IMG/VR virus record: IMGVR_UViG_3300009008_002419
Coordinates: 1-64,000 of that record
Length of the DNA stretch: 64,000 nt
Direction: 5' to 3' (one strand)
Origin: a virus
The position numbers were made by a program, and so were the translations under genes. The notes beneath the pieces were generated by a model. That model did not search any database and was not told where the DNA came from. It was given only the letters and a program-made list of their open reading frames with translations. This document shows positions 1 through 64,000 of the stretch, in pieces (position 1 is the first letter of the stretch; the number at the start of each line of letters is the position of its first letter).

Positions 1-1
1 A

Positions 2-601
2 ATGTTAAAAAAACTTGGGTTTAGATATAACAAACCTGGACACATTAAAAAATTTAGGGTCTTGTCTGATCGGGATCTTAGGTCAGCTGCAATTAGACAA
101 AATTTAGTAGCCCGAACACTTAAGAATAAAGACGGTTCTATAAATAAATATATGGTTAAAATGTATACTCGTGGCCGTTCAGCAAAAGACCGTGTGGCTG
201 ATACTCTTAACTTATCTAAATTTAATAGAAGAATATTAGATAAAGCAGAAAAAAGATTTGAAGATATAGGTGGAACTATTTATCCCACTCCACAAGGTAA
301 AGCCATCGCGGTAAATAAAAAGTATTGGGAGCACTTAAGTAAAGAACAAAGAAGAAATTTTTTAGCTCATGAATCATTTCATGCTAATAACAAAATTTTA
401 GGGCGATCTGAATTCCTAGCTCATTTATATGGTGGTGCAAAATCTCGCTCTAAATTCTTTAGTCAAGAGGGTATTGGTGGTTCAGCCAAAGCGTTTGCTC
501 AAACCCGTCCAGATAGAGTTATTTTAGAATTAGGACTTCCTGCCACGGCCACTGCAATAACAGTTAAGCAAATTAAGAAACGTAAAAATAAGAAAAAGTG
601 A
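2..601 (+). CDS. Basic hypothetical protein with HExxH motif (possibly 5'-truncated)
   Basis: ORF at window edge; LAHESFH zincin-like motif; Lys-rich C-terminus. Confidence 0.6.
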   Translation: MLKKLGFRYNKPGHIKKFRVLSDRDLRSAAIRQNLVARTLKNKDGSINKYMVKMYTRGRSAKDRVADTLNLSKFNRRILDKAEKRFEDIGGTIYPTPQGKAIAVNKKYWEHLSKEQRRNFLAHESFHANNKILGRSEFLAHLYGGAKSRSKFFSQEGIGGSAKAFAQTRPDRVILELGLPATATAITVKQIKKRKNKKK

Positions 602-658
602 TATATTATTTTTTTATAAATTTTTTAAGCGCCTTTTAACAATGGAGTATAATTTATA

Positions 659-1300
659 ATGAGCAAATTTTTTAAAGAGGCTGGAGTTGGCTGGGATATA
701 CAAGCTTATAGTGTATCTCCTGAAAAGTTAGATAATACTCGAGCCGCCTTACAAAAAGCTGAAAAAGCTTATGATAAGAAGCTTAAAGCTACAATTGGAA
801 AAATGCCTTCTCGTACAAAGACTGTGGTAAAGAAAAAATTTTTTGGTTTGATTAAAAATAAAACTAAAAAATTTATGGACTATGACGAATATACTAATAG
901 TCCTAAATATCAAGCCTATCATAAAAAGTGGAAGGCTTATACAAAAAAGAATCCTATGCCTGAGAATGATTGGGAATTTAGGCGCAGACACCGGTTACAC
1001 AGTGATCATAAAAAGTATCCCACAAATTATAAGTTAAATATGAATATTGATGCCGGCTTTAGTAGTAAGTACTCAGGAAAATTAACAGACGAAGTGTATT
1101 CAGACACACCTAAGCGATATAATTTGTCCAAAGCTGAGTTAAGGGAAGCTTTAAAAGAATATAAGGCTAATGCAAAGCACTATAAAAAATCTTACCCTAA
1201 GGATCCTTATATTGATCCAGGAGTAAAGGCTTTTTCTGCAAAAGCTAAAGCTATATTAAAAGACCCTCGCGCTAAAACAATTAGATTTGAATACGAGTAA
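659..1300 (+). CDS. Basic hypothetical protein, candidate internal virion protein
   Basis: GGAG RBS; N-terminus MSKFFKEA carries the KxA motif. Confidence 0.65.
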   Translation: MSKFFKEAGVGWDIQAYSVSPEKLDNTRAALQKAEKAYDKKLKATIGKMPSRTKTVVKKKFFGLIKNKTKKFMDYDEYTNSPKYQAYHKKWKAYTKKNPMPENDWEFRRRHRLHSDHKKYPTNYKLNMNIDAGFSSKYSGKLTDEVYSDTPKRYNLSKAELREALKEYKANAKHYKKSYPKDPYIDPGVKAFSAKAKAILKDPRAKTIRFEYE

Positions 1301-1338
1301 CACATAAATCTCAACAAAGAAAGTGTGTAGGTGTAATA

Positions 1339-1860
1339 ATGATTAAAACACTAGTAAAAGAAATAGAAACTCGGAATAAACTACTACGTACCTTGTTAGA
1401 CCCAGATATTAATGGTGACTTTTATAGTAATATTCTCAAAACTATTCTTGAGGTTTCTCACAGTCAGTTTGGTTTTATAGGATACTCAGCTGAAGATACC
1501 GGCGATTTAGTCTGTCCGACTATGACTCACGATATCTGGGAGAAATGTCAGGTACCTGAGAAGGGCCTGATTTTCCCATTTGAAACATGGGGGCACTCTT
1601 GTGTATCTTCAGCTGAGTGTCTAAAGACCGGAGAAATAATAGTTAAGAATTCTTCTCCTCATAAAGTCCCTGAAGGGCACCTTTCTTTAGATCGCTCAAT
1701 CTCGATCCCGCTCAAGTCAGGATATAATGGTGAGCGTGAAACAATAGGAATAATAATCCTTGCTAATAAAGAAACTGATTATACGGAAGATGATATTAAG
1801 TTTTTAGAAACGTTAGCGGACACTCTAGGTCCGATGATAGATTTTAAGAGGCATGAGTAA
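1339..1860 (+). CDS. Stand-alone GAF domain protein
   Basis: FGFIGY, PEGHLSLDRSISIPL, IGIIILANKETDYTEDDIKFLETLA are typical of GAF sensor domains. Confidence 0.8.
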   Translation: MIKTLVKEIETRNKLLRTLLDPDINGDFYSNILKTILEVSHSQFGFIGYSAEDTGDLVCPTMTHDIWEKCQVPEKGLIFPFETWGHSCVSSAECLKTGEIIVKNSSPHKVPEGHLSLDRSISIPLKSGYNGERETIGIIILANKETDYTEDDIKFLETLADTLGPMIDFKRHE

Positions 1861-1894
1861 TAAAGTAACACATACACACAAAGGAAAGTATTAA

Positions 1895-2237
1895 ATGGAT
1901 AAAGCAGAAAAAGTATTTATAAAGTATGCGGCTGAAACAGGCGCAGTTGTAGGTAATTTATTAGGTGGCCCTCTCAGGGGCGGCAATAGGTGCTGGTAAA
2001 GATCGTCGTAGTCGTACATTTGGTGGCGCATGGTTAGGCGCTTTTCCTGGTGGCGTTTTAGCAAGCCTTGGTGCTTTTAAAGGGAAACTACCTTTACAGC
2101 TTGCAGGTTCTGCAATAGGAGCTCTTGGCGGAACCTTTGGTGCTTATAAAGGTTATCAGTCAGCAGTAAAGCGTAATAAAGAACATAATAAATTACGCAG
2201 TACTAGGAATAAACTTCGAACGGGACCGTTGGAATAG
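1895..2237 (+). pseudogene. Gly-rich basic protein interrupted by a single-base frameshift near 1976
   Basis: AAGGAAAG then ATG at 1895 reads MDKAEKVFIKYAAETGAVVGNLLGGPL; removing one base joins it to GAAIGAGKDRR of ORF 1965..2237; N-terminus parallels ORF 5272. Confidence 0.7.
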
Positions 2238-2274
2238 AAAAGATAGTAAAGTAAGATAATACTTAAGGTACTTA

Positions 2275-2643
2275 ATGAACAAACAAGCACTATCACCTAA
2301 AACACTTGCTCGTGCAAAAGCGCTTCGCGCTACGAGAATGCAGGCAACACAGGATAAAGCAGAGAGAGTGTGGCAATACAAGCAACACCTTATTCACTCT
2401 TCTAAATTCCGTGCCTTTGTAACTCCATTCTCTACTCGTAGGCGCAGAATCTTTCGGGAAGAGAAAAAGTATAAGGCATTAGAGAAAGATGTGGATAGGC
2501 AGCGGTCTAAGTGGAGGCGTACGAAGAACAGGCTTGAAAAGAATCCGATACCTAAAGCTGAAGTAGTTCCATTCCCAACTCAAAAAAAGCATAAAGCCAT
2601 TATAATGCCTTTATCAAGTCACCCAGCATTTAAGCAGTCATAG
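2275..2643 (+). CDS. Arg/Lys-rich hypothetical protein (KQALSPKT family)
   Basis: ORF; module shared with 2659..3177 and 5919..6710. Confidence 0.65.
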   Translation: MNKQALSPKTLARAKALRATRMQATQDKAERVWQYKQHLIHSSKFRAFVTPFSTRRRRIFREEKKYKALEKDVDRQRSKWRRTKNRLEKNPIPKAEVVPFPTQKKHKAIIMPLSSHPAFKQS

Positions 2644-2658
2644 AAAGTAAGTAAGTAA

Positions 2659-3177
2659 GTGGATAAAGCTACAGATAAAGCGCAACACATCTTTGAAAAA
2701 ATAGCCAAGCAATACGTAGGTCCAGGCGGAGGCACAGGCGTTACTCATAAGGGTACAGGTAAAGGCGGCATGCCTGCTGGTTATGATATTATCGATATCA
2801 ACAAGAAAAAGAAAAAGGGCATGATTACAAACTTTTTCGCTAAAACTGCAAAGAAAAAGTGTAAGAGTAAAAGTAAAAAAGTGCTCAAAACTACAACCAA
2901 GCAATTAGTCAAACAAGCACTCTCCCCCAAAACTATGGAACTCGCCCGAAGGGCAAGGTCAACTCGCTTAGACGCCACATGGAAAAAGATGGAGTCCTTT
3001 CGTCGTAAAGCCGATAAAGTAGAAAAGCATAAGTACTCTCTAAACCCTATCGTTAGCATCCGCGCGCGTAATCTTCATAAGTCATACCAGCAAACTGCTG
3101 ATAATATCGGCAAACGTTACCTCGCTGACTCGGACAAACTTTCACGCACGTACAGACGGATGTCCCCTCGTAAATAA
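2659..3177 (+). CDS. Lys-rich hypothetical protein (KQALSPKT family)
   Basis: GTG start; FEKIA, FAKTA and VKQA motifs. Confidence 0.65.
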   Translation: MDKATDKAQHIFEKIAKQYVGPGGGTGVTHKGTGKGGMPAGYDIIDINKKKKKGMITNFFAKTAKKKCKSKSKKVLKTTTKQLVKQALSPKTMELARRARSTRLDATWKKMESFRRKADKVEKHKYSLNPIVSIRARNLHKSYQQTADNIGKRYLADSDKLSRTYRRMSPRK

Positions 3178-3192
3178 GGTATAAGAATTATG
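3178..3192 (+). promoter_or_regulatory. GGTATAAG-class promoter motif
   Basis: GGTATAAGAATTATG, identical to 3685-3699, directly before a GAGGAGG RBS. Confidence 0.65.
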
Positions 3193-3203
3193 AGGAGGTC
3201 ACG

Positions 3204-3398
3204 ATGGCACGTAAACACAAAAAGGAAAAGTGTCGCCTTATCGATTCACTCGTCAACCAAAACCCTCGAGAGCCCAAAGCTCCTCAGGAGTATGCTGAAG
3301 ACACAAATCGGCACGGCATCTTGAGGATCACTACGATCAAGCCCAAACGTAAGCCCACATCCAAACAGAGCCCGAAACAGCAAGGGAGTAAAGTATGA
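3204..3398 (+). CDS. Small basic hypothetical protein
   Basis: Strong GAGGAGGT RBS. Confidence 0.65.
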   Translation: MARKHKKEKCRLIDSLVNQNPREPKAPQEYAEDTNRHGILRITTIKPKRKPTSKQSPKQQGSKV

Positions 3399-3577
3399 GT
3401 CTTAATACTCAGCGAGGTATGTATTTTACTGACGGACATCGTAACAGTGTTATAGCGCAGAAGCTCAACGGCACTCTTTCAAACGGTTCCATCGGAACTA
3501 AATGCACAAACCGAACCAAGCCTAAGAAGAAAAGAAGCAGACATTCTTCCAGGCGCAAGAAAAACCGGAAACGCTAA
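3395..3577 (+). CDS. Small basic hypothetical protein
   Basis: GGGAG RBS; ATGA overlap with upstream stop. Confidence 0.6.
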   Translation: MSLNTQRGMYFTDGHRNSVIAQKLNGTLSNGSIGTKCTNRTKPKKKRSRHSSRRKKNRKR

Positions 3578-3590
3578 CGCGTATCCACTA

Positions 3591-3610
3591 GTTCTTTGAC
3601 AACTGAATAA
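3591..3610 (+). promoter_or_regulatory. boxA-like antitermination element
   Basis: GTTCTTTGACAACTGAATAA resembles rRNA-operon boxA-region sequences (GTTCTTTGAAAACTGAAT type). Confidence 0.4.
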
Positions 3611-3647
3611 CTTCACTACACCCACAGTACACTTTAGGAGGTTTTGT

Positions 3648-3674
3648 ATGGCACCTAAAGACCCTGAACCATAG
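3648..3674 (+). CDS. 8-aa micro-ORF MAPKDPEP
   Basis: TAGGAGGT RBS at normal spacing. Confidence 0.35.
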   Translation: MAPKDPEP

Positions 3675-3684
3675 TCATAATATG

Positions 3685-3699
3685 GGTATAAGAATTATG
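3685..3699 (+). promoter_or_regulatory. GGTATAAG-class promoter motif
   Basis: GGTATAAGAATTATG repeat before a GGAGGT RBS. Confidence 0.65.
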
Positions 3700-3710
3700 G
3701 AGGTGGTCTT

Positions 3711-3896
3711 ATGGCCCAATTAACGGATGACAAACGCAAACAGGCGGAAAAACAACTTCTCGCTCTCCGAGCTGAAGTCAAGCGAGTTACTAGCGTTGCC
3801 AAAACATTCGAAGAGCTCGCGTCCAAGAAGCGCAAACAAGTCGAAGATCTTAAGGAAGACATTCGCGGTCTTCAGGAGATGCTTCGCAACAAATAG
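3711..3896 (+). CDS. Small coiled-coil protein
   Basis: GGAGGTGG RBS; heptad pattern. Confidence 0.7.
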   Translation: MAQLTDDKRKQAEKQLLALRAEVKRVTSVAKTFEELASKKRKQVEDLKEDIRGLQEMLRNK

Positions 3897-3913
3897 GAAC
3901 CTCCGGGTTCCTT
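3895..3913 (+). terminator. Hairpin, possible terminator
   Basis: AGGAACC-TCCG-GGTTCCT followed by TAGCTTAAAA; weak U tract. Confidence 0.45.
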
Positions 3914-3948
3914 AGCTTAAAATACTATAACACAATTCTTAGTTTTAT

Positions 3949-3959
3949 GGTATAAGATA
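3949..3959 (+). promoter_or_regulatory. GGTATAAG-class promoter motif
   Basis: TGGTATAAGATA in the intergenic region upstream of 4058. Confidence 0.55.
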
Positions 3960-4057
3960 AGTAAGTAAGATTTATCTTCTTTTAGCAATCGATTTTTACT
4001 CAAGCGAAAAGTTCGTTTTGTTTTAGATTGAGATTTAGTGAAGGAGCTAATTAATTA

Positions 4058-5020
4058 ATGGCTAAGCGTAAGAAAGCTAAAACTAAAGCCACCAAAGCTG
4101 GTAAGAAAGTTACCAAGCGCAAACGCAATATCAGTGTCCGTGTTAATCAGTCCGTAACTGGGCGTTTGTACAACGTGGGCGGTGAAAAGATTATCCGCCT
4201 TGAAGTTGACAACATGACCAAGGGTAAAGGTCAAACTGACAACGCTAACACTACTATCGACAAAGCTAACAAGGCCATGGAAGAGGCACTCTTCATTGCT
4301 AAGGATCTAGCTCGTGAATGGGATGGGTTCTTAAAGGGTGATGGTTGTGTGAGAATTGCAGCAGCCAGTAAAGCTCACCGTGCAAAAGGCCAGTTTTATC
4401 CACAGATTATCTTTGGGAACACGGATCGTGAACTCATGGAGAATGTGGTTAAAGCTATCGCCGGATCCGGACGCTGGGGTAAAGCCCGTCGTTTACCGAG
4501 CGGTAAAATGTACTACACGTACATTTATTCCAAGTCTCGCGATGTTGTAAAGATTGCTCAGTATGCTGCTCAGAAAATGACACGCTGCCATAGGCAGCAG
4601 AAGCTCGCTCTTGTAGCTTCTTATCCTGTCTTCACTCCTGGCCGTATGACCGATGCGCAGCGAAAGTTTCGCCTGGACTGGCTGAAGAAGTGGGATGCAT
4701 TGTTAAAGCAGCAGAAGAAAGAAATGAAGAACTGGAATGAACCTGTTGTTAAGCGTCGTTCCTCTGCTTCGGACATCGTGAAACGCATTAGTACCGCCCT
4801 CGAAGAAGCCAAGGAAAAGCCTTTCTCTGGCACTAAGGTAGAAGTAATTTCTGAAACTCCTATCGTCGACGAGGTCGTCAAAGTAAAAGTTGCGAAAAAG
4901 CCTACTGCGAAAAAGAAAGTGGTTAAGCGCCCGACAGCTAAAGCTGCGAAAAAGGGAGCTAAAAAGATTCGCAAGAGTCTGCCCACTACCCGCAATAAGC
5001 GCAATCGCAAAAAGAAGTAG
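4058..5020 (+). CDS. LAGLIDADG-fold-like protein with histone-H1-like Lys/Ala tails
   Basis: WDGFLKGDGCV followed by YPQIIFGNTDRELMENV resembles single-motif LAGLIDADG proteins; KKPTAKKK-type tails; AAGGAG RBS. Confidence 0.55.
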   Translation: MAKRKKAKTKATKAGKKVTKRKRNISVRVNQSVTGRLYNVGGEKIIRLEVDNMTKGKGQTDNANTTIDKANKAMEEALFIAKDLAREWDGFLKGDGCVRIAAASKAHRAKGQFYPQIIFGNTDRELMENVVKAIAGSGRWGKARRLPSGKMYYTYIYSKSRDVVKIAQYAAQKMTRCHRQQKLALVASYPVFTPGRMTDAQRKFRLDWLKKWDALLKQQKKEMKNWNEPVVKRRSSASDIVKRISTALEEAKEKPFSGTKVEVISETPIVDEVVKVKVAKKPTAKKKVVKRPTAKAAKKGAKKIRKSLPTTRNKRNRKKK

Positions 5021-5036
5021 TGAAGTTATTCAATTA

Positions 5037-5144
5037 GAGTGTAAGTGTGTGATTAATATGCCTGACATGGATCAAACCTCCGTTGTGGAAACGCAGGCCC
5101 CAGCAGGCTAGCCTAGGCGCTTAAGCCTAATCCACCATACACTC
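5037..5144 (+). ncRNA. Candidate structured RNA (108 nt)
   Basis: Nested pairings GAGTGTA/TACACTC, GATTA/TAATC, GCCTG/CAGGC and a GAAA-capped hairpin. Confidence 0.4.
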
Positions 5145-5146
5145 GG

Positions 5147-5240
5147 AAGAAGAACATCTGATAATATGGCCATACTTGGGCTCACGCCCTCGTATCCTCC
5201 CAGTTATCATCACCTCCTTTCCAGGGTGTTCTTCTTTTTA
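5147..5240 (+). other. Long stem-loop containing an anti-Shine-Dalgarno sequence, followed by a U tract
   Basis: AAGAAGAACATCTG pairs with CAGGGTGTTCTTCTT; ATCACCTCCTTT at 5209-5220. Confidence 0.5.
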
Positions 5241-5271
5241 GCTTAAAAATTTAAATAAATAAAGGTATCAA

Positions 5272-5658
5272 ATGAATAAAGCACAAGAAGTTTTTACAAA
5301 GTATGCTCTTTCACAAGGAGCTTTAACGGCCGCTGGCGCTGGGGTAATGACTGGGATTGGTTACTTAGGTTTTAGATCTAAACGTAAAGGAGAATCTACA
5401 GGGAAGGGTCAGGCTAAAGCTGTTGGACTTGGTGCCGCCTGGGGTGCAACTGCAGCAGGGATTGGTGGGAAAACCATGACTAAAACTTTAATGAAAGATC
5501 CAAAAACTTTTGAGATAGGGGCTAATTTAGCTTCAAAATTTTCTACACCTCGTGGTAAAGCTCTTGCCATGGCAGGTGGTGCACTAATTGGTGTAACAGG
5601 CGCTCCTATATATCATGGTCTTGGTAGATTATTTGGAAAAAAGAAAAAGGATAAGTAA
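5272..5658 (+). CDS. Gly/Ala-rich (glycine-zipper-like) basic protein, candidate virion cargo
   Basis: MNKAQEVFTKYA leader; GxxxG repeats. Confidence 0.7.
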   Translation: MNKAQEVFTKYALSQGALTAAGAGVMTGIGYLGFRSKRKGESTGKGQAKAVGLGAAWGATAAGIGGKTMTKTLMKDPKTFEIGANLASKFSTPRGKALAMAGGALIGVTGAPIYHGLGRLFGKKKKDK

Positions 5659-5660
5659 GA

Positions 5661-5909
5661 ATGGCCAAAACACCCAAATTTTTCAGTGCGCTTACGCGCA
5701 AAATTAAACCTAAGACAACTGTCCCTATATCAACTCATCCAGAGTTCTACCGACCAAAGGGTAAGAAGTTTGCTCGTAAGGGTCGCACGCGTGTGCGTAC
5801 TATGAGCGCTATAACACGTGATTATCTCAAACGCATGGATGGCAATATTAAGGGTAAGTTCTTCGGCAACACTGAACCTGGAGTAGGTTCTTACAAAGCG
5901 AAATGGTAG
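5661..5909 (+). CDS. Small basic hypothetical protein
   Basis: AAGGA RBS; tightly packed ORF. Confidence 0.6.
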   Translation: MAKTPKFFSALTRKIKPKTTVPISTHPEFYRPKGKKFARKGRTRVRTMSAITRDYLKRMDGNIKGKFFGNTEPGVGSYKAKW

Positions 5910-5918
5910 TAACTACTT

Positions 5919-6710
5919 ATGCCCGCACCAGGATTTTTTCATAATATCGCAACGCGACTTCGTCTCAAGCTTGATGAGCATGAGAAGAAGCGCATTATGT
6001 CTAAGCGTAAAAAGCTGGACAAAAAATTAAAAACTCTTATAGATATAGAAAAGAAGCATCTCATGAATCTTAAAGATGACGCAATTAAAGAAACACAAAA
6101 AGTGGTTGAGCCTTTAACAAAACTAGGTTTTCGTAAAGAAGCAATTTCTAAAACGACAGCTCAAGTTGCGCGGGTAAAAGCAACAGCACGCCTGGATGCT
6201 ACACGCGTTCTGGCTGACGAAGCCTTCAAGAAAAAAGACTTTACGACATATCGCGCTCTTCTGGCAAAACTTAAGAAGTATGATAAGAATGAGAAGACAT
6301 TCTCTCAATACATCCACAAAGCGGCTCAGCAGAAACAATCTGCTGTTACAGTCGAAAGCATAGAACGTCGTATTGGTACTTATTTCAATGATAAGGAAGA
6401 AGAGACAGTACGTCGAATGATTGGACAGCAAAAGTCTCAGCGCTTCGCTCTCAGACATCCAGTACTCACAGGCATTCCAACTCTCGGGCGCGCTCCCGCG
6501 CTAGCGGAAAGGGATGCTAAACGTGCAGTTGTACACTCTCTTTTACGTAAAAAGTTGAAATATCAAAAGTCTTTAAAAGAAAAGCAAGAACTTGATCACA
6601 AGCGTATGTTAGAAAAAACTCGTGCGGATATGCCTAAAACCATTACAACTAAAGCAATTACAGCAGCTATGGCCGCTGCAACAGCGGGTAAAGCCTTAAG
6701 TTATTTATAG
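5919..6710 (+). CDS. Basic multi-segment hypothetical protein
   Basis: Internal RKEAIS...RLDAT module similar to ORFs 2275 and 2659. Confidence 0.65.
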   Translation: MPAPGFFHNIATRLRLKLDEHEKKRIMSKRKKLDKKLKTLIDIEKKHLMNLKDDAIKETQKVVEPLTKLGFRKEAISKTTAQVARVKATARLDATRVLADEAFKKKDFTTYRALLAKLKKYDKNEKTFSQYIHKAAQQKQSAVTVESIERRIGTYFNDKEEETVRRMIGQQKSQRFALRHPVLTGIPTLGRAPALAERDAKRAVVHSLLRKKLKYQKSLKEKQELDHKRMLEKTRADMPKTITTKAITAAMAAATAGKALSYL

Positions 6711-6726
6711 TTAACGAAAATTTTAC

Positions 6727-6755
6727 TTTACAAAATTTAAGTAAAGCACTATATT
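6727..6755 (+). promoter_or_regulatory. sigma70-type promoter
   Basis: TTTACA-N17-TATATT. Confidence 0.6.
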
Positions 6756-6791
6756 AATGTAAGTAATTCAACAGGTTATAAACCAAAGATC

Positions 6792-6986
6792 ATGGGCAAG
6801 ACAAGAAAAAATAATAAGAATTATAAGGGTAACGACTTCCCTAAAATGAAACGACCGCAGAAGTCAAAAAAAGATAGGCACAAACAAATTCATCCATATC
6901 AGCGGTATGGCCCTCAGTATTATGACGATGATATAAATGAGGGAGAATTTTCACAGTTCTTCGATGATGATGAAGACGAAACTTAA
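6792..6986 (+). CDS. Small protein with basic N-half and acidic C-half
   Basis: ORF downstream of promoter. Confidence 0.6.
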   Translation: MGKTRKNNKNYKGNDFPKMKRPQKSKKDRHKQIHPYQRYGPQYYDDDINEGEFSQFFDDDEDET

Positions 6987-7014
6987 CAATATTTAAAAGG
7001 CGGATTTTAATAAA

Positions 7015-7776
7015 ATGGCAAAAGACAAGAAAAAAAAGAAACCTGTAAAGACATATCCAATTAGTCGTGCGTTGACTTCTATGGTTCCAGCGGGCATAGC
7101 TGCGGGACTTGGTGGAGTAGGTGGTTTAGCAGTGGGCTCTGGGTATGGTAAAGGTGTTGGGCGTTTGGTAGCATCTTTAGGCGGCGGCGCTTTAGGTGCA
7201 GCTTATGGTGGTACAATGATTGGCGGGTCTACTCTATTAAATAGACACATTCATGCTCGTGCACTCGCGGGACGTGAGGTACTAAATAAAAGAGATTGGG
7301 GAAGTGAAAAGCTTCTGAAGAAAGCTGATTTTGATAAGGCTGAGGTTGCTTTTATTAAAGAGTATTTTGATTTCGCTGAAAAGAAGGATCCTGGGTATTG
7401 GGCTTCTAATATGGCAGCATCTAGAGCACGGCGAGAGTCCGATAAAGGCTTTGGTAAGCTTATTGCAAAGCCTGAATTAATTAAAGCACGGATTAAAGGC
7501 AAGCTTGTTGGAGGCGGTAAAGGTCTGGCAGCTGGCGCTGCAGCGGGCGCAGTGGCAGGAGCAGCTATTACTAAGTCACGTGTAGGCGCGGGCATTGGCG
7601 CAACATTGAGTGGTTTATATGGTGGTGTCATCGGTGGTGTTTTAGGTCGTTACCAAGCTGATAAAAAATATTTAAAAGCTCGGGGAATTACTGTCAAAGA
7701 CGGTAAGACTCAATTAGATGATAACGCTAAAGCTAGGTACTTACATAAAAAGTATAAAGGTGGCGGCTACGAATAG
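7015..7776 (+). CDS. Two-module glycine-zipper-like protein
   Basis: Two GxxxG-rich segments separated by LLKKADFDKAEVAFIK. Confidence 0.7.
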   Translation: MAKDKKKKKPVKTYPISRALTSMVPAGIAAGLGGVGGLAVGSGYGKGVGRLVASLGGGALGAAYGGTMIGGSTLLNRHIHARALAGREVLNKRDWGSEKLLKKADFDKAEVAFIKEYFDFAEKKDPGYWASNMAASRARRESDKGFGKLIAKPELIKARIKGKLVGGGKGLAAGAAAGAVAGAAITKSRVGAGIGATLSGLYGGVIGGVLGRYQADKKYLKARGITVKDGKTQLDDNAKARYLHKKYKGGGYE

Positions 7777-7790
7777 TAGATCATTTAACC

Positions 7791-9158
7791 ATGGGCAAAT
7801 ACTTCACTAAAACATCTATGTCCAAAAAGCAAGCTCCCGGAATTCCTGACCGCAACAAAATACAGTCAATCCCGAACATTTCGTCTCCGACGATTTGGGA
7901 AGGTGGTATACATCTTCATGAAGCTAAGCGTGCAGGGATTCATTATGATCTTCGGCTAGGGGATCCGTCTACCCACCACTCACATTCATGGGCTCTTAGA
8001 AAACTTCCAGCAGCTGGTGAAAAAGTTCTCGCTATTCATCAGCCTACTCATACACTTGAGTACATGGATTTTAAAGGTACTATTAAAGATGGATACGGCG
8101 CTGGTAAAGTAAAGCTTCACTTCCGAGATAAAATAGAGATTCTAGAGTCATCTGACAGACGTATACTCTTTAATCTCTACAAAGGTAATAAAACAGAAAA
8201 GTATGCCCTAATCAATCGCGGAGATAAGAATTGGATTTTATTCAATTATACTACGACTGATAAAGACAAACTTATTCCATTGACAAAGCCTTCTTATAAA
8301 GAGAAGGATTTTGACAACCTAGATACAGCAAATCCTAATGAGGTGTTTGCACCTAAGATGGATGGGGCTCATAACATCTTCATCCTCCGCCCTAACAAGC
8401 GTGTACAAACTTTCTCGTATCGACCTGCTAAGGGCCGTATTGAGCGAATTGATCATACGTATAAAACTGATTTGTACAAGCACCGTGCTCCCAGGTCATT
8501 AGGTACTACTGTAGTTCGAGGTGAGTTATACCTTCCTGGTAAGACCTCACCCGAAGTTGGCTCAGTCCTTAACTCGAATGTATTCCTGGCTAGAGAAAAG
8601 CAGGAAAAAGTGGGCCCACTTCAAAATGTAATGTTTGATGTAGTAACGTATAAAGGCAAAAATGTAGAAGCCTTGCCGTACCGTGAAAAGATTGAAATTC
8701 TTAAAAAGATTAATAAGGAATTCCCTCAAATGAAAGTTCCTTCATATGCTACGACACCACAAACGAAAAAGAATCTCGTTTCAGCTATAAAAGACAAGCA
8801 ACACACTGATACAGACGAAGGCGTAGTAATTTATAACCTTGATAGCCCACTTCCTATTAAAGCTAAAATTCGTAGAGACTACGATTTATATGTAAAAGGC
8901 TTCTACGAAGGAACTGGCAGGCTTAAAGGTAAGGGTGTTGGGGGCATTATAGGTACTGAATCTCCAACTTCGTCACAAGAAATACGAGTTGGTTCTGGAC
9001 TTACTGATAAACAGCGCCAGGACATGTATAATAATCCTAATAAATATGTTGGTAGACTTATTAAAATTTATGCACAAGAAAAATTAAAGAGTGGTAAATT
9101 CCGTATGCCTGTGTTTAAAGAGTTTAGGGATTATGAACGTTGGGTTAATAAGAAGTAA
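7791..9158 (+). CDS. LigD-type 3'-phosphoesterase fused to ATP-dependent DNA ligase
   Basis: PE motifs H..HYDLRL, SWA, H..EYMDFKGTI..GYGAG; ligase KMDG, GELY, FDV, EGVV, OB-fold VGSGLTD and RMPVF. Confidence 0.85.
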   Translation: MGKYFTKTSMSKKQAPGIPDRNKIQSIPNISSPTIWEGGIHLHEAKRAGIHYDLRLGDPSTHHSHSWALRKLPAAGEKVLAIHQPTHTLEYMDFKGTIKDGYGAGKVKLHFRDKIEILESSDRRILFNLYKGNKTEKYALINRGDKNWILFNYTTTDKDKLIPLTKPSYKEKDFDNLDTANPNEVFAPKMDGAHNIFILRPNKRVQTFSYRPAKGRIERIDHTYKTDLYKHRAPRSLGTTVVRGELYLPGKTSPEVGSVLNSNVFLAREKQEKVGPLQNVMFDVVTYKGKNVEALPYREKIEILKKINKEFPQMKVPSYATTPQTKKNLVSAIKDKQHTDTDEGVVIYNLDSPLPIKAKIRRDYDLYVKGFYEGTGRLKGKGVGGIIGTESPTSSQEIRVGSGLTDKQRQDMYNNPNKYVGRLIKIYAQEKLKSGKFRMPVFKEFRDYERWVNKK

Positions 9159-9179
9159 TCCACTAACCAGAAAATACTA

Positions 9180-9362
9180 ATGAAACCAATTAAATTAGAT
9201 ACTGATATCGCCCAGCCTTTCACTAAAGAACTTGATGATCTTAGAGAAAAGGGTGAACACAGCGAAGCCTTTGAAATGTTAGACAACTTATCTGAACAAG
9301 CGGCACACGCTGACAAACCAATTGAAACCGACGACGACACTCACTCTGATACTGAAGACTAG
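9180..9362 (+). CDS. Small acidic hypothetical protein
   Basis: ORF in packed + strand array. Confidence 0.5.
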   Translation: MKPIKLDTDIAQPFTKELDDLREKGEHSEAFEMLDNLSEQAAHADKPIETDDDTHSDTED

Positions 9363-9370
9363 TTAACCGC

Positions 9371-9598
9371 ATGTATTTACTCGTTGAACATAACGGAACC
9401 TTACATCATCGCTCAATTTTTGATAAGATTGAGGATCATTTCGCAGATCATGTTGATGGCATTGTAGAGGAAGCAATCCAGGATGGGGAATCACTTTCTT
9501 TATATGATGAGAATTTAAAGCGTATTGTTTCTTTTAAAAAGGTTCCGACATCAGAGGAACTTCGGCTATTATTTATATTAATAGACGACTCCTCTTAA
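9371..9598 (+). CDS. Hypothetical protein
   Basis: ORF in packed + strand array. Confidence 0.5.
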   Translation: MYLLVEHNGTLHHRSIFDKIEDHFADHVDGIVEEAIQDGESLSLYDENLKRIVSFKKVPTSEELRLLFILIDDSS

Positions 9599-9624
9599 AT
9601 ATTTGTGTGTCTGAGAGGAACTTT

Positions 9625-10138
9625 ATGGGTAACACCCCAACACAAGAAAAAATTAATGTGGATGTTAGTTCGCTGGAGCATGCAAAGACTGCATTAAAAG
9701 ATCTAGCTATTATACAAGATCATGCTGTTGCAAAAACTATTATTTCCCACGATGAAATTGAATTAGAAGAAAAAAAATCACCCTATACAGTTTTAGAATT
9801 AGAGGTGCCTGGTGGACATGGATTTATGTTTAGTGTCTGGAGAGATGATGAAGGTAATGCATCCTTCGATAGAATTTTCTTTTCAGCCGGCTCAGTAGTA
9901 ACGAAACACGAACACTCTGTTGTTGAGTTAGTAGCTCTAACTAAAGGTAAGATTTCATATGTTATATATGATGAGGACAATAATCCTATTGGGGAGCCTA
10001 CAGTTATGGATTTATTTGACACAGTGGAGACTTGAGCCTGGTGTTCAGCATTCCTTTTATTTTATTGAGGATTCATGGACTGCTGTACTGACTATGCCCG
10101 CTTATAATGCACAGGATGATATACCAACTATAGAGTAA
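9625..10138 (+). pseudogene. Cupin-domain protein with a single-base frameshift near 10027
   Basis: GAGGA RBS before ATG 9625; cupin motif 1 HEHSVVE..LTKG; motif 2 RLEPGVQH continues in the +1 frame to TAA at 10138. Confidence 0.7.
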
Positions 10139-10184
10139 AGATGAGAAAGTACTTAAGCACGTGTAGTGTGGAAAGGTTTACTAT

Positions 10185-10565
10185 ATGCCAGATAGTAATG
10201 GAACTAACGGTAACGGCACCAAGAACTTAGAGATTCGCTTTGCTAAGTTGCAGACCGTTGTGCATGATAGTATAATTAAGCAATTAGAGATACTAGTCTC
10301 CAGTGTTGAAAAAATTGATAATAAATTTGATGATAAGAATGCAACCTTAATAGATAGGTTAGCAAAAATTGATACTGAGCTCACACTAATTAATCGTGTT
10401 GTAGGAGAGTGGGATGACTACAAAAAGGATGCTCAGAAACGTGAAGAAGCCGAAAAGCGTCGAGAAGATGTATTAAAGGCTGCTAACACGCGGGGTAAAT
10501 GGACCTTAGCAGGCACTATTGTTACGGCGATTAGTGTAATATTAGTAGCGTGGCTGACAAACTAA
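10185..10565 (+). CDS. Coiled-coil protein with C-terminal transmembrane helix
   Basis: Heptads then WTLAGTIVTAISVILVAWL. Confidence 0.65.
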   Translation: MPDSNGTNGNGTKNLEIRFAKLQTVVHDSIIKQLEILVSSVEKIDNKFDDKNATLIDRLAKIDTELTLINRVVGEWDDYKKDAQKREEAEKRREDVLKAANTRGKWTLAGTIVTAISVILVAWLTN

Positions 10566-10575
10566 AGGATAAAGA

Positions 10576-10875
10576 ATGAATTTATATTTAAATAGATTAG
10601 ACCCGGATCGGGACGAAAAGTTAATTGGATTTTTAGAACACCCTACATTTGAAAAGCAGTCAGAGTTTTCTATTGACACTGATGCTGAGTATGATGATTT
10701 GTTTACTAAAATTGCTGAAGTACATCAGCCTGGTAAATGGAGTGAGCTTGAAGCCAAGGTAACTGAGCTGTTCCCTGATAATGAGAAGATGGCGTCTCAA
10801 TTAGAGCGCTTTGGGCAAAGACTTTCTCTAGACCGTACTAGATTAAAGGAACTCTTCACCTACGAAAAAGAGTAA
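10576..10875 (+). CDS. Hypothetical protein with three KxA/S motifs
   Basis: FEKQS, FTKIA, NEKMA; AAGGA RBS. Confidence 0.65.
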   Translation: MNLYLNRLDPDRDEKLIGFLEHPTFEKQSEFSIDTDAEYDDLFTKIAEVHQPGKWSELEAKVTELFPDNEKMASQLERFGQRLSLDRTRLKELFTYEKE

Positions 10876-10877
10876 AA

Positions 10878-11033
10878 ATGAGTAACCAACTCGTTCAACC
10901 AAAAAAGAAAAAATGTTCTGTGTGTAAAAGTGGGATAGCTGTTAAGACCCGCTTAGCCCCACCAGGTGGAGGACGTGCACAGTTAGTATATCAATGTACA
11001 AACCCTGCTTGCAGGGCTGTACGAAAAATATAA
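10878..11033 (+). CDS. 51-aa zinc-ribbon protein, Ogr/Delta-like
   Basis: Not in ORF track; CSVC...YQCTNPAC. Confidence 0.6.
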   Translation: MSNQLVQPKKKKCSVCKSGIAVKTRLAPPGGGRAQLVYQCTNPACRAVRKI

Positions 11034-11055
11034 CACAGACAAACACTTAAACTGT

Positions 11056-11481
11056 ATGGCAAAACAGAAATATCACGATAGCAAGCATAAATACTTTAAG
11101 CCATCTGAAGCTGAAAAGACGTGGAGATATGCTATTAAAAAGCACAAGTCTCCGGGTTCTTCAGCTCACTTCGATCTTCGCCTATACAACGATGCCTATA
11201 AAAAAGTGTTTTCTTGGTCATCCAAGAAATTTCTTTTAAACGGGAACAACCCCGTTTTGATTCGTAGAACACCTGATCATCCAAAATCATCATTGGAGTT
11301 TGAGGGAACCTTCTTTTCAAAGAGTTCTCCTAAACTTAATAAAGTTACTAATCTTCAAACAGGTGTGCTGACTTTTGAAGGCGTAGATCCTAAAAAGGGT
11401 ATTATGTTTAGATCTGAAGATTTTTCTTTTGATCTCAAGCCTTACAGAGGAAAAAACTACATATTCATGAAAGTACAATAA
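11056..11481 (+). CDS. Stand-alone LigD 3'-phosphoesterase-like protein
   Basis: H..SAHFDLRL, FSWS, RRTPDH...FEG. Confidence 0.7.
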   Translation: MAKQKYHDSKHKYFKPSEAEKTWRYAIKKHKSPGSSAHFDLRLYNDAYKKVFSWSSKKFLLNGNNPVLIRRTPDHPKSSLEFEGTFFSKSSPKLNKVTNLQTGVLTFEGVDPKKGIMFRSEDFSFDLKPYRGKNYIFMKVQ

Positions 11482-11482
11482 A

Positions 11483-12409
11483 ATGGCTACCTCACTAAAG
11501 CAAAAGTATCCACATATAAATTTTATTAAAGTCCTTATTTTAGGGCGATTGTCTGGGCAAAACATCTTGGATACTTTAGATAAGTATGGATTGGGTAAAC
11601 CACATGCACCTGATTTATCAGCAATACGTAAAGATATTCTACAAACATACCCAGAAGAAAATTATTTAAATGTAACGACTATGTACACTAAAAAATCCGA
11701 GGCTAAACAATATACTATTAATGATATAGATCTAGATTGGCTTGTAGATCAGAATCTTGCACCTTTGTTTGGTTTTTGGTTTAAGATGGAAGTACCAAAT
11801 GTCCATGGTATTCAAGGAGCCTTTAACTTACTAGATGACCCTTTAATGTTTAGGCTCGTAACTTCATTAGCGGTCACAGGTATTACAGATGAGGATATTG
11901 AGCTTTTAGTTAATGGTAAATATAACCAACAATATGCTTCAGAAGATATAAGCCAGTTCTTACACTTTTTTTTCAATATGAAGGGTTGGACAAGAGTTAA
12001 TAAAGCAAATTGGATTAAAAAGTTTGCTCCTGAAGAATTTGTACGGTTTTATAAGATTGCACTTAAGGGAGACAAAGACTACTTGATTTGGAAACTTGGT
12101 GCAGCGCCTGATAAGAGCTTTGATCAAATGTTGTCTGAAATGTCTACTGACGCGTATTATAACTTTAAAGAGCGTTCTCGTAATGATCCTGAATTAGCCC
12201 AAAAGTGGGGAACTCTCGCAGTTAAGCTTATTGAAAAACTGGATAAAGTTAAGAAAGATGACCAGAAATCGAACGACTTCTTCGATCTTATTGAATTCTC
12301 AGTAGACGAAAAAGGCAATGAAGATGGTGTTATCCACATTGAAGATTTAGAAGAAATTTCTGAAATTGCTGAAAAGAATAATCCTAATAAAGACAAAACT
12401 TTAGAGTAG
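11483..12409 (+). CDS. Hypothetical protein, possible small terminase by position
   Basis: 308-aa ORF two genes upstream of TerL; no motif recognised. Confidence 0.45.
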   Translation: MATSLKQKYPHINFIKVLILGRLSGQNILDTLDKYGLGKPHAPDLSAIRKDILQTYPEENYLNVTTMYTKKSEAKQYTINDIDLDWLVDQNLAPLFGFWFKMEVPNVHGIQGAFNLLDDPLMFRLVTSLAVTGITDEDIELLVNGKYNQQYASEDISQFLHFFFNMKGWTRVNKANWIKKFAPEEFVRFYKIALKGDKDYLIWKLGAAPDKSFDQMLSEMSTDAYYNFKERSRNDPELAQKWGTLAVKLIEKLDKVKKDDQKSNDFFDLIEFSVDEKGNEDGVIHIEDLEEISEIAEKNNPNKDKTLE

Positions 12410-12414
12410 GTAAT

Positions 12415-13509
12415 ATGGGCGTACTATCGGTTCCTAAAAAATCTTTGTCCAAATCAGTATTTACTGACACACAGAAGATACATCCTAATGTACGTGAGTT
12501 TATACTTAAGCAGTTAGATAGCGTTGTCCCTAAACAAGCTATAAATGAAATATTTGTAATGGGATCAATTACAGGGTTTAAGTATGATTTAGATTCTGAT
12601 ATTGACGTGTCTGTTTACGTTACGCCCACTACTGAGATTGATTCACAGGCATACGCTAACTTCTTGCACGCGGTTGCGCGCAGGCAAGTCAATGGTATAG
12701 TGCCCACCAACACGACACACCCAATTAATTTTTACATTAAAAATTATCATGAAAACGCCCGAGCTATGTATGAGTCAGCGGATTTTGGCGTCTATGATCT
12801 AATTGCAGACAAGTGGCTGCGCGAACCAACGGTACCACTCAATGTCCGTGATCCAAAAGAACAATTTCCGCTTGAACTTATGATTGCTAAAGCATACGAA
12901 GATCGGTTTGCTAAGGCAGTATCTAAAGAAGATATAAATCGTATTGTTCAGATGACTCGTAGTATTAAGCAAGACCGTGAGTTTGCATACGGCTATAGCT
13001 GGGGTGTGCCAAGACACAGTTTCAAGAACATCTTATATAAGACCTTTGAGAAAGGGCCCTATCATAATGTATTTGAAGAAGCTAAAAATCTTGAGCGCGC
13101 ACAACGTAAAAAGAAAGAACACACACGTGAGAAGCAAGCTGCCTCATTAAAAGATTATTCTAATTATTATAAAGATGTAATTGATCATAAGAAAAAAGTG
13201 TATAAAGCGGGACGACAACTTCATGCTCCCCGAATTCAATTACTAATGCATGATTGGGATAAACTTGTTCACCCTAAAATGGTAAAGCATTATACTAATT
13301 TCTTTTTTGCTAAAGAAAGAAGTCCTGAGACTATAAAAGGATTTATCCAAGCAGCTGAGGGTCATAAACGTAGACAAGCACACCATTTACGACCTTTAAC
13401 AAGCACTCCTAAAAATGTAAGAAAAGAAATTCTTGCAGATTGGTATGCTTCTCAAACCCGAACAGAGCCTAATCTCACTCTAAGTGAATTTATAGGTAGA
13501 ATGCGCTAA
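12415..13509 (+). CDS. Pol-beta-family nucleotidyltransferase fused to an HD-like domain
   Basis: MGSITG..SDIDVSV NTase motif; after EKQAA: HK..V, HDWDK, H....HH, EILADW (DUF5662-like). Confidence 0.75.
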   Translation: MGVLSVPKKSLSKSVFTDTQKIHPNVREFILKQLDSVVPKQAINEIFVMGSITGFKYDLDSDIDVSVYVTPTTEIDSQAYANFLHAVARRQVNGIVPTNTTHPINFYIKNYHENARAMYESADFGVYDLIADKWLREPTVPLNVRDPKEQFPLELMIAKAYEDRFAKAVSKEDINRIVQMTRSIKQDREFAYGYSWGVPRHSFKNILYKTFEKGPYHNVFEEAKNLERAQRKKKEHTREKQAASLKDYSNYYKDVIDHKKKVYKAGRQLHAPRIQLLMHDWDKLVHPKMVKHYTNFFFAKERSPETIKGFIQAAEGHKRRQAHHLRPLTSTPKNVRKEILADWYASQTRTEPNLTLSEFIGRMR

Positions 13510-13510
13510 A

Positions 13511-15094
13511 ATGCCCAGCATCATAGCACCATCAAAGAAAAAGATACTAAAGGTAACTAAGGCTCAGTTTGCTGAAAAGTTTCTGTACCTTAATGGCCGA
13601 CCTTTTTCACTAGATGACTATCCCCATATGCGCGCGATCTATAATTGTGGTGCATCCGACATGGTTATGCACTTTAGTCGACAGACGGCAAAAAGTACTA
13701 CTCTTGCTAATTTGATGCTTTCTGATAGTATTATGAGGGGCCACTTTAAGTCTCTTTATGTCGCGCCTACAGTTGACCAGACTAAAGTCTTTAGTCATGA
13801 TCGTGTTGCTCCTGTTGTTGAAACAAGCCCATTAATTAAGAACTTCTATACTAACTCTGCCTTAGTGCAGAACGTGTTTATGAAGCAGTTTACTAATGGG
13901 TCTAAGATTTATATGCGATATGCATTATTATCTGCTGACCGTCTAAGAGGATACTCTGCAGATGTCAACTATTTTGACGAAGCACAAGATCTTCTAGCGG
14001 ATGTTATTCCGGTTGTTCAGGAAACTATGTCACGTTCAATGGTTAAGCGCACATTATACACTGGTACACCTAAGCGGACAGTGGGCACACTGGCATCGGT
14101 GTGGGATCGTTCAACTCAGAACGAGTTTATGCCACACTGCACACATTGTGGAGCTTGGAATCGTTTAGACGAAGACAACATTGGCGACTACGGTGTAATT
14201 TGTAAAAAGTGTGGACAAGCCCTTGATGTACGTAATGGACAGTGGATTTCAACTGGACCTAAAGACGCTAAAGTAGAGGGTTTCCGAGTTTGTATTCTAA
14301 ACTTTGCTAATGCTCCTTGGGTTGACTGGGACAGAGATGTTATTGAGAAGCGCAAAAATGTTTCGCGCGCGATCTTCTATAATGAGACTCTTGGATTACC
14401 TTATGATGATGGTGTATCTCCCATTACTAAAGACGAGGCTATGGTATGTTGTACTGGACCTAAGATGCTTGGGGATGAGCCAGATCAATTAGACCCGCCA
14501 CAAGGTGGTCAAGTCAAAACATTCCCGACAGTTATGGGCATTGATTACGGTCCTGTAAATAGCGACAAATCATACACAGTGGTATCAATTGTGCAACGTA
14601 AGTATGGCAAGTATCACGTCTTGTTTGCCAAACGTTTTGTAGGTAAAGAGGCTGATTACTCATATTTACATGAGTATATTCCAAAATTATTTGCCAAGTG
14701 GAATTGCAAGATATTAGCATCTGACTATGGCATGGGCGAGGCTCCAAACAGCGAATTCCGTAAGCGTCTGGGGTATGAGAAAGTTATCCCGTTCCAGCAC
14801 ATGGCAAATCAGAAGCAGAAACTCTTATGGAATAACAAGATGCCCGCTTATACGACCAGTAAGAATGTAATTATGAATGAGTTCTTCCAAAGAGTAAAGA
14901 AGGGTGAGTATGTATTCCCACACTCAACAAAGTTTGAAACATTCGTTGATGATATGATGAATGTTCAGAATGAATTTGACGAGACTATGAACAAGATGAA
15001 GTTCATCAATATTGGCCCAGATGACTTTGTTCATGCCACAATTTTTGCTTCGGTAACAGCAGAGTTAATGTCTGCCGGCGGCCTGAATGTATAA
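13511..15094 (+). CDS. terL: Terminase large subunit (GpA-like)
   Basis: Walker A SRQTAKST, Walker B YFDEAQD, YTGTP, CxxC..CxxC, nuclease MGIDYG and DDFVHA. Confidence 0.9.
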   Translation: MPSIIAPSKKKILKVTKAQFAEKFLYLNGRPFSLDDYPHMRAIYNCGASDMVMHFSRQTAKSTTLANLMLSDSIMRGHFKSLYVAPTVDQTKVFSHDRVAPVVETSPLIKNFYTNSALVQNVFMKQFTNGSKIYMRYALLSADRLRGYSADVNYFDEAQDLLADVIPVVQETMSRSMVKRTLYTGTPKRTVGTLASVWDRSTQNEFMPHCTHCGAWNRLDEDNIGDYGVICKKCGQALDVRNGQWISTGPKDAKVEGFRVCILNFANAPWVDWDRDVIEKRKNVSRAIFYNETLGLPYDDGVSPITKDEAMVCCTGPKMLGDEPDQLDPPQGGQVKTFPTVMGIDYGPVNSDKSYTVVSIVQRKYGKYHVLFAKRFVGKEADYSYLHEYIPKLFAKWNCKILASDYGMGEAPNSEFRKRLGYEKVIPFQHMANQKQKLLWNNKMPAYTTSKNVIMNEFFQRVKKGEYVFPHSTKFETFVDDMMNVQNEFDETMNKMKFINIGPDDFVHATIFASVTAELMSAGGLNV

Positions 15095-15133
15095 TTTATT
15101 AGGCTCGTAACCTTAAGTAATATAAAAATTTAC

Positions 15134-15161
15134 TTGACAAAAAAATTTGAAAGGTTATATT
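15134..15161 (+). promoter_or_regulatory. sigma70-type promoter, probably leaderless transcript
   Basis: TTGACA-N16-TATATT; ATGs 4 and 7 nt downstream. Confidence 0.65.
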
Positions 15162-15165
15162 TAAC

Positions 15166-16215
15166 ATGATGATAACAGTTTACGACGTCAATAATTTCGG
15201 AAAACAAGCCTCCGAAGATTATGTGCGAAACGATACACCACTTAATGACACCATCGTTAAGTTAGCTTCTGCCAATGGGTTAACTAAAAATCAAGTTGAT
15301 CGTGTGGTAGAAGCTGCCAATAATGAGACGTATTTATCTTTGCTAAAAACAGCAGAAGATAAGTATGTTGAGTTCCCATTAGCAAACACAAAAGAAGTTT
15401 TTTCTGAAATAGAAAAAGAGGCCAAGGTGTTAAATACCAATTTATCTGATTATGATGCGCCTCCAGTTCCTACTCAGGAAGAACTCCCTTCATTAACAGA
15501 CTCAGCGATTTTTGGCGACTTGACAAAAGCCGCCTCACACGAAGAGTCTCATGGAGACAAAATCAGAGGTGCTGAAGCAAGAAAAATGAGTGCTGAGCTC
15601 AAAGGTACTCACATCTTCTTAAAGAACGCAGCTGATGAAGCTTCTGTCCAGTTTGCTAAAACATATGATACCCTCACACATCTAATTAAGCAAGCAGTGT
15701 TGAATGGTACGACTTTTAATGATATAGTTCAAATCAATGAACAGTCAATGCCAATGTTAAATACTGCTATTACTCCAGAATTTAAAGAATCCTTAGCATT
15801 GGATATGCCTCGCTTTGACTTTGATAAAGAAGCTCAACACACTCATCCTAATCCTGGCAGCTCAGTTTACCAAGCTGGGGTAGACCTGGAAAAGGTCGCA
15901 GAACAATACATGAGAATCCGTTGTGCTATGGATCATTACGAAGACGAGCATACTACACTCCAAGACTCTACTAATGAGAAGCTCGTTCCTTTAGTTAAAA
16001 AAGCTAAGAATATGGAAGAAGAAATTGCTCGAAAAGCAGTTAAGCAATATCGTAGAGAAGTTTGGGGTAAGAGATTTAAAAAACTCCCCGCCGCAGCACT
16101 AGCAGCCGCTGGAGCTGGAGTTGTTTATCACCTAGGTAAAAATAAAGGTATCACAGAACAAAATCAGGTTCTTAAAGAACAGTTCTTGGACCCTAAACTT
16201 TATAAGAGGTATTAA
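15166..16215 (+). CDS. Putative head/core virion protein
   Basis: Between TerL and protease; about nine KxA motifs; hydrophobic C-terminal segment. Confidence 0.6.
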   Translation: MMITVYDVNNFGKQASEDYVRNDTPLNDTIVKLASANGLTKNQVDRVVEAANNETYLSLLKTAEDKYVEFPLANTKEVFSEIEKEAKVLNTNLSDYDAPPVPTQEELPSLTDSAIFGDLTKAASHEESHGDKIRGAEARKMSAELKGTHIFLKNAADEASVQFAKTYDTLTHLIKQAVLNGTTFNDIVQINEQSMPMLNTAITPEFKESLALDMPRFDFDKEAQHTHPNPGSSVYQAGVDLEKVAEQYMRIRCAMDHYEDEHTTLQDSTNEKLVPLVKKAKNMEEEIARKAVKQYRREVWGKRFKKLPAAALAAAGAGVVYHLGKNKGITEQNQVLKEQFLDPKLYKRY

Positions 16216-16268
16216 ATGGCCAATATAGATCCTAGAAAAGTAATGGCCAATATAGATCCTAGAAAAGT
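16216..16268 (+). repeat. 27-bp-period tandem duplication
   Basis: ATGGCCAATATAGATCCTAGAAAAGT twice (MANIDPRKV x2). Confidence 0.95.
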
Positions 16269-16680
16269 TTTAACAACCTTGGCGTTTGGTGCCGCTTTAG
16301 TTGGAGCTAATGCTTTGTTTGAAGGGGCACAAAAGCTCAAAACTAAAATGAATAAAGAGCCGTCTTTTAAGCGTATGATGGACATGCACCCCCAGCTTCA
16401 TAAAATGGATCCAAATGAAGTATTAAAGTATTGGGACAACCTTTATCACTTCGCTCCGAAAATGGCTCAAGAGCCTCTAGCAGCGGGCGCTTATATTCTT
16501 CAAGTAAGTCGTATGGATGACTTTGGTGGACCAACCACTGACACTATTAAATCCATTACTGAAATTCAAGATAAGGTTGGCCCAGGTAAGAAAGAGAATA
16601 GACTTACTGAATCTAACTTATTTATGAATGCTATTGCTGGTATGGCTGACCTTCCAACACACGGAAAACCAACTCCCTAA
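16216..16680 (+). CDS. Hypothetical head-module protein
   Basis: Abuts both neighbours; duplicated N-terminus. Confidence 0.65.
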   Translation: MANIDPRKVMANIDPRKVLTTLAFGAALVGANALFEGAQKLKTKMNKEPSFKRMMDMHPQLHKMDPNEVLKYWDNLYHFAPKMAQEPLAAGAYILQVSRMDDFGGPTTDTIKSITEIQDKVGPGKKENRLTESNLFMNAIAGMADLPTHGKPTP

Positions 16681-18437
16681 TGGACAAAATAATAGAGTAT
16701 CAATACGGAGACCATAACTCTGAAGTTGTCTCTTTAATTTCATCTCAGAATCTGCACAAAAAAGCAGAGTACTCAGATGAGTTAAAAGAGTATGTTACTT
16801 TCTTGAAAAAGAAAGTGGATAAAACGTATGCTCTAGTTAATGCTCTTTCAGCTGGTGAACACTATGGTTGTAATAGAAATGGTGATTATTTCCCTGAAGA
16901 TGTACTTCAACGATATCACAAAACGTTCGAAGCACTGGGACATGTTTATAAACACCATGTAAATAAGGACCCTAAGAGGTCTTTTGGCAAGGTTATATTT
17001 TCACACTATAACCCCAGTATGCATAGAGTAGAGCTTATAATTGAGCTTGATAATACTCGTGCTTCAGATATTATCGAACGTCTTGAGAAACAAATAGAAG
17101 ATGTTAAAGTTTCTATGGCGTGTCGAGTTCCTTACGATGTGTGCTCTATTTGTGGTCACAAAGCACGCAAGCTTTCAGAGTATTGTGACCATTTAAAAGA
17201 AAAAATGGGCCGTATGCTAAGCGATGGTCGTAGAGTGTATGCGATTAATACAATGCCCAAGTTTTTTGACATAAGTGTAGTAACAATCCCTGCAGACAGG
17301 ACCGCAGGATTTATTGCTAAAGTGGCGTCTCATACTTCAACAGTTGAAGTTGATGAGTACACCCCAAGTGCTAAGATTGCAGAAGATCTATTTAAAGAGA
17401 GTGATTTAGAGTCAACTGCTGATATTAAGAAGAAAGTGGATGCTGAGCTTAAAGCTCTGTCTCCTGATCCTCATAAACTTCTTCTTAAAACTCATGGAAA
17501 CTTAACTAAAGATAAACTAGTCAAGTTATCTGAGTACCCACTTAATGAAGTTCTTTCGACAATGATCGGCTTACGAATGATGCCGAAGAAAGATGACTTC
17601 ATGAAGTTAGCGCTTTACTCTTTAGGACACCAAGATTTTGCAGAAGATGTAGCAAACTCGGATTATACTTTTGGTGTTGAAGAAGCAATAGAACCGCAAG
17701 ACGTATCCTGTGATAACTTTAATGTTAAAATAGCAGAGTTGTTAAAAGAAGATGTTCCCCAGTTAACTCTGACAAAGCCTTTCATTATTGCAAGAGCATT
17801 TGAAAAAGTGGCGGAAACATCGGAACCTTGTCAAAAATATGGGTCTGTACTTGAAAAGTACGGATACGATAACTCTGACGAAACTCGTTCTGAGTGGCCT
17901 AAACAAAACGAAAAAAAGCCAAGCAAACTACAAGAGATTTTCTTAGGAACTGAGGAGCCCCCCAATCTCAGTCCTAGGCAAAATCCTTTAGTACCAATGG
18001 CAGTTCTTGGCGGTTTGTACACAGGTTATGCCAAGCTTTTTAAAAAAGCTTTTGATACAGGTGGATTTACTGGGTTACTAGGGAAATATCCCTGGATTGC
18101 CCCCCTGTTAATTGGCGCTGGAACAGTTGGATCATTGAAATTACAAGATCTCTATTTCAACAAAACTGCGAGTGCAGGAAAACTTTTACCCGCGATGATA
18201 TTTGCTGGATTACCAACGAGTTATTTATATGCTGGAATCCAAGAAGCAAAAGTTAGAAAAGGAAAACCTATTTCTAAACTACAAAACTTTGTAAGGAAGC
18301 ACCCATTCCTTTCAACATTAATCGCAACAGGAGCAACTGGCGCAGGTATAGGTTTAATTAAACGAGCTAGTGTAATTTCACAAATGGACGAGGGATCTAT
18401 TAATTCAATTTACGAAGACTTAATCAAGGAGAGTTAA
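16680..18437 (+). CDS. Prohead maturation protease with long C-terminal extension
   Basis: NRNGDYF, YKHH.N, GKV, VSMAC...CSIC, FFDISVV..PAD match phage prohead serine proteases; upstream of scaffolds and capsid. Confidence 0.75.
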   Translation: MDKIIEYQYGDHNSEVVSLISSQNLHKKAEYSDELKEYVTFLKKKVDKTYALVNALSAGEHYGCNRNGDYFPEDVLQRYHKTFEALGHVYKHHVNKDPKRSFGKVIFSHYNPSMHRVELIIELDNTRASDIIERLEKQIEDVKVSMACRVPYDVCSICGHKARKLSEYCDHLKEKMGRMLSDGRRVYAINTMPKFFDISVVTIPADRTAGFIAKVASHTSTVEVDEYTPSAKIAEDLFKESDLESTADIKKKVDAELKALSPDPHKLLLKTHGNLTKDKLVKLSEYPLNEVLSTMIGLRMMPKKDDFMKLALYSLGHQDFAEDVANSDYTFGVEEAIEPQDVSCDNFNVKIAELLKEDVPQLTLTKPFIIARAFEKVAETSEPCQKYGSVLEKYGYDNSDETRSEWPKQNEKKPSKLQEIFLGTEEPPNLSPRQNPLVPMAVLGGLYTGYAKLFKKAFDTGGFTGLLGKYPWIAPLLIGAGTVGSLKLQDLYFNKTASAGKLLPAMIFAGLPTSYLYAGIQEAKVRKGKPISKLQNFVRKHPFLSTLIATGATGAGIGLIKRASVISQMDEGSINSIYEDLIKES

Positions 18438-18441
18438 ACTA

Positions 18442-19104
18442 ATGGCAAGTCAAGGTATGAAACTTGATGATATTCTTGCTCGATTAGAAGCTACTGAGGA
18501 AGAGAAAACTGCAGAAGAAAAACTTGTAGATGGTCTTTCTGACGACGAAACTACTGACACAGACACCGAGGAAAGTTCCGAATCCGACGATGATGCGAAA
18601 ACAGAAGAAGACACCGATTCTGAAAAAAGCGCAGAGGCAGAGGATGAAGTTAAAGAAAAAGGAACTAAAACAGAAGATGACGAAGCTCTTTTAAAAGTTG
18701 CTGCTGACATTGAATTCCAAGGACAGCTTTTAGCCCGTAGTTTTGTAGATGAGTTGCAGAAGATTGCTGTTGGCGATGGTCCTTATACAGGTAACAGTGC
18801 CGATGCAAATAAATCTGTCAACCAGTTACCCACAGGAGATGTTCCTGAAGCAGGTAAAGTGGATGCAGTTATTGCAAAGTTACAGCAACTAACTGGTGCA
18901 ACCGAGGCAAGTCAGCCATCATTTGAGATCGCTGGAGATTCACAGCCAGCTCCCAAAAAGGTTACCGACGAAGCTCAGGGTACCGTTGCTGCAGACGCAG
19001 CTCTAGCAGTTTCTCATGCAGCCGCCCTGCCCGTATCGGCTGGCGGACAAGAAAAAACCGCTTCTGATGAGATAGTAAGTAAAATTTATGGACACTTTTT
19101 TTAA
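18442..19104 (+). CDS. Acidic scaffold-like protein 1
   Basis: Asp/Glu-rich; repeated EKxA; position in head module. Confidence 0.65.
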   Translation: MASQGMKLDDILARLEATEEEKTAEEKLVDGLSDDETTDTDTEESSESDDDAKTEEDTDSEKSAEAEDEVKEKGTKTEDDEALLKVAADIEFQGQLLARSFVDELQKIAVGDGPYTGNSADANKSVNQLPTGDVPEAGKVDAVIAKLQQLTGATEASQPSFEIAGDSQPAPKKVTDEAQGTVAADAALAVSHAAALPVSAGGQEKTASDEIVSKIYGHFF

Positions 19105-19122
19105 TGAGGAGAGAGAATAACA

Positions 19123-19704
19123 ATGGCTAGCACATATTTAGAAAGATACGAAGAGTTGAAAAATATGGAAAAGGCTGCTACTGAATCTGAAGCTCTTGAA
19201 ACTCAGAGAAAAGAAGTCATCGAAAAGTACGCCTCACTGGCTACAGACTTACTGACAGAAGAGCATGGAGAAGGTAACTTCTCTAATGAAGACATCGAAA
19301 AATTAGCAGTTTATATGATTGATCACGATATTGAAGCTGAAGAGAATATTGAAAAAGAAGCAGAAAACACTGACAGTGAAGAGGATCCTAAAGAAGTAAT
19401 TGAAAAGTATGCCGCTTTTGCTGATAATCTTTTAGCTGAAGAGTATGGTGAAGATTATGAAGAAGAGGACGTAGTTAAGTTAGCAACGCTGTTAATTGAA
19501 GACGACCTCCAGGCGGAAGAATTAGAAAAGTATGCTGAGTTTGAAGTGGCTGGACAAGTCATGGCAGCAAGTTTCTTAGACGCTCTTTCTGACACAGCGG
19601 AAGACGCTGAAGAAGAGAAGGTAGCGGAAGAAGAAGAAAAAACCGCCGCTGAAAATATTGTAGACACTATTTATGGTAATTTTTTCCCAGAAGATTCTGA
19701 GTAA
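19123..19704 (+). CDS. Acidic scaffold-like protein 2 with internal duplication
   Basis: KEVIEKYA...KLA repeated twice; nine KxA motifs. Confidence 0.65.
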   Translation: MASTYLERYEELKNMEKAATESEALETQRKEVIEKYASLATDLLTEEHGEGNFSNEDIEKLAVYMIDHDIEAEENIEKEAENTDSEEDPKEVIEKYAAFADNLLAEEYGEDYEEEDVVKLATLLIEDDLQAEELEKYAEFEVAGQVMAASFLDALSDTAEDAEEEKVAEEEEKTAAENIVDTIYGNFFPEDSE

Positions 19705-19729
19705 AAAACCTTAAAAAATTGAGATCGAA

Positions 19730-20053
19730 ATGGAAAAAAGTTTAAAACAAGAAGCTGCTGAAGCCATTCGAATCTTACGTGAAGACTTAAGCGAGCTTCA
19801 GGAAAAGATTGCTTCGATGTCTGAAGCTCGTGAACTTCTTCTTTCTTTGTACAAAGAAGGCAGTCTAACTGCGGAGGATGTATTAGAGCAGTTAGAAACA
19901 TATGAGGCTAAAGATAAAAGTGAATTAGAAGTTATTAAGAAAGCGATAGAGCTTAATGGCACGTCGAAAGAATTTGTATTCGGCCATTTAAGCGAGCGTT
20001 TTCAAGATGACGGTTCTTTAGATCCCATAACAAGAATGTTACTAGAAGATTAA
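19730..20053 (+). CDS. Small helical head-assembly protein
   Basis: Position; QEKIA motif. Confidence 0.55.
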   Translation: MEKSLKQEAAEAIRILREDLSELQEKIASMSEARELLLSLYKEGSLTAEDVLEQLETYEAKDKSELEVIKKAIELNGTSKEFVFGHLSERFQDDGSLDPITRMLLED

Positions 20054-20077
20054 CCTTACGCAAGGACGCAAAATTTT

Positions 20078-20503
20078 ATGCTTAAACTATTAAGTAGCTT
20101 AAATATCTTGCAAAGAGTTGAAGTCACTTACGATTCAACTCAATTAGAAACTGATGATCTTCGTCAGGGTTCTTGGATTACTACAGATGGTGCAGTTCCT
20201 TCCGATGGTGAAGGCGCATACCCTATCTGGACTGAGAGCAACCGTGATGCAACTTACGGTTGGACCCCTGATTATACTACAACTGGTAAACTTACTGTAT
20301 TAGTGGGCACCCACCGTGCTATCACTGATCAGTATACAGGAACTATTACAGCTGGCATGGCATTAAAAGTGGACACCACTGGTAATCTAGCTGAAGCAAC
20401 TGTAGCGGACGATCACATTGTTGCAATGTGTGAATCTGTAGAAGCCAGTTATACATATCTTGGCACAACTTATTCCGGCGTAATTACTTACGTCACCACA
20501 TAA
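20078..20503 (+). CDS. Putative capsid decoration/cement protein
   Basis: Beta-rich 141-aa protein immediately upstream of capsid; ITAGMALKVDTTGNL. Confidence 0.6.
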   Translation: MLKLLSSLNILQRVEVTYDSTQLETDDLRQGSWITTDGAVPSDGEGAYPIWTESNRDATYGWTPDYTTTGKLTVLVGTHRAITDQYTGTITAGMALKVDTTGNLAEATVADDHIVAMCESVEASYTYLGTTYSGVITYVTT

Positions 20504-20514
20504 GGAGATAACTA

Positions 20515-21441
20515 ATGGATATTTCTGCGAGCACAATTAATGAGCTCTTTGTAGAAAAGTTAAACTCTCCTGATGGCATGGAAAAAGTCGCCGCCGAGGG
20601 TTCAGCTTTCATCAGACAGAAACTACGTGAAGTTTCTTTTGCAAGAAAAATTATACAGCCTGAATACGTTACTAAAGCCGACTGCCAGCGCTCAGTCAAT
20701 CACGACGGCTTAGTAAAAATCGTGGATATCGAACCTGATTCTCAAGCCATGACTGTCAACTTCCGTGGGCAGCCTGACACTAACTACGTAATGGGCGAAA
20801 GATACGAGATTCCTTTCTTCGCTATTTCTTCTGAAGATTTCCAGAAGACTGAAGAAGAACTCCTAGCTTACGAGATGCCTCTTACGGAAGTTATCGAGAG
20901 AAACTCTGTAAAAGATATTCAGAAGATTGAAGACACATCCTTCCTGACGCAGGTTGATGCAGCTATCACTTCTAGCTCATTAACTGCTACCGCCAACTGG
21001 GGCGCTGCCACAGGTATCATCCCTAAAGCCGGTTTCTTCGATCTGTTTAACCTCTTAGATAGTAATGAGCTCAAAGCTGAGACTATGCTTATGAGCACTC
21101 CTACTTATAACAGACTCTTCCTGTATGACGCGACTACAGTCGGTGATCAGGTGGGTAGCGAAATTGCCGTTAATGGCTACACTTATCAGCAGTTCCTGGG
21201 ACGTAAGCTTATTGTTTCTAATAAGACCGATCTCTTAACCGCTAACAGTGGCGCTACTGAGTACGTTTACATCTTTGCGGGACAAGAGTTCTTAGGAAAC
21301 TTCTTCATCCTTAACGATACCAAATTCTGGATCGATAAGCAGAAGAATATTATTTCCTGGGCAGCTTATGAAACGCTGGGAATGGGTATTGGTAATATCA
21401 ATGCCTGCGGTAGACTTACACTCACAGTTGATTCTGAATAA
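20515..21441 (+). CDS. Major capsid protein (HK97-fold inferred)
   Basis: TAAGGAG RBS, biased codon use, last gene of head module, followed by strong terminator. Confidence 0.75.
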   Translation: MDISASTINELFVEKLNSPDGMEKVAAEGSAFIRQKLREVSFARKIIQPEYVTKADCQRSVNHDGLVKIVDIEPDSQAMTVNFRGQPDTNYVMGERYEIPFFAISSEDFQKTEEELLAYEMPLTEVIERNSVKDIQKIEDTSFLTQVDAAITSSSLTATANWGAATGIIPKAGFFDLFNLLDSNELKAETMLMSTPTYNRLFLYDATTVGDQVGSEIAVNGYTYQQFLGRKLIVSNKTDLLTANSGATEYVYIFAGQEFLGNFFILNDTKFWIDKQKNIISWAAYETLGMGIGNINACGRLTLTVDSE

Positions 21442-21462
21442 GTAATTACTACTTAAACTTAG

Positions 21463-21492
21463 AAGGGGAGTCCTCATGGGCTCCCCTTTTTT
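21463..21492 (+). terminator. Rho-independent terminator
   Basis: AAGGGGAGTCC-TCAT-GGGCTCCCC-TTTTTT. Confidence 0.9.
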
Positions 21493-21493
21493 C

Positions 21494-21522
21494 TTGACTA
21501 ACTTGTGATTTTTAAGTAAATT
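21494..21522 (+). promoter_or_regulatory. sigma70-type promoter
   Basis: TTGACT-N17-TAAATT. Confidence 0.55.
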
Positions 21523-21560
21523 AAAGAGACTTACTGTATACTAACCTTTCGGAGATAAAC

Positions 21561-21908
21561 ATGTCTTCAACTTTATTTTATATTGGACGTAATGATACAT
21601 TACCGTCTTTAACTCACACTATGACAGATTCTGACGGTGATTCTATAGATGTCAGTGATGCCACAGTAACATTTACCATGGTAGATTCAGAAGACATTAC
21701 AACTCAGTATGTGCTTGAACAAGCATGCACCGTGTTAAGTGGTCAATCAACAGGTCTCGTACAATATGAATGGAGTGCTGCAGATACAGCGACAGCAGGG
21801 ATTTACTTAGGACAATTTGAAGCCATTTTTAATAGTGGTGGAAAACAAACAGCGCCTTTGACCGATTCACTTGTAATAGTTGTAATGGAGGATTACGATG
21901 CCAACTAA
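21561..21908 (+). CDS. BppU N-terminal-like Ig-fold structural protein
   Basis: NDTLP.L, GLVQYEW...DT..AG.Y..QFE pattern. Confidence 0.65.
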   Translation: MSSTLFYIGRNDTLPSLTHTMTDSDGDSIDVSDATVTFTMVDSEDITTQYVLEQACTVLSGQSTGLVQYEWSAADTATAGIYLGQFEAIFNSGGKQTAPLTDSLVIVVMEDYDAN

Positions 21909-22395
21909 TATTCAGCTAATAACTGACACAGTTCCTTATCCTGACAGTCTTTATGTAGATAGATTACGAAAATTTTTAAATGATACTGTAGAACTTAATG
22001 TATTAGAGCAAGTACAAGAATGTACAGATATTGACCTATACCACTATATTCAAGATACTTTAGATGAAATTAATTACGAATTTGAGCCTGCAAGTACATA
22101 TACAATTCAATCATTCCCTTCATGGAATACTATCAAGTTTGGTGCAACTCTACAATTCTTATTTTCTAAAGGAATTCTATCTGCACGTAATACTTTAACA
22201 TATAATGATTCAGGTGGTGTTACAGTACAAGACTATGATCGTTACGGTCGTTATATGGCGTTTTATAATATGTTGGTAAATAAGTATTTACGTGGTGTTC
22301 AGTCTGTAAAGCGTGCTTCTAATATTGATTCCTGCTATGGAGGCGTTGCATCAGAGTATTCAGTGCTTCATAATGATGACTTATATGACGAGTAA
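21898..22395 (+). CDS. Putative head-tail adaptor
   Basis: Helical 165-aa protein after capsid; LRKFLND. Confidence 0.55.
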   Translation: MPTNIQLITDTVPYPDSLYVDRLRKFLNDTVELNVLEQVQECTDIDLYHYIQDTLDEINYEFEPASTYTIQSFPSWNTIKFGATLQFLFSKGILSARNTLTYNDSGGVTVQDYDRYGRYMAFYNMLVNKYLRGVQSVKRASNIDSCYGGVASEYSVLHNDDLYDE

Positions 22396-22397
22396 AT

Positions 22398-23183
22398 ATG
22401 TTAACAATATCTACTTTAAACATATCAACATACGATAAAGATAGTCTAACTATTGATTGGACTTGGGCTTCTCATGAGGAAGACGAGGACGATTACACAG
22501 TTACAGTCTATCGATCAGAAAATTTAGGTGCTTCAGGATCATTAACTAATTATACTGAAGTGGCTACTGTAGATGCAGATGAGTATACTTATGAGGATAC
22601 TGCTGTTTCTGGATTATATCATCCAGGACGTACGTGGTATTATAAGCTATTGCTAACTAATACTGAAACCTCTGCTACATCTCACCTGACTCCGACACCT
22701 CTTTATAAGTATTATGAGAGTGATGATTATGCCTATAATCGGATAGTATACTTAAAGAATCTTGTAATACAAAAGAAATCTGGTCGTACTTATTATTTAA
22801 TTAAAAGGCGTAGTTGGGGAACCAGATGTACAACGTGCTGGGACTCAACACTTATGCGTGTAACAGATCCCGATTGTACAGAGTGTCACGGCACTGGGTG
22901 GGTTGGTGGTTATTTTGATCCACTTTCTTTTAAGGCTATGATGACGCCTTCACCTAATTATAATCAAATTACAATGTTTGGTGAGTGGAGACCGTCTGAC
23001 TCATTATTAATAATGTTAAATTATCCTATTTTAACAACTAGAGATGTTTTAGTGGATGACGGGAATGTGCGTTGGGCGGTTAAAAATGTCCGGAAGGTTG
23101 AAAAGCTCGGTTATATTATTGAACAACAGGCACAGGTCACCCGTATTTCTGAAGATGATCCAGTATATGACATAGAGATATAA
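22398..23183 (+). CDS. FN3-like plus zinc-finger neck/head-closure protein
   Basis: N-terminal FN3 pattern (W, YRS, Y.D, WYYK); CTTC..CTECHGTG. Confidence 0.55.
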   Translation: MLTISTLNISTYDKDSLTIDWTWASHEEDEDDYTVTVYRSENLGASGSLTNYTEVATVDADEYTYEDTAVSGLYHPGRTWYYKLLLTNTETSATSHLTPTPLYKYYESDDYAYNRIVYLKNLVIQKKSGRTYYLIKRRSWGTRCTTCWDSTLMRVTDPDCTECHGTGWVGGYFDPLSFKAMMTPSPNYNQITMFGEWRPSDSLLIMLNYPILTTRDVLVDDGNVRWAVKNVRKVEKLGYIIEQQAQVTRISEDDPVYDIEI

Positions 23184-25336
23184 TGCGAATAATTCCAAAC
23201 CAATATTATAATCAAGATGAAGTAGATGAGCTAATTGCTGATCATACTAATACAGCAGATAAGATTACTTATTCTGGTGTAGATGTGGTTGAAACTGTTG
23301 AAGACACTTTAGATGATTATTATAATTTTAGACAAATTGTTAACGGTACTTTTAAAGAGTCTTTTGATTGTGTAGTAACAGTTAGTGGATCTTCTATTTA
23401 TGCTGAACTTGAACAATCAGGTGGAGGAGATTTAACATGTCAGTTCTCTGATGGTTATACTACACTTGATTGTACTCCTGCGCAAACAATCGAATTAACT
23501 GCCGGGACAACAACAGTTCCTCAGGATAATTATGTTTATGTATTACAAAGTACAAAAGCATTAACTGTTTCGACATCTGCGTGGCCTGATACAGAACATA
23601 TTAAAGCTGCATTTTTATGCGTTGCTGACGCTTCTTTTACAAATACATATGGTGCATTAGTAAATCAAAATTGGAACGATCATTTATATGGCACAGATAA
23701 TATGGGGCACATTACTCATATGGCAGAACGGTCTCGAAGGCTAGGAGCTGCTTGGTATAGTGGTATTACCGGTGCGGGTACTGATGATTACACTACAAGT
23801 TCTGCGGGAACTGTACACGTAAAAGTAAATTCAGGTATTCTTTATCAAATGCACAAACATACTTATACTGCAAAAGATACAAGTGTAAGTGATGTGGTTC
23901 ACATCATTAATCATGATGTTACTCCGTACACTACTGTTAGTAATTTGTATGATGTGGTAAATGATGCCTCAGGGGGAACTCTTACTAATAAATATTTTAA
24001 TATTGTTCTATGGGGCGTTGCAAACAAAACCGGGGAATACTCTCCACTTATAGTTAATTTACCAACGGGCAGTTATAATGTTCAATCTGATGCTGAAAAT
24101 GATGTTGATAGTTATGATGTTTTAGCAGTACCTACGACATATTTACAAGAATCGTCTACTGCTTTTTTAATTTGTCGAATGACTTTTAGAAAAACTGGCG
24201 GAACTTGGGATTATAAATCTACAGTAGATCTTCGTGGAACAAAACCAAGCACTGTTACAGGTGGGACTCTTGGTACTATAACTGATTTTGCAGATAATCA
24301 GTTCACTGTATTTGATGGTAATGATAACACTCGTATTATTACTCTTTCGGCTGATAATATTACAACAGGAAATACCCGTGTAATTACAATGGCAGATGAT
24401 AATGTCGATCTTGCTAATGTTCATGCTGAATCTCACACAATAGTGAGCCACTCTGATACTTCGGCTACAGGTACTGAATTAAATACACTGACTGATGGTT
24501 CTAATGCTGACAGTCTTCATATTCATGAGGCCTATCTGGAGTTAGATGGAACCGACCTAATGGCCGGGAATTTGGATATGAACTCCAACAACATTGATAA
24601 TGTGGGAATCCTCGAAACGAATGAGATTACTCGCGTCGGTGGAAACCTTATCATTGATGTAAACAGTGCCTCGACTCTTCGTTGGGTGCAAATTCGTAAT
24701 GATGGATTTAGCGGCACGGCCTCTTTGAGCGTTGAGACTGATCTTACCGTTGGCGGCGACATTTCCCTTGGCGGAACTGTAGACGGCGTGAATATTGCAT
24801 CTCACGCCTCGAATGCTGACGCGCATCATAATGAATCCCACACGGTTGTGAGTCACTCTGACACGACAGCTACGGGGGCAAATTTAAATACCTTGGTAGG
24901 GTCTGGAATAACTGGACTTCACAGTCACAAAGAGCGTCATGTGATTGACTTTGGTCAGCGTAATACGGGAGGGTCAGATTATTGGGATACTTACACCCTG
25001 GTTTCAGGTTACGCGGGATATCGCGCCACGACAGTAAACCGGGCGGGGTCGGTTGTTGAATTCTCGTTTACCTGTGATCTGAATTCCGTTACGAACCCTG
25101 GAAACTTTGAATGTGAAATCTACGCAGGAGCTCTTGGTGCCTCAGCCTCGATGATTAAGGAAGAGGTCGTTGCGATCTCTTCAACGGGTTATATTCAAGT
25201 TAGCGAGCTGTACACTCCCGGAACTTACACTTTCAATGCTGATGACATGATCGCTCTTTATGGTCGCTTGGCAGGCGGACTAACAGGCACTTGGCGCTAT
25301 GGAGTCGCTCGTATTATCATCGAATATGATACTTAG
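23183..25336 (+). CDS. Fibre/appendage structural protein
   Basis: Thr/Ser/Gly-rich; HxH motifs; internal 23-aa repeat; GTVDGV motif. Confidence 0.65.
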   Translation: MRIIPNQYYNQDEVDELIADHTNTADKITYSGVDVVETVEDTLDDYYNFRQIVNGTFKESFDCVVTVSGSSIYAELEQSGGGDLTCQFSDGYTTLDCTPAQTIELTAGTTTVPQDNYVYVLQSTKALTVSTSAWPDTEHIKAAFLCVADASFTNTYGALVNQNWNDHLYGTDNMGHITHMAERSRRLGAAWYSGITGAGTDDYTTSSAGTVHVKVNSGILYQMHKHTYTAKDTSVSDVVHIINHDVTPYTTVSNLYDVVNDASGGTLTNKYFNIVLWGVANKTGEYSPLIVNLPTGSYNVQSDAENDVDSYDVLAVPTTYLQESSTAFLICRMTFRKTGGTWDYKSTVDLRGTKPSTVTGGTLGTITDFADNQFTVFDGNDNTRIITLSADNITTGNTRVITMADDNVDLANVHAESHTIVSHSDTSATGTELNTLTDGSNADSLHIHEAYLELDGTDLMAGNLDMNSNNIDNVGILETNEITRVGGNLIIDVNSASTLRWVQIRNDGFSGTASLSVETDLTVGGDISLGGTVDGVNIASHASNADAHHNESHTVVSHSDTTATGANLNTLVGSGITGLHSHKERHVIDFGQRNTGGSDYWDTYTLVSGYAGYRATTVNRAGSVVEFSFTCDLNSVTNPGNFECEIYAGALGASASMIKEEVVAISSTGYIQVSELYTPGTYTFNADDMIALYGRLAGGLTGTWRYGVARIIIEYDT
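24422..24895 (+). repeat. Imperfect 69-bp direct repeat (24422-24490 and 24827-24895)
   Basis: HAESHTIVSHSDTSATGTELNTL versus HNESHTVVSHSDTTATGANLNTL. Confidence 0.85.
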
Positions 25337-25344
25337 GAGTAATT

Positions 25345-25686
25345 ATGGATAGAATAAAAATAACAGCGTACTTCCACGCTAAGAAGCTCGACCCAAAAAC
25401 TGACTCTGTTGATGCAAACCCATTTCCAATTACGGACTCTATCCTTAATGAGTTTGGGACTGGTACCCTTAATCTCGTGGACGCCTACTACATACACGAG
25501 GCCCAAGGGGCTTCTGGTGTCGGCGGTGAAGCGTGGATGGGTAGAGCTAAGGTGTTTACTGCTTATTGCTCTGATCAGGCAAAAGCGATAAGAGTTAAAG
25601 ATAGGATTATGGCGCTTGCTGATCCTGGAGTGTCTATTGGATTCGAAATGGTAACGGTACCAGTATTTGTATTCACAGCTAAGTGA
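25345..25686 (+). CDS. Hypothetical protein, possible fibre chaperone
   Basis: TAGGAG RBS; follows fibre gene. Confidence 0.55.
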   Translation: MDRIKITAYFHAKKLDPKTDSVDANPFPITDSILNEFGTGTLNLVDAYYIHEAQGASGVGGEAWMGRAKVFTAYCSDQAKAIRVKDRIMALADPGVSIGFEMVTVPVFVFTAK

Positions 25687-25698
25687 TTTAATTAAAAC

Positions 25699-25727
25699 TT
25701 GACAAAATCTGTAACTTAAAGTATATT
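25699..25727 (+). promoter_or_regulatory. sigma70-type promoter, probably leaderless transcript
   Basis: TTGACA-N17-TATATT-N6-ATG. Confidence 0.7.
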
Positions 25728-25733
25728 ACTAAC

Positions 25734-25901
25734 ATGAGACTTATACCCTTTCCTCCCGAAGAAGATTTGAATAGAAGAACGGAAGAACCTACCGAAGACC
25801 AAATAGTTCGGGAGGTTTTGGATAATTATAGAGATAAAGATTCTCTTCATACTTTTTTAAATAAGGATATATCTCTGACTAAACGCATAAAGGGTATCTA
25901 A
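25734..25901 (+). CDS. 55-aa hypothetical protein
   Basis: Not in ORF track; MRLIPFPPEED...KRIKGI; stop 1 nt before next ATG. Confidence 0.6.
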   Translation: MRLIPFPPEEDLNRRTEEPTEDQIVREVLDNYRDKDSLHTFLNKDISLTKRIKGI

Positions 25902-25902
25902 T

Positions 25903-26892
25903 ATGCCACGAACTTATGATTACTGGTATGGCGGAGACTCTGCTCCTGATGGAGACTGGCTAGAAACTTCAGTTTATAAACAGACGAATAATGCTGTTTT
26001 AGACATTAAAAAGATTTTTATTAGTTTTGCTCAAAAGTATTTTGAAAATCATATTCGATTTACTTGGAACTCTGATTTACGAACAACTAAATTAATTGTT
26101 GCTGATAAGAATGCTATTGAATTAGAGGTTTTAGATACAAAGCCAGGAGTTATACTATCGAGGGGTGCTCATCGTTGGGCAATGGTCGCTGGTCAAAAAG
26201 GTATTGGTGAAACTAAAAAAGATTTTATGTTTCCTGATGGTATCGAGACACTTGAAGGCGCTCTAACGGATACTGATTTATCTCGACAAGAATACAAAGA
26301 TTTAATTGAAGGTACAGTAACCTTTAATTGTATCTCCCGTAATGGCTTACAAGCTGAAGAAGTTGCGAATGAATTGTTCATGGCTTTAACAGTCTTTAAA
26401 GCTGAAATTAAAAAGCACGGAATCCATATGATTCATGGAATTACTATGGGTGAAGAAGGAATTGTTCGTTCAAATTCTGGTATTGAGTTAGAAGTAGTAC
26501 CGGTTACTTTACAATATTCTGCTCAACGAACTGTTACATCATCAATGAAAACTTATGACATGGTTGTAACTTATGATGATGAAACAATTTATGAAGGAAT
26601 TCATTATAGAGTTTCTCCTGCTGCAAGTGGTTTAGATTATGACACACTTGTATTTAGAACGATTCCACCAGATGGAACTGAAATTATTGCGACCTATGCA
26701 AACTTAATTACACTCGAACAAGTTGTGGATGATGTGTCATCGCAGGTTGATGAAGACGGCGAAAATTATGAGTTTAATTTAAGTACTCGTGCATACGGTT
26801 ATTATAAAATTGTTCGTGATATTTGGGTAACAACAGATATTTTAAATAGTGGGATTGAAGAAGAAACAGTAGTGAGTGGTATATGGCCTTAG
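25903..26892 (+). CDS. Putative tail terminator/completion protein
   Basis: Position near sheath; PGVILSRG, GTVTFNCISRN..QAEEVA. Confidence 0.5.
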   Translation: MPRTYDYWYGGDSAPDGDWLETSVYKQTNNAVLDIKKIFISFAQKYFENHIRFTWNSDLRTTKLIVADKNAIELEVLDTKPGVILSRGAHRWAMVAGQKGIGETKKDFMFPDGIETLEGALTDTDLSRQEYKDLIEGTVTFNCISRNGLQAEEVANELFMALTVFKAEIKKHGIHMIHGITMGEEGIVRSNSGIELEVVPVTLQYSAQRTVTSSMKTYDMVVTYDDETIYEGIHYRVSPAASGLDYDTLVFRTIPPDGTEIIATYANLITLEQVVDDVSSQVDEDGENYEFNLSTRAYGYYKIVRDIWVTTDILNSGIEEETVVSGIWP

Positions 26893-27746
26893 AGAAACAA
26901 GCTTATTCTGCAATTTTAGCTCGTTTAGCGCCTTTACTTAAGCATCTTGGTAAATTACGCAATGTTGGTAAAGCCACGGATGTTGGTGAAAGTGCGTATA
27001 AGGGATTTAAAGGTGCTAAAGGATTGGGCAGGGGCGGTACTGGTTTTGTAGCTTCGTATCGATCTGCTTTATCACAAGCACGCAAGTTTGGTTATAAGGG
27101 TGTAGCTAAGTGGGGACGCAATAGTTATAATGTTGGCCCTCGCGCAAGTTCGCGTGTGAATACTTTTGCTAAGGCACAACGTGCAGGACGATTAGCAGAG
27201 AGATCTAAAGGTAGTATAACGGGTGCTCCAATTCGTTTCTTACAAAAGGGTATTGGTGAAGTTGCTTATGCAACCCGTAATCCTTTCAGATTCGCTAAAG
27301 ATTTTGGCCGCCACATAGACAAAAAAACTATTAGCATTTCTAAGGCTACTGGTAAAAAACCACAGCTTTATGAACGTGGTGGACAGACATTTTTTAAGCC
27401 TAAGTTAGGCAAAGAGAGAAAAGTATTAGGTTTTACATCAAAGGGTGATGCGATTGTAAAACGTAATGTAGGTGGAAAAACTGTTGCTCTCGGTTTTTCT
27501 GGACCTGGTTTTGGAGCTCAAGAATTACTTTTTAAGAAAGACCAACATGGTAACCCACTTACCATGAACCAACGTCGAAACAAAGCTCTAAAAGAAACAG
27601 TACTGTGGTCAGCTGCTCCTAAATTTACTGGAACAGCGTTAATTGGCAAAATAGTTGTAGACAGTGGAAAATTTTTAACGAGCATGAACAAACAAGCAAG
27701 TCTAGACGATCTAGGCTTTAAAAAACAACTAACCAAATTAAAATAA
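26883..27746 (+). CDS. Highly basic Gly-rich protein, candidate virion cargo
   Basis: MALEKQA leader and MNKQA near the C-terminus. Confidence 0.65.
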   Translation: MALEKQAYSAILARLAPLLKHLGKLRNVGKATDVGESAYKGFKGAKGLGRGGTGFVASYRSALSQARKFGYKGVAKWGRNSYNVGPRASSRVNTFAKAQRAGRLAERSKGSITGAPIRFLQKGIGEVAYATRNPFRFAKDFGRHIDKKTISISKATGKKPQLYERGGQTFFKPKLGKERKVLGFTSKGDAIVKRNVGGKTVALGFSGPGFGAQELLFKKDQHGNPLTMNQRRNKALKETVLWSAAPKFTGTALIGKIVVDSGKFLTSMNKQASLDDLGFKKQLTKLK

Positions 27747-27794
27747 TTTTAATCGGGTGCTCCTGTTGTAAAACATTAATAATGGAGGAAATGT

Positions 27795-29483
27795 ATGGCG
27801 TACGTCAAACCAGGCGTTGAGATTACCCAGATACAAGCTAGTATCACTCCTGTTCTGATTGCTCCAGATCTTGAAGCGTTAATCCTGGGGGCAGGATTTC
27901 ACTGGCAAGATCCGACTTTGGACGATTCAGAGTATGCTACGGAATTTGTAGCAGGTGATGGTGATTTAGTTATTGCTCTATCTGGATATGACGCTGACTA
28001 CTATGATATAAGTAATGCTGACGATGGAAAACTCGTTATTGTAGACTTATATGTTACATCTGGTGAGTATGCTGGCTATACGTACCATTATAATGCGTCT
28101 GAAACTGATGGAAATGATATAAGCACTGCTGATGCAAACATCGAAGTAGATACGACAGCAAATACAGTGACAATTTCAAGTGGAGTTTCTCTTCCTGCCG
28201 ACTTTATTGGTGCAGATGAAGACTATGTAATTCCACGAGCCAAGGCTAGTGTTGGATACCGTTCACTTAAAACGGATCTTAATGTTTTAAGATCTATTGA
28301 ACGTATTTCTGATATCCGTACCACAATTGGCGAAATTGTTTCTTGGAATCCTTTAGCTTTTGGTACTTACCTAGCACAGGCTAATGGGTCTGTTTCTATT
28401 AATATCTATGGCGTTGCTTCGGATAGTGGTGGCCTTGAGCCTGAAGATTACGCTTCAGCTCTTGATGAGTTAGAACCACACGAGATTTATGCAATTGCTC
28501 CTATGGAAAGTAATTGGCCTAGTTTTGCTGCAACATTAGCTAACCACGTTAATGAGCAGTCTGAGGCTATTAATAAACATGAGAGAATTGGTATTGTAAA
28601 CCTTGAAATTCCGGATTCAAACGATTATCAGCAAACAGATGTTAATAAACTATTAACATCTGAAGAGATTAAAGCTCGAAACTTTGCTTACGGTTACAGA
28701 CGTTTATTCTCTACTCATCCTGACGTTGCTTACGTTCAGGAAACTCGTCATATTTCAACTATTTACCCTGAATGGATTCAGGCATCTTTCGATTCATTCG
28801 TAGATATTACGTTTACGGATTGGAACGCTTATGCTAAATTCACGGCCAATATTACTCTTGCTGACGGTACTAAGTACTGGAAGAATGATAATATTACTAC
28901 GGCTATGGTTACTAACATGTTGAATAACGGTATTGATGAGTTGTCTGTTCTTGTACCTGTACCTGGTTTTTACTATGGTGCTTGTATTGCAGGACAGGTT
29001 GCTGGAGAAGAACCTTCACAGCCACTGACTAATGTTCCCGTTGCTGGTCTGTTAAAGACCCACGGATCCCAGGATTACTTCTCTGAAGAAAATCTGAACA
29101 CTATGGCTGAAGGTGGTACATATATAATGACACAAGCGGCGCCAACCGCTCCAATTGTGTCAAGGCATCAGATGTCAACAGATGTAAGTTCTATTGCAAA
29201 ACGCGAACTATCTGTTACTAAAGCATTAGATTTTACTTCAAAATTTATTCGAAATGGACTAAGACCGTACATTGGCCGGTATACTATAACTCCTGCTTTC
29301 TTACGTTTAATCAACGGTATTCTTGTTGGTCAAGGACGTTGGTTAGTACGTGAGGGACACTTAAACGACTTCCGAGTTGAAAGTGTAATTCAAGACCCTG
29401 TACAGCCAGACACTATTCTGGTTGAAGTTACAGTACTTGTTAAGTATCCTGTCAACTACATTAAGATCCAATTAATATTCTAG
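27795..29483 (+). CDS. Tail sheath protein
   Basis: MAYVKPGVEI N-terminus; RELSV..LDF and V...V.YPVNYI.I C-terminal sheath domain. Confidence 0.88.
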   Translation: MAYVKPGVEITQIQASITPVLIAPDLEALILGAGFHWQDPTLDDSEYATEFVAGDGDLVIALSGYDADYYDISNADDGKLVIVDLYVTSGEYAGYTYHYNASETDGNDISTADANIEVDTTANTVTISSGVSLPADFIGADEDYVIPRAKASVGYRSLKTDLNVLRSIERISDIRTTIGEIVSWNPLAFGTYLAQANGSVSINIYGVASDSGGLEPEDYASALDELEPHEIYAIAPMESNWPSFAATLANHVNEQSEAINKHERIGIVNLEIPDSNDYQQTDVNKLLTSEEIKARNFAYGYRRLFSTHPDVAYVQETRHISTIYPEWIQASFDSFVDITFTDWNAYAKFTANITLADGTKYWKNDNITTAMVTNMLNNGIDELSVLVPVPGFYYGACIAGQVAGEEPSQPLTNVPVAGLLKTHGSQDYFSEENLNTMAEGGTYIMTQAAPTAPIVSRHQMSTDVSSIAKRELSVTKALDFTSKFIRNGLRPYIGRYTITPAFLRLINGILVGQGRWLVREGHLNDFRVESVIQDPVQPDTILVEVTVLVKYPVNYIKIQLIF

Positions 29484-29495
29484 GGAGGAATGTAA

Positions 29496-30176
29496 ATGGC
29501 TCAAAAAACTTTAGATCAGTGGAATTTTAAGGAAGAAGCTGTCCAGGACCTTGGTTCTGTTGATAACTTAGTATCTTCCGAATCTATTGTTGTATTAGCT
29601 GGTCCTCCTGTGTTGGATATGTCGACAGTACAGTCTACACTGATTCCAATTGGACTAGTAGAAAATGCAACAGTAACACAGAATAAACAGATGCAGCAAT
29701 TATGGGAAATTGGTTCTCGTAAACCTTTCTTTGTTCCCGGAAGAACCTTTATTCAGGCAGGACTCACACGAGTTATGTTTGATGGTCAGTCTTTATTAAA
29801 GGCTATGTACCAAATGAGTGATCTTCTTGGTGGAGAGGATGGAAGCGGCTGGCCCGCTTCTGCTGATATGGACGAAATTCCTGGATGGCCTTATGACCCG
29901 GATGAAGAAGACCCTTCCGCTCGCGGTGAGTTCTTCATTAACCTGGCGTCTCAGTTCTTTAACTATCCTTTAGGACTTGGTTTCGTAATCAAGGATCAGG
30001 AGGAAGAGAACTATGGTGGGTTCTATCTGGAAGAGTGTTATATTCAGAATCACCAATTCACTGTACAAGCTAATCAAACTGTTGTTCTTGAAAATTCAGG
30101 CTTAAGAGCTTCGAAGATTGTTCCGATCGAATTAGATACTAAGATTGGTTTAAAAACTTACGGCGGATCTCTATAA
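29496..30176 (+). CDS. Tail tube protein
   Basis: Follows sheath; IGLVEN, QLWEIGS, FVPG, YLEECYI. Confidence 0.8.
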   Translation: MAQKTLDQWNFKEEAVQDLGSVDNLVSSESIVVLAGPPVLDMSTVQSTLIPIGLVENATVTQNKQMQQLWEIGSRKPFFVPGRTFIQAGLTRVMFDGQSLLKAMYQMSDLLGGEDGSGWPASADMDEIPGWPYDPDEEDPSARGEFFINLASQFFNYPLGLGFVIKDQEEENYGGFYLEECYIQNHQFTVQANQTVVLENSGLRASKIVPIELDTKIGLKTYGGSL

Positions 30177-30206
30177 TTTAAGCTAGAAAGAATTTATTTA
30201 AGAATT

Positions 30207-30238
30207 AGCCCACCCTAGTACTCCTAGGGTGGGCTTTT
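30207..30238. terminator. Terminator hairpin at the convergence of the two arms
   Basis: Perfect 12-bp stem AGCCCACCCTAG-TACTC-CTAGGGTGGGCT then TTT. Confidence 0.85.
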
Positions 30239-30241
30239 CAT

Positions 30242-30344
30242 TGGTGAGGCAGCAGAGAGGCTTCATTACGGCCCAGGATGCTGCAACATCCCGCCGAGGG
30301 CACGGGCTATTAACTCCGTACGTAAGTCAGCATCATACTACCTC
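30242..30344 (-). ncRNA. Candidate 103-nt structured RNA with acceptor-like stem and 3'-ACCA
   Basis: GAGGUAGUA pairs with UGCUGCCUC followed by ACCA; inner helix and two hairpins; promoter motif 6 nt upstream, terminator downstream. Confidence 0.65.
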
Positions 30345-30358
30345 AAGATTCTTATACC
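30345..30358 (-). promoter_or_regulatory. GGTATAAG-class promoter motif
   Basis: GGTATAAG-AATCTT then G at the first base of the stem. Confidence 0.65.
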
Positions 30359-30675
30359 TAAAAAGTATCAGGTTTTCCCCATTTGTCTTCGAGCAATAAT
30401 AGTGTTATTACTGCGTAATTTGCCAAGTCTTCGAGAGTGTCAATAATTTTTTCATCTGGGATGGCAGGGCGATTTTCATCCCATAGCAAAGTCTTAAGTC
30501 TAGAGACTTTGTCCCAAATTCTAACGTAACACCCTTTTGCACCCAGTGCCCCGATGTTGTCAGCTCCATAATCATGGTTTTTAGATTTAGCTAATTTATA
30601 TAGTGCAATTAACTCTGTTTCAAAGTGACCTAGAGTTTCATCAACATCTTTTTCTATTAAATTTAGTGTACCCAA
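30358..30675 (-). CDS. DUF1599-like nucleotide-modification-associated protein
   Basis: KNHDYG, RIWDKVSRL, DTLEDLANY. Confidence 0.75.
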   Translation of the reverse strand: MGTLNLIEKDVDETLGHFETELIALYKLAKSKNHDYGADNIGALGAKGCYVRIWDKVSRLKTLLWDENRPAIPDEKIIDTLEDLANYAVITLLLLEDKWGKPDTF

Positions 30676-32432
30676 TGGTGGTCTATTTCCGGTTTAACTT
30701 CCATTTTAATGTCAGGCGCAAAGTGATTAAACGCCTTGACCATTTCTTCTTGAACTATTTGTGCTGCTTGCTCAGCATGATCTTTATGTACTTCAACTAA
30801 TATTTCGTCATGAACTACATTAACCAAATATGCATCAAGTTTTACTTCTTTAAGTGCGTCATAAACTTTGTAGAGTGCGAGTTTAGTAATACTTGCACCT
30901 GCTCCTTGGAAAGGAAAGTTTTTTGCAATATTTTCTGCATGACGCCTACTTTTTCCATTATCAAAATCAAGATTTGATAAATCTTCTCGCCTGTGGTCTA
31001 ATGGACTATAGGCATAATTTTTACTTAGGGCCTCTGCAGCAAACGACTTCATCAACGCTTTAATGCGTGGGAAATTTCGGAAGTAGTTGTACTGTAACTG
31101 CTTTGCTTCCTTAAATGGAATGTTTAATTGATTAGCTAATTTGCCTGGCCCCATTCCATACATATTCCCGAAAGTAATACTTTTGGCAGCGCCTCGTTGC
31201 ACCTTAGTTACTTCTTCATACGGGACATCAAATACTAAACTAGCTGACATACTGTGTAAGTCTTTCCTCTCTTCTAACCACTTTAAGAATTTTGGCTCTC
31301 TACTTAGGTGGATAAGCAGTCGTAATTCTTGGTTAGAAAAATCAGCTGATATAATACGATAATCTTTATTCTTGGCTGTAAAGGCAGCTCTATAAACTGC
31401 CTCACCTGGGATATTTTGGAGATTGGGTTTGTCACTAGAATAGCGCCCAGTCTCAGTTCCACCTAATTGCCAGAATGAAGAGTGTAGTCTATTAGAAGGA
31501 GTTTTTAGATGTTGATTTAAAAATTCTTCGCCATAAGTAGACACAAGTTTGGCTTGGCTGCGATAATTTAATAGAGCTGTAATTGCAGGGTGTTTAATAT
31601 TTTTTAGTACAGGTTCAGATGTACCTTTAAGATCATCTTTACCTGTTAACTTTTTTAGAACTGGTAATAGTTGTTTTGGAGAGTTAAGATTAAGAGTAAC
31701 TACCCCAAACATATCAGTTTCACAGTAAGGCTTTAGATGCCCATCTAGTTCGGCTTTGTACTCATCAACCTTTTTCTGTGCGACAACTTTTAGGGCCTTC
31801 CATTTTTCAGTGTCAACATGAATACCGTTTAGCTCTAAAGCTGAGGTGGCTCTGACTGTGTTATACTCTAATTGAGCTAAATTATACATATCACGTTCTT
31901 TTAATAATGTTGTCAGGTGCGTGAATAGTGGTATTAAATGTTCAGTGTCTTCTCTTGCATATTCTAATTGTTCCTCAGTAAAAGGATCTCCTAATTTCAT
32001 ACCTGCAAAAGAGCTTTGCTCTTCTTTGCTTATAGAGACCCCAATATACTTATCTAGCACAACATCTAAGCTATGTTTGTTCTGTCTCTTACCTTGTGAG
32101 AGGAGTAAATCTGCTAGCATGGTATCTGCTAAAGGGTTTATTTCTACTCCAAAGTTTGTAAGGGTCATTTGAAAATCATACTTAGAATTATGCATGATTT
32201 TAACAATGTCTTCAGAATTTAATTTCTCTAAAATAAGCTTTATTAATTCAGGACCTAATTTAAAGACATCTAATACAAATTGTTTATGCGCATTGCCAAT
32301 TTGTATTAATAAAACTTTGTCGGTTAATGGATCTAGTCCAGTAGCCTCTACATCATACGCTAATAGCGACTGATTTTTAATAAAGCTAAGTACTTCTTTA
32401 AGTTGTTCTTTTGTTGTAATGTAATAATCCAT
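30663..32432 (-). CDS. polA: DNA polymerase family A with 3'-5' exonuclease
   Basis: Exo YDVEATG, HNSKYD, YAREDT; TGRYSS..PNLQNIP, DFSNQELR, R..AK...FG..YG, VHDE. Confidence 0.95.
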   Translation of the reverse strand: MDYYITTKEQLKEVLSFIKNQSLLAYDVEATGLDPLTDKVLLIQIGNAHKQFVLDVFKLGPELIKLILEKLNSEDIVKIMHNSKYDFQMTLTNFGVEINPLADTMLADLLLSQGKRQNKHSLDVVLDKYIGVSISKEEQSSFAGMKLGDPFTEEQLEYAREDTEHLIPLFTHLTTLLKERDMYNLAQLEYNTVRATSALELNGIHVDTEKWKALKVVAQKKVDEYKAELDGHLKPYCETDMFGVVTLNLNSPKQLLPVLKKLTGKDDLKGTSEPVLKNIKHPAITALLNYRSQAKLVSTYGEEFLNQHLKTPSNRLHSSFWQLGGTETGRYSSDKPNLQNIPGEAVYRAAFTAKNKDYRIISADFSNQELRLLIHLSREPKFLKWLEERKDLHSMSASLVFDVPYEEVTKVQRGAAKSITFGNMYGMGPGKLANQLNIPFKEAKQLQYNYFRNFPRIKALMKSFAAEALSKNYAYSPLDHRREDLSNLDFDNGKSRRHAENIAKNFPFQGAGASITKLALYKVYDALKEVKLDAYLVNVVHDEILVEVHKDHAEQAAQIVQEEMVKAFNHFAPDIKMEVKPEIDHHWVH

Positions 32433-33247
32433 TAATCGTCTTCTATATGCATTTCTAGGCGTGAAGCCCGATGTTTTTTCTGTAATTTCTCAATTACAGC
32501 TTTCTTTATTTGTCGTATTCGTTCTCTAGTTAATCCTAAATCAATCCCGATTTCTTCTAATGTGTGTCCTCGCATTTCACCAATTCCGAAATACATTTTA
32601 ATTATTTCTTGCTCACGTTCTGTGAACTCACTTAGAACATCGTCTATATCTTTTGATAGGTATTGATCTTCAAGATCTTTAGATGGTGGTGCATCATCAC
32701 TAGGCATTATTTCATGAATAGTTTTATTAGTTTGTTCATGGGGTTTATCTATATCCACATAAGTAAATAATAAGTTATCCAGTGTGTCATAAATGCCGTG
32801 CTTACTTAATTCTTGGTACAATTCTTCAATTGTAGGCGGTCGTCCCACATCCTGCTCAAGCTCAACTTTTATCTTGTTGATTTTTCCAACAAGTGAAATT
32901 TTATTAGCAGGTAATCTTATTAATCGGGACAGTTCATGAATACAATTGATTATTGATTGTCTAATCCACCAGACTGCGTAAGTTATGAATTTAATGTTGC
33001 GATCTATATCAAAGTTTTCATAAGCCTTCATTAATCCATAATTGCCTTCACCAATTAAGTCTTCTAAAGGTATGCCTTGTCCTTGGTATTGTTTTGCAAT
33101 ACTAACCACAAATCGTAAATTGGAACGAATTATCTTTTCTTTTGCTCGTTCGTTACCAGCCTTTGCTTTCACAAAGAGCAAATGTTCCTCTTCTTTAGAT
33201 AGTGGAGGAATATCTTTTATTGTTTCAAAATAGTGTGTTAGGGACAT
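32432..33247 (-). CDS. RpoD/RpoS-family RNA polymerase sigma factor
   Basis: NLRFVVSIAK, DLIGEGN.GL, FITYAVWWIRQ, TLEEIG..LGLTRERIRQI; lacks region 1.1. Confidence 0.95.
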   Translation of the reverse strand: MSLTHYFETIKDIPPLSKEEEHLLFVKAKAGNERAKEKIIRSNLRFVVSIAKQYQGQGIPLEDLIGEGNYGLMKAYENFDIDRNIKFITYAVWWIRQSIINCIHELSRLIRLPANKISLVGKINKIKVELEQDVGRPPTIEELYQELSKHGIYDTLDNLLFTYVDIDKPHEQTNKTIHEIMPSDDAPPSKDLEDQYLSKDIDDVLSEFTEREQEIIKMYFGIGEMRGHTLEEIGIDLGLTRERIRQIKKAVIEKLQKKHRASRLEMHIEDD

Positions 33248-33265
33248 GTAATTGATGATTTTAGA

Positions 33266-33310
33266 TAAAAATACCGCTGCGCATTAGTACTAGCTAACAC
33301 ACAGCGGCAT
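33266..33310 (-). terminator. Rho-independent terminator
   Basis: ATGCCGCTGTGTGTTAG/CTAATGCGCAGCGGTAT followed by TTTT. Confidence 0.7.
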
Positions 33311-33318
33311 TCAGATAC

Positions 33319-33597
33319 TTATTTCTTTCCGTTCTTTGCCTTTTTAGCCTCAACCGTAGGTCCGATGACCTTATTATCAAAGTTATATAAAAGGGTGGCA
33401 CCACCACCAACTAGGAATGCCTGAATTAAGAGGTCCTGGATCTGTACGCCAGCCTCCTTACCCCAAATAGCAGCAAAGACGCCACCAAGAATAAAGGGTA
33501 CTAAGGCCCACAGTCGCTGTGGTAACCATTGTTTTATATAATTTGTAATAATCGGAATAACGACTACTGCAAGAGCATAAATTGAATCAAAATCCAT
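33319..33597 (-). CDS. Small membrane protein, holin-like
   Basis: Three hydrophobic segments and a basic C-terminus. Confidence 0.6.
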   Translation of the reverse strand: MDFDSIYALAVVVIPIITNYIKQWLPQRLWALVPFILGGVFAAIWGKEAGVQIQDLLIQAFLVGGGATLLYNFDNKVIGPTVEAKKAKNGKK

Positions 33598-33610
33598 CTA
33601 TGTTTTTCGG

Positions 33611-34225
33611 TTAAAATTTAAATGACCACGACGGTAAGTTCCGGTCACCACGTAACCAATTTAATAGCAACTGTGCTGCTATTGTGGCTATAATTCTATT
33701 TCCTAATTGGATACGATTTTCATTAAGTTCCCATTCTAACTGGCAACTTCCTCCATCTTCTGGATTATCTAAATTTAGTGTTTTTAACATTGCTTCGCAA
33801 GTATTTTTTTCGTGTTTTGTGAAAAAAGATACCATGGTGCTTTCAGATCTTAAATCAATCCAGTATGGATCTGTGTCTGCAATTGGATCAGAAATAAGAG
33901 TTTCAAATAGAAGCTGCCTAAAGGCTGTATTATCTACAGCACTCACAACGCAGTCATAACCCGTTATCTCTTTTGCAGTTGTAATCCTTTTTACCATTGG
34001 AGTAAACAAATAGCGAATATTCAAGGATTCCGCTTTTTGTTCTAAAATGTCTTCTTCTGTGAAGTTTTGGTAAGAAAGATTTTTGGTTTCTACGGTGTCA
34101 TCATCAGCAAAAACAAATTCACATCCCGGAAATTGTCCATGCTTTTGTAATTGAAATAAATGTTGGGCAAGCCAACTACCAATACCACCAGCACCTACGA
34201 TTAATATGTCTCTATTATTCGCCAT
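33611..34225 (-). CDS. ThiF/E1-like adenylating enzyme
   Basis: VGAGGIG, D.D.VE.KNL..Q, KAE, SAVDN..FR, candidate catalytic GSC. Confidence 0.9.
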   Translation of the reverse strand: MANNRDILIVGAGGIGSWLAQHLFQLQKHGQFPGCEFVFADDDTVETKNLSYQNFTEEDILEQKAESLNIRYLFTPMVKRITTAKEITGYDCVVSAVDNTAFRQLLFETLISDPIADTDPYWIDLRSESTMVSFFTKHEKNTCEAMLKTLNLDNPEDGGSCQLEWELNENRIQLGNRIIATIAAQLLLNWLRGDRNLPSWSFKF

Positions 34226-34670
34226 TTAGTACACGTACCTCAGTAATGTGTTCCCACTCTCGGTTGTCTTCATCTCCGTCCCAATAGTAGAAAGCTAGGT
34301 TATTAAATTTTGGTGAATAGATGATGTAAATTCCTTTATATCCAGCTCCGTTATGATCTGTCATAGACGGGATTGGTAGATTATTTGGATGTGTATGAAA
34401 GATGCCTATAAAGTCTTTATCCGCTGATTTCTTCACTAATCTGGTGTCTTTAATGATTTGAAAGAATTCAGTCGGATCAGGCATATAATGAACAACAGCC
34501 ATATCACCAGGAGTGATATTAGTTGTTGGTGTAAACTCTTTAATCTCCCATTCATCGCCTTGTTGGCCAGTAAGCACTCCACAGACTTCTACTGTGGAGT
34601 GCTCATCGCCATAATCTGCAAGTTGCTGTAATAAAGAATTCTCTACAGCTACTTTCATTCTAACCCCCAA
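34215..34670 (-). CDS. JAB/MPN+ (JAMM) metalloprotease
   Basis: EVCGVL and FHTHP......SMTD (HxHx7Sx2D). Confidence 0.92.
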   Translation of the reverse strand: MGVRMKVAVENSLLQQLADYGDEHSTVEVCGVLTGQQGDEWEIKEFTPTTNITPGDMAVVHYMPDPTEFFQIIKDTRLVKKSADKDFIGIFHTHPNNLPIPSMTDHNGAGYKGIYIIYSPKFNNLAFYYWDGDEDNREWEHITEVRVLNGE

Positions 34671-34899
34671 CGAGGGCGTTAGTTAATGTAAGATCTTCTG
34701 CTTCAATTAATTCGTCAACTGTTACATCCTGAGGATTTCTGTTGACGCCATCAATGTAAAGCCACTTATTCTGTTTGTCACACCGCTCGGTGATTTCTGC
34801 TAATGCTTGACCAGCAGGAACTTCAATTTCATCGTGACCCGCAGTTGATACTACATTTAACTGTACTTTAGTAAATCTTTTATCTTTGTCAATTGCCAT
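34660..34899 (-). CDS. Ubiquitin-like (beta-grasp) protein ending in Gly-Gly
   Basis: 79 aa; WLYIDG; C-terminus LTLTNALVGG; adjacent to JAB and E1; TAAGGA RBS. Confidence 0.8.
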   Translation of the reverse strand: MAIDKDKRFTKVQLNVVSTAGHDEIEVPAGQALAEITERCDKQNKWLYIDGVNRNPQDVTVDELIEAEDLTLTNALVGG

Positions 34900-34932
34900 T
34901 TAAATCCTTAATTATTAATAATTTGTATTACC

Positions 34933-37197
34933 TTATTTGTTCAAGGTATTAATTTGAGTTGCAACTTTTTCATCGTTATGGAGCGCGAAGATTCGGTTAA
35001 CGATCTTATCTTTGCCAACCTGCGCAGTGGATTTATCAACGATACAAATATAGCTACCGGTATTATAATCATAGACTCCACAACGGTTTGTATGGGCATC
35101 ATTGTTTTCAAGCTCTAAGAAATAGGTACCCTTTTTGCCGTCAATCTTATACCCTGTTCTCGTACTTCCACCAATCTGAGAAGTTTCAAGTTCAAGATTG
35201 AACATTTTAACAGTTTTGTTTAGAAGCTCTTCGCTCTTAGCGACTGCATTCTTAAAGGTTTCTGTAGCTTTTTCAATGATTCCTTTCATATCTTTGAGAT
35301 CAATGCCTTCAACAATATCTTCATTTAATAAGAGCTCAACCATATCAATTAAATTATTTTTATTTTCTATAGACAGAAAGCGATTAATAGCTTTAATAGT
35401 ATAGTTGTTTTTATTAATGACGACAGTGTTTTTCCCATCTTTCTTTTCCAGCAAGAATTTAATCTTTAGTTGTTTATTCTGGAGTTCATCAAAGATGGTT
35501 GCATCAACACCTAACTCGAGATATGAGTGTATTCGTAAAGAACACTTTTTTACTTCTTTTAAGAAGTAATCATAGTCTGTCTGATTTTGATAGCAGACAG
35601 CCCTTTCTAAACACTCTTGAACTTCACCTTTATTAATTCGGTGACCATTAATACGGTATGTAGTAACATAGTGTCCACGAGCATTTTGCTTTTCAACATG
35701 TTCAACCTTAAATTTAACAGAGCCTAATGTTCCCGCAATAGTACCATTGTGCTTGGCCATTATGTGAGAAATAAAGCCTGTCATAATATGATCAAAGTTA
35801 ACATGTTTAATATCACGAACTTCAGAAGCTCGTGTTAATAAATTTGAAAGCCACGTTTTTTCATTGCCCTCTGAAAAAGACAACTCTTCAGTTTCATATT
35901 TAACAGAGTCGGCAGTGATTACCATGTCGTTAAATTTGATTTCGCCTTTTTGTTCGGTCAAGTTTTTAAATAGTGTCTTTGCTTTTTTCTTAAGCTTCTC
36001 ACTAGCAACAGCTTCTTGCTTTTGTAGTGCCGCTTTTCTTAGCTCTCTATTTGTAATTCTATCAATAGAGTCATTATCGATTAGTACTACTTGTTCTTTT
36101 CTACCAAGTACAAATTCATTAAGTAAGTTGGCCGAGATTGTTTTGGGATCTTCGAGTTCAATGAACATCCCCACATTGTTTGCTAACTGACCCAAAGCAT
36201 TTGTACTAAATCTGTACATAAGTCTGCCTACGTCTAAATAGTCATAAAGATCAGGGTGATCTGCTTGAGTAAAAGAAGCTACTTTCCAGACCATTCCTGA
36301 AGTATCAGCATTATCATAACGCCTTGAGTAGGGATCTGATTCAAACGAGCCCGAAACAATAGTTCGTGTATTATCAAATTCTGCGACTAAGCCAATAACA
36401 GAATAAGTTGAGCTAGTTGCTATAATTTTAGCTACTGACGCATTCTCTACTTTTCCGCCATTAAGCTCTACTAAAGTTGTTTTACATTCAGGATGAAGTA
36501 ACTCAATAAAAGTTTTATACAACTCTAAGTGTGATGTTGTTTTTTCACTTGTTGGGTATAGTTGGAATGCTTTAGTATCAAAAAAGAAATTTTTATTATC
36601 AGTTATGTATTTTTTAAGCTTATCTAATAATCCATCTGATGTATTTGCAGTTGCTTCTAAGGGCGGAACTAGATTTAGAAAAGTTAGCCCCCCACTGTAA
36701 GTTTTCCCACTTACAAAAACCTGACTAAGCGTTTTTAACTCATTTAAGAATGTTTCAGTAAATTTTTTAAAGTTAATCTTTATTAATACTGAGTTTACTT
36801 GTACATCTTTATCGTTAGATTTCCCAATATGAAAGGTATCTAAAAATTGATTGATTGTGGGAGAATGTCCTTTAGCCCTTACATTATTTGCAAAGAAATA
36901 GTGGCCTTCACCTTCTGCAATATGTTTATCTAAAAACGTTTTATTTTCTGGAGATATACCTTCAAGAGCTACACCAAAAAAGTTGGTCGCTCCTTGATGA
37001 TATCTGTTATATAAAGGATTTATAACTAACAATAGTTTTGGTGATCTGTATAAATATACAAATCCTTGGTAGCCAAGTCGTTGGCCCGCTTTTGTAACAC
37101 GCTCTTTGATTTTAGGTAATTGTTTAATGATTTCATCAGACAATCCAAAATCATAGATAGCGTTAAATGCTTCTAGGTTTTTTTCAGAGATATTCAT
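34933..37197 (-). CDS. Large hypothetical protein of the Ubl operon
   Basis: 754 aa; C-terminal G.YICIVD Cys motif; AAGGA RBS. Confidence 0.6.
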   Translation of the reverse strand: MNISEKNLEAFNAIYDFGLSDEIIKQLPKIKERVTKAGQRLGYQGFVYLYRSPKLLLVINPLYNRYHQGATNFFGVALEGISPENKTFLDKHIAEGEGHYFFANNVRAKGHSPTINQFLDTFHIGKSNDKDVQVNSVLIKINFKKFTETFLNELKTLSQVFVSGKTYSGGLTFLNLVPPLEATANTSDGLLDKLKKYITDNKNFFFDTKAFQLYPTSEKTTSHLELYKTFIELLHPECKTTLVELNGGKVENASVAKIIATSSTYSVIGLVAEFDNTRTIVSGSFESDPYSRRYDNADTSGMVWKVASFTQADHPDLYDYLDVGRLMYRFSTNALGQLANNVGMFIELEDPKTISANLLNEFVLGRKEQVVLIDNDSIDRITNRELRKAALQKQEAVASEKLKKKAKTLFKNLTEQKGEIKFNDMVITADSVKYETEELSFSEGNEKTWLSNLLTRASEVRDIKHVNFDHIMTGFISHIMAKHNGTIAGTLGSVKFKVEHVEKQNARGHYVTTYRINGHRINKGEVQECLERAVCYQNQTDYDYFLKEVKKCSLRIHSYLELGVDATIFDELQNKQLKIKFLLEKKDGKNTVVINKNNYTIKAINRFLSIENKNNLIDMVELLLNEDIVEGIDLKDMKGIIEKATETFKNAVAKSEELLNKTVKMFNLELETSQIGGSTRTGYKIDGKKGTYFLELENNDAHTNRCGVYDYNTGSYICIVDKSTAQVGKDKIVNRIFALHNDEKVATQINTLNK

Positions 37198-37581
37198 TTA
37201 CGTTGAATCCTTTTCTTTAATAGTAGGTCGGCTTGTATTAAAGAAAGGTACGACGTTTTCAGTAAATTTATCACGCTGTGTGTTCAGACATGCTGTAACT
37301 AGATCTTGGATTACATGCACTAATTCAGGTCCTGAATAGTCTTTCGTAACTTTTTGCGCGATTTCCAATGCACTTTCTTCGATATGATCTTGCAAATTCC
37401 AATCACAGAATAAAGCAGGTTTAACTTTATTTGTGGTTTGCATATCTTTTTTGTTAAGTCGTGTGGTAAAGGTTGTCTTTCCACATCGCTTACACGTTGG
37501 GCGGTGGTCTTTAACTTGTGTATTCATAAAGTGCAAATAACCGCAATTAGTACATTTAATAAAACGTGTTCCAGTCTTCAT
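37198..37581 (-). CDS. Zinc-ribbon protein
   Basis: Start reassigned to ATG 37581 after TAGGA; CTNC..CKRC. Confidence 0.65.
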   Translation of the reverse strand: MKTGTRFIKCTNCGYLHFMNTQVKDHRPTCKRCGKTTFTTRLNKKDMQTTNKVKPALFCDWNLQDHIEESALEIAQKVTKDYSGPELVHVIQDLVTACLNTQRDKFTENVVPFFNTSRPTIKEKDST

Positions 37582-37618
37582 TTTGTTCCTAATAAATAAT
37601 ATTATTTTAAAATAAAAT

Positions 37619-37660
37619 AAACCCAACACAAGCCTGAAGAGGGACACCTGTGTTGGGTTT
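37619..37660. terminator. Inverted repeat with U tracts, terminator or attenuator
   Basis: AAACCCAACACA...TGTGTTGGGTTT perfect 12-bp arms. Confidence 0.7.
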
Positions 37661-37682
37661 TATTTTGAGACGATTTGTCTTC

Positions 37683-37697
37683 TATGTTCTTATACCA
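37683..37697 (-). promoter_or_regulatory. GGTATAAG-class promoter motif
   Basis: TGGTATAAG-AACATA-G just after the RNR stop. Confidence 0.6.
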
Positions 37698-37706
37698 AAA
37701 TTTTAA

Positions 37707-40700
37707 TTATTCTATTGTGCAGGTATCTCCATCACAATACTTTTCACCTTCTGCTTCTGAGCTTATATTAGTAAAATCTATTGGTTTTACCTTTTTAACT
37801 ACTTCGTTATAAGCTTCTTCTGAAATTGCCTCATAGGGTGCTTGCTCATAGCCATGCTCTGCTAAAGGTAGAAATGATACACTTTTCAAACGATCTTCAT
37901 ATAACTCTAAAGCGTTCTGTATATCGTTGGCTTCATTTTCTTTAAATGTAACAGTAACGCTTACTGAATTATCAGACCAGTATTGCTGGTATTTAGCGGC
38001 ATTTTCTAGTTGTTCCCATATTGATACATCATATTTAGATTTTTCAAAATACTTTTCTTTAACAGGAAATTCCACCACTTTTGTTGATCTTCCCGAGTCA
38101 TAGACATCATTCTCAACTTTGTACCCTGCTTTTTCTATTGCTGGAAGTAAAGGATCATTTACAGAAAAGCGGATGCGTCTTATATAAAATTCGGCTTCAG
38201 GATAATGAATTCCTGGGGTAGCTTGTGGCAACAAGCTCACGGAACCACTAGGTTTAACTGTAGTTGTTTTAATACTCTTAGGAATTGCTAACCAGTCAGA
38301 GAATTTCTTATCTAATTCTTGAATATAATTATAACCGTCGTTAGCCCATTGCAACATCGTTCGTCTACCGTGTTTATTGAAAGATTGAATAATACCACTT
38401 TGGCTTAATCCAATACGTCTGTTTTTAAGCATTCTAGCGTTTGTTTCTGGCCAATGGGTGTTTACTAAGGTAACACTCTTTCCGTACAGATATGCGAGTT
38501 TCAGGGTGTGTTTAAAGTCAGCATACGTATCATGTCTATGTGGGAAGGTTTCAACTAAATTGCAAAGTTCGCGATCTTCAAGGGTCTGTTCTCCACAATT
38601 CAAGTTATTGAAATATAACCACTTACGCTTATTATTTCTAGTTTTACCTTCAAAACCACCAATAAAAAAATTATGGAATTCATCTACAGTTCCATTGTAC
38701 ACAACGTCATTACCAACCAATTCGACAGAAACCACTCTGTGATTAAATGTTTCTGCTGCTTCTCTCAAAGATTTCCAGGAAGTAAATGGACTGCTCTTTC
38801 GACTAATTTCTGCACTAACTCCAAATTTTTTACAGGCAGTCTGCCATTCACTTTTTTGTGGAATACGCTTTAGATTAAACTTTAATTCTGTAAATATTTT
38901 AAGCTGTTTTAACCTAAGCTTTTCTCGTTTTTTGTCGTATGTGACTTTCATACCTTTTTTGCGATGTTCAATATGCTGTAAATTTATATTGCTTTGTTTT
39001 ATACTACAAAATTGGCACTGACTTTGCTCTCTTCGTTTGTACTCTAATATTAATCTTTTACTGCATTTTTCACAATTTTTAATGATCTTTACGTGACCAT
39101 CTATGATCTTGCAATTATATCCTTCATTAATCCATTTTTTGTAAGTTCGTACAGTACGTGGATCTAGGTTTGACATGTCTTCAAAATTACATTTTACTGC
39201 AGCCCATTTAGATAGTCCAAGAACTCCTCCTAAATGATCATTCCGCCATTTAGAAAATTGCTCAGGCAGATTGTTGGATTTTGCATATTCTTTCCACTCG
39301 TTGTTAGAAAATCGCCTCTCAATTTTTTTAGTAAGTTTTAATGCGTGCTGTTGTAACTCTTCATTAGTAACACCTGAGTAATTAGAGTTCTTTTCCCCAC
39401 TGCTATTGACAGAGTGCTTTTCTTTGTACCTTGCCCATTTCTCTTCAGACCATTCTGTTTGCGCTCGACGCATAGGATTACTATTTCCTTGCATTGCAAT
39501 TCCGTGTAATTTGTCATGATCTTTTTTTGTCATAATTTCAAGATTTAAAGGTCTATTATCTTCTGTATTAAAATTCTTATGATGAACAACGCACCCTTTT
39601 TTTATTTTAGTATTACTATAGAATTCTGCTATTAGCCTGTGTTCACAATTACTTACAACTCCAGGAGTATTTAACCAAAAATAATTTGCGTTAGGATTAT
39701 TTATTGGTGCTGCGACTTTAGTAGTAACCTTTAAACTATCTCCAACTTTAAGGTTCCTAGTTTCAATATAGTTTCCATCAGTGGTTAAGAACTTATGATT
39801 CTCTGTTACCTTAAGTGTGTTTCCATCATCCAAAGTTATTTTGTAAATAGGTTCGTTTTCTCCAGTAATTCGTGGATTACGCATAGTGCGTATGACTATT
39901 TTTCCTTTGGCATCAAAACAAAATACAGGAACATCTTTACCTTCTTCAGTCAATGTTTTAATTGATACATTACCTCTTCCATCAGCGGTATAAACTAAAG
40001 TATCTCCCGTAATACAAGGGTTTACACCCATACAATAACTGTCATCGTTTAGTTCTCCCATACGTCCATACTTACGAGCATTTTCTAACCACACATACCC
40101 AGGCTCACCTTGTTTAATAGTGTTAGCAACACATTGAGAATAATCCATTCCTACAGTCGCTGAAACAGAGTTATTTGAAGCATATCTATTAAATAAAAGT
40201 TTTTCTTGATCATGTTTTAATTCTAAATATTCGGTATCTAATGGATCACCAAGTGCTAATGAAGCTGAACGTCGTATGTTTCCAGCAATTACACATTTTG
40301 AAATATAAGTTTCAATATCAACAATATCACTCGAAGTTAAAAGTTCGTCTATACGTGAATTGAGTAATGTTTTGATATTTTGATGTAAATCTATTAAAGG
40401 TTGTGGACCACTTGCAGTTCCCCCAAAACCTTTAATAGGTTCTCCGAACGGTCTAATTTTTGAATAGTCAAATTTAGGTATTGACGTTCCTGTAAAATAA
40501 CCATTTAACACTAATCCTACTGACTCTACCCAACCTTCTCTGGAATCTGGAATTTCAAATACTAATCCATTCGTTTCTTTCGGCTCTTTTATTTTTAATT
40601 TATTTGCTCCTAAGGTATCAAACCCTACACCAACTCCTAACATTAAAGCATCGGTTATAAATTCAAAAATTTCACTGCCTCGTTCATTAATCTGTTCTGT

Positions 40701-41084
40701 AGAAGCAAATGCACAATTTAGAAGTCCAGCCCCAGAACGTCCAGTTACATAATCTGTGCCCATCATCCAAAGATTTCTTCCACTTGGAAGAAATTTAAAA
40801 TTCCAGATAGCATCGTACATTGCTTGGGCTGTTCGTTGTGACCTTGGATTATCCCAACGTAACCCATTTTTTGCTACATGTTCTTTTTGAATATTGAATA
40901 CGCCCTCGACTACACGTTTTACTGTTTCCCAGAACTCTTCTGTGGTACCATCTTCTTTACGTCTTGCGTAAGTTCGTTTATAAACTATATAACCAAGCGG
41001 ACCCCATTCAGGTTGCTTATTTTTATAGTTTTCAAGAAACTGATCAGACAGGTAAAATCGTCTATGTGTTGTCGGTTGAACCAA
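37707..41084 (-). CDS. nrdJ: Class II (B12-dependent) monomeric ribonucleoside-triphosphate reductase with intein
   Basis: YKRTYAR, PSGRNLW, NC, GVGVGFD, NP-intein-CGEQ, CNLVE, TVKPSG, C-terminal YCDGDTC. Confidence 0.93.
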   Translation of the reverse strand: MVQPTTHRRFYLSDQFLENYKNKQPEWGPLGYIVYKRTYARRKEDGTTEEFWETVKRVVEGVFNIQKEHVAKNGLRWDNPRSQRTAQAMYDAIWNFKFLPSGRNLWMMGTDYVTGRSGAGLLNCAFASTEQINERGSEIFEFITDALMLGVGVGFDTLGANKLKIKEPKETNGLVFEIPDSREGWVESVGLVLNGYFTGTSIPKFDYSKIRPFGEPIKGFGGTASGPQPLIDLHQNIKTLLNSRIDELLTSSDIVDIETYISKCVIAGNIRRSASLALGDPLDTEYLELKHDQEKLLFNRYASNNSVSATVGMDYSQCVANTIKQGEPGYVWLENARKYGRMGELNDDSYCMGVNPCITGDTLVYTADGRGNVSIKTLTEEGKDVPVFCFDAKGKIVIRTMRNPRITGENEPIYKITLDDGNTLKVTENHKFLTTDGNYIETRNLKVGDSLKVTTKVAAPINNPNANYFWLNTPGVVSNCEHRLIAEFYSNTKIKKGCVVHHKNFNTEDNRPLNLEIMTKKDHDKLHGIAMQGNSNPMRRAQTEWSEEKWARYKEKHSVNSSGEKNSNYSGVTNEELQQHALKLTKKIERRFSNNEWKEYAKSNNLPEQFSKWRNDHLGGVLGLSKWAAVKCNFEDMSNLDPRTVRTYKKWINEGYNCKIIDGHVKIIKNCEKCSKRLILEYKRREQSQCQFCSIKQSNINLQHIEHRKKGMKVTYDKKREKLRLKQLKIFTELKFNLKRIPQKSEWQTACKKFGVSAEISRKSSPFTSWKSLREAAETFNHRVVSVELVGNDVVYNGTVDEFHNFFIGGFEGKTRNNKRKWLYFNNLNCGEQTLEDRELCNLVETFPHRHDTYADFKHTLKLAYLYGKSVTLVNTHWPETNARMLKNRRIGLSQSGIIQSFNKHGRRTMLQWANDGYNYIQELDKKFSDWLAIPKSIKTTTVKPSGSVSLLPQATPGIHYPEAEFYIRRIRFSVNDPLLPAIEKAGYKVENDVYDSGRSTKVVEFPVKEKYFEKSKYDVSIWEQLENAAKYQQYWSDNSVSVTVTFKENEANDIQNALELYEDRLKSVSFLPLAEHGYEQAPYEAISEEAYNEVVKKVKPIDFTNISSEAEGEKYCDGDTCTIE
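38598..40016 (-). mobile_element. Intein (473 aa) with HNH endonuclease in the RNR active-site NPCxE motif
   Basis: CITGDTLV start, block B VTENHKF, EHR..VHHKNFN..DNR..NL, VYNGTVDEFHNF, ends NNLN before C. Confidence 0.92.
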
Positions 41085-41502
41085 ATCCTTGTGCCTCTCT
41101 TTCAGATTTCTTTAAATTTGATACTCGTAAGAGATCAAATTCAGGAACAGGTAAAATAACCATCTGCGCTATCTTATCTCCCTTTTTAATGTCAATTGGA
41201 TAATTACTGGTATTTGACATGATAATCATAATTTCACCACGATAGCCTGCATCAATAACACCTGCTTTTACAATAAGCTCGTTTCTGGAAGCTACTCCAC
41301 TTCTATCGAAAATTTTTCCAAAGTAACCCACAGGAATTTCAAAGGCGACATCTGTGTGAACTTGGCGTCTAGTTCTTCCAGGAATTTTAACATCGCGGGA
41401 AACGTACAGGTCAATTCCCGCGTCTCCATCGTATGCGCGAGTAGGTTCGGTGGCTGTCTTTTTATCCAGTAATTTATATTTTACTTGTAATTTTTCTGGC
41501 AT
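41062..41502 (-). CDS. dut: Trimeric dUTPase
   Basis: AGIDL, RSG, GVIDAGYRGEI, IAQMV, R...GFGST. Confidence 0.95.
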   Translation of the reverse strand: MPEKLQVKYKLLDKKTATEPTRAYDGDAGIDLYVSRDVKIPGRTRRQVHTDVAFEIPVGYFGKIFDRSGVASRNELIVKAGVIDAGYRGEIMIIMSNTSNYPIDIKKGDKIAQMVILPVPEFDLLRVSNLKKSEREAQGFGSTDNT

Positions 41503-41756
41503 TATTTATTCATTATGGTTGTAAGTACAATAGTATTAATAGGTATGTATGTTGGGAACATGACATTTATTGCTTCTAACTGGTCTGCATAGTCTTCACC
41601 GTATGCTTTAATCTCGTCGTCAGTTAATGGTAACAGCTCTAAAATGTGTTCAGTTATTCCTTCGCCAACTTTACCAGCTAAAGTAAAATTGAGCTCAGGT
41701 CCGCTATCAGTAAATACCTGGATTTTATAGCCAGGCTTAATTTCAGGAATTATCAT
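41502..41756 (-). CDS. Hypothetical protein
   Basis: Overlaps both neighbours. Confidence 0.55.
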   Translation of the reverse strand: MIIPEIKPGYKIQVFTDSGPELNFTLAGKVGEGITEHILELLPLTDDEIKAYGEDYADQLEAINVMFPTYIPINTIVLTTIMNK

Positions 41757-42207
41757 CTATTATTTTCTCCATATAATTATCAATATCCACAAGCCATTCT
41801 TTTTTAAATTCACTTAATGGTATTGATTTTCGTGTTTCTTCAAACATGTATCGATGTACAAGTGAAATAGGTGTTATAAATGCTTTGTTTTCATAGACTT
41901 TTTTAAAATGTATTAGGAAGAAAGCAATACCACCAAGATCTTCTACTAATTCAAGATAATGTAGTTGATGTTGGTGGATATTTTTTAAAGGAAACGAAGT
42001 TTTATTTTGGGTCTCTTTTGCATCATATGCGACAAATTTTCCGCCTGCAATTAAACCCGTAAAATCTACGGTTGACGAGCTAGCTATGAGCCCTTTCTTT
42101 GTTAATATTATAGGCGTTGCTACCTTAAGAATCAAGGCTTTTTTATCTTTTCTGTAAGAAAAATTTGCTTTATTAGCGCGCTTTTCGAGTTCGTTTCCGC
42201 CGGGCAT
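41743..42207 (-). CDS. recU: RecU Holliday junction resolvase
   Basis: G..LE, K..TP, STVDF.G, YDAKET, FPLKNI..HQ, GGIAF. Confidence 0.9.
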   Translation of the reverse strand: MPGGNELEKRANKANFSYRKDKKALILKVATPIILTKKGLIASSSTVDFTGLIAGGKFVAYDAKETQNKTSFPLKNIHQHQLHYLELVEDLGGIAFFLIHFKKVYENKAFITPISLVHRYMFEETRKSIPLSEFKKEWLVDIDNYMEKIIDDNS

Positions 42208-42209
42208 AA

Positions 42210-43004
42210 TTATTTCAAATCAAGTAATAGGGTTTCAATTTCATTAAATACTCGTTTAACGGGCGGTTGCCAGTCATGGTCGCCTACAAATACTACAGGT
42301 GTGTTTAAGGGATTCCAGACTTTCTCGTACCGAGCTTTATTATCAATCGCCCATCCATGCTGTTGAGCCCATACAATATGAGGTATGCCACATAAGCTGC
42401 CAAGATGCATAGGTCCACTTGACGGTCCAATAAGTAGACTACTACTAGCAAGGATATTAGTTAATTCTTCTAAGGCTAAACCACGAAGATCTGTAGTTCT
42501 CCTCATGTGTAAAGATGCATTTGGGGAACCTATACATCCAATACTTAGCTCTTGCCCATAATGATCTTTGAGTTGATTAATTAAATTTTCCCAATTTTCT
42601 TTAGGCCAGTTTCTAACATCTGTTTGGTGTTTACTCGTTGATCTTGCATGGATTAGAAGGTCGTAGTGAAGTTCGTTTGAGAGGTGACCATAGTTAACAA
42701 ATTCATGTTTTTGTGTCCTATATGAATCTGGAGAAATCCACAGGTCTCTTTTACCTATAAATTTCTTATGAATATTATCATATTCATAACCATGTAGTCT
42801 ATGCATATCAGTTTGTGTTTGCTCAGGATCGTTAGGAATAAACTGAGTCATAAAATCCTGATAAAGAACTTCATGACCACTGTGACTAGAAATAATAATT
42901 TCATCATAATATTTTTGTCTGGCCATATGTCTCACATAACCCTGAAATCCAAATAATTCCCACCCAAATTCTCCTATCCAGGGACCTGCAAAAAGTTTAG
43001 CCAC
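42210..43004 (-). CDS. GT9-like glycosyltransferase
   Basis: RNWP..NW, DLRG..L, SSGPMHL; GTG start overlapping upstream TAG. Confidence 0.75.
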   Translation of the reverse strand: MAKLFAGPWIGEFGWELFGFQGYVRHMARQKYYDEIIISSHSGHEVLYQDFMTQFIPNDPEQTQTDMHRLHGYEYDNIHKKFIGKRDLWISPDSYRTQKHEFVNYGHLSNELHYDLLIHARSTSKHQTDVRNWPKENWENLINQLKDHYGQELSIGCIGSPNASLHMRRTTDLRGLALEELTNILASSSLLIGPSSGPMHLGSLCGIPHIVWAQQHGWAIDNKARYEKVWNPLNTPVVFVGDHDWQPPVKRVFNEIETLLLDLK

Positions 43005-44143
43005 TACCAGCCTTCCTTCATGATAGATACAATAAATTCTCTTTGTTCTTTTGTTACCCACCAGCCAACAGGAATTGAAATTAATTTTTGTTGAACTTCA
43101 TTTAAATTGGGTAATAAGGTTTTGAAGTTACTAACACAAGAATGTATATCATTTCTTTCGTGTACTTGACTTACCATAATATTATTTTGTTTCATTTTAA
43201 GCATAAAGTCAGTTTTCCTTTCTACTAACAGGCTATACAACCAAAAGGAAGAATTCATAGTTGAGTTGCGCTCTAATAAAGTTACATCTTTTATGCCTAC
43301 TAATTCCTTATCATAGAAAGCTGCATTATTTCTTTGTTTATTAACAATCTCATCTAAATGTTTAAAGTTTTCTTTCCCTATTGAGGCATTTACATCATTC
43401 ATGTGAAATTTAAAACCCCATTCTGAAATATCTTCTTCACATCTAAAATCTTTTCGATTTGAGTCACGATTAATACCATACCACCTAAGTAATTTGGCTC
43501 GCTTATGATATTCAAGGGTAGGTGAAATAAGAATTCCTCCATCAACTGCAGTTATATGCTTTATTGCTTGTAGACTGAAAGTACAAAAATTGTTATGGCT
43601 ATATCCTAAGGGTTCTCCTTTATAGGTACTTCCCATTGCGTGAGCGCAATCTTCAATAACCATGGGTCTAAAACCAAAGGTTACTTGTGCTCGATTTTGT
43701 ATATCTACAATTTTGTCTAAGTCAATGGGGTACCCTCCCCAATGAACCACGAATATAACTTTCGTATGCTTAGTTATTTTTCGTTCTAAATCAGTAAGAT
43801 CCATATTTAAATTATTCTTATCAATATCAACCCATTTAATGTTTAAGTTATTTGCTAGAACTGGCCAGTTTGTTGCAGTACATGTTAGTGGGGTACATAG
43901 AACTTCATCACCTTCTTGTAATCCTGGCCAAGTACTACTCTCTCTTTTAAGTAGATGAAGGGCTAGATGTTCAGCGGAGGTTGCTGCATTAGTTGTAGCT
44001 ACTAAATTATTTTTGAAGTGTTTTTTTAAATCAGCTTCAAATTCTTTTACTATAGGGCCTTGCCCTATAAACCCACTTCGTAAAACGTTTGCGGATGCTT
44101 CAATTGCCGCCTCTGACATATAAACTTTAAAAAGTGGTATCAT
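43004..44143 (-). CDS. DegT/DnrJ/StrS sugar aminotransferase
   Basis: GP.V.EFE, VHWGG, IEDCAHA, FSLQAIKHIT..DGG. Confidence 0.93.
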   Translation of the reverse strand: MIPLFKVYMSEAAIEASANVLRSGFIGQGPIVKEFEADLKKHFKNNLVATTNAATSAEHLALHLLKRESSTWPGLQEGDEVLCTPLTCTATNWPVLANNLNIKWVDIDKNNLNMDLTDLERKITKHTKVIFVVHWGGYPIDLDKIVDIQNRAQVTFGFRPMVIEDCAHAMGSTYKGEPLGYSHNNFCTFSLQAIKHITAVDGGILISPTLEYHKRAKLLRWYGINRDSNRKDFRCEEDISEWGFKFHMNDVNASIGKENFKHLDEIVNKQRNNAAFYDKELVGIKDVTLLERNSTMNSSFWLYSLLVERKTDFMLKMKQNNIMVSQVHERNDIHSCVSNFKTLLPNLNEVQQKLISIPVGWWVTKEQREFIVSIMKEGW

Positions 44144-44868
44144 TTTAAATCCTTAATTTTAGTTAAGTCCATACGAATATCACATGGAATATATTCAGTC
44201 GCTGTCTTCCGCGACACAGATTTTATATTTGGTTTACTTGCTTTAGCAAATTCATACACAGTTTTGTAATTTGATGATCCTAGATTGATAATCCCCTCTT
44301 CATTATTTTTAATTAGTTGAATAATAATGGGTGCAGCCTCATCTACATAAATAGACGATTTTTGAAAATCAAAAAAAGCTTGATCATGTCTAAAGGGTCT
44401 TGGATAATGTGCACTGCGAATTATAAGATGTTTGGGCACAGCTCTTACCGAACACTCTCCGCCTAATTTAGACCAAGCGTAATCATTTATAGGCAATAGA
44501 GGATCGGTTTCCTTGTAGGGGCCCTTAGTTCCAGGGTATACATAATCAGTTGATATGTATATTAATTTGATATTATATTGAATACAAGTTAGCGCTAAAT
44601 TTGCAGTTGCAATTATGTTTGTTTGAATACTAATTTCTGGAGAAATTGTGTGTTGTTTCATAGGCGCAGTCAACGCTGCAGTATGTAAAACAATGTCTGG
44701 AATATTAAGTTTAATGTGTGACTGTAATGCAATGTTATCTGTAATGTCTAAATCATTTTTTGGAACAAATTTAAAAGCAACGTTTTGATCATTTAGTTTT
44801 TTTAATTCTGTAGCTAGTAGTCCATTTCCACCAGTTACTAGCACTCTTATTTGTTTTCTGTTGTCCAT
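44140..44868 (-). CDS. RmlD-like NDP-sugar reductase
   Basis: TGGNGLL, ISTDYVY.G, YAWSK. Confidence 0.88.
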   Translation of the reverse strand: MDNRKQIRVLVTGGNGLLATELKKLNDQNVAFKFVPKNDLDITDNIALQSHIKLNIPDIVLHTAALTAPMKQHTISPEISIQTNIIATANLALTCIQYNIKLIYISTDYVYPGTKGPYKETDPLLPINDYAWSKLGGECSVRAVPKHLIIRSAHYPRPFRHDQAFFDFQKSSIYVDEAAPIIIQLIKNNEEGIINLGSSNYKTVYEFAKASKPNIKSVSRKTATEYIPCDIRMDLTKIKDLK

Positions 44869-45263
44869 GTTTCTTCAAAATCTCCTGGCTTGGCTCTGTG
44901 TTCATCATTCGGATCATATTTATGGTCTACACCATATAATAGAATAGATCCTGGTTCTAGAGCCATGTATCCATGCCAGGTCTCTGGTGGAATTTTTAAA
45001 ACTTTCATATTTTTATCAGATAGGTATTCAAATTTCACTGGTGCTGAGTTATTCTGAGATTTTCGTTCAATTTGGTGATCTTTTAGACCCACCTTAAAGG
45101 AACCTTTTATACAAACCCAATAATCGGTTTGATGGCTATGTTTGTGCCATGCTACGACGTGATTAGTTTTATTAACATATGATAAATTAATTTGCCAGTT
45201 TTCATTTAATTCTGGAAAAATATTTATCAGTCGTTGTGCTCTATCGTCTTCGTGAAAAATCAT
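44847..45263 (-). CDS. RmlC-like NDP-sugar epimerase (cupin)
   Basis: HEDDR, WHKH..Q, IPP..WHGY..L. Confidence 0.85.
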   Translation of the reverse strand: MIFHEDDRAQRLINIFPELNENWQINLSYVNKTNHVVAWHKHSHQTDYWVCIKGSFKVGLKDHQIERKSQNNSAPVKFEYLSDKNMKVLKIPPETWHGYMALEPGSILLYGVDHKYDPNDEHRAKPGDFEETWTTENK

Positions 45264-46453
45264 ATAATAAATCTTACATTAGGTGTATGTGTTATAAAAG
45301 CCCCACCTTTATGAATAAACTCTTTTTCATTTTTAATAATTTCGTCTAAAAAATTCCAAGCCCCTAAAAATGCAATGTCTGCATTATTGACTAGGTCTTT
45401 ACTATAGGATTTTATAGGAATATGTGTACCAGGAGCAAATTTATCAACTTTTTCTGGGGTAGTATCTAAAATATAATCAATTAAAGTTTTGTCTATTCCA
45501 CAAAAATTAAATACAGTAGCACTTTTTGCTGTTGCTCCGTATGAAATGATTGTTTTCCCTTGTTTTTTATACTCCTTAAGCATACTCATTAGTATATTTT
45601 TATTTGCTTCTACTGATGAAGCAAATGCTCTTAAAGCGTCTAGCTGAAGAACTCCTGCTTCCAGATCCAACACTTGTTGAACTAGGGGACTAATTTGTTT
45701 AGTGCCAATATGCCCAATGTATACTCTATTTGATCCACCATGGATATGCGGTAGCCGCTGCACATTAAAAATTTCTAATCCACTGCCTTGTAATAAATTG
45801 TGAATTGCAGTAATAGAGAATACAGTTGGGTGTTCATCATAAAATTGATCATATGAATTTCTCTTTAAAACTTCAATTAAAGAAGGGTCTTCTAGTATAA
45901 AAATTCCGTCTTTATGGAGTATCGTTGAAATGGCCTTAAATGCTTCTTTTATTGTGGGAATATGTGAGAAAGTGTTAGATGAAAAAATCTTTGGTATTCT
46001 TCCATGTTCTTCCAGTAGTTTTTGTGCTAAATCATTTGTCCAAAACTCAGCGTAAGTTTTGTACCCTTTGTTGTTAGTTTCTTTAGCAAAATTTTTACAA
46101 GGTTCAATTGCAATTGAAGTACTAGAGTCAAAATTAAATAGTAGAGTACCATCATTACTTCCGATTTCTAAAAAATTTATACCTTTAAACTTTGGCGGGG
46201 TAGGTAACAGCTTAATTGAGTTTGCAGCACTTTGTAAATGCTGTGTAAAAGTTTTTGATAGTCCAGCACGATAAGGATATTTTTCATTAAACATAGTTTC
46301 TGGATCTATGTTCATTGCTGTTGTAGTAACTTCTTTAGTCTCATCATCAAAAAATAATCTTAAATTATATAGAGTTTCTTTGTCGGTTGGGCTAGTTAGT
46401 AAATTATTGGCTAATGGTTGTGCACCTAAGTTAAGGAATTCTACTTTTGCCAA
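45260..46453 (-). CDS. NDP-hexose C-methyltransferase
   Basis: LG.QPLAN, EIGSNDG, YDEH, IHGGS.R, YGATAK, PGTHIPI, AWNF. Confidence 0.88.
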   Translation of the reverse strand: MAKVEFLNLGAQPLANNLLTSPTDKETLYNLRLFFDDETKEVTTTAMNIDPETMFNEKYPYRAGLSKTFTQHLQSAANSIKLLPTPPKFKGINFLEIGSNDGTLLFNFDSSTSIAIEPCKNFAKETNNKGYKTYAEFWTNDLAQKLLEEHGRIPKIFSSNTFSHIPTIKEAFKAISTILHKDGIFILEDPSLIEVLKRNSYDQFYDEHPTVFSITAIHNLLQGSGLEIFNVQRLPHIHGGSNRVYIGHIGTKQISPLVQQVLDLEAGVLQLDALRAFASSVEANKNILMSMLKEYKKQGKTIISYGATAKSATVFNFCGIDKTLIDYILDTTPEKVDKFAPGTHIPIKSYSKDLVNNADIAFLGAWNFLDEIIKNEKEFIHKGGAFITHTPNVRFII

Positions 46454-47229
46454 TGCTGTCCTCGCTTTATATAGTTAGTGTTAAAATCAGTACAGGATAT
46501 TTGATATAGTTTTTGAAATAAAGTTTCCCTATGCTGTCTATGTTTATTATAATTAGTTAGTTTACTTGTGGTGCTTTGCTGTAAATGATAGATTAAACTA
46601 TTAGGGGAATTAACAAATAATCTACACCCTACATCCCAAAAACGTTTCGCTAAACCTTCTTCACTTCCGATGGCGAGACCAAACCGTTCATCATAACCAC
46701 CAACTTTTTTCCAGTATTTAGTTGGCAACAGACAAGGTAGTGCAGTGCTATATAAATCTGGGACAGTGTTTAAAAATTTGGGGTAATCTATCAAAAGTCT
46801 TTCTTCCTGAAAATCGTTTGGGGTCCTTCCGTAATCTTCATTTCCTATTGTCCACGGGGCTTGGCCTATAGGTTCAATCATTGTTGAGTTTATCCAGAAT
46901 TTGTCATCGTTTATTTGTTTTACAGTGTTAAAAAGTTCGATGTCCCATTTAGGTAATAAATACATATCATCATCAACTAAGTAAATAAAATCAGAAGTGG
47001 CTAATTGGCTTACTGTATTTGTACCTACGGCTAGTCCTTCGTTTTTTGAACTGTAAGAATAATTTTGAATTTTATTATCTGTGATCCAATCTAAAAATTC
47101 TTCTGAAACTTCGTTAACATGTATGTTAATTTCGTGCTCAATTGCACTATTCTTTTGGATACTACTCACTAATAACTTTGTCTGTTCTAAACTATTCCAA
47201 CTACAAATTAAAATACTAATTGATTCCAT
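46441..47229 (-). CDS. GT2 glycosyltransferase
   Basis: ISILI..WN, N.G, VDDDMY, VGGYDERF. Confidence 0.85.
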   Translation of the reverse strand: MESISILICSWNSLEQTKLLVSSIQKNSAIEHEINIHVNEVSEEFLDWITDNKIQNYSYSSKNEGLAVGTNTVSQLATSDFIYLVDDDMYLLPKWDIELFNTVKQINDDKFWINSTMIEPIGQAPWTIGNEDYGRTPNDFQEERLLIDYPKFLNTVPDLYSTALPCLLPTKYWKKVGGYDERFGLAIGSEEGLAKRFWDVGCRLFVNSPNSLIYHLQQSTTSKLTNYNKHRQHRETLFQKLYQISCTDFNTNYIKRGQHWQK

Positions 47230-48008
47230 TAGTTTATTTCCTCATAGTATAGACCATCGTTTAAAGCATTGGAGGCTATACACCTGTTTTTTGCTACAAT
47301 AGCTAACTTTGAAGCTATATCCCATTCCCTGCCAATATAGACTTTCGAAAGATTTAATCGTTCTTGGTCACTTATTGTATCTAAATCTGTATTTTCGGCA
47401 TCATATAAAATTTTGGCCTTCTTTTTCCGCCCATTGTCGCTATCATACCAAATATCCTTTAATCCAGTTAAAGTAGCATGATTAATAAAATAATATTGAC
47501 CATGAATGTGTACCTCATCTCTATTAAATTGGCTATACAATAAAATGTCATCATTATTTGGATGACCTGTTTTTAATTTCATTGTTAAACCGTAGGCTAA
47601 AGGTTTAGTAATTTCTGTAAATCGGGATAGTATATTTAAAGCCCACTTAGGCTTTGTAGGATAAACTACATCATCGATCTGAAATAAAAATAAATCAAAG
47701 TTATCCATTAAAGTCTGATCAGTATTCATTAAATATTTCATTGATGCAAGCCAGCATCCTATATTAGGTATCTGTCTAAAGTGCCAATTTTCTTTTGTTA
47801 TAAACGTTTGTACCCACGATAAATACTCTGGGTGCTTGCTGCCTGTGTCCATAATAAAATATTCTGTATCAACACCTGAGTTGTTAATATCATGTTGCTC
47901 ACAACTAAGTTTAAATTTAGAAAAAAAATCATCTATTGTTGGATTATTCTCAGGGCGTTTAGATCGTTCTGATATATTGGTGGTTATAAATACGCCTAGT
48001 TTACTCAT
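47229..48008 (-). CDS. GT-A-like protein, paralog of 48606..49430
   Basis: IMDTGS, FQIDD. Confidence 0.6.
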   Translation of the reverse strand: MSKLGVFITTNISERSKRPENNPTIDDFFSKFKLSCEQHDINNSGVDTEYFIMDTGSKHPEYLSWVQTFITKENWHFRQIPNIGCWLASMKYLMNTDQTLMDNFDLFLFQIDDVVYPTKPKWALNILSRFTEITKPLAYGLTMKLKTGHPNNDDILLYSQFNRDEVHIHGQYYFINHATLTGLKDIWYDSDNGRKKKAKILYDAENTDLDTISDQERLNLSKVYIGREWDIASKLAIVAKNRCIASNALNDGLYYEEIN

Positions 48009-48601
48009 TTGATTAAAACCCCAATACCACCATAATATGTATGAGAATTAAATTCAAGTTTTGTACCTTTAAGTTCGTTCCATAATTTACAAGCTTCGGC
48101 GTTTACTGCACGATGATGTGGTGTATCATTAATATCGTGAAAAGCTATAATTCCACCTGGTCGTACTAACGGACCATACATTTCGTAGTCCTGCTTAACT
48201 CCTTCATATGTATGGTCACCGTCAATAAACAAGAAATCTAATTCTGCTACTTTAGTTTTTACTGCTTCGAGGCTTGTAGAGTCATGTGAATTCCCAGCGA
48301 TAAGAAAAATTTCCGGCGAAAGGTTCTCTAAATACTCATTTCTTTTTTCATGTACTTTTCCTAAGTAAGGATGATCGTTTAAAACCCACCCTCCATGAAT
48401 TCCTCCAGGGAGATCTAGTGAAATTTGTACACCCCCTGATTGGGCTAATTTATTAAAAACATACATAGTCCCTCCAAATTTAGTACCTATTTCCAGAAAA
48501 TTTTTGATGTTTTGTTTCTCTAGGAATAAAGCGAAGCTTGTAAATTCATCACGATCTTGAGCCATTCCGATTTGAAAACCTTTATCAATTAATTCATTCA
48601 T
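48005..48601 (-). CDS. Class I SAM methyltransferase (Methyltransf_24-like)
   Basis: LEIGT..GG, FIDGDHTYEGV..D, GGIIAFHD. Confidence 0.88.
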   Translation of the reverse strand: MNELIDKGFQIGMAQDRDEFTSFALFLEKQNIKNFLEIGTKFGGTMYVFNKLAQSGGVQISLDLPGGIHGGWVLNDHPYLGKVHEKRNEYLENLSPEIFLIAGNSHDSTSLEAVKTKVAELDFLFIDGDHTYEGVKQDYEMYGPLVRPGGIIAFHDINDTPHHRAVNAEACKLWNELKGTKLEFNSHTYYGGIGVLIK

Positions 48602-48605
48602 TGTT

Positions 48606-49430
48606 TTACCTTTTATGAAGCTGTAATGCTAGAAATTTATTTCCTACATATTCAGTCAGTTCTTTGTTTAGTAGACGCGTGATCCTAAGTGCCATGTCTA
48701 CTTCTCGACCAATATGGATGTTATCCAGAGTTTGCCGATGATCATTGATCTGTTCTACTTCTGTATAATTTTTATTTTCCCACTTGCTTTGGTAGTCCAT
48801 TGCTTCTTGTGATTGTATAGGATTATACCATTCACGGGCAAGATCTCTAAGTGTATTTCTGTTGATTAGCCACCAGTCTCCGTGTAAGTGGGGTATTGTT
48901 TCAATATCCACTATATTCCACATTTGTGCTATGTGTGGGCAACATTTTCGGTGGTCAATTAAACCGTCGGGCCCTAGTCGGATAGTGTCCACGTATCTTC
49001 CCATGAGTCCAGCGTTATTGTGTTCTTCAAATTGACTAATTAAATCTGTCGCCCATTTGTCAGCAATAGGCTCAACACCGTCATCAATGTGGAATATAAA
49101 ATATTCATATTTATCTTGTAACTTAGTATCCGTATGCATACAGTGCTTTAAGCTAGCTGTAAATCCACCTGTATTTGGAATATTCCTTATATGTAAATTT
49201 TCCCAGTCATTGGAGTATTTGTCTAACCATCTTAGGAAGTCAGGATGTGTACTGCCAGTATCCATAATATAAATATCAAGATCTTTTTTGCTGAGTCCAC
49301 TATCTAAATTCATATAATTATGAATTACAGTGTTTGTATAATACTCAACTATGTAATCATTTACTCTTCTACCATGCCTTGTATTATCATTTACTAGGTG
49401 AGTAGTTATAAATACAGCTAATTTCTTCAT
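48606..49430 (-). CDS. GT-A-like protein, paralog of 47229..48008
   Basis: IMDTGS, FHIDD. Confidence 0.6.
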   Translation of the reverse strand: MKKLAVFITTHLVNDNTRHGRRVNDYIVEYYTNTVIHNYMNLDSGLSKKDLDIYIMDTGSTHPDFLRWLDKYSNDWENLHIRNIPNTGGFTASLKHCMHTDTKLQDKYEYFIFHIDDGVEPIADKWATDLISQFEEHNNAGLMGRYVDTIRLGPDGLIDHRKCCPHIAQMWNIVDIETIPHLHGDWWLINRNTLRDLAREWYNPIQSQEAMDYQSKWENKNYTEVEQINDHRQTLDNIHIGREVDMALRITRLLNKELTEYVGNKFLALQLHKR

Positions 49431-49774
49431 ACATCAAGTTCTGGTTTTTGTCCCATTATTCGTTCTTCAAGATTAGCTTCATCTTGATCTTCTGGTAATA
49501 CAGCAGTTCTTACTTCCTCCAGTACGCGGTAGTTTCCTTCATTTATAACATCATGTAAAAACTTATCTAACTTATTTTTAATATGGCTTCTGGATTCATT
49601 AGCTAATTTTAATCCTCGATAAAGACGGTCAATTAGTTCTAAGTCTTGTGAATCATTGCGCTGTTCAAATTCAATTCTTCTTACAAAGTCTGCTAGTTTA
49701 ATGTTTTCAATACATAATCTATCGAGTAAGTGTGAAAATGAATCTACATTTTGTATGTATAGTTTATTTTTCAT
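49427..49774 (-). CDS. Small helical protein (DUF4254-like)
   Basis: LLDRLCIENIK, N..R..IKN.LD. Confidence 0.5.
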   Translation of the reverse strand: MKNKLYIQNVDSFSHLLDRLCIENIKLADFVRRIEFEQRNDSQDLELIDRLYRGLKLANESRSHIKNKLDKFLHDVINEGNYRVLEEVRTAVLPEDQDEANLEERIMGQKPELDV

Positions 49775-49786
49775 AAAGTTTTTCGG

Positions 49787-50638
49787 TTAAATAAATTGTT
49801 GAGCAATATCAATTATTTGTTGTGCAAAATTATCTCGGTTATACTTTTGTACTTTATGGAAACCTTGCTCAGCAATTTGTTCGCGTTCAGCTTCGTGTTC
49901 TAAATAGTAATTAATTTTATCCTTTGCATCCTGTTTGGAATTAAAAATAACTAGATGCTTGCCATCTTCAAAAATGTCTTGTCGGCCGGTCCAATCTTGA
50001 GTTATTAGAAAACCTTTGGCTGCTGGGATTTTATACACTCTATCAGAGGCACCATCTGCAGTAACTAGATTTAGATTGATTTTAGATTGACTTACAACCT
50101 TTGAAAAGTTCGTTCCAAAAGCATTACTAAAATGTGTGAAATTTAAGTAGTCTCTGTAATCAGCACGCTGACCATAAATTCCACCAATAAACGATAAGTC
50201 ATATATTTTCTTTAATCCCCAGGGCTTATCAATCAAATGATCAAAACCTTCGACTACGTGATAGCAATGTGGAATGTATCTTTTAATTTTCTGTAAAATA
50301 TTAACTTTATCAATACAAGTAAAAGTTGATACTCTGGCTTTTTGTTCAAATTCTCTGTTCCAGTTACATAATGCATCCATAAACCAAAAACATACAACTG
50401 TATTTTTTGCCATTTCTTTTATGGCGTCGTTGCTTATACCGTTGCATTTACTCAAAAATATAAGATCTACTTGACGAGAAAGATCAACTAATTCTTGATC
50501 TCGTAAAATATTTCCAATCTGTTTTTCCCGAACTCTGTAATTATATCTTAGAACCTTATGGCCAAGATGTTTAAATCCTCGCGCTTGGCTATTATTTGTT
50601 GAAGTCGTGCTAAATACTGCAACTACTAGTACTTTCAT
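49787..50638 (-). CDS. CgeB-like GT-B glycosyltransferase
   Basis: YDLSFIG, SKINLN, RVYKI.A..GF, FEDG.HL, REQIAE.G. Confidence 0.82.
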   Translation of the reverse strand: MKVLVVAVFSTTSTNNSQARGFKHLGHKVLRYNYRVREKQIGNILRDQELVDLSRQVDLIFLSKCNGISNDAIKEMAKNTVVCFWFMDALCNWNREFEQKARVSTFTCIDKVNILQKIKRYIPHCYHVVEGFDHLIDKPWGLKKIYDLSFIGGIYGQRADYRDYLNFTHFSNAFGTNFSKVVSQSKINLNLVTADGASDRVYKIPAAKGFLITQDWTGRQDIFEDGKHLVIFNSKQDAKDKINYYLEHEAEREQIAEQGFHKVQKYNRDNFAQQIIDIAQQFI

Positions 50639-51252
50639 TTTTCTGGTTTACCCCTTTGTGGTCCAGTTTGTAGTTTTGTAAAAATACCATCAATCCATAT
50701 AATTTTTCCATTTAAGTGATTAGTTAATTTCTCGATAGCACGAAAATCAGCTGCATGATTTCCGTCCCACAAACCTATTTCTTTGTACTTGGAATGAAAA
50801 GCTGTCCCACAATTAGGAATATCTCCACATGCTAAATGGCTCTCCCAATATAACTGCGGCAAAATAATATGCGGAAATTTTGTTTTCCATACATAAATTG
50901 CATCCGTATCCTGAATATGAGAGGCAATAATTTCTAACCCTTTCGGACCACAGAATTCATCATCGTCATCCAATGTTATAATCATTCCTTCCTCTACACC
51001 CTCGTACATTTTATTTATGTAGAGGTTGTAGGGAAAATTTCCATTACCTGTATTTGGAACTTCTTTTTCATAAGAGATAATAGTATCAAAAACGGTTAAG
51101 AGTGGTTTAATATATGTTAAATCATTGGGTTCATCACTCCCCACAATAATACGAACATTTTTATAGGTTTGTTTTCGTATGCTTGTAATACAACGTTTAA
51201 ATGCTTTAGGGCGCCGCGAGGTTCGTATTAAAATGTTAAATAAAATATTCAA
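50635..51252 (-). CDS. GT2 glycosyltransferase
   Basis: ILIRT..RP, SI..QTY, LDDDD. Confidence 0.82.
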   Translation of the reverse strand: MNILFNILIRTSRRPKAFKRCITSIRKQTYKNVRIIVGSDEPNDLTYIKPLLTVFDTIISYEKEVPNTGNGNFPYNLYINKMYEGVEEGMIITLDDDDEFCGPKGLEIIASHIQDTDAIYVWKTKFPHIILPQLYWESHLACGDIPNCGTAFHSKYKEIGLWDGNHAADFRAIEKLTNHLNGKIIWIDGIFTKLQTGPQRGKPEK

Positions 51253-51254
51253 TT

Positions 51255-51953
51255 TTATTTCTTTCGTCGGGATTTAGGTGGTTTTCCATTAAAGGGTTTC
51301 GTAAATTTTTCGTTTTTTGGGGGACCTCCCCATTTTTTAATATAGTAACGTTTATTATTTGTAAAGTTATTATTTAATTTTCTATCTTTTTTAATTGTAC
51401 AAGAGTTACGAAAAACAGCAACTTTAAGTAAAGATTGTTCTTTAGCTCCCGGTTTTTCGGCTACAGTGCACCGTCTATCAAAGTCGTTATCTTCGAAATA
51501 AGCAGGAAAAAACTCACTATCAAATGGACCTATATCATAAAATCCTTGTTTAGACACTAAAAAATTTGAAAAACTGGCTTCTCCTAAAATAAAAGGAGCT
51601 TTGGGATTCTGTTTAATTGCCTCGTTAATATCTGAGATTGTGTGCCCTAATACAATATCATCATTTACTAAATATACATAATCCGCCTGAAACTCTCCTT
51701 CGCCCTCTTTAAAAGCTAGCTCCATTATAAAGTTCCAACTATCACTAACTCCTAAGTTTGTTTTTGAATTATGAATGAAACTACGATCCTTAAATTCGGA
51801 AGGAATTAATTTATGTATATTTTGCTTTCCATTATCTACTATTATAATTCTATATAAATCAGACATTGTTTCCACTAAGCCAGCTAAATTTTCTTTTAGA
51901 AGATCAGCCCTATTAATAGTGGGAATTCCTATAACTATTTTATAATTTTTCAT
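51255..51953 (-). CDS. GT2 glycosyltransferase
   Basis: IPTINR, VDNG, NLGV..SWN, NDDI, FD..F.PAYFED.D; start set at ATG 51953. Confidence 0.82.
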   Translation of the reverse strand: MKNYKIVIGIPTINRADLLKENLAGLVETMSDLYRIIIVDNGKQNIHKLIPSEFKDRSFIHNSKTNLGVSDSWNFIMELAFKEGEGEFQADYVYLVNDDIVLGHTISDINEAIKQNPKAPFILGEASFSNFLVSKQGFYDIGPFDSEFFPAYFEDNDFDRRCTVAEKPGAKEQSLLKVAVFRNSCTIKKDRKLNNNFTNNKRYYIKKWGGPPKNEKFTKPFNGKPPKSRRKK

Positions 51954-51971
51954 GTAAAAGCCGTTTTGAGT

Positions 51972-52008
51972 AAAATCGGGCAGCCCTGCATCCTTCACAG
52001 AGCTGCCC
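51972..52008 (-). terminator. Terminator-like hairpin after SSB gene
   Basis: GGGCAGCTCTGT...GCAGGGCTGCCC followed by GATTTT. Confidence 0.6.
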
Positions 52009-52019
52009 TAGTTAAAATG

Positions 52020-52448
52020 TTAAGAGAGTAATGCATCCCCTGAAGTAGAGGAATCGTCTGTTTCGATCGGATAGAATCGTGTTATTTTATTCTTAGGCTT
52101 ACCATCAGGAGTGGCATCCTCTTCTAAGTAAGCGCTGGCTCGGGCGCCGTGGAGCTCAAAAGCTAGAGTCTCTTCGTTGATGTCAGTCTTTTCTAAGAGA
52201 TCCTGCTTGCCAGCTGCTTTTAAGAAGTTAATCAGGAAGAAATAGGCTTTTTCGATTAAAACAAAGTTATGCCATACCCTCTGATTTTCTCCTAATACTT
52301 TAAAGGTGCATGAAATCATTGTATTGCCAGAGCTTTTGGCCTCTTTAATTTCTGCACTCTCAACTTCAACATCATAACGCCCTTCCTCAAGAGCGGCGAA
52401 GTCGGTAGTTTCAGTGTTCTCATTAATTTCTTTTAAATTCAAATTCAT
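52020..52448 (-). CDS. DUF669-like single-stranded DNA-binding protein
   Basis: EG.Y.V.V..AE, SGN.MI...F, acidic tail; next to Sak4-like ATPase. Confidence 0.75.
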   Translation of the reverse strand: MNLNLKEINENTETTDFAALEEGRYDVEVESAEIKEAKSSGNTMISCTFKVLGENQRVWHNFVLIEKAYFFLINFLKAAGKQDLLEKTDINEETLAFELHGARASAYLEEDATPDGKPKNKITRFYPIETDDSSTSGDALLS

Positions 52449-52481
52449 CTATTTAGTACGTGTCTCCTGTATTATCGATAA

Positions 52482-53396
52482 TTATTTGAGATCTTTCAGC
52501 AGCACTGCTGCTTCGTCTTCTTTGAGGTCTAGTAAAGAAGTAACCATATAATCAACTCGAAGCTTTTCTGCTAACGCATCCTTTTTGTCGCTGTCTGCTA
52601 TTTTAGCTAGCGCTTCTAATTGTTCTTCAGTTACTCCAGCAGTTTTTATGTTTTTACCTTTAAAAGTAACATCATGATTTCTAGTTGTATAACTATCCAT
52701 CGCTTGTTGCTGGTTAATAACCACTGGCTCTCTTTCTAGCTCTTCGTTTCCTATGAATTTAACAAATTCCTCGTAAGTGAATTCGAATTTGTCTGGCATT
52801 GTATTAGTTCTATCTTTTATCACGGTTGCATAACGTTTTCCATCTTCAGCAACTGATAGTTCTAGCACAACGTCAAATAGGAATGGAAGTTCTTTTGGCC
52901 CATCTGCTACTAGTCCAATAGCTTTCATAAAATCGCCTTCGGCTTGACTATAAGCAGTCTTAGCTCTGGCAGTGCAGATAATATTCATGTCTAAGGCCAA
53001 CAGTTTCTTGATCAATCCTTTAATAGAGGATTTCAAGAAGCCCCAATCTAGTGGTTGTAGGGCGTAGTTAGGATTATTATTTTTTAAGCGCATCCTTTTT
53101 AAACGCTTATCCTGCATAGTCTCCCAAACGGCAGTAAAAGGATCGATAACAAAGGTTTTATAATCTTTCGGGTCCTTTAGTAATTCATCAATAGCTTTCT
53201 CTACTTCAGTCGGATCAGAGGTTTGAATTCTATCAAAATCAAATAACTTACCATAATAGTCGGTGCCTTTTTCGGCATCTACTACAGCTAAGTTTGGGAA
53301 GTGGAGAGAAGTGATTGTTTTACCGGTACCACTTTCTCCGTAAATATACATCTTTAATCTTCGTGCTTTCGGTGTTGCTTTTTCAAATAAACTCAT
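52482..53396 (-). CDS. AAA_24/Sak4-like ATPase
   Basis: IYGESGTGKT, DAEKG, FVID, FDVV, KDRT. Confidence 0.8.
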   Translation of the reverse strand: MSLFEKATPKARRLKMYIYGESGTGKTITSLHFPNLAVVDAEKGTDYYGKLFDFDRIQTSDPTEVEKAIDELLKDPKDYKTFVIDPFTAVWETMQDKRLKRMRLKNNNPNYALQPLDWGFLKSSIKGLIKKLLALDMNIICTARAKTAYSQAEGDFMKAIGLVADGPKELPFLFDVVLELSVAEDGKRYATVIKDRTNTMPDKFEFTYEEFVKFIGNEELEREPVVINQQQAMDSYTTRNHDVTFKGKNIKTAGVTEEQLEALAKIADSDKKDALAEKLRVDYMVTSLLDLKEDEAAVLLKDLK

Positions 53397-53408
53397 GTTA
53401 GTCTCAGT

Positions 53409-54071
53409 TTACCACCTTTGTTTGGGTTGGAACGTATAGTTCTTAACTTTTTTGTACACTTCATAAGTTGCTTTTACGTCATCTAAGCAATAATCTGCTA
53501 TTTCCTGTATTCGCCCATCTTTATAAGCTTGATAAACATTTTCAGCTTTAACTTCTCCGCCTTTGGGAGATTTAAGTCCAAGAAATTCAGTTGCAACATC
53601 AAGAGAAATAGCGTTTCTCATGTCATAGTCACAAATGACTTGAAATACGTCAAAATGGGGATGCTTTTGAAAGCGCCTTGTATCTAAAAATTGAGAGTTT
53701 GTGGGTAATACGTCATGGAACATTGAGCGTTTTAAGATGTAAGGAACATCAAAACCCAACCCATTATAATGAACAAAGAGTCCTTTATGATGTTTGAGAA
53801 TATCCCACCATGTTTGTAACATAGTTTTCTCATCACCTGTGAGGACTCTTGATACTTCTTCTCCTGTTTCTTTCACCTTCATAATTCCTATGCAGATGAT
53901 TTCACCGAAAAACGGAGAGACTGCCATGATCTTATTTCTTATACCATCATATTCAGATTTATCTGTACTATTTTTGGTGGCTCTTTCAACTTTAGTCTTT
54001 AATGCATTTTCCTGCGAAGGTAAAAGAGTGCTTTGAGGTATTGTTTCTATATCAAATATTAGTGTATCCAT
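53409..54071 (-). CDS. PolB-like 3'-5' exonuclease (DnaQ/RNase H fold)
   Basis: FDIET, YNG..FD.PY, YCLDDV. Confidence 0.85.
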   Translation of the reverse strand: MDTLIFDIETIPQSTLLPSQENALKTKVERATKNSTDKSEYDGIRNKIMAVSPFFGEIICIGIMKVKETGEEVSRVLTGDEKTMLQTWWDILKHHKGLFVHYNGLGFDVPYILKRSMFHDVLPTNSQFLDTRRFQKHPHFDVFQVICDYDMRNAISLDVATEFLGLKSPKGGEVKAENVYQAYKDGRIQEIADYCLDDVKATYEVYKKVKNYTFQPKQRW

Positions 54072-54077
54072 GTGTTG

Positions 54078-54105
54078 AATATAAACTTGTTATGTTAATT
54101 GTCAA
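54078..54105 (-). promoter_or_regulatory. sigma70-type promoter, probably leaderless transcript
   Basis: TTGACA-N16-TATATT-N6-ATG (54071). Confidence 0.65.
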
Positions 54106-54421
54106 CTAAATTGTTATGCATAACAACTAATTTGTCTAATTTTCTTAACAGTTTTAAATTAGGACAATCAACAATAGTAATGGGTTTGCTTTGTCGTACT
54201 GCATATGTGATAAGTTGGTCTAACATATAGTGTTCCACAACATCAGGCCCAGGTACTATTTTAATTTCTTTCCCTTCGTCAGCTAATAATAGGCAATCAT
54301 CGTGAGCATGATATGCTCGTTTTCCTCGCCCAAGTTCTTTATAAGTCTTTGTTATTTTAGTGTCTTTTTCAAATGCAATTTCGAATACAGTAGCCTTATC
54401 ACTTGTGATTAATTTAATTAT
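54095..54421 (-). CDS. 108-aa hypothetical protein with probable non-canonical ATA/ATT start
   Basis: Stop-free frame fills the gap exactly; AGGTGG upstream; not in ORF track. Confidence 0.5.
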   Translation of the reverse strand: MIKLITSDKATVFEIAFEKDTKITKTYKELGRGKRAYHAHDDCLLLADEGKEIKIVPGPDVVEHYMLDQLITYAVRQSKPITIVDCPNLKLLRKLDKLVVMHNNLVDN

Positions 54422-55227
54422 TCTATTACCACCTTTGTGGGGCTATCTGGTTTCGCTATAACGAATTTATCGGTATAGTCAGGAAATTCTTGCTCAATTT
54501 TACTTTGTACAAGCTCAGGACTGTTTGTGTTTTTACTTAAATGTCCAAAGATAATCTTTTGTACTTTGTCTAAATCAATGTTATTTTTTACAAACTCAAT
54601 TGCCTGATTAGAGCTTAAATGCCCAGTTGCGCTTTTTATTCGTTCTTTCAACTCAATTGAATAATCAGCGTTCTTTTCAATCTCGTCTTCATCGTAGTCA
54701 GCCTCAATAAAATAGGCATCGCAGTCTTGCAATGCCTCTCTTATCACAGGAGTAATCATTCCTGTATCTGTTAAGTAGCCAAACTTTGGTCCCTTGGGGT
54801 ATTGTTCAATAACAAAGCCTAAACTATATTCTGAATCATGTTTAGTGCTAAATGAAGTTACAGTCAAGTCGTGGCCAATCGCATACTTAGTCCCAGGTTT
54901 TTGCATCAGAAAAGTTTTCGATTCTTGAACTCGCGGTAGCTTTTCTTTTTTAGCCTCATATACTTTTTCATGTATATAAACCATTGGATGCTGTCTTTCA
55001 GAATATTGAGCACAAATGACATCTAAACCTTTAATATGGTCACTATGCCCATGTGTAATAAATATTGCGTCGGGAATATTAGTACCATGTCTAAGAGAGA
55101 CTGACTCTTTGAACTCATTAAATTTTCTAACTCCTATTCCTGCATCAATAATAAGGTTTGTCGTTTCAGTAGTAATTTGAGTGCTATTACCTGAACTACT
55201 GCTTACCATAAAATTTAAGACCATCAT
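54418..55227 (-). CDS. Metallo-beta-lactamase-fold nuclease (YycJ-like)
   Basis: SSSGN, IDAG, THGHSDH, TDTG, GHLS. Confidence 0.88.
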   Translation of the reverse strand: MMVLNFMVSSSSGNSTQITTETTNLIIDAGIGVRKFNEFKESVSLRHGTNIPDAIFITHGHSDHIKGLDVICAQYSERQHPMVYIHEKVYEAKKEKLPRVQESKTFLMQKPGTKYAIGHDLTVTSFSTKHDSEYSLGFVIEQYPKGPKFGYLTDTGMITPVIREALQDCDAYFIEADYDEDEIEKNADYSIELKERIKSATGHLSSNQAIEFVKNNIDLDKVQKIIFGHLSKNTNSPELVQSKIEQEFPDYTDKFVIAKPDSPTKVVIE

Positions 55228-57971
55228 TAAGTAATAATACCTGCTTTGAATACCATCACTTTTACGCTTTGTTTATTAAGCTTTCGTGATACTTGTTTAT
55301 CATGCAAGATTAGCCCCTTTTTATGTAAATCTTGTACAATGGCTCCAAGAGAGTGAGCAAGTTCGCCACTTAGTTTTTTATAAATGTAACTATAAGCTTT
55401 TTGCCCAATAATACAAACTTCATCTTCCATTTTAGCGTTGGTCAATCTCCACCCAATAATAGGAGTTCGTTCAGTATCTAAGAAAGTTTTATTATCGTCT
55501 TGCAATCTAATTTCGTTAGTTGCTATACCTTCTTGAAGTGTACTTAAGAATATTTCAGAAGCCATCTCTTCTGCAGATTCATTGACTTGTTCTTTAGTTT
55601 TAGTAACCAAGAAAGTTTTAAATTTGTTTTGATTTTTTACCGCGTCCGCTTCTTTCCACAAATATTCGCTAATTACTTTATAGCTTGCCATCATTAAAGC
55701 GACGTTTCGAGATATTCTAGCATCATTAGGATTGCCTTTTACATGCTCATGAAACTCTGTTTCATAAGCTTCAAACGAATCGCTGATTTTGTTTGGGTCT
55801 AAGCCCAATACATGTTGAATGTATCTTGCAGTAAACCCAGGAAATAAATGCTGGATTTTTTCAATAGCTTTACCTTTAACTCTGTCTTTAAATCGTGGGT
55901 GACAGTCTACAAGTATAGTTCGTGCTAATGTTGATGCTTCTCCACCTGGAGTATCCTCACCTGTGGATGCTAGAAATCCTGAGATTGTTTTAGTCTTTTG
56001 CATCTTAAGATCAGAGCGTGATCTTGCACGAGAGGTGTTGTCAGCGTAGTTCTGCATGAGTGTGATAGCGTAATCGTAACTCGAGTTTTTACCGCCAAAA
56101 TTTCTAAGTTTAAAGTCATCAATGATATACAAAGCGTCTTTAAATAAGTAACCTACGTTATGAAGAGCTGTTGCAGTCGAAGTCCAAGACATTAGGTTTG
56201 TAAATGTTCCATAGAAGTTCTGGAAGAACTTCATAATATAAGACTTACCATCGCCCGATCTACCTCGAACAAAGTAAGAGTATTTTGTCCGCTCACCTTT
56301 AATAAACGGAAAAATAATAGGTAAGAATGTGTGAGCTAAAGCAGAATGTGTGTAATTATAGTTACTAAGATCTAAAAGATTTATTAGCCCTTCCTTAGCA
56401 GTGTTAAACTCTTCGTCAGTCGGGTTCATAAGATCTAAACCTTCGGCAAGATCTTCTCCTGTTAAGTCATATTCCATTGTTTCATTATCAAAGATTCCAT
56501 CTTTAGTAATAATTACAGAGGGCATACAATATCTATTAGGATAAAGATCCTCTTCTTTATCTTTATAATAACCAATAACTTGAGTAATTTCTCTGCGTTC
56601 AGTATCAGCAAATTTATTCACACAATGACGAATTTTATCCAAATCTTTATGTATAAATATACCATCAATTCCAATAGCATTTGCTATCATTACTTTAAAA
56701 CCTTCAGTATTAAAATAACGATCAACTCCTACTTGGAATTCTGCTGAACGCTCTGGACCTGTTATAATTCCATTAAAAAATTTGTGAGTATTAATGCCAT
56801 CATCAATAATGATTTCTTCATTGATATCAATAGTGAAATTAGTTAGTTGTCCATATAACGGTTCATTCTTAGCAGGATCTGCATTTGGGAAAAACTCATA
56901 GTACCCGCCATCGAGCATTCTATAGTTTTCAAGCGGGTCAGCTAAGATCTCAGCAAGATCTCCAGTATCTCCCAGAGCTTTTTTATAGAATACAATTGGA
57001 CTGTTCCAACTACCAATGTTCCGACACTGTGCTGGACATATACCTTGTTCTTGTAACTTACTACAACGAATAGGTTTATAGCCTTTTCCATTAATAGCAG
57101 TCTTCATTTTTTCAATGTGATAGTTACTAGTGTCAGGATTATAATACTCTAATTGTGGTAAGAGTATCTCTCTAAGATAGCGTTCTCCTTCATCTTCTCC
57201 ATGATTGTGAGAAGCATTAATCAAAATATAACCTAAAGCTAAAAGTTCATCATTAGTTAATTTTTTTTCTTTAAATAATTTGTCTTTAATAGCTTGCAGG
57301 GCTACACATTTTTTAAAAATATTTTCAACAGGGCTAGTTGCATTCTTGAAAGAATCTTCTGTGGCATACTGAACTTCATCAAAATCATTGATATTAGTAA
57401 ATACGCTAAATTTGCCACTAGTTAAATGTTTACCATTAGGCCCTTTAACTAAGTTTCCAGAACTTCCTTTTTCAACCCTTGCTTGTTTAGGAAATAACTC
57501 TAAGTGAATATTCCCAATCTCTTTTATGCCTTCCATCATTTCACGAAGGCCATTATATACAATTTCAGAGCTTACAGGCTCTTTGAAGAATACCCAAACA
57601 TGATATCCCTTATAACCAGAAAACTCCGTATAATGAGGGATTCCTTTTTCTTTAAAAATATCTTCAACATAACCTGTTTGCTCTTGCAGTTTAGGGAGCC
57701 AATCATCCAAATTAAAGTTGGGCGCAGTGTACACTGGTTTATCTAAGTCAATGTCTACTACAGCCCACTTTAATGTATTCTGTTCTGGAATGATTTGATA
57801 GAGTCCAATAGTTTGTTCACCGTTTAGATGCTTCTGAATTATATCATCGGTAAGGTGTTGCTCTGTTGGAATATGTGCACGATTTGGTAATTGAACCGTG
57901 TAATTATCGTCACGATGGACAAAAAGTTCCCTAAACTTTGTTGTATTCATTTGATTCTTATCTCTTCCCAT
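55227..57971 (-). CDS. AEP-type primase fused to P-loop helicase
   Basis: DID.D, SG.KGYH, Cys cluster C....GICP..C, Walker A GRSGDGKS, IIDDF. Confidence 0.82.
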   Translation of the reverse strand: MGRDKNQMNTTKFRELFVHRDDNYTVQLPNRAHIPTEQHLTDDIIQKHLNGEQTIGLYQIIPEQNTLKWAVVDIDLDKPVYTAPNFNLDDWLPKLQEQTGYVEDIFKEKGIPHYTEFSGYKGYHVWVFFKEPVSSEIVYNGLREMMEGIKEIGNIHLELFPKQARVEKGSSGNLVKGPNGKHLTSGKFSVFTNINDFDEVQYATEDSFKNATSPVENIFKKCVALQAIKDKLFKEKKLTNDELLALGYILINASHNHGEDEGERYLREILLPQLEYYNPDTSNYHIEKMKTAINGKGYKPIRCSKLQEQGICPAQCRNIGSWNSPIVFYKKALGDTGDLAEILADPLENYRMLDGGYYEFFPNADPAKNEPLYGQLTNFTIDINEEIIIDDGINTHKFFNGIITGPERSAEFQVGVDRYFNTEGFKVMIANAIGIDGIFIHKDLDKIRHCVNKFADTERREITQVIGYYKDKEEDLYPNRYCMPSVIITKDGIFDNETMEYDLTGEDLAEGLDLMNPTDEEFNTAKEGLINLLDLSNYNYTHSALAHTFLPIIFPFIKGERTKYSYFVRGRSGDGKSYIMKFFQNFYGTFTNLMSWTSTATALHNVGYLFKDALYIIDDFKLRNFGGKNSSYDYAITLMQNYADNTSRARSRSDLKMQKTKTISGFLASTGEDTPGGEASTLARTILVDCHPRFKDRVKGKAIEKIQHLFPGFTARYIQHVLGLDPNKISDSFEAYETEFHEHVKGNPNDARISRNVALMMASYKVISEYLWKEADAVKNQNKFKTFLVTKTKEQVNESAEEMASEIFLSTLQEGIATNEIRLQDDNKTFLDTERTPIIGWRLTNAKMEDEVCIIGQKAYSYIYKKLSGELAHSLGAIVQDLHKKGLILHDKQVSRKLNKQSVKVMVFKAGIIT

Positions 57972-58348
57972 TTAACTTTTTTGTCCAATATTAGTTTCTT
58001 AATTCGTTGTTGGTTTTTATTAAGCCTAGCGTTTCCAGATTTAACTTCAATAAACGTTACTGCTTCATCTCCAAATACAACCAAATCAATAGGCATTCCA
58101 AGAAATTGGGTTTGTCTTGGATTATGCTTGAAGGACTTTAAAAAAGGTACGAATTTTTCCGCGATTTGTCCAGTAACAACTTCACTACTTTTCTTCTGGG
58201 ACAAAAGTTTTTTGTAGTTTTCTTTCTCCATAGCGAGTTCGTCTTTAAGTTCGCGGCAAAGAAGTTTTATTCGGTGAAGCTTATAAATAACCCACCATGC
58301 AATAATAGCAGTAGCTATTAAGGATAATGTTAAAATACCTTCAATCAT
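57947..58348 (-). CDS. Membrane-anchored Holliday-junction-resolvase-like PD-(D/E)xK nuclease
   Basis: N-terminal TM; GQIAE, FLG.PID, FIEVKSG, L...Q. Confidence 0.8.
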   Translation of the reverse strand: MIEGILTLSLIATAIIAWWVIYKLHRIKLLCRELKDELAMEKENYKKLLSQKKSSEVVTGQIAEKFVPFLKSFKHNPRQTQFLGMPIDLVVFGDEAVTFIEVKSGNARLNKNQQRIKKLILDKKVKWEEIRIK

Positions 58349-59824
58349 TTAAGTCCTTAGTTTCTTATCACAAACGAAATTACAAAAAACTCCACACTTT
58401 AGTTTCCCGTTTTCAAAAGAATCTGATCGATTTTCTTGAACTTGTATTTGAGTACTAAAGAAATGAGGTGCACCTAAAGGACAATTAATTTTGATTGCAT
58501 TCTTAATTGTTCTTTTTAAATTTTGTGCTTTGTTGTTTATATTGTCATAAAGAATTTTATTCTTTAAAAAATGCTTTACATAAACAAGTGCATTCTCTGG
58601 ATCGTCTGTATGGTTATCAATAATTTTAATTATATCTTTGTCAGTGATATTTAATTTGAAATCTTCTGGGGATATTTTTTCTAGCTGTTTATTTACTCTC
58701 TTACGTAAAAATTCAACTTTCTCCATACTAATGTTTGCCCGCCCTGTACCATATCTATCTGCGATACGCAGATCTAATAAATTATGTATATTGTCGGGCC
58801 CAGCTTTATTAATGAGCTTTCTAACACTTAAGTCAGAGATTTTCTTTGACGCATCAAAAAGATGAAGGGATACTAAAGAACTTATTTTTTTAATAAAATC
58901 TTTTTTGAATCCCCATCTAAATAAAATACGTTCAGTGAGAAAAGCTCCTGCTTTCTCATGCCCATAAAAATGTAACTCATCATTAATATTAGTTTGGCAC
59001 TGAGGTTTACCAATATCATGTAAAAGAGCGGCTGCTCTGATTATTTTACAACGCGGGTGCGACAGTTTAACAGAGTCAAGCGCATACATAATATGTTGAA
59101 AGAGATCTAGATTTTTACGTTTATTTGATTGTGGTATGCCTGTGCATAATGCGAGTTCTGGAAAAAAATCATCTAGAATTTTTGCAGAGCGTAGAATATT
59201 AAAAACTTTAGAAGGAGTTTCAATCCGTGTAAAGATTTTAAGCATTTCTCTATTGATTTGAGCAGAATGTGCTAAGACCAGTTTAAATCGGTAATCTTTT
59301 ATAGCCTCATTAGTTTTTGTTTCTAATGACCAGCCCGTACCTAGTAAACCAGCTAATACAGGCGCACGTAAGATACGGACTTTTGATTCTAAGATCTTTT
59401 TATAAGGATCTCCGATAAATTTTATTGTCTTGTTTTCTAAATCCTTTTCACCATCAAAAAAATCATACCACTGATCATTTAGTGGATCGTAGTATAATGC
59501 ATTGATTGTGAAATCTCTTGACTCGGCATCCTCTTTTAGTGATGCTGTATATTCAAATTTGTAATAAGTATTTTCGAGCCAAACTCTTTTCATAGGATAC
59601 AATGTAAAGTCTGTATCCATGTATCTAATTGTAACTGAAGTAGAAAAAGGATCAATATTGATAATTTTATCCTTGAAGCTTTTCTGTAATTCAGTTAATG
59701 TGGCTTTTACAGATATGTCATAATAACGGATTGTGTCTTTTAATTTTAAATCTCTTGCTGTTCCCCCACAGATGTAAGCTGTGTATCCGTGAGATTTTAA
59801 GAATTTGATAATACTTTTAACCAT
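58349..59824 (-). CDS. CCA-adding/poly(A) polymerase-family protein with HD domain
   Basis: GG..RD, RDFTINA, RILRA; HD domain LLHDIGK, GHE, AD. Confidence 0.85.
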   Translation of the reverse strand: MVKSIIKFLKSHGYTAYICGGTARDLKLKDTIRYYDISVKATLTELQKSFKDKIINIDPFSTSVTIRYMDTDFTLYPMKRVWLENTYYKFEYTASLKEDAESRDFTINALYYDPLNDQWYDFFDGEKDLENKTIKFIGDPYKKILESKVRILRAPVLAGLLGTGWSLETKTNEAIKDYRFKLVLAHSAQINREMLKIFTRIETPSKVFNILRSAKILDDFFPELALCTGIPQSNKRKNLDLFQHIMYALDSVKLSHPRCKIIRAAALLHDIGKPQCQTNINDELHFYGHEKAGAFLTERILFRWGFKKDFIKKISSLVSLHLFDASKKISDLSVRKLINKAGPDNIHNLLDLRIADRYGTGRANISMEKVEFLRKRVNKQLEKISPEDFKLNITDKDIIKIIDNHTDDPENALVYVKHFLKNKILYDNINNKAQNLKRTIKNAIKINCPLGAPHFFSTQIQVQENRSDSFENGKLKCGVFCNFVCDKKLRT

Positions 59825-60207
59825 TAAAAATCATCCGCTATTTTTAGATCTTTAATTCCACAGTAGTCTCTGATATATCTGACATTTTTACTAAAAGAGC
59901 CTAACTTATGTTTAGAGCAAACACAAGTTATATGAGTTTTTGGGAAATCATTGCTGTCTCGTAAACGTTTAAAGTTTTCTCGAGTCATTGCTAGGTTCAC
60001 GCGATTTTGCTTCCTTTTCATAAGCTCATCTCGCATACATAAACCACGTCGTTGGTTACCCATTGAATACTTGAAATACTTGCAATTACCACAACACTTT
60101 GCAATTTCGAGCCCAGGTCGTTTCTTTATTGCCTTTTTTTCTTTTTCAAACTCTTCAAAAATATCCGATAAGTCTTCGATGTCATTATTAAGTTGTTCGT
60201 CGTTCAT
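59824..60207 (-). CDS. Cys-rich hypothetical protein
   Basis: CCGNCKYF, GLC, VC..H. Confidence 0.6.
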   Translation of the reverse strand: MNDEQLNNDIEDLSDIFEEFEKEKKAIKKRPGLEIAKCCGNCKYFKYSMGNQRRGLCMRDELMKRKQNRVNLAMTRENFKRLRDSNDFPKTHITCVCSKHKLGSFSKNVRYIRDYCGIKDLKIADDF

Positions 60208-60208
60208 A

Positions 60209-61324
60209 TTATTTTCGTAAGTGTGGGTGAGATTCTTCTAACCCTGCATTGGTTACTTCATTTAATTGAGCAGCCCATTGAAAGGAACGAATACCTGAAG
60301 TGCCTGTGTAAGACATTGCAGATTTTAACCCATCCATTAAATCGTTAAAAATTCTTTTTACCTTACCTTTATAGGGGATTAGTTTACTATTTCCCTCAAT
60401 ATTTTTTTCAACTTCACCTCTCGCTCTTTTGGCTTCAAGACTTGCTGATCCTCGGTAAGATTTAAATAGCTGTTCATTGGGCCAATCGCCCATTCGTAAA
60501 ATATCTCCAGGAGCTTCTTTAGTTCCAGCTAATAAGGAACCTAGAATTACTGAGTCTGCTCCTGCGACTACTGCTTTAGCTAAATCCCCTGGAACCCTAA
60601 TTCCACCGCAAGAAATAATACTCGGTCTGTTTGCTCTTTCATTAGGATTACGATGAAGATATTCTTCTAGTGCTATTTGAGCATTTAATAAAGCAGTAAT
60701 TTGTGGGACACCGCAGCCTGTTTTAATTCGAGTTTCACATAAAGATCCATTACCCTGACCTACTCTTATTCCATCAGCTCCATGATCAAGTAAGTGCTTA
60801 GTTCCTGACCTAGTTGATACAGATCCTGCAATAATGTCTATTTTGATATGCTTTTTAAGTTCATCAAGAGCTTTAATTACTAAAGTATGATCTCCATGTG
60901 CAACGTCAATTAATAGAACAGTTGCCCCAGCCTTTTCTAATTCTTGAGCTCGTTCTAGATAATCATCTTTAACTCCAATAGTTCCTCCGACATTGCTGCC
61001 TTGAACCATACTCTTAATCTGATCAATTTGTTCATCAATTGACATAAAGCGGTGTATAAATCCAATTCCACCTAAATCATTTAAAGCTTGCGCCATTGAG
61101 CGCTCAGTCACTGTGTCCATTGGAGAACCAATAATAGGTGCACGTGTTTTTACATTTCTACTTATTTGAGTTGTAGTATCACACTCATCTCTACTGTTAA
61201 TGCGACTTTTACGTGGTATTATGGTAACATCATCAAATGTTAACGCTTTCTTCAATTCATGGAATCTTTCAATAGCTTTAATTGCTGGTAATGAGTCAGC
61301 TAAGTTTCCGAAGTTATACTTCAT
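60209..61324 (-). CDS. guaB: IMP dehydrogenase/GMP reductase family, no CBS domain
   Basis: TFDDV, SPMDTV, DVAHG, G.GSLC.TR, G.GVPQ, YRGSAS. Confidence 0.88.
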
Positions 61325-61845
61325 ATAATTTTTCCTAAAATATGGTCATACTCATGTTGTAGTATTCGTGCAAACAATTTACTATTGGTTCCTGTTACCT
61401 TCATAGTTTGACGTTCAGCACTTTTTAAATCATAGAAGGAAATAGTCACATTTTGTTTTCTTCTGACTGATTTTGGTTTACGGTCAGGCAAACTTAAGCA
61501 ACCTTCTTCCATTTTAATAGTAGGACCGTTTGATACTACAACAGGGTTAATAAACTCTCTCCAAGCATAAATTTCTTTACCATCTTTTGTAGTTACAGGC
61601 CAGATTGATATAAAAATTGCAGGGCAAGGTTCGTCAGGTGAATCCCAGATTTGGTTAGCACACAATCCTAGACATTTGTCTTTATGTTCCTGTGCAGTAT
61701 CCTTTAAATTTTCAATAGTTTGCACAACATCAGGTCCCCAAAAAGGACTGTCGGACATTGGAGAATCTAAAACAGGCTCAACCATTTCACAGGGTTTCGA
61801 TAAAGTTTCTTTATCTTTGGGATATGTATTAATTTTTTTAATCAT
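61321..61845 (-). CDS. def: Peptide deformylase
   Basis: GLCANQI, EGCLS, QHEYDH. Confidence 0.9.
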   Translation of the reverse strand: MIKKINTYPKDKETLSKPCEMVEPVLDSPMSDSPFWGPDVVQTIENLKDTAQEHKDKCLGLCANQIWDSPDEPCPAIFISIWPVTTKDGKEIYAWREFINPVVVSNGPTIKMEEGCLSLPDRKPKSVRRKQNVTISFYDLKSAERQTMKVTGTNSKLFARILQHEYDHILGKII

Positions 61846-62543
61846 TTTTCATTATCTTTTTTATTATTCGCTTTCTCTTAAGAAATTGCGAGTGTAGTAG
61901 GTCAACCTTGTGGTCATGAAAATCTATAATGGCAGCACTAGTTTTTCCCATAGCTTTGCGCATTAGTCTTCCAGCCGACTGCCTAATTTTAATTTCGGAT
62001 TTAATAGGTCCTGCTAAAAACAAAACTTCTAAGCTTGGAAAATCAATTCCAGTGCTAAACAGACCGTAAGTGGAAATAATAACTTTAATCTTTCCAGCTT
62101 TAAGTCGTTTCATAATTTCTGCCCGTTTCTTTTTAGGCATTTTGGAAGTTAGTTTTTCGGACCCCTTTATTTTACTGTTCAAGTACTCGACCTGTGATAG
62201 TCGAGAGCTAAGGATACAGATAAATTTGTCTTTATTTAGTTCGGCTTGTTTGAGGATCAGCTCGTTTCTGGCATGATTTTGTGATAAATCATTCAGCATT
62301 TCCTGATATTCAGTAGTACTGAAAAGCGGAAAATAATAGTCTGTTTTTATTTCTTCAAAAGTAGGAGTTATAAGAACATTCTCTAATTTCTTTTTTTCTA
62401 CTGTATGGATTTTAGGACCAGTGGCTAAAAATATAACCTCAGTTAATCCGTCTTCTCTTCTGGGGGTAGCACTAAAACCAAATTTATACTTTGCGGTTAG
62501 TTTTGTTAGCGCTCTATAATATGTTTGTGCTGCGACAATATGT
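61838..62543 (-). CDS. SF2 DExH helicase, exon 2
   Basis: Open frame from HIVAAQTY through FSATP.R.DG, STG.D.P.L, Q..GR..R. Confidence 0.88.
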
Positions 62544-63608
62544 CAATTTGTTATCCTAAAGACTTTTTATTCTTTAGTTCTTATAATTAGCTTATAAGTT
62601 CGGCGTACTTTTTTACCTTATACTGGTAAGTACTTAGGTATCGGACACTCTTGGTAGAATTATATTTATTCATCTACTACGCTCTACACTGCTAATTAGC
62701 CTTACGCTATCTAATTAGTTAGCACGGAATTAGCTCATTTAATCAGCCTTCTCCGTTTTTGCCCAATTATAATTTCTGATTTTTCAATCAAAAACGGCAC
62801 ATGCTTTTTTAAACATTTCTTTTTTTCGTTCCAAACAAACAGAGGTATCATTATATAAATATTTATATAATTCTTTAATTTTTTTATTATCTGAAGTTGA
62901 AATACGAAAACATGTTATTTGATCTAAGGTTTTACTATACTTTATTTCACTAATTTTATTTGGAAGACGCAATACATCCTTAGTCCAAGTTATGATTGGT
63001 TTGCTTCCTACTATACTAAAACCAGCTCTACACACTGTTTTTCTTATATAAATTGACCCATCACCATCAAACAACCCTCTAATAAAATGTCTTATTAAAT
63101 GATCTGGAACATTTTCAGGTGGTTTTAAAATCAAAGATTTTTTAGGTATACATCCTTGTTTTATTAGGTCTGTGTGCATTTGTTTGTCAGTAAATTCTAA
63201 TCGTTTTGTATTATGACCTTTAACATTCTGTATTTTGTTTTTAAGATTTAATGCCTGTTTAAGCTTACTTAAGTGTTCTATGTCTTTTGTATGTAAAGCT
63301 AAGCTAATGCCTAGATTGTGTGAATGCACACAACCGTCTGCGTAAAGAAATCCAAGCCAATAAGCTTTTTCTTCTGTGTCTATGTCAGCAAAAAAATCTT
63401 TTTTTCTGTCAATTGGTGTATGACAGTGATCATAATCTCTAACAATTCCGTGTTCATGTAAAGTTTTATAAACTTCTCTTTTAGACGAAATGTTTAATTC
63501 TTCCATAATCTGGTACGCGGAATATCCTTTTTTGTATAAAGTAAGAATTTGGTTCTTCATACTTTTTAGTGTACGTACTAATATGGAGTTTGTCAATAGC
63601 TTAATTGT
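62544..63608 (-). mobile_element. Group I intron in helicase motif II
   Basis: Exon ends in U (GATGAGGT), intron ends in G (ACAAATTG); splicing restores DEVH; P7-like GTAGAGCGTA and AAGTACGCCGA elements. Confidence 0.88.
62784..63596 (-). CDS. Intron-encoded double-motif LAGLIDADG homing endonuclease with N-terminal HTH
   Basis: AYWLGFLYADG and HFIRGLFDGDG. Confidence 0.92.
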   Translation of the reverse strand: MTNSILVRTLKSMKNQILTLYKKGYSAYQIMEELNISSKREVYKTLHEHGIVRDYDHCHTPIDRKKDFFADIDTEEKAYWLGFLYADGCVHSHNLGISLALHTKDIEHLSKLKQALNLKNKIQNVKGHNTKRLEFTDKQMHTDLIKQGCIPKKSLILKPPENVPDHLIRHFIRGLFDGDGSIYIRKTVCRAGFSIVGSKPIITWTKDVLRLPNKISEIKYSKTLDQITCFRISTSDNKKIKELYKYLYNDTSVCLERKKEMFKKACAVFD

Positions 63609-64000
63609 ACCTCATCGCAAATTATTTGCCCAAACATATTGTTTATTTTTTGTAACTTATCATCGGTTAGCCGCGTAACTGTCTGTAACAGTCCAACACT
63701 TATATTTTTTAAATAAAATTTACCTGCACCAATAAAACCTATTTCGTCTTTAGTAATAGTAGTGTGGTTTACTAGATTTTGTATTGTTTGATTAGCTAAT
63801 TCAATAGTGTGTACTAAAATTAATGTTGGTTCTTTTCTTTTTAGAATAAGATCAATGTACGCTAGGCTCTTGCCAGAACCTGTCATGGCTTCTACAATTC
63901 CAATGGTTTTATTTAAACACGTTGTAACAATTTCAGTTTGATAATCTCTTAATTGTAAGTGTTCCTTGAGTTTATGTTTATTAAAGTATTTTTCATTTCT
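63609..64000 (-). CDS. SF2 DExH helicase, exon 1 (5' end outside window)
   Basis: LRDYQ, TGSGKS, ILVHT..L..Q, IICDE; frame open to window edge. Confidence 0.88.

What the first reader, a model, noticed from the sequence alone, without database searches (positions are those of the whole stretch)
659..27746. Arm-wide K-x-A/S motif: candidate capsid-targeting and protease-processing code for injected cargo
Seen: head proteins are dense in [F/L/I/E]-x-K-x-A (protease LHKKA, IAKVA, FEKVA; scaffolds with 5 and 9 copies; ORF 15166 with about 9; capsid MEKVA). The same motif closes a short N-terminal leader on otherwise unrelated proteins: MSKFFKEA (659), MDKAEKVFIKYA (1895), MNKQA (2275), MDKATDKAQHIFEKIA (2659), MNKAQEVFTKYA (5272), MGKYFTKTSMSKKQA (ligase), MALEKQA (26883). 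It also sits at domain junctions (5919, 7015, 12415). Known: T4 internal proteins use a short N-terminal capsid-targeting sequence removed by the prohead protease. Inference: this phage tags many basic, glycine-zipper and enzymatic proteins for packaging, cleavage after KxA and injection, some as polyproteins.
Basis: partly seen in the sequence, partly recalled or inferred. Interest (0 to 1): 0.85.

Follow-up and report, generated by a model that had tools for sequence, protein, structure and literature searches.

The report
Lys-x-Ala head-protease code with cargo leaders
This marine phage fragment marks its head-scaffold proteins, its capsid protein and the short N-terminal tags of several unrelated proteins with the motif hydrophobic-x-Lys-x-Ala, most likely the cutting site of its own T4-type head protease and so a T4-like way of loading and trimming capsid cargo, written in a code not described before.

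Summary
The statistics split the claim.

**Head module (15166-21441).** [FLIE]-x-K-x-A occurs 27 times against 3.9 expected. K-x-A is also the most enriched of 1600 gapped dipeptides in the head modules of this phage, Salmonella phage Arash and Vibrio phage D181.

**The protease.** The N-domain of gene 16680 has the T4 gp21 / herpes assemblin fold. Sites bracket that domain, close a conserved 26-residue capsid propeptide and riddle the scaffold proteins. The mature capsid body has none (0 against 11.5 expected in 10 homologues).

**The "arm-wide" claim is wrong.** K-x-A is depleted in the bodies of the cargo-region proteins (14 against 26.6), and K-x-S is not enriched.

**N-terminal leaders.** In the window alone they are marginal (4 of 23, p about 0.04-0.08). 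In relatives they are clear: 18.9% of N-termini against 4.9% of internal windows, p 6e-9. Leaderless homologues start at the predicted cut. Bodies of leader-bearing proteins avoid K-x-A (28 against 56.8).

**Reading.** This looks like a T4-like capsid-targeting and processing system with a new, Ala-P1 specificity. Cleavage, packaging and injection have not been measured.

First readers of this scan noted the same motif in a related genome, and follow-ups described analogous leader systems in other phages.

The parts
16680..18437 (+). Prohead protease protein (585 aa). The catalytic domain is about residues 30-216 (nt 16767-17327), bracketed by sites K27-x-A29 and K214-x-A216. The C-terminal extension carries 7 more sites.
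   Evidence: PHROG head maturation protease hit. AF2 model pLDDT 77. T4 gp21 Z 10.2 and herpes assemblins Z 9.0-9.4. K27, A29, H93 and S145 are invariant in 33 homologues. In 120 homologues KxA is 1112 against 493 expected.
15166..16215 (+). All-helical head-core or scaffold-like protein with 10 K-x-A sites, predicted to be cut into pieces of 15-69 aa.
   Evidence: 10 sites against 3.3 expected. All 17 homologues carry 7-15 sites. K32/A34 and K121/A123 are invariant, the latter inside a hypervariable, disordered linker.
16216..16680 (+). Small hydrophobic head-module protein. The window copy has no N-terminal site (one site at K82), but 13 of its 21 homologues begin with a leader ending in the motif.
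   Evidence: Family 5: MKYIYKKA, MSKAAEVFDKLA, MNKEYVLEKLA and others.
18442..19104 (+). Acidic scaffold protein with 5 sites. The first (EEKTA, K22) is positionally conserved in relatives.
19123..19704 (+). Acidic scaffold protein with 9 sites against 1.5 expected.
19730..20053 (+). Small head-module protein with 2 sites. Homologues have a site within the first 12 residues.
   Evidence: family 8.
20515..21441 (+). Major capsid protein. The predicted propeptide is residues 1-26 (nt 20515-20592), ending MEKVA|A.
   Evidence: PHROG major head protein. All 10 distinct homologues have K-x-A at residues 16-38 and none in the rest of the protein (0 against 11.5 expected).
659..682 (+). Type-1 leader MSKFFKEA on a 213-aa Lys-rich protein (659-1300) with no other K-x-A.
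   Evidence: The same M-[GSA]-K-F-F-K-x-A start occurs on unrelated proteins of relatives.
1895..1930 (+). Type-2 leader MDKAEKVFIKYA on a glycine-zipper protein whose frame is broken near 1965.
2275..2289 (+). Five-residue leader MNKQA before the module LSPKT..A..R.TR..AT.
   Evidence: The same module follows VKQA at residue 88 of protein 2659.
2659..2706 (+). Type-2 leader MDKATDKAQHIFEKIA (GTG start).
2911..2919 (+). Internal junction site K85-Q-A87 of protein 2659, directly before the module shared with 2275.
   Evidence: BLASTP, 16/28 identical, E 3e-06.
5272..5307 (+). Type-2 leader MNKAQEVFTKYA on a 128-aa glycine-zipper protein.
6135..6143 (+). Junction site K73-E-A75 of protein 5919 (LGFRKEA|ISKTT...), followed by the same module as in 2275 and 2659.
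   Evidence: The preceding LGF-x-K-x-A matches the type-3 leaders of relatives.
7318..7326 (+). Junction site K102-K-A104 of protein 7015, between two glycine-zipper halves and followed by DFDKAEVAFIKEY, which resembles a type-2 leader.
7791..7835 (+). Fifteen-residue extension MGKYFTKTSMSKKQA on a LigD-phosphoesterase plus ATP-dependent DNA ligase.
   Evidence: Pfam domains. Three leaderless homologues start M(T)PIGIPDR where the window protein reads KQA|PGIPDR. Caveat: Pro at P1'.
13132..13140 (+). Site K240-Q-A242 between the nucleotidyltransferase and DUF5662 domains of protein 12415. The window copy has no leader.
   Evidence: Homologues carry M-x-KFFK-x-A or a similar tag directly before the conserved G-I-L-D start, and others begin MS-L-L-D (family 2).
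26883..26903 (+). Possible seven-residue leader MALEKQA on a 287-aa Lys-rich protein among the neck and tail genes. Weakest case, with no comparators.

Best explanation
The motif [L/I/F/M]-x-K-x-A, usually followed by S, E or A, is the recognition and cutting site of the phage's own prohead protease. That protease is the N-terminal T4 gp21 / herpes-assemblin-fold domain of gene 16680.

During head maturation the protease would do four things:
- Free itself from its flanks by cutting after A29 and A216.
- Remove a 26-residue propeptide from the capsid protein.
- Chop the helical core and scaffold proteins (15166, 18442, 19123, 19730) into small peptides.
- Remove short N-terminal leaders that end in the same motif.

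The leaders come in three recurring forms: M-x-K-F-F-K-x-A, M-D-K-A-x-x-V-F-x-K-Y-A and ..L-G-F-x-K-x-A. They sit on otherwise unrelated proteins. In the window these are a Lys-rich 213-aa protein, three glycine-zipper or basic proteins, and probably the DNA ligase. By analogy with the T4 capsid targeting sequence, the leaders bring these proteins into the prohead, where they meet the protease.

Shown here: the enrichment, its conservation, the placement of sites, the protease fold and the avoidance of the motif in mature bodies.

Inferred: that cutting occurs and falls after Ala, that the leader is what targets the protein, and that the cargo is injected.
For: Motif enrichment:
- Head module: 27 against 3.9 for [FLIE]xKxA, with controls flat.
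- K-x-A ranks first of 1600 gapped dipeptides in three phages whose proteases are 38-40% identical. The logos agree.
- Genome-wide in Arash and D181, the most enriched proteins are the head-module ones.
- In 120 protease homologues K-x-A is at 2.26 times expectation, against 0.91 for A-x-K.

Protease fold: T4 gp21 Z 10.2, rmsd 3.0 over 128 residues; herpes proteases Z 9.0-9.4.

Site placement:
- Sites bracket the folded domain; pLDDT is below 50 for residues 1-28 and 218-254.
- K27 and A29 are invariant.
- Every capsid-protein homologue has one site at the propeptide boundary and none in the body (0 against 11.5).
- In the 15166 family, K and A within sites are conserved at 0.62 and 0.53, against 0.28 and 0.26 for other K and A.

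Leaders:
- 32/169 N-termini against 53/1073 internal windows in relatives (p 6e-9); the reversed motif is at 3.6%.
- 30-33 of 105 families upstream of TerL carry a leader.
- Leaderless homologues of the ligase and of the 12415 family begin at the predicted cut.
- The same module follows K-x-A at an N-terminus and at two internal junctions.
- Synonymous variation in type-2 leaders points to selection on the peptide.
- An exact DNA scan for M-x-KFFK-x-A finds multi-hit contigs only in this clade.

Avoidance:
- Bodies of leader-bearing proteins have K-x-A at 0.49 of expectation (28 against 56.8), with KA, AK, KxxA and AxxK flat.
- Window cargo bodies: 14 against 26.6, p 0.002.
- Minus arm 1.26 and tail 0.98.
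Against: - No cleavage, virion proteome or N-terminal sequence exists for this phage or, at peptide level, for any relative. The Arash paper lists virion proteins only, with no mention of protease or cleavage.
- Leader sites differ from head sites: P5 is mostly Phe and P1' is K/G/N/V rather than S/E/A.
- The ligase site has Pro at P1'.
- In the window alone, leader enrichment is marginal and three of the leaders are paralogues.
- Arash shows no leader enrichment and D181 only a modest one.
- Many 15166 sites lie inside predicted helices.
- The record is a fragment (CheckV 31%), so cargo counts are incomplete.
Confidence: 0.65

Rival explanations
1. The motif is the protease site and the leaders are cut, but the leader-bearing proteins are transient prohead-core or assembly components. 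They would be membrane-anchoring glycine-zipper proteins or DNA-mimicking or condensing fillers that are degraded or expelled, not cargo delivered to the next host.
For: - Several are glycine-zipper or Lys-rich low-complexity proteins with no enzymatic domain.
- The 16216 family sits inside the head module and often carries a leader.
- T4 and SPN3US propeptides and core proteins mostly leave the head (PMC10052503).
Against: - The bodies avoid K-x-A, which argues that they must survive the protease intact.
- Enzymes carry leaders: a ligase in the window, and SNF2 helicases and a nucleotidyltransferase in relatives.
Confidence: 0.2
2. K-x-A is a structural or binding motif of helical scaffold proteins, for example a helix-capping or scaffold-capsid contact motif, and not a cleavage site. 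The N-terminal occurrences would then reflect paralogy and N-terminal Lys bias.
For: - Many sites in 15166 and the scaffolds lie in predicted helices.
- E-K pairs are common in helices.
- The minus arm also shows mild K-x-A excess, 1.26-1.33 times expectation.
- Window N-termini outside the cargo block show 7.5% against 3.1%.
Against: - Some sites are invariant inside disordered, indel-rich linkers.
- Sites bracket the protease domain.
- A single conserved site sits at the capsid propeptide boundary, with none in the body.
- Motif avoidance is specific to leader-bearing proteins.
- Leaderless homologues start at the site.
- The reversed motif is not enriched.
Confidence: 0.08
3. The leaders act at the level of translation or mRNA. 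A/T-rich codons (AAA TTT TTT AAA) just after the start codon would favour initiation of late genes, and they end in K-x-A by coincidence.
For: - The KFFK codons are invariant AAA TTT TTT AAA in eight genes.
- The genome is AT-rich.
Against: - Those are simply the preferred codons.
- Type-2 leaders vary synonymously while keeping the peptide.
- The leader always closes with K-x-A.
- Leader presence or absence maps to the mature N-terminus of homologues.
- The bodies avoid the motif.
Confidence: 0.05

Closest known systems
Phage T4 capsid targeting sequence (CTS) on internal proteins IPI-III and Alt, removed by prohead protease gp21 (Mullaney and Black 1996, as cited in PMC9024508 and PMC10052503)
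   Same: - A short N-terminal tag sits on unrelated proteins and ends in the head protease's own motif.
- The protease has the same fold (Z 10.2 to gp21).
- Scaffold and core proteins carry many sites, and the capsid protein has an N-terminal propeptide.
   Different: - The motif is hydrophobic-x-Lys-x-Ala, not Leu/Ile-x-Glu.
- There are at least three leader forms rather than one.
- Tags are 5-16 residues long.
- There is no sequence similarity to MKTYQEFIAE.
- Packaging and cutting are untested here.
Giant phage prohead proteases: SPN3US gp245 and phiKZ gp175, motif A-x-E with Ser preferred at P1' (PMC10052503)
   Same: - A T4-type protease processes many head and ejection proteins.
- Long propeptides are cut at several sites.
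- Ser is preferred at P1'.
- Relatives of the window phage are also large, up to 228 kb.
   Different: - P1 is Ala and P3 is Lys here, against P1 Glu and P3 Ala.
- SPN3US propeptides are mostly long (111-254 residues) with no shared short leader.
Herpesvirus assemblin (maturational serine protease), which cuts (V/L/I)-x-A|S at its M and R sites (established knowledge, recalled, not tested here)
   Same: - Same fold (Z 9.0-9.4).
- Inferred cut after Ala, with Ser common at P1'.
- The protease is fused to a scaffold-like C-terminal extension and releases itself by self-cleavage at flanking sites.
   Different: - Lys at P3 and a hydrophobic residue at P5 are required here.
- This is a bacterial virus.
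- Herpesviruses have no cargo leaders.
Phage P1 DarB N-terminal capsid localisation signal (PMC9024508)
   Same: The N-terminal 30 residues are sufficient to load a large enzyme or a reporter into the capsid.
   Different: P1 Dar proteins share no consensus leader and no link to the protease motif.

Membership tests
T4 gp21 / herpesvirus assemblin-fold prohead serine protease | Assemblin-type fold of the catalytic domain | tested here: met
   AF2 model with pLDDT 77. VIA-align gives T4 gp21 5jbl_A Z 10.2, rmsd 3.0, 128 aligned, and VZV, PRV and HSV proteases Z 7.7-9.4. Foldseek probabilities are 0.85-0.99 although the E-values are weak.
T4 gp21 / herpesvirus assemblin-fold prohead serine protease | Conserved catalytic His and Ser | tested here: inconclusive
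   H93 and S145 are invariant in 33 homologues, and an intein interrupts the conserved VPYDVC segment in some. Residue-level superposition on the catalytic residues of gp21 was not available.
T4 gp21 / herpesvirus assemblin-fold prohead serine protease | Encoded in the head module beside scaffold and capsid genes | tested here: met
   The gene order is TerL, 15166, 16216, protease, two acidic scaffolds, two small genes, then the capsid protein. The same order holds in relatives.
T4 gp21 / herpesvirus assemblin-fold prohead serine protease | Proteolytic activity and self-processing | not testable with these tools
   Only inferred, from the invariant K27-x-A29 and the site at 214-216 that flank the folded domain.
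T4-type capsid targeting sequence system | One short N-terminal leader shared by otherwise unrelated proteins | tested here: met
   After masking the first 25 residues, leader-bearing proteins fall into 30-33 separate families. The recurring forms are listed. In the window alone there are 5-7 proteins.
T4-type capsid targeting sequence system | The leader ends in the cleavage motif of the phage's own prohead protease | tested here: inconclusive
   Leaders end in hydrophobic-x-K-x-A, the motif enriched in head proteins. The motif has not been shown experimentally to be the cut site, and the P5 and P1' preferences differ.
T4-type capsid targeting sequence system | The leader is sufficient to load a protein into the prohead and is removed there | not testable with these tools
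   Indirect support only: bodies of leader-bearing proteins avoid K-x-A.
T4-type capsid targeting sequence system | Sequence relatedness to the T4 CTS or an L/I-x-E motif | tested here: not met
   The motif is K-x-A. No Glu-P1 pattern appears among the ten most enriched gapped dipeptides printed. The system works like the T4 one but is not a sequence relative of its tag.

The most novel reading that the evidence does not exclude
A widespread clade of large marine and enteric phages uses one portable Lys-x-Ala code for two jobs. The code is read by a T4-fold protease with herpes-like Ala-P1 specificity. The first job is to dismantle the scaffold. The second is to load, trim and co-inject a changing set of unrelated proteins: a DNA ligase with a 3'-phosphoesterase domain, SNF2 helicases, a nucleotidyltransferase, glycine-zipper membrane proteins and histone-like basic proteins. 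Genes would gain or lose the tag freely, and some cargo would be made as polyproteins cut at module junctions.
Probability: 0.4. Interest if true: 0.75.

Novelty: new variant of a known kind. Interest (0 to 1): 0.62.

Why it matters
- Published prohead-protease codes for T4-fold enzymes cut after Glu (T4 L/I-x-E; phiKZ and SPN3US A-x-E). This clade points to a Lys-P3 / Ala-P1 code closer to that of herpesvirus assemblin, which bears on how specificity evolved within one fold shared by phages and herpesviruses.
- The code allows prediction from sequence of mature capsid N-termini, scaffold fragments and capsid cargo for hundreds of uncultured phages (491 protease homologues at E <= 0.001).
- The motif-avoidance signature is a general, experiment-free way to ask which proteins meet the protease.
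- Cultured relatives (Arash and Vibrio phages D69/D148/D181) share the head motif, so it can be tested directly.
- If the short leader is sufficient for loading, it would be a compact tag for packaging proteins into phage capsids.

Tried and rejected
- blastn of the head module against cultured phages: no match.
- Sequence search of the protease protein against PDB: only chance hits.
- Pfam on the head proteins: nothing.
- BFVD fold search with the 15166 model: no meaningful match, so its role as core or scaffold is inferred from its position, helicity and site density.
- Portal search (Pfam Portal_T4 and Phage_portal, plus BLAST with the Arash head-module proteins): none in the record, which is a fragment.
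- Arash paper: a virion protein list only, with no peptide-level or cleavage data, and 116 proteins detected, which suggests carry-over.
- Arash genome: no N-terminal leader enrichment, so its proteome cannot test the leader idea.
- Literature searches for a Lys-x-Ala or Ala-P1 phage protease motif found nothing relevant. Absence from the held library is not proof of absence.
- K-x-S as part of the motif: rejected.
- The "arm-wide enrichment" reading: rejected, since the cargo bodies are depleted instead.

Full report
**What the window is.** The window is the first 64 kb of a 93.8-kb linear virus record with an estimated completeness of 31%. It is therefore a fragment of a larger, uncultured marine phage.
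- The plus strand carries tail genes (64-94 kb) and then a block of small, Lys-rich, mostly unannotatable genes (0.6-9 kb).
- It continues with a DNA ligase, the large terminase (13511-15094) and the head module (15166-21441): a 349-aa protein, a small hydrophobic protein, a 585-aa protease protein, two acidic scaffolds, two small proteins and the capsid protein.
- Neck and tail genes follow, up to 30 kb.
- The minus strand holds replication, nucleotide and glycan genes.
- No portal was found in the record.

**Check of the observation.** Shuffles that keep each protein's composition give a split result.
- In the head module, [FLIE]-x-K-x-A occurs 27 times against 3.9 expected (z 11.5) and K-x-A 37 times against 15.3. 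A-x-K, KA, AK, K-x-x-A and A-x-x-K are at expectation.
- K-x-S adds nothing.
- Outside the head module there is no enrichment. In the "cargo" block 659-9158 K-x-A is depleted (20 against 32.7).
- So the motif is real and strong, but it is a head-module feature and not an arm-wide one.
- N-terminal leaders in the window alone are only marginally more frequent than chance (4 against 1.3, p 0.036; p 0.08 against internal windows). Three of them are paralogous.

**The motif is conserved across a clade.** TerL-based searches fetched 24 related viral contigs. Protein searches found cultured relatives: Salmonella phage Arash and Vibrio phages D69/D148/D181, with TerL 29-31% and protease 38-40% identical.
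- An unbiased scan of all 1600 gapped dipeptides put K-x-A first in the head modules of the window phage, of Arash and of D181, with L-x-K next or near.
- The three logos agree: L/I/F/M at P5, Glu favoured at P4, Lys at P3, Ala at P1, and Ser/Glu/Ala at P1'.
- Ranked genome-wide, the most enriched proteins of Arash and D181 are their head-module proteins.
- In 120 homologues of the protease protein K-x-A is at 2.26 times expectation and A-x-K at 0.91.

**The enzyme.** Residues about 42-217 of the 16680 protein, modelled with 33 homologues (pLDDT 77), align best with the T4 prohead protease gp21 (Z 10.2, rmsd 3.0, 128 residues). Herpesvirus assemblins come next (Z 9.0-9.4).
- H93 and S145 are invariant.
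- In some relatives an intein interrupts the conserved VPYDVC segment.
- The family has at least 491 members in metagenomes and no Pfam model.

**Where the sites lie.**
- In the protease protein, K27-x-A29 is invariant. Together with K214-x-A216 it brackets the folded domain; the model is disordered before residue 29 and after 217.
- The C-terminal extension is site-rich: 453 against 186 expected in homologues, while the catalytic domain has 55 against 67.
- Every one of 10 distinct capsid proteins has one K-x-A at residues 16-38 and none in the remaining 270 or so residues (0 against 11.5 expected). This fits a short propeptide and a mature protein that must resist the protease.
- The 15166 protein is all-helical with disordered linkers. 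Its 17 homologues are only 23-38% identical to it, yet each has 7-15 sites. Two sites are invariant, one of them in a hypervariable, indel-rich linker.
- This is the pattern expected of a core or scaffold protein that is degraded to peptides, as T4 core proteins are.

**The leaders.** In relatives, 32 of 169 distinct non-head proteins encoded upstream of TerL have hydrophobic-x-K-x-A within their first 22 residues.
- That compares with 4.9% of internal 22-residue windows of the same proteins (odds ratio 4.5, p 6e-9). The reversed motif is at 3.6%.
- After masking the first 25 residues, these proteins fall into 30-33 unrelated families.
- Three forms recur: M-[GSA]-K-F-F-K-x-A, M-[DNST]-[KR]-A-x-x-[VI]-F-x-K-[YIL]-A and ..L-G-F-x-K-x-A. 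The window has the first form (659) and the second (1895, 2659, 5272).
- Type-2 leaders vary synonymously, so the peptide is what is conserved.
- An exact DNA scan of IMG/VR for M-x-KFFK-x-A found 44 stretches. The contigs with several hits at ORF starts include four contigs already in the TerL-relative set and one further 210-kb contig not checked for membership. Two of their tagged proteins are SNF2 helicases.

**Boundaries.** Three homologues of the window ligase start M(T)PIGIPDR where the window protein reads MGKYFTKTSMSKKQA|PGIPDR.
- In the 12415 family, some members carry M-x-KFFK-x-A or a similar tag directly before the conserved G-I-L-D, and others start MS-L-L-D.
- The module LSPKT..A..R.TR..AT follows K-x-A after the 5-residue start of 2275, at residue 88 of 2659 and (as ISKTT...) at residue 76 of 5919.
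- In 7015 the site between two glycine-zipper halves is followed by a relic of a type-2 leader.
- These cases place the functional boundary directly after the Ala.

**Avoidance.** The bodies (residue 23 onward) of leader-bearing proteins contain K-x-A at 0.49 of expectation (28 against 56.8).
- K-x-G is at 0.55, while KA, AK, K-x-x-A, A-x-x-K, KG and GK are flat.
- The window's cargo block shows the same depletion (14 against 26.6, p 0.002).
- The minus arm (1.26) and the tail proteins (0.98) do not.
- Enrichment where cutting is useful and depletion where it would be harmful is what exposure to a K-x-(small)-specific protease predicts. It is independent of the leader statistics.

**What remains unshown.** Nothing has been measured.
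- The Arash paper gives a virion protein list without peptide-level data.
- Leader sites prefer Phe at P5 and have no Ser/Glu preference at P1'. They may therefore be read differently, or serve a second purpose such as binding the scaffold.
- The ligase site has Pro at P1'.
- Arash has the head motif but no leader enrichment, and D181 only a modest one. The leader system is thus a feature of the marine subclade.
- Whether the cargo is injected or only transiently present in proheads is open.

**Comparison and novelty.** The system works like the T4 capsid targeting sequence with gp21, and like the giant-phage proteases (PMC9024508, PMC10052503), and the protease shares their fold.
- The code differs: Lys at P3 and Ala at P1, against Glu at P1 in T4 and in phiKZ/SPN3US. 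The inferred cut after Ala, with Ser often at P1', recalls herpesvirus assemblin (from established knowledge, not tested here).
- I found no published description of this motif.
- Within this scan, first readers noted the same K-x-A saturation in a related genome (e1-5814062, e1-5814075). Follow-ups described analogous leader systems in other phages, one of them Ala-cutting (e1-5666511).
- I file it as a new variant of a known kind.

Noticed in passing
window 1895-2237: The leader-bearing glycine-zipper gene is split. ORF 1895 stops after 33 codons, and the protein continues in another frame as ORF 1965-2237. The break lies around GGTGGCCCTCTCAGG (1962-1976). It could be an assembly error, a pseudogene or a programmed shift.
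   Followed up: partly
L004:12434-15307, L013:10768-13635, and P0004, P0005 and others: Inteins (LAGLIDADG and Hint domains) are inserted in the prohead protease at the conserved VPYDV|C segment in many relatives. TerL of L003 and L004 is also enlarged (868-917 aa), probably by an intein.
   Followed up: partly
window 17142-17195 (protease residues 155-171): C155, C158 and C169 are invariant and H171 nearly so within the protease domain (CxxC...CxH). This looks like a zinc-binding insert, unusual for gp21/assemblin-fold proteases.
   Followed up: no
window 16216-16269: The small head-module protein begins with an exact tandem duplication, MANIDPRKV MANIDPRKV (a 27-nt repeat).
   Followed up: no
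window 7791-9158 and 11056-11481: The ligase combines a LigD-type 3'-phosphoesterase domain with an ATP-dependent ligase. A second, stand-alone phosphoesterase-like paralogue lies at 11056-11481 (same BLAST family).
   Followed up: partly
window 1339-1860: A GAF-domain protein (Pfam GAF_2, E 1e-15) is encoded inside the block of small basic cargo-like genes. It has no leader.
   Followed up: no
whole record (G000): The record is linear with CheckV completeness of 31%, and no portal gene was detected. Relatives reach 180-228 kb, so the phage is probably much larger than 94 kb.
   Followed up: partly
window 659-9158 and relatives: K-x-G is depleted as strongly as K-x-A in the bodies of leader-bearing proteins (0.55 of expectation), and K-x-S mildly (0.73). 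Neither is enriched in head proteins. The protease may tolerate small residues at P1.
   Followed up: partly
window 4058-5020: A 320-aa protein has histone-like Lys/Ala-rich tails at both ends and weak homing-endonuclease-like hits in the middle (LAGLIDADG/HNH, E about 0.004-0.015).
   Followed up: no

What the first reader, a model, noticed from the sequence alone, without database searches (positions are those of the whole stretch)
30242..30358. Self-contained 103-nt RNA gene with tRNA-like acceptor end (ACCA-3') but no cloverleaf
Seen on the - strand: GGTATAAG, a 6-nt spacer, then GAGGUAGUA...UGCUGCCUC-ACCA, then the terminator. Inside are GCU/AGC and UUACG/CGUAA helices leading to two hairpins (UACGG..CCGUG; GGGAUGU..GCAUCCU). 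The predicted +1 coincides with the first paired base and the stem ends exactly at NCCA. There is no T-loop or D-loop consensus. Inference: a tRNA mimic, for example a decoy for anticodon nucleases or tRNA-sensing defences, or a substrate of the phage CCA/HD enzyme.
Basis: partly seen in the sequence, partly recalled or inferred. Interest (0 to 1): 0.75.

Follow-up and report, generated by a model that had tools for sequence, protein, structure and literature searches.

The report
Orphan phage small-RNA gene, not tRNA-like
A large uncultured marine phage carries a compact promoter-to-terminator unit that should make one very stably folded RNA of about 100-150 bases, but nothing testable makes it a tRNA mimic; no relative with the element could be found, so its function stays open.

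Summary
The sequence features are as described. GGTATAAG, a 6-nt spacer, a 103-nt stretch (30344 to 30242, minus strand) closed by a 9-bp stem, then ACCA, then a hairpin terminator.

The fold is strong and strand-specific: -42.2 kcal/mol, z -3.1, against -27.4 on the plus strand. With its terminator it is the most stable 103-nt window of the 93.8-kb record. GC is 56% against about 36%.

The promoter call is the best-supported part. GGTATAAGAA is a lineage-wide box: 39 sites in four related phages, with a purine at the predicted +1 in 39 of 39. In a relative it also heads a tRNA-Tyr gene and a GOLLD RNA.

The tRNA-mimic reading is not supported. ARAGORN and Rfam find nothing, and there is no T or D arm. 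The paired axis is far longer than an acceptor/T minihelix. ACCA lies 6 nt before the terminator hairpin, so it is a 3' end only if the RNA is processed.

Three syntenic relatives (polymerase 39-51% identical) lack the element. A covariance model and seven collection scans found no homologue, so covariation could not be tested.

Best reading: an orphan, independently transcribed structured small RNA of unknown function. The scan had flagged this same stretch in an overlapping window (e1-5964151).

The parts
30349..30364 (-). Promoter: A/T-only stretch followed by the box GGTATAAGAA (30358-30349). The box overlaps the TAG stop of the DUF1599 gene.
   Evidence: The 11-mer GGTATAAGAAT is identical at 3178(+), 3685(+) and 30358(-). 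The box has 6, 25, 6 and 2 copies in G000-G003, against 0-2 for the reversed control. An alignment of 39 sites shows A/T only at -20..-15 and T at -1 in 29 of 39.
30344..30344 (-). Predicted transcription start (G), which is also the first base of stem P1.
   Evidence: The position 7 nt after TATAAG is a purine in 39 of 39 sites, 21 G and 18 A. This is inferred and has not been mapped.
30242..30344 (-). The 103-nt three-way-junction RNA domain: a long irregular closing helix (P1, GA/UC, GCU/AGC, a tandem G-A loop, UUAC/GUAA), hairpin A, a CCUC linker and hairpin B. It ends in ACCA.
   Evidence: Fold of -42.2 kcal/mol with z -3.14. It is a genome-wide outlier. The fold is strand-specific. Unpaired stretches are no longer than 6 nt.
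30310..30336 (-). Mini-ORF AUG AUG CUG ACU UAC GUA CGG AGU UAA (MMLTYVRS), behind the SD-like GAGGU at +1.
   Evidence: Read from the sequence. The two sister promoters have the same box, SD and ATG layout but lead into ORFs of about 62-64 codons.
30207..30241 (-). Linker AUGAAA plus a 12-bp GC-rich bidirectional terminator hairpin.
   Evidence: Terminator scan. The 149-nt fold keeps both domains intact.
30176..30192 (-). Conserved terminator tail UUCUUUCUAGCUUAAAU, shared with the orthologous terminators of relatives.
   Evidence: Alignment A4. The hairpin plus UUUUAGCUUAAAA motif recurs in G000 and G002.
30358..30675 (-). Upstream DUF1599 gene, the last gene of the DNA polymerase operon (polymerase at 30663-32432).
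   Evidence: Pfam PF07659 at E 1.2e-06, and DNA_pol_A at 1e-88. The C-terminus and stop position are conserved in relatives.

Best explanation
This is a self-contained, lineage-restricted small-RNA transcription unit. A phage-type promoter (A/T tract plus GGTATAAGAA, with no -35) starts transcription at G30344. The RNA folds at once into a compact three-way-junction domain of 103 nt. Transcription ends at the hairpin at 30235-30207 or at its conserved tail, giving a primary transcript of roughly 145-165 nt in which ACCA is internal. The product is a stable, almost fully base-paired non-coding RNA.

Only stretches of 6 nt or fewer are unpaired, and no extended complement exists in the phage genome. 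It therefore most likely acts through its folded shape, as a protein-binding or decoy RNA, rather than as a long-seed antisense regulator.

Shown: the sequence, the fold statistics, the strand bias, the promoter class, absence from the databases, and absence from three syntenic relatives. Inferred: that it is transcribed, where its ends lie, and how it acts.
For: - **Promoter.** The box is enriched and strand-coherent in four related phages. Flanking signals that were not used to select the sites (A/T at -20..-15, T at -1, purine at +1 in 39 of 39) are all met at this site.
- **Promoter class drives stable RNAs.** In relatives the same box heads a tRNA-Tyr gene, tRNA-Pro/Glu genes and a GOLLD RNA. 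Among 39 units, the ORF-less ones are the most structured, and this one is the most stable of all.
- **Fold.** z is -3.14. The region is the top window of the genome. The minus strand is favoured by 14.8 kcal/mol through six G-U pairs. GC is 0.56 in a genome of about 0.36.
- **No usable ORF.** The longest frame behind the SD is 8 codons. The 56-aa plus-strand frame has no relative among 5.8 billion proteins.
- **Inserted cassette.** L003 and L004 go straight from the DUF1599 stop to the terminator. L005 has no gap at the same module junction.
Against: Only a single sequence is available, so there is no covariation and no conservation evidence at all. No expression data could be obtained.

Absence from relatives at 39-51% polymerase identity means the element is young or dispensable.

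The 5' end looks like the mRNA leaders of the two sister promoters, with SD at +1 and ATG 4-7 nt later. The unit could therefore be a decayed small-gene cassette.

The minus-strand U-tract is weak.

A z of -3 and a high GC content can also arise in foreign or recently inserted DNA that has no RNA function.
Confidence: 0.5

Rival explanations
1. Vestigial or mini-ORF cassette. The unit is a copy of the phage's promoter, SD and ATG cassette, as at 3178 and 3685, whose coding part was lost or reduced to 8 codons. The structure is incidental or merely stabilises a short mRNA.
For: The identical 11-mer box is followed by GAGG(U/A)-type SD and ATG at the same spacing as two real small genes. GGTAGGT-type SDs are used by G002 genes behind the same box. 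Relatives lack the element.
Against: A remnant should not be the most stable fold of the genome or show a 14.8 kcal/mol strand bias. The SD is locked in the 9-bp P1 stem. The 70 nt after the double stop would be unexplained.
Confidence: 0.17
2. Anti-Shine-Dalgarno regulator. The RNA displays CCUC motifs that pair with GAGG or GGAGG ribosome-binding sites of phage or host messages and damp their translation.
For: CCUC occurs 3 times in 103 nt against 0.44 expected (P about 0.006). The copy at 46-49 sits unpaired in the junction, with unpaired probability 0.88. Phage leaders use GAGG/GGAGG. Earlier notes of this scan report anti-SD small RNAs behind GGTATAAG promoters in other large phages; these are leads only.
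Against: The exposed motif is only 4-5 nt long, and it is in a junction rather than a hairpin loop. The other two copies are paired (unpaired probability 0.32 and 0.0). The hairpin loops (AAU/UUAAUAG and UGCA) are not C-rich. No extended complement was found in the genome.
Confidence: 0.1
3. 3' UTR element of the polymerase-DUF1599 operon. The structure is made by read-through and protects the operon's 3' end or strengthens termination. The promoter-like word is fortuitous.
For: The element lies directly between the stop codon and the terminator of the operon. The fold persists in the read-through context.
Against: Orthologous operons manage with the terminator alone. The site meets every independent promoter signal, including +1 at the first paired base.
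Confidence: 0.1
4. tRNA acceptor mimic. The RNA is trimmed to ...CUC-ACCA-3'. It then serves as a decoy for tRNA-directed nucleases or sensors, or as a substrate of the phage CCA/HD nucleotidyltransferase.
For: A 7-9 bp stem is followed by ACCA, with U8 after seven pairs. The phage encodes a PolyA_pol+HD enzyme and an MBL-fold protein with weak RNase Z similarity. The loop of hairpin A, UUAAUAG, fits the Y-U-NNN-R-N pattern by eye. A relative carries a genuine tRNA-like RNA holding only a tmRNA tRNA-like domain.
Against: ARAGORN finds nothing, even at permissive settings where it returns only implausible calls with 100-nt introns. Rfam tRNA, tmRNA and tRNA-like models give no hit at E<=10. There is no T arm, no GG in a D loop, and no elbow. 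The helix length does not fit the 12-bp minihelix. ACCA is not a transcript end without an unproven cleavage. Similarity of hairpin A to a tRNA-Leu anticodon arm is within the shuffle range.
Confidence: 0.07
5. Replication-origin primer transcript. A promoter next to the polymerase gene at the junction of the two gene arms makes a GC-rich RNA that primes DNA synthesis through an R-loop.
For: The unit is placed beside the replication genes, at the turning point of the cumulative GC skew.
Against: The skew simply follows gene orientation. The 181-bp gap holds no iterons or AT-rich unwinding element. Relatives lack the unit at the same junction.
Confidence: 0.03

Closest known systems
Phage-encoded structured RNAs of unknown function near tRNA islands (GOLLD RF02032, ROOL)
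   Same: Both are non-coding, highly structured and phage-borne. In relative G002 a GOLLD RNA is headed by the same promoter, identical over 14 nt (GGTATAAGAATCTT). GOLLD and ROOL are described as phage RNAs of unknown function near tRNA islands (bioRxiv 10.1101/2024.12.08.627333).
   Different: This element is eight times smaller. It has no sequence or model similarity to GOLLD. It is not beside tRNA genes in the part of the genome that is held.
tRNA and tmRNA tRNA-like domains
   Same: A stem formed by the 5' and 3' ends is followed by ACCA.
   Different: There is no cloverleaf, no T arm and no D loop, and no model hit. The genuine tRNA-like RNA of relative G002 (L121:10636-10717) passes the tmRNA gathering score, has a T arm and has G3:U70. 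This element has none of these.
C-rich anti-SD small RNAs (RsaE/RoxS of Bacillota, CcsR/'cuckoo' RNAs of Alphaproteobacteria)
   Same: It is a promoter-to-terminator small RNA with repeated CCUC motifs, one of them single-stranded.
   Different: Those RNAs show longer C-rich motifs in hairpin loops (from my own knowledge). Here the loops are not C-rich and the exposed motif is 4-5 nt long, in a junction.
Short promoter-proximal terminated transcripts of phages (lambda PR' 6S RNA, OOP RNA)
   Same: A strong phage promoter is followed within 100-200 nt by a terminator. The same phage has a second such unit at 37696-37610, which is conserved in G002.
   Different: Those units sit upstream of genes that antitermination switches on, or lie antisense to a gene (from my own knowledge). 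Here nothing lies downstream on the same strand except the antisense of a convergent virion gene.
phi29 packaging RNA (pRNA)
   Same: It is about 120 nt, with a three-way junction, two hairpins and a helix closing the 5' and 3' ends.
   Different: There is no Rfam hit. This phage has a gpA-type large terminase. The resemblance is recalled from memory and concerns shape only.

Membership tests
tRNA (Rfam RF00005 / ARAGORN) | Cloverleaf with a 7-bp acceptor stem, D arm, anticodon arm and T arm (GTTCRANYC loop). | tested here: not met
   ARAGORN finds 0 genes in the window and in the whole record. Permissive settings give only calls with 103-139-nt 'introns'. Rfam gives no tRNA hit at E<=10 on 301 nt.
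tRNA-like acceptor mimic | A mature 3' end at NCCA directly after the acceptor helix. | not testable with these tools
   ACCA is present, but it lies 6 nt before the terminator hairpin.
tRNA-like acceptor mimic | A coaxial acceptor/T minihelix of about 12 bp ending in a T-loop elbow. | tested here: not met
   The predicted axis runs P1 9 bp, then 2, 3 and 4 bp with internal loops, before a three-way junction. The 17 nt before the 3' strand cannot form a T arm.
tmRNA / tRNA-like domain (RF00023) | An acceptor with G3:U70, a T arm, and a match to the tmRNA model. | tested here: not met
   There is no hit. Pair 3-97 is G-C. For comparison, a relative's 82-nt RNA scores 51.3 bits against a gathering score of 47.
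GOLLD RNA (RF02032) | A match to the conserved 3' domain. | tested here: not met
   There is no hit in the window or the rest of the record at E<=0.1. Local alignment to the G002 GOLLD is no better than shuffles beyond the promoter.
Y RNA / YrlA | A Ro-binding helix plus a linked Ro (TROVE) gene. | tested here: not met
   There is no Rfam hit. No TROVE or RtcB gene is in the 93.8-kb record. The record is a fragment, so absence of the genes is weak evidence.
Small self-cleaving ribozymes (hammerhead, twister, pistol, hatchet, HDV-like) | A match to the family models or to the conserved core. | tested here: not met
   There is no Rfam hit at E<=10. The junction has only 4 unpaired nt (CCUC), which does not fit the hammerhead core.
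Anti-SD small RNA (RsaE/CcsR-like) | C-rich anti-SD motifs exposed in hairpin loops and complementary to target ribosome-binding sites. | tested here: inconclusive
   CCUC is enriched and one copy is unpaired, but in a junction. The loops are AAU and UGCA. No extended target was found in the phage.
Conserved RNA family (any) | Homologues with compensatory base changes. | tested here: inconclusive
   Covariance model R1 found only the element itself in the window, the rest of G000, 130 fetched loci and the whole records G001-G003. Six pattern scans of viral contigs and one of genome contigs gave only chance matches. The one close relative known from its polymerase (P0002, 77%) could not be fetched.

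The most novel reading that the evidence does not exclude
The RNA is cut after ACCA, or repaired there by the phage's own PolyA_pol+HD nucleotidyltransferase. It then works as a new kind of minimal acceptor-end mimic, one without a cloverleaf, that titrates a host tRNA-3'-end-sensing or tRNA-cleaving defence. A second possibility is that it founds a new class of small phage RNAs that self-associate through its two palindromic loop sequences (UGCA and UUAA), in the manner of the larger phage RNA cages.
Probability: 0.07. Interest if true: 0.7.

Novelty: new member of a known kind. Interest (0 to 1): 0.3.

Why it matters
If the RNA is real, it adds one more unexplained stable RNA to a little-known group of large marine phages. 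These phages use their own GGTATAAGAA promoter class and, in relatives, carry tRNA arrays, a GOLLD RNA and an RNA holding only a tmRNA tRNA-like domain.

The firmest and most reusable result is the promoter definition, with its invariant +1 purine. It allows transcription units, including non-coding ones, to be predicted across this lineage.

The element itself is a single-copy orphan with no conservation evidence, so by itself it answers no open question. It would become interesting only if transcript mapping showed a processed CCA end, or if a binding partner were found.

Tried and rejected
The contigs encoding the identical polymerase (4 contigs, longest 116 kb) and the 77% relative P0002 could therefore not be fetched.
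There are no expression or end data.

**Searches for relatives**
- A viral-contig search with P0002 found only matches at 24-35% identity.
- GenBank phages hold no DNA match to the region, and polymerase identity there is at most 33%.

**Searches for the RNA itself**
- Six pattern scans of viral contigs gave nothing useful. They used promoter plus 5' end, internal-loop strands plus ACCA, hairpin A, hairpin B, and both P1 strands plus ACCA. Results were no matches, 31 chance matches, or 3 copies of an unrelated coding repeat. None was matched by model R1.
- A genome-contig scan with hairpin B gave 3 chance matches.
- The 56-aa plus-strand frame over the element has no protein relative.

**Readings considered and dropped**
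- Hammerhead: CUGA and GAA flank P2, but the topology is wrong.
- Riboswitch: no downstream gene lies on the same strand.
- attP copy of a tRNA 3' end: there is no T-arm sequence.
- MITE: the element is single-copy.
- 6S-like or pRNA-like RNA: there is no model hit.
- Degenerate tRNA-Leu: hairpin A resembles the anticodon arm of the G002 tRNA-Leu(UAA), but the score is within shuffles and no T arm exists.

**Other corrections**
- The ORF at 12415-13509, noted earlier as an NTase-HD, matches only DUF5662 in Pfam and nothing in the PDB. The real PolyA_pol+HD enzyme is at 58349-59824.

Full report
**Setting.** The window is the first 64 kb of a 93.8-kb IMG/VR virus record that CheckV rates as about 31% complete. 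Earlier notes of this scan describe it as an uncultured marine phage. The finding lies in a 181-bp gap where two gene arms converge. On the plus strand the last virion-arm gene ends at 30176. On the minus strand a family A DNA polymerase (30663-32432) and a DUF1599 gene (30358-30675) end at 30358. A sigma-70-type factor gene lies just upstream of the polymerase, at 32432-33247.

**The observation.** GGTATAAG lies at 30358-30351 and overlaps the TAG stop of DUF1599. AATCTT follows, then GAGGUAGUA...UGCUGCCUC-ACCA at 30344-30242. Next come AUGAAA and a 12-bp GC-rich hairpin at 30235-30207.

RNAfold gives a three-way junction closed by a long irregular helix. P1 has 9 bp, followed by GA/UC, GCU/AGC, a symmetric GAC/UGA loop that can form tandem G-A pairs, and UUAC/GUAA. 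Two hairpins are joined by an unpaired CCUC. The energy is -42.2 kcal/mol, z is -3.14, and 1 of 200 shuffles folds as well.

Among 7,496 windows of 103 nt across the whole record, the region with its terminator is the most stable, and the element alone would rank about fourth. The plus strand of the same bases reaches only -27.4 kcal/mol, because six G-U pairs become C-A. Only 5 of 3,747 windows favour the minus strand as strongly. GC content is 0.56 against about 0.36 for the genome. The structure is therefore real, unusual and RNA-like on the minus strand.

**The promoter.** This turned out to be the strongest part of the finding.
- GGTATAAG occurs 9 times in the window against 2.1 expected.
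- The 11-mer GGTATAAGAAT is identical at 3178(+), 3685(+) and 30358(-).
- The 10-mer GGTATAAGAA occurs 6, 2, 25 and 6 times in this phage and in three relatives found through the polymerase (G001-G003). The reversed control word occurs 0-2 times. The sites follow gene orientation.
- An alignment of 39 sites shows signals that were not used to select them. There is almost no G or C at -20..-15, T at -1 in 29 of 39, a purine at the position 7 nt after TATAAG in 39 of 39, and no -35.
- The site at 30358 meets all of these signals, and its purine is G30344, the first base of P1.

The promoter class drives ordinary small genes with SD plus ATG. In relatives it also heads stable RNAs: a tRNA-Tyr gene and tRNA-Pro/Glu genes and a GOLLD RNA. 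Of the 39 units, those without an ORF are the most structured, and this one is the most stable of all. Relative G002 encodes a 2,040-residue protein with an RNA polymerase Rpb1 domain. Together with the sigma gene here, this fits earlier notes of this scan that the box is read by a phage-encoded polymerase. I did not test which polymerase reads it.

**What it is not.**
- ARAGORN finds no tRNA or tmRNA in the window or in the whole record. At permissive settings it returns only calls with 103-139-nt introns.
- Rfam 15 gives nothing at gathering thresholds. It gives nothing relevant at E<=10 on the 301 nt around the element; the single hit is to the terminator on the other strand. It gives nothing at E<=0.1 over the whole record.
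- The 17 nt before the 3' strand of P1 cannot form a T arm.
- The would-be D region has no GG.
- The coaxial axis is much longer than the 12-bp acceptor/T minihelix.
- Hairpin A resembles the anticodon arm of the G002 tRNA-Leu(UAA), but the score is within the shuffle range.
- A genuine tRNA-like RNA exists in the lineage. It is an 82-nt RNA in G002 that passes the tmRNA gathering score while holding only the tRNA-like domain, with a T arm and G3:U70. It shows what a positive result looks like.

The ACCA is 6 nt upstream of the terminator hairpin. It is a 3' end only if an unproven cleavage occurs.

The phage does encode a PolyA_pol+HD nucleotidyltransferase (58349-59824). However, in G002 15 of 21 tRNA genes encode NCC without the final A, which gives that enzyme an ordinary job.

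**Relatives.** No record in GenBank phages matches the region. The polymerase search found one 77% relative (P0002) and several near 50%.

Loci L003 and L004 (polymerase 50-51% identical) keep the order polymerase, DUF1599, terminator, convergent virion gene. They pass straight from the DUF1599 stop to the terminator hairpin. The flanks align, including the tail UUUUUUUAGCCUAAA, while about 150 nt are present only in the window. These 150 nt comprise the promoter, the RNA and its hairpin. L005 (39%) has no gap at the same junction. The unit is therefore an inserted cassette of this sub-lineage.

Covariance model R1, built from the single sequence and its fold, finds only the element itself. 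It was run on the window, the rest of the record, all fetched loci and the whole records G001-G003. Six pattern scans of IMG/VR and one of 185,579 genomes gave only chance matches.

**How it most likely works.** I read it as an independently transcribed, stable, structured non-coding RNA (confidence 0.5). Its primary transcript would run from 30344 to about 30200-30180.

In the ensemble only GAC, AAU, CCUC, UGCA, UGA and ACCAAU are unpaired. No complement longer than 11 nt exists in the phage genome. Action through shape, such as binding or titrating a protein, is therefore more likely than long antisense pairing. That step is inference.

The rivals, in order of weight:
- **Decayed or mini-ORF cassette (0.17).** The 5' end copies the layout of the sister promoters' mRNA leaders, with SD at +1 and ATG after it, and an 8-codon frame (MMLTYVRS) follows.
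- **Anti-SD regulator (0.10).** CCUC occurs three times against 0.44 expected, and one copy is exposed. The motif is short, lies in a junction and is not in a loop.
- **3' UTR element of the polymerase operon (0.10).**
- **Origin primer RNA (0.03).**

**Novelty and score.** The element belongs to no described RNA family. With a single sequence, no covariation and no transcript, it cannot be called a new class. I file it as a new, orphan member of the known kind 'phage-encoded small structured RNA'. Interest is 0.3. The scan had already flagged this same stretch from an overlapping window (e1-5964151).

Noticed in passing
window 3178, 3685, 3949, 30358, 37696, 53945; G000 64334; loci L121-L133: GGTATAAGAA is a lineage-wide promoter box with 39 sites in four phages. 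Flanking signals are A/T only at -20..-15, T at -1, a purine at +1 in 39 of 39, and no -35. It heads small genes, tRNA genes and a GOLLD RNA.
   Followed up: yes
L122:10682-11530 (-), relative G002: A GOLLD RNA (Rfam RF02032, 121 bits, E 2.8e-33, below the gathering score of 150) sits about 430 nt downstream of a GGTATAAGAATCTT promoter. tRNA-Leu follows it, inside an array of 21 tRNA genes.
   Followed up: partly
L121:10636-10717 (-), relative G002: An 82-nt RNA passes the tmRNA gathering score (51.3 against 47) but holds only the tRNA-like domain. Its acceptor is GGGGGUG/CACCUCC with G3:U70, it has a T arm, and it lacks the mRNA-like part.
   Followed up: partly
L121 and L122 tRNA genes; window 58349-59824 (-): In G002, 15 of 21 tRNA genes encode NCC followed by T or G, and only 3 encode a full CCA. 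The window phage encodes a PolyA_pol + RNA-binding + HD nucleotidyltransferase that could add the missing A.
   Followed up: partly
window 37610-37696 (-); L125:700-793 (-): A promoter box is followed within about 75 nt by a small hairpin and a strong terminator (z -6.5), just upstream of the next gene. The same layout, with different sequence, is found in G002. This may be a promoter-proximal attenuator or a second small RNA.
   Followed up: partly
window about 34570-34610 (-): A perfect 15-bp hairpin lies inside the ORF at 34215-34670. It has the strongest GC-corrected fold in the genome (126 nt, -44.1 kcal/mol, z -5.6).
   Followed up: no
window 3912, 5238, 30176-30192 (-); L123 9270, 11825, 12515, 13620, 16061: Terminator hairpins are repeatedly followed by the tail UUUU-AGCUUAAAA. 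This may be a lineage-specific termination or processing signal.
   Followed up: partly
window 3204-3398 (+) and about 3712-3900 (+): Two small, GC-richer genes lie behind the identical 11-mer promoter, with SD at +1. The first encodes a Lys/Arg-rich protein.
   Followed up: no
window 37707-41084 (-): A class II (B12-type) ribonucleotide reductase is interrupted by an intein with an HNH endonuclease.
   Followed up: no
window 54418-57971 (-): An MBL-fold protein with weak RNase Z similarity (far below the cut-off) lies next to a 914-residue protein with an AEP-TOTE primase domain.
   Followed up: no
L004:7298-7572 (+), relative G002: The DUF1599 homologue after the polymerase appears to be broken by in-frame stops or a frameshift in this record.
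   Followed up: no

Follow-up and report, generated by a model that had tools for sequence, protein, structure and literature searches.

The locus lies on a 93.8-kb viral contig from IMG/VR (~31% complete according to CheckV), which also encodes a terminase, RNR, PolA, a sigma factor and a holin-like gene. In the window, the whole 64,000-nt stretch of this record that was analysed, five minus-strand open reading frames (ORFs) occupied positions 33611-37647. An earlier note on this DNA had described a tightly coupled set of a Zn-ribbon protein, a 754-aa protein (here called BIG), a ubiquitin-like protein (Ubl) ending in GG, a JAMM protease and an E1 enzyme, and both the ORFs and their close packing were confirmed. 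The features referred to below are as follows.

33611..34225, minus strand: E1, a ThiF-type adenylating enzyme of 204 aa (Pfam ThiF, 2.2e-14)
33743..33745, minus strand: Cys161 of E1 (in GSCQ), family-invariant and located after the adenylation core; candidate thioester-forming Cys
34215..34670, minus strand: JAB/JAMM metallopeptidase of 151 aa (Prok-JAB, 3.8e-14)
34356-34397, minus strand: JAMM motif HTHPNNLPIPSMTD (HxHx7Sx2D), intact
34660..34899, minus strand: Ubl candidate of 79 aa, with LVGG directly before the stop codon
34933..37197, minus strand: BIG, 754 aa, bearing a predicted E2-like domain
34936..35298, minus strand: BIG residues ~634-754, predicted UBC/UEV/RWD-like (E2-like) domain made up of a helix, four strands, a Cys loop and helices
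34936..35745, minus strand: BIG residues ~485-754, core common to the ~400-470 aa 'short BIG' of a diverged virus clade (hhalign, Foldseek BFVD)
35044..35046, minus strand: Cys718 of BIG, within GSYICIVDK, a stretch that aligns with GPICIDN in the short form; unchanged in all 141 sequences and a candidate for the catalytic Cys of an E2
35746..37197, minus strand: BIG residues 1-~484, lineage-specific N-terminal region, absent from short BIG
37198..37647, minus strand: Zn-ribbon protein of 149 aa (CxxC...CxxC), with weak Pfam zinc-ribbon matches only

The E1 and JAB genes overlap by 11 nt, as do the JAB and Ubl genes, while 33 nt separate Ubl from BIG and BIG directly adjoins the Zn-ribbon gene. 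RNR, Zn-ribbon, holin-like and sigma genes are the neighbours of the module, and a promoter and terminator scan of the operon gave no signal above shuffled background.

E1, the tag and the JAB protease

The E1 contains the motifs GAGGIG, D41/D43, K64 and D98-N-x3-R103, and in the alignment of its family (A2, 37 sequences) G11, G13, G14, D41, D43, N49, Q53, K64, D98, R103, D124, R126 and C161 were invariant. The Cys in GSCQ and the lack of CxxC pairs, both pointed out in the earlier note, were seen in the sequence, and Cys161 is put forward as the candidate residue for thioester formation. The N-terminal Arg-finger helix was likewise absent, and the motif NLxRQ of other E1s here reads NLSYQ, with Tyr in place of Arg. 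Since the enzyme is small, lacks the Arg finger and has lost this conserved Arg, its chemistry may differ. When the PDB was searched with a profile of the E1 family, the matches to all E1 classes were confined to their Rossmann half (best 2.8e-8), and in a PADLOC scan (E ≤ 0.1) E1 matched the CBASS-type E1-E2 models weakly and generically. Its relatives in IMG/VR numbered 365; among 50,697 records of cultured phages, E1 gave weak N-terminal matches only.

The Ubl matched no Pfam, PHROG or PADLOC family. The earlier note had made its reading depend on a beta-grasp fold for this protein, and the language-model structure from the ESM Atlas (pLDDT 0.71) is indeed beta-grasp-like; it resembles ThiS, ubiquitin and SUMO clusters, and its TM scores are 0.70 against a ThiS-family cluster and 0.60 against a ubiquitin/Rad60-SLD cluster. 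GG was invariant in the 34 aligned homologues, and in about half of the distinct homologues it was followed by 1-14 residues or by a whole fused domain. Variable tails or fusions after the GG are a hallmark of processed Ubls. ORFs of ~230-270 aa lying between Ubl and JAB in some loci were rejected as parts of the module; they were unrelated to the fused domains and resembled mobile HTH proteins.

The JAB protein has a complete zinc-site motif, as the earlier note had stated, with the upstream zinc-site Glu located in VEVCG, and the JAB (Cap3-type) models of PADLOC scored ~1e-9 to 1e-10 against it. That note had proposed that this JAB acts in deconjugation and not in maturation. The deconjugase role is kept as a prediction, whereas the exclusion of maturation proved too narrow: because about half of the distinct tags extend past the GG, the JAB of this family very probably matures precursors as well, and it probably serves as both maturase and deconjugase. 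At ~15 distinct loci the tag already ended in GG and the JAB was still kept; the three loci from which the JAB was missing all had a tag ending exactly in GG.

The large protein BIG and its C-terminal domain

BIG had 621 homologous cluster representatives at E ≤ 1e-3 and matched no Pfam, PHROG or PADLOC family. Structure prediction, suggested in the earlier note, gave an AF2 model with a pLDDT of 85.3 and a pTM of 0.73 when the 141-sequence alignment was used; an AF2 model made with four sequences (pLDDT 45) and a poor ESM Atlas model had been discarded as unusable. In the good model, residues ~634-754 repeatedly matched E2/UEV/RWD structures, among them the bacterial E2 domains of Cap2 and BubB, although the Z scores were modest (4-5). 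Cys718 was located in the loop that joins strand 4 to helix 2, the place of the catalytic Cys in E2 enzymes. For the C-terminal ~120 residues a UBC/UEV/RWD fold is thus predicted, in which an invariant Cys occupies the catalytic-loop position of E2 enzymes; this agrees with the earlier suggestion that the large protein is a candidate E2. The HPN motif was absent from this domain, and Foldseek of the good model against the PDB gave no match at E ≤ 0.001. Because profile searches of PDB sequences with full-length BIG and with the C-terminal domain separately also found no match, the likeness to E2 is one of structure only. DUF7737 gave a sub-threshold Pfam match on the domain; this family was unmentioned in the literature searched and absent from 101 Bacteroidales genomes. 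Cap2-like candidates from genome contigs, considered as a bacterial E2 reference, were set aside because their matches to the models were limited to the E1 part.

The core of BIG, with the Cys motif, was retained in the diverged clade despite a protein length of only ~420 aa. Comparison of BIG and short BIG by hhalign (alignments A4 and A7) gave a probability of 98% and an E value of 2.2e-13 over 256 columns, and Foldseek against BFVD found three viral proteins of ~430 aa (E 2e-9 to 7e-7). The N-terminal region contains the family-conserved residues R278 and D322, and residues 207-330 gave only weak mixed alpha/beta fold matches; we infer a role in substrate selection or as an E3-like adaptor. 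C535 and C552 were conserved in the long form and not in the short form.

Two other readings of BIG have to be weighed at this point. Tagging could be independent of an E2, as in archaeal SAMP/UbaA and Thermus TtuB/TtuC, with E1 alone activating and transferring the tag; BIG would then be the principal substrate or a scaffold and would end in a non-catalytic tag-binding domain of the RWD/UEV type. UEV and RWD domains are characteristically without the E2 catalytic Cys, however, and a domain for binding only would hardly explain a Cys that stays unchanged throughout 141 sequences and in the short form, and is placed in the E2 catalytic loop; we regard this reading as unlikely. Alternatively, the Ubl could be a sulfur carrier: E1 would adenylate it, host donors would make the thiocarboxylate, BIG would thiolate a nucleic acid or metabolite, and the JAB would only trim, as in QbsE/QbsD and CysO/Mec+. 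The ThiF/MoeB size of the E1, the ThiS family as the nearest named fold cluster of the tag, the homologues whose precursor tails need trimming, and C535 and C552 as further conserved Cys residues in the long form would all suit such a role. On the other hand, these two Cys are lost in the short form while the E2-like Cys is kept, Pfam reveals neither a PP-loop nor a radical-SAM signature in BIG, and the JAB persists beside tags that already end in GG. Furthermore, the earlier remark that no thiamine, Moco or tRNA-thiolation genes lie nearby can be extended, in that rhodanese, PP-loop ATPase (ATP_bind_3), cysteine desulfurase and MoaE were all absent from the 93.8-kb record, while control genomes did match. 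As the record is ~31% complete, the remainder of the genome might encode such partners, and host enzymes could also substitute. Taken together, a sulfur-carrier function seems quite improbable to us.

Distribution of the module

Genomic context was taken from E1-anchored viral loci in IMG/VR. The gene order BIG-Ubl-JAB-E1 was identical in ~40 related viral contigs, so the grouping is not due to chance; in the near clade BIG always adjoined Ubl, JAB and E1, and in the diverged clade the four genes were scattered yet still present. Among 80 E1-anchored loci, those with scattered genes included, an E2-like protein was detected in 70 and a JAMM-motif protein also in 70. When 80 phage loci were instead anchored on the related sigma factor, 10 contained all four genes, 70 contained none, and partial sets were not found. 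E1, Ubl, JAB and BIG therefore co-occur all-or-none, and the synteny survey in phages that the earlier note had proposed bears out the set as a unit. This does not extend to the Zn-ribbon protein, which that note had listed among the coupled genes: its homologues were confined to the closest contigs (L011-L014), and it is probably a co-transcribed neighbour rather than a core part.

Outside these contigs the module was rarely met. BLAST of 50,697 cultured-phage records with the region and with BIG gave no match. Five further scans, two of metagenomes and three of viral sequences, used BIG, P0001 and P0003 to look for the context of three close BIG homologues and likewise found nothing. Across 185,579 species genomes there were almost no relatives, save on contigs that look viral or mobile. 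Relatives also occurred on contigs binned with archaea (Methanoperedens, Micrarchaeota and Nanoarchaeia), and on one Methanoperedens-binned contig BIG-E1 stood beside a Gabija-like pair of OLD-type ATPase and UvrD helicase, together with a RadC-like JAB protein.

This last neighbourhood, together with the presence of the module in just 10 of the 80 phages that share the related sigma factor, would fit an accessory immunity cassette of viruses and mobile elements, that is, a Bil-like defence against competing phages, which is compatible with a conjugation mechanism. Moreover, each of its known relatives in bacteria (Bil, CBASS and Bub) is a defence system (PMC10557695, PMC11601596). Against this, the module in its own lineage keeps to one position in ~40 contigs, with RNR on one side and sigma/PolA on the other, unlike typical hot-spot cargo, and no defence model matched beyond generic E1 and JAB models. 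We consider a cassette of this kind somewhat unlikely.

A proposed cascade and its relation to known systems

Combining the sequence with the predicted folds, we consider it probable that the module is a virus-encoded four-component E1-E2-Ubl-DUB conjugation cascade. In such a cascade E1, presumably a homodimer like MoeB/ThiF, would adenylate the C-terminal Gly79 of the 79-aa tag, which would then be handed on as a thioester, probably via Cys161 of E1, to Cys718 of BIG. The N-terminal part of BIG could act as a built-in substrate selector, so that the tag lands on a target protein. The JAB would expose the Gly-Gly where the tags of relatives have a tail or a fused domain, and would strip the tag from conjugates. 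Since the module sits among RNR, sigma factor and PolA genes, action in the infected cell would be expected, and our guess is that it serves host takeover, counter-defence or rival exclusion rather than virion assembly. More tentatively, it is possible that hundreds of uncultured large phages and archaea-binned contigs share a virus-specific lineage of complete cascades that tag host or rival proteins during infection and combine a 200-aa minimal E1 with an E2 domain inside a large multidomain protein.

The characterised prokaryotic E1/E2/Ubl/JAB systems (CBASS Cap2/Cap3, Bil and Bub) are host operons with a function shown or inferred in anti-phage immunity. A conserved complete cascade in viruses themselves would reverse this host-only picture and raise the question of what phages tag, and why; protein 'ubiquitination' would then be a weapon of prokaryotic viruses too, and these viruses a possible reservoir in early E2 evolution. 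To our knowledge, an E1 of ~200 aa without Arg finger, zinc site and UFD is the smallest seen with an E2 partner. Such a minimal E1, together with an HPN-less E2-like domain fused to a large putative substrate-recognition body, bears on the evolution of the E1-E2 hand-off. The family is large (365 E1 relatives and 621 BIG representatives) yet without annotation in Pfam, PHROGs or PADLOC. New here are the predicted E2-like domain of BIG, the joint travel of the four genes, the probable processing of the tag in the family and the absence of sulfur-transfer partners from the 93.8-kb record, and no description of a phage E1-E2-Ubl-JAB set was found in the literature searched, which comprised papers available without subscription.

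By its roles the module is comparable to Bil (BilABCD), in which the same four functions are likewise divided among separate proteins: the Ubl ends in Gly, the E2 has a catalytic Cys, and a JAB deubiquitinase and an E1 complete the set. Bil, however, is a host-encoded anti-phage defence, whereas the present module lies on a viral contig with relatives in IMG/VR contigs. BilA has two domains and the present Ubl a single domain of 79 aa; moreover, the present E1 is a 204-aa minimal ThiF core and the E2-like domain the tail of a 754-aa protein. A few BilA homologues bear short overhangs after the Gly (bioRxiv 10.1101/2023.09.04.556158). No Bil model matched the module at E ≤ 0.1 in PADLOC, which includes a BilD model, and Ubl and BIG matched nothing. 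At the level of sequence the module thus belongs to neither Bil nor CBASS, the two systems named in the earlier note: weak generic E1 and JAB matches were found without any match to BilA-D. In CBASS, the C-terminus of the CD-NTase serves as the 'tag' and Cap3 is the JAB. Cap2 of type II CBASS is an E2-E1 fusion, in contrast to the separate E1 and E2-like genes found here with a dedicated Ubl; no CD-NTase or effector lay next to the module, and no CD-NTase model was among the PADLOC matches of the five genes. The Bub (bacterial ubiquitination-like) operons (Ye et al. 2024, PMC11601596) use oxyester intermediates, no catalytic Cys and a Ser-His protease, whereas in the present family E1 as well as the E2-like domain carries an invariant Cys and the protease is a JAMM metalloprotease.

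The ThiS/MoaD-ThiF/MoeB sulfur carriers and their JAB-coupled variants QbsE/QbsD and CysO/Mec+ share a small GG-ended beta-grasp protein, a ThiF-sized E1 and a JAB trimming C-terminal extensions (Iyer et al. 2006, PMC1779556), while the present module lacks CxxC zinc pairs and sulfur-donor or acceptor enzymes, and has an E2-like partner with an invariant Cys. Finally, the Ubl and JAB pair of phage tail clusters is likewise phage-encoded, the Ubl with a conserved C-terminal Gly adjoining the JAB peptidase; this pair, however, stands in tail genes without E1 or E2, whereas the present module, which has both an E1 and an E2-like domain, is surrounded by genes for replication and transcription. 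The JAB protein of the module matched PHROG 5556, a 'tail protein', at 3.9e-10.

The gene cluster and its E1

The source record, an IMG/VR virus of 93.8 kb with a CheckV completeness of ~31%, carries a tightly packed five-gene cluster in which adjacent genes abut or share 11 nt. The cluster lies on the minus strand and is flanked by a ribonucleotide reductase gene on one side, and by genes for a holin-like protein, a sigma-70-type factor and a family A DNA polymerase on the other.

Genes of the cluster and its ribonucleotide reductase neighbour
33611-34225, minus strand, ThiF-type E1, 204 aa (Pfam ThiF, 2.2e-14)
34215-34670, minus strand, JAB peptidase, 151 aa (Pfam Prok-JAB, 3.8e-14)
34660-34899, minus strand, Ubl candidate, 79 aa, ending LVGG (no Pfam match)
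34933-37197, minus strand, BIG, 754 aa (no Pfam match)
37198-37647, minus strand, Zn-ribbon protein, 149 aa
37707-41084, minus strand, ribonucleotide reductase, 1125-aa ORF

The earlier note, made from the sequence alone, had described this cluster correctly in every detail: all five genes were found, as were the intact JAMM motif of the JAB, the LVGG end of the Ubl, and the GSCQ of the E1 together with its absence of a CxxC pair. PHROGs and PADLOC scans of the genes returned nothing beyond generic JAB and E1 matches.

A word-based search retrieved 129 relatives of the E1 (~195-205 aa, 31-85% identity), and in an alignment of 37 family sequences GxGGxG, D41, D43, N49, Q53, K64, D98, R103, D124, R126 and Cys161 are invariant. 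The family differs from MoeB, ThiF and eukaryotic E1s in that it begins only five residues ahead of the glycine loop and therefore lacks an N-terminal Arg-finger helix, carries NLxYQ instead of NLxRQ, and has no zinc-binding CxxC pairs. The match of its profile to PDB sequences was limited to the Rossmann half in every E1 class (top match 9egc, ThiF-type, 2.8e-8, followed by UBA3, UBA2, UBA5, MccB, TcdA, Cap2, ThiF and MoeB). By these features, the window protein is an E1 of a separate kind. It is a member of a large virus-borne family, with 365 confirmed relatives in IMG/VR. Among 185,579 species genomes, one close copy was found as part of the full module (BIG, Ubl, JAB and E1), on a contig of 204 kb binned to Bacteroidales. 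A few further copies, at 33-37% identity, come from contigs in Methanoperedens, Micrarchaeota and Nanoarchaeia bins, and on three of these contigs BIG lies directly upstream of the E1.

BIG, the tag and the JAB

Word search found only three close homologues of BIG, and profile search 621 cluster representatives; the AF2 model rose from a pLDDT of 45 with 4 sequences to 85.3 (pTM 0.73) with 141. Foldseek found no match for this model in the PDB, and in BFVD it found three unnamed viral proteins of ~430 aa. These represent a short form of BIG, homologous to residues ~485-754 in profile-profile comparison (probability 98%, E 2.2e-13, Cys aligned). In the model, the C-terminal part has a long helix (634-665) ahead of four strands (670-710), which a loop joins to helices from 729, a predicted order that matches that of E2s. 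The loop between strands and helices holds Cys718 (G-S-Y-I-C-I-V-D-K), which is conserved in short BIG and is one of only four residues (D322, Y692, Cys718 and D742) invariant in 141/141 sequences. Since sequence-profile searches with BIG or its C-terminal domain did not reach E2s, and a sub-threshold Pfam DUF7737 match in 6 of 31 BIG members was the sole sequence hint, we grade this domain, with moderate confidence, as E2-like and infer its catalytic role. The N-terminal ~480 residues are missing from the short form and gave no clear match; our guess is that they select the substrate.

A sulfur-carrier system would be an improbable alternative: rhodanese, cysteine desulfurase, PP-loop ATPase and MoaE were all absent from the record, whereas control genomes matched all four, and neither C535 nor C552, the remaining conserved cysteines in BIG, is kept in short BIG. 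We retain it because sulfur could come from host enzymes and because the virus record is incomplete.

As for the tag, Gly-Gly is invariant in 34/34 aligned Ubl homologues. Like the window protein, 17 distinct homologues stop exactly at GG; 16 others extend 1-14 residues past it (GGK, GGN, GGC, GGNAN as in L010, GGSDDTLIRLS, GGSCTIDDDDY and others), and in two, GG is followed by a fused domain of 160-196 aa. The window Ubl has no Lys or Arg beyond Arg54, so trypsin would leave a remnant of ~25 residues on a tagged protein, which makes standard diGly proteomics unsuitable. Variable extensions past GG are the mark of ubiquitin-type precursors, and with these tails and fusions the family JAB is very probably a maturase. 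The JAB is also kept in ~15 distinct loci whose tag already ends in GG, and the tags of the three loci without a JAB all end exactly in GG, two findings that argue for an additional function as deconjugase. The earlier claim of a deconjugase rather than a maturase was too narrow and has to be widened. In an ESM Atlas model of the Ubl (pLDDT 0.71), the nearest named clusters were ThiS-family (TM 0.70) and ubiquitin/Rad60-SLD (0.60). The two fused proteins (relatives L037:6753-7460 and L040:6674-7495) reach GG at residue 75 or 77, and in a further relative, L039, a stand-alone 78-aa relative of the L037 fused domain occupies the expected JAB position.

Co-occurrence and gene order

ORFs were called in 80 E1-anchored viral loci and searched with the window proteins and then with family HMMs. 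This survey of phage synteny, suggested in the earlier note, revealed the same order (RNR, BIG, Ubl, JAB, E1, sigma, PolA) in ~40 loci, on contigs of up to 215 kb. The Zn-ribbon and holin-like genes are common only to the closest contigs and so probably lie outside the core. A second clade, whose E1 is ~33% identical, also has the module genes, but scattered: its Ubl homologue is accompanied by a protein of 400-470 aa with the C-terminal pattern G-P-I-C-I-D-N...G-D-Q...R...N-D...T, and a JAMM protein with the motif HTHPFGxAYFSGTD is encoded downstream of the E1, at a distance of 1-2 kb. Altogether, 70/80 loci had an E2-like protein and 70/80 a JAMM-motif protein.

As an independent test, the anchor was switched from the E1 to the sigma factor, taking ±10 kb around related sigma genes (34-66% identity) in 80 phage loci. 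BIG, Ubl, JAB and E1 were all present in 10 loci and all absent in 70, and no partial set was seen within these ±10 kb. This all-or-none pattern is strong evidence that the four form a functional unit, and it shows that the module is lineage-specific rather than universal in related phages. The conjugation reading of the earlier note is strengthened by this pattern and by the E2-like domain, and we consider it reasonably probable that the module is a conjugation cascade. The interpretation in that note is thus borne out in part; host takeover, counter-defence and exclusion of rival viruses are candidate roles for the module.

Known systems, relatives and insertions

Bil is a functional parallel in which Ubl, E2, JAB and E1 are separate proteins, and CBASS Cap2/Cap3 and Bub are less close; by sequence and by architecture, the module belongs to neither Bil nor CBASS. 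It also differs from Bub, which relies on oxyesters and a serine protease (PMC11601596), and from a phage Ubl-JAB pair known since 2006, which belongs to tail assembly and lacks E1 and E2. A full-text search of the openly accessible literature found no description of a phage-encoded E1-E2-Ubl-JAB set. The full quartet was found in no cultured phage; Salmonella phage Arash and Vibrio phages D69, D148 and D181 have no more of it than a related JAB-E1 pair. Arash (L082, OQ632216.1, gp246c-gp247c) and D69 (L083, OZ195729.1) are the closest cultured phages when terminases are compared. In both, a protein of 356-419 aa with the JAMM motif HSHNxMxAFFSGTD is encoded immediately upstream of a 346-aa protein whose N-terminus is E1-like and which is annotated in Arash as 'structural protein'; neither pair had a recognisable homologue of BIG or Ubl next to it. 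A Candidatus Methanoperedens sp. BLZ2 contig (L089, NZ_NTMG01000074.1) encodes a BIG of 712 aa, an E1 of 195 aa and a 166-aa protein that matches Ubl weakly. Their neighbours are an SNF2 helicase, a JAB protein of RadC-like type, a Gabija-like pair of OLD-type ATPase and UvrD helicase, and a family B polymerase, so that the surroundings, in this archaeal bin, are those of a mobile element or a defence island.

Between short BIG and the E1, ~20 diverged-clade loci encode a denV-like pyrimidine-dimer glycosylase and a protein of ~280 aa whose zinc ribbon is of the TFIIB type (Pfam Zn_Ribbon_TF, 1.1e-4; for example L045:6320-7186); the 149-aa Zn-ribbon protein of the window matches this zinc-ribbon family weakly (1e-3). 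In several relatives, the Ubl gene is separated from the JAB gene by an inserted ORF of 226-273 aa that has HTH-like stretches (L007:6716-7522, L009:6735-7556, L016:6692-7489, L020:6884-7573, L022:6887-7567 and L025:6749-7528). These ORFs show little similarity among themselves and resemble mobile genes of the homing type, splitting the module. The ribonucleotide reductase ORF has 1125 aa in the window, against 653-707 aa in relatives and 993 aa in L004-L006; its extra middle part begins C-I-T-G-D-T-L-V, includes an HNH-like stretch, ends H-N-F...N-C, and resembles an intein carrying a homing endonuclease, which only part of the lineage's phages have. A single 589-aa ORF encodes the family A DNA polymerase of the window, whereas in many relatives (L007, L011-L014, L016, L021, L023, L029 and L032) the polymerase is divided among two or three ORFs downstream of sigma; this pattern suggests that the genes of this lineage are split or have taken up inteins or homing genes.
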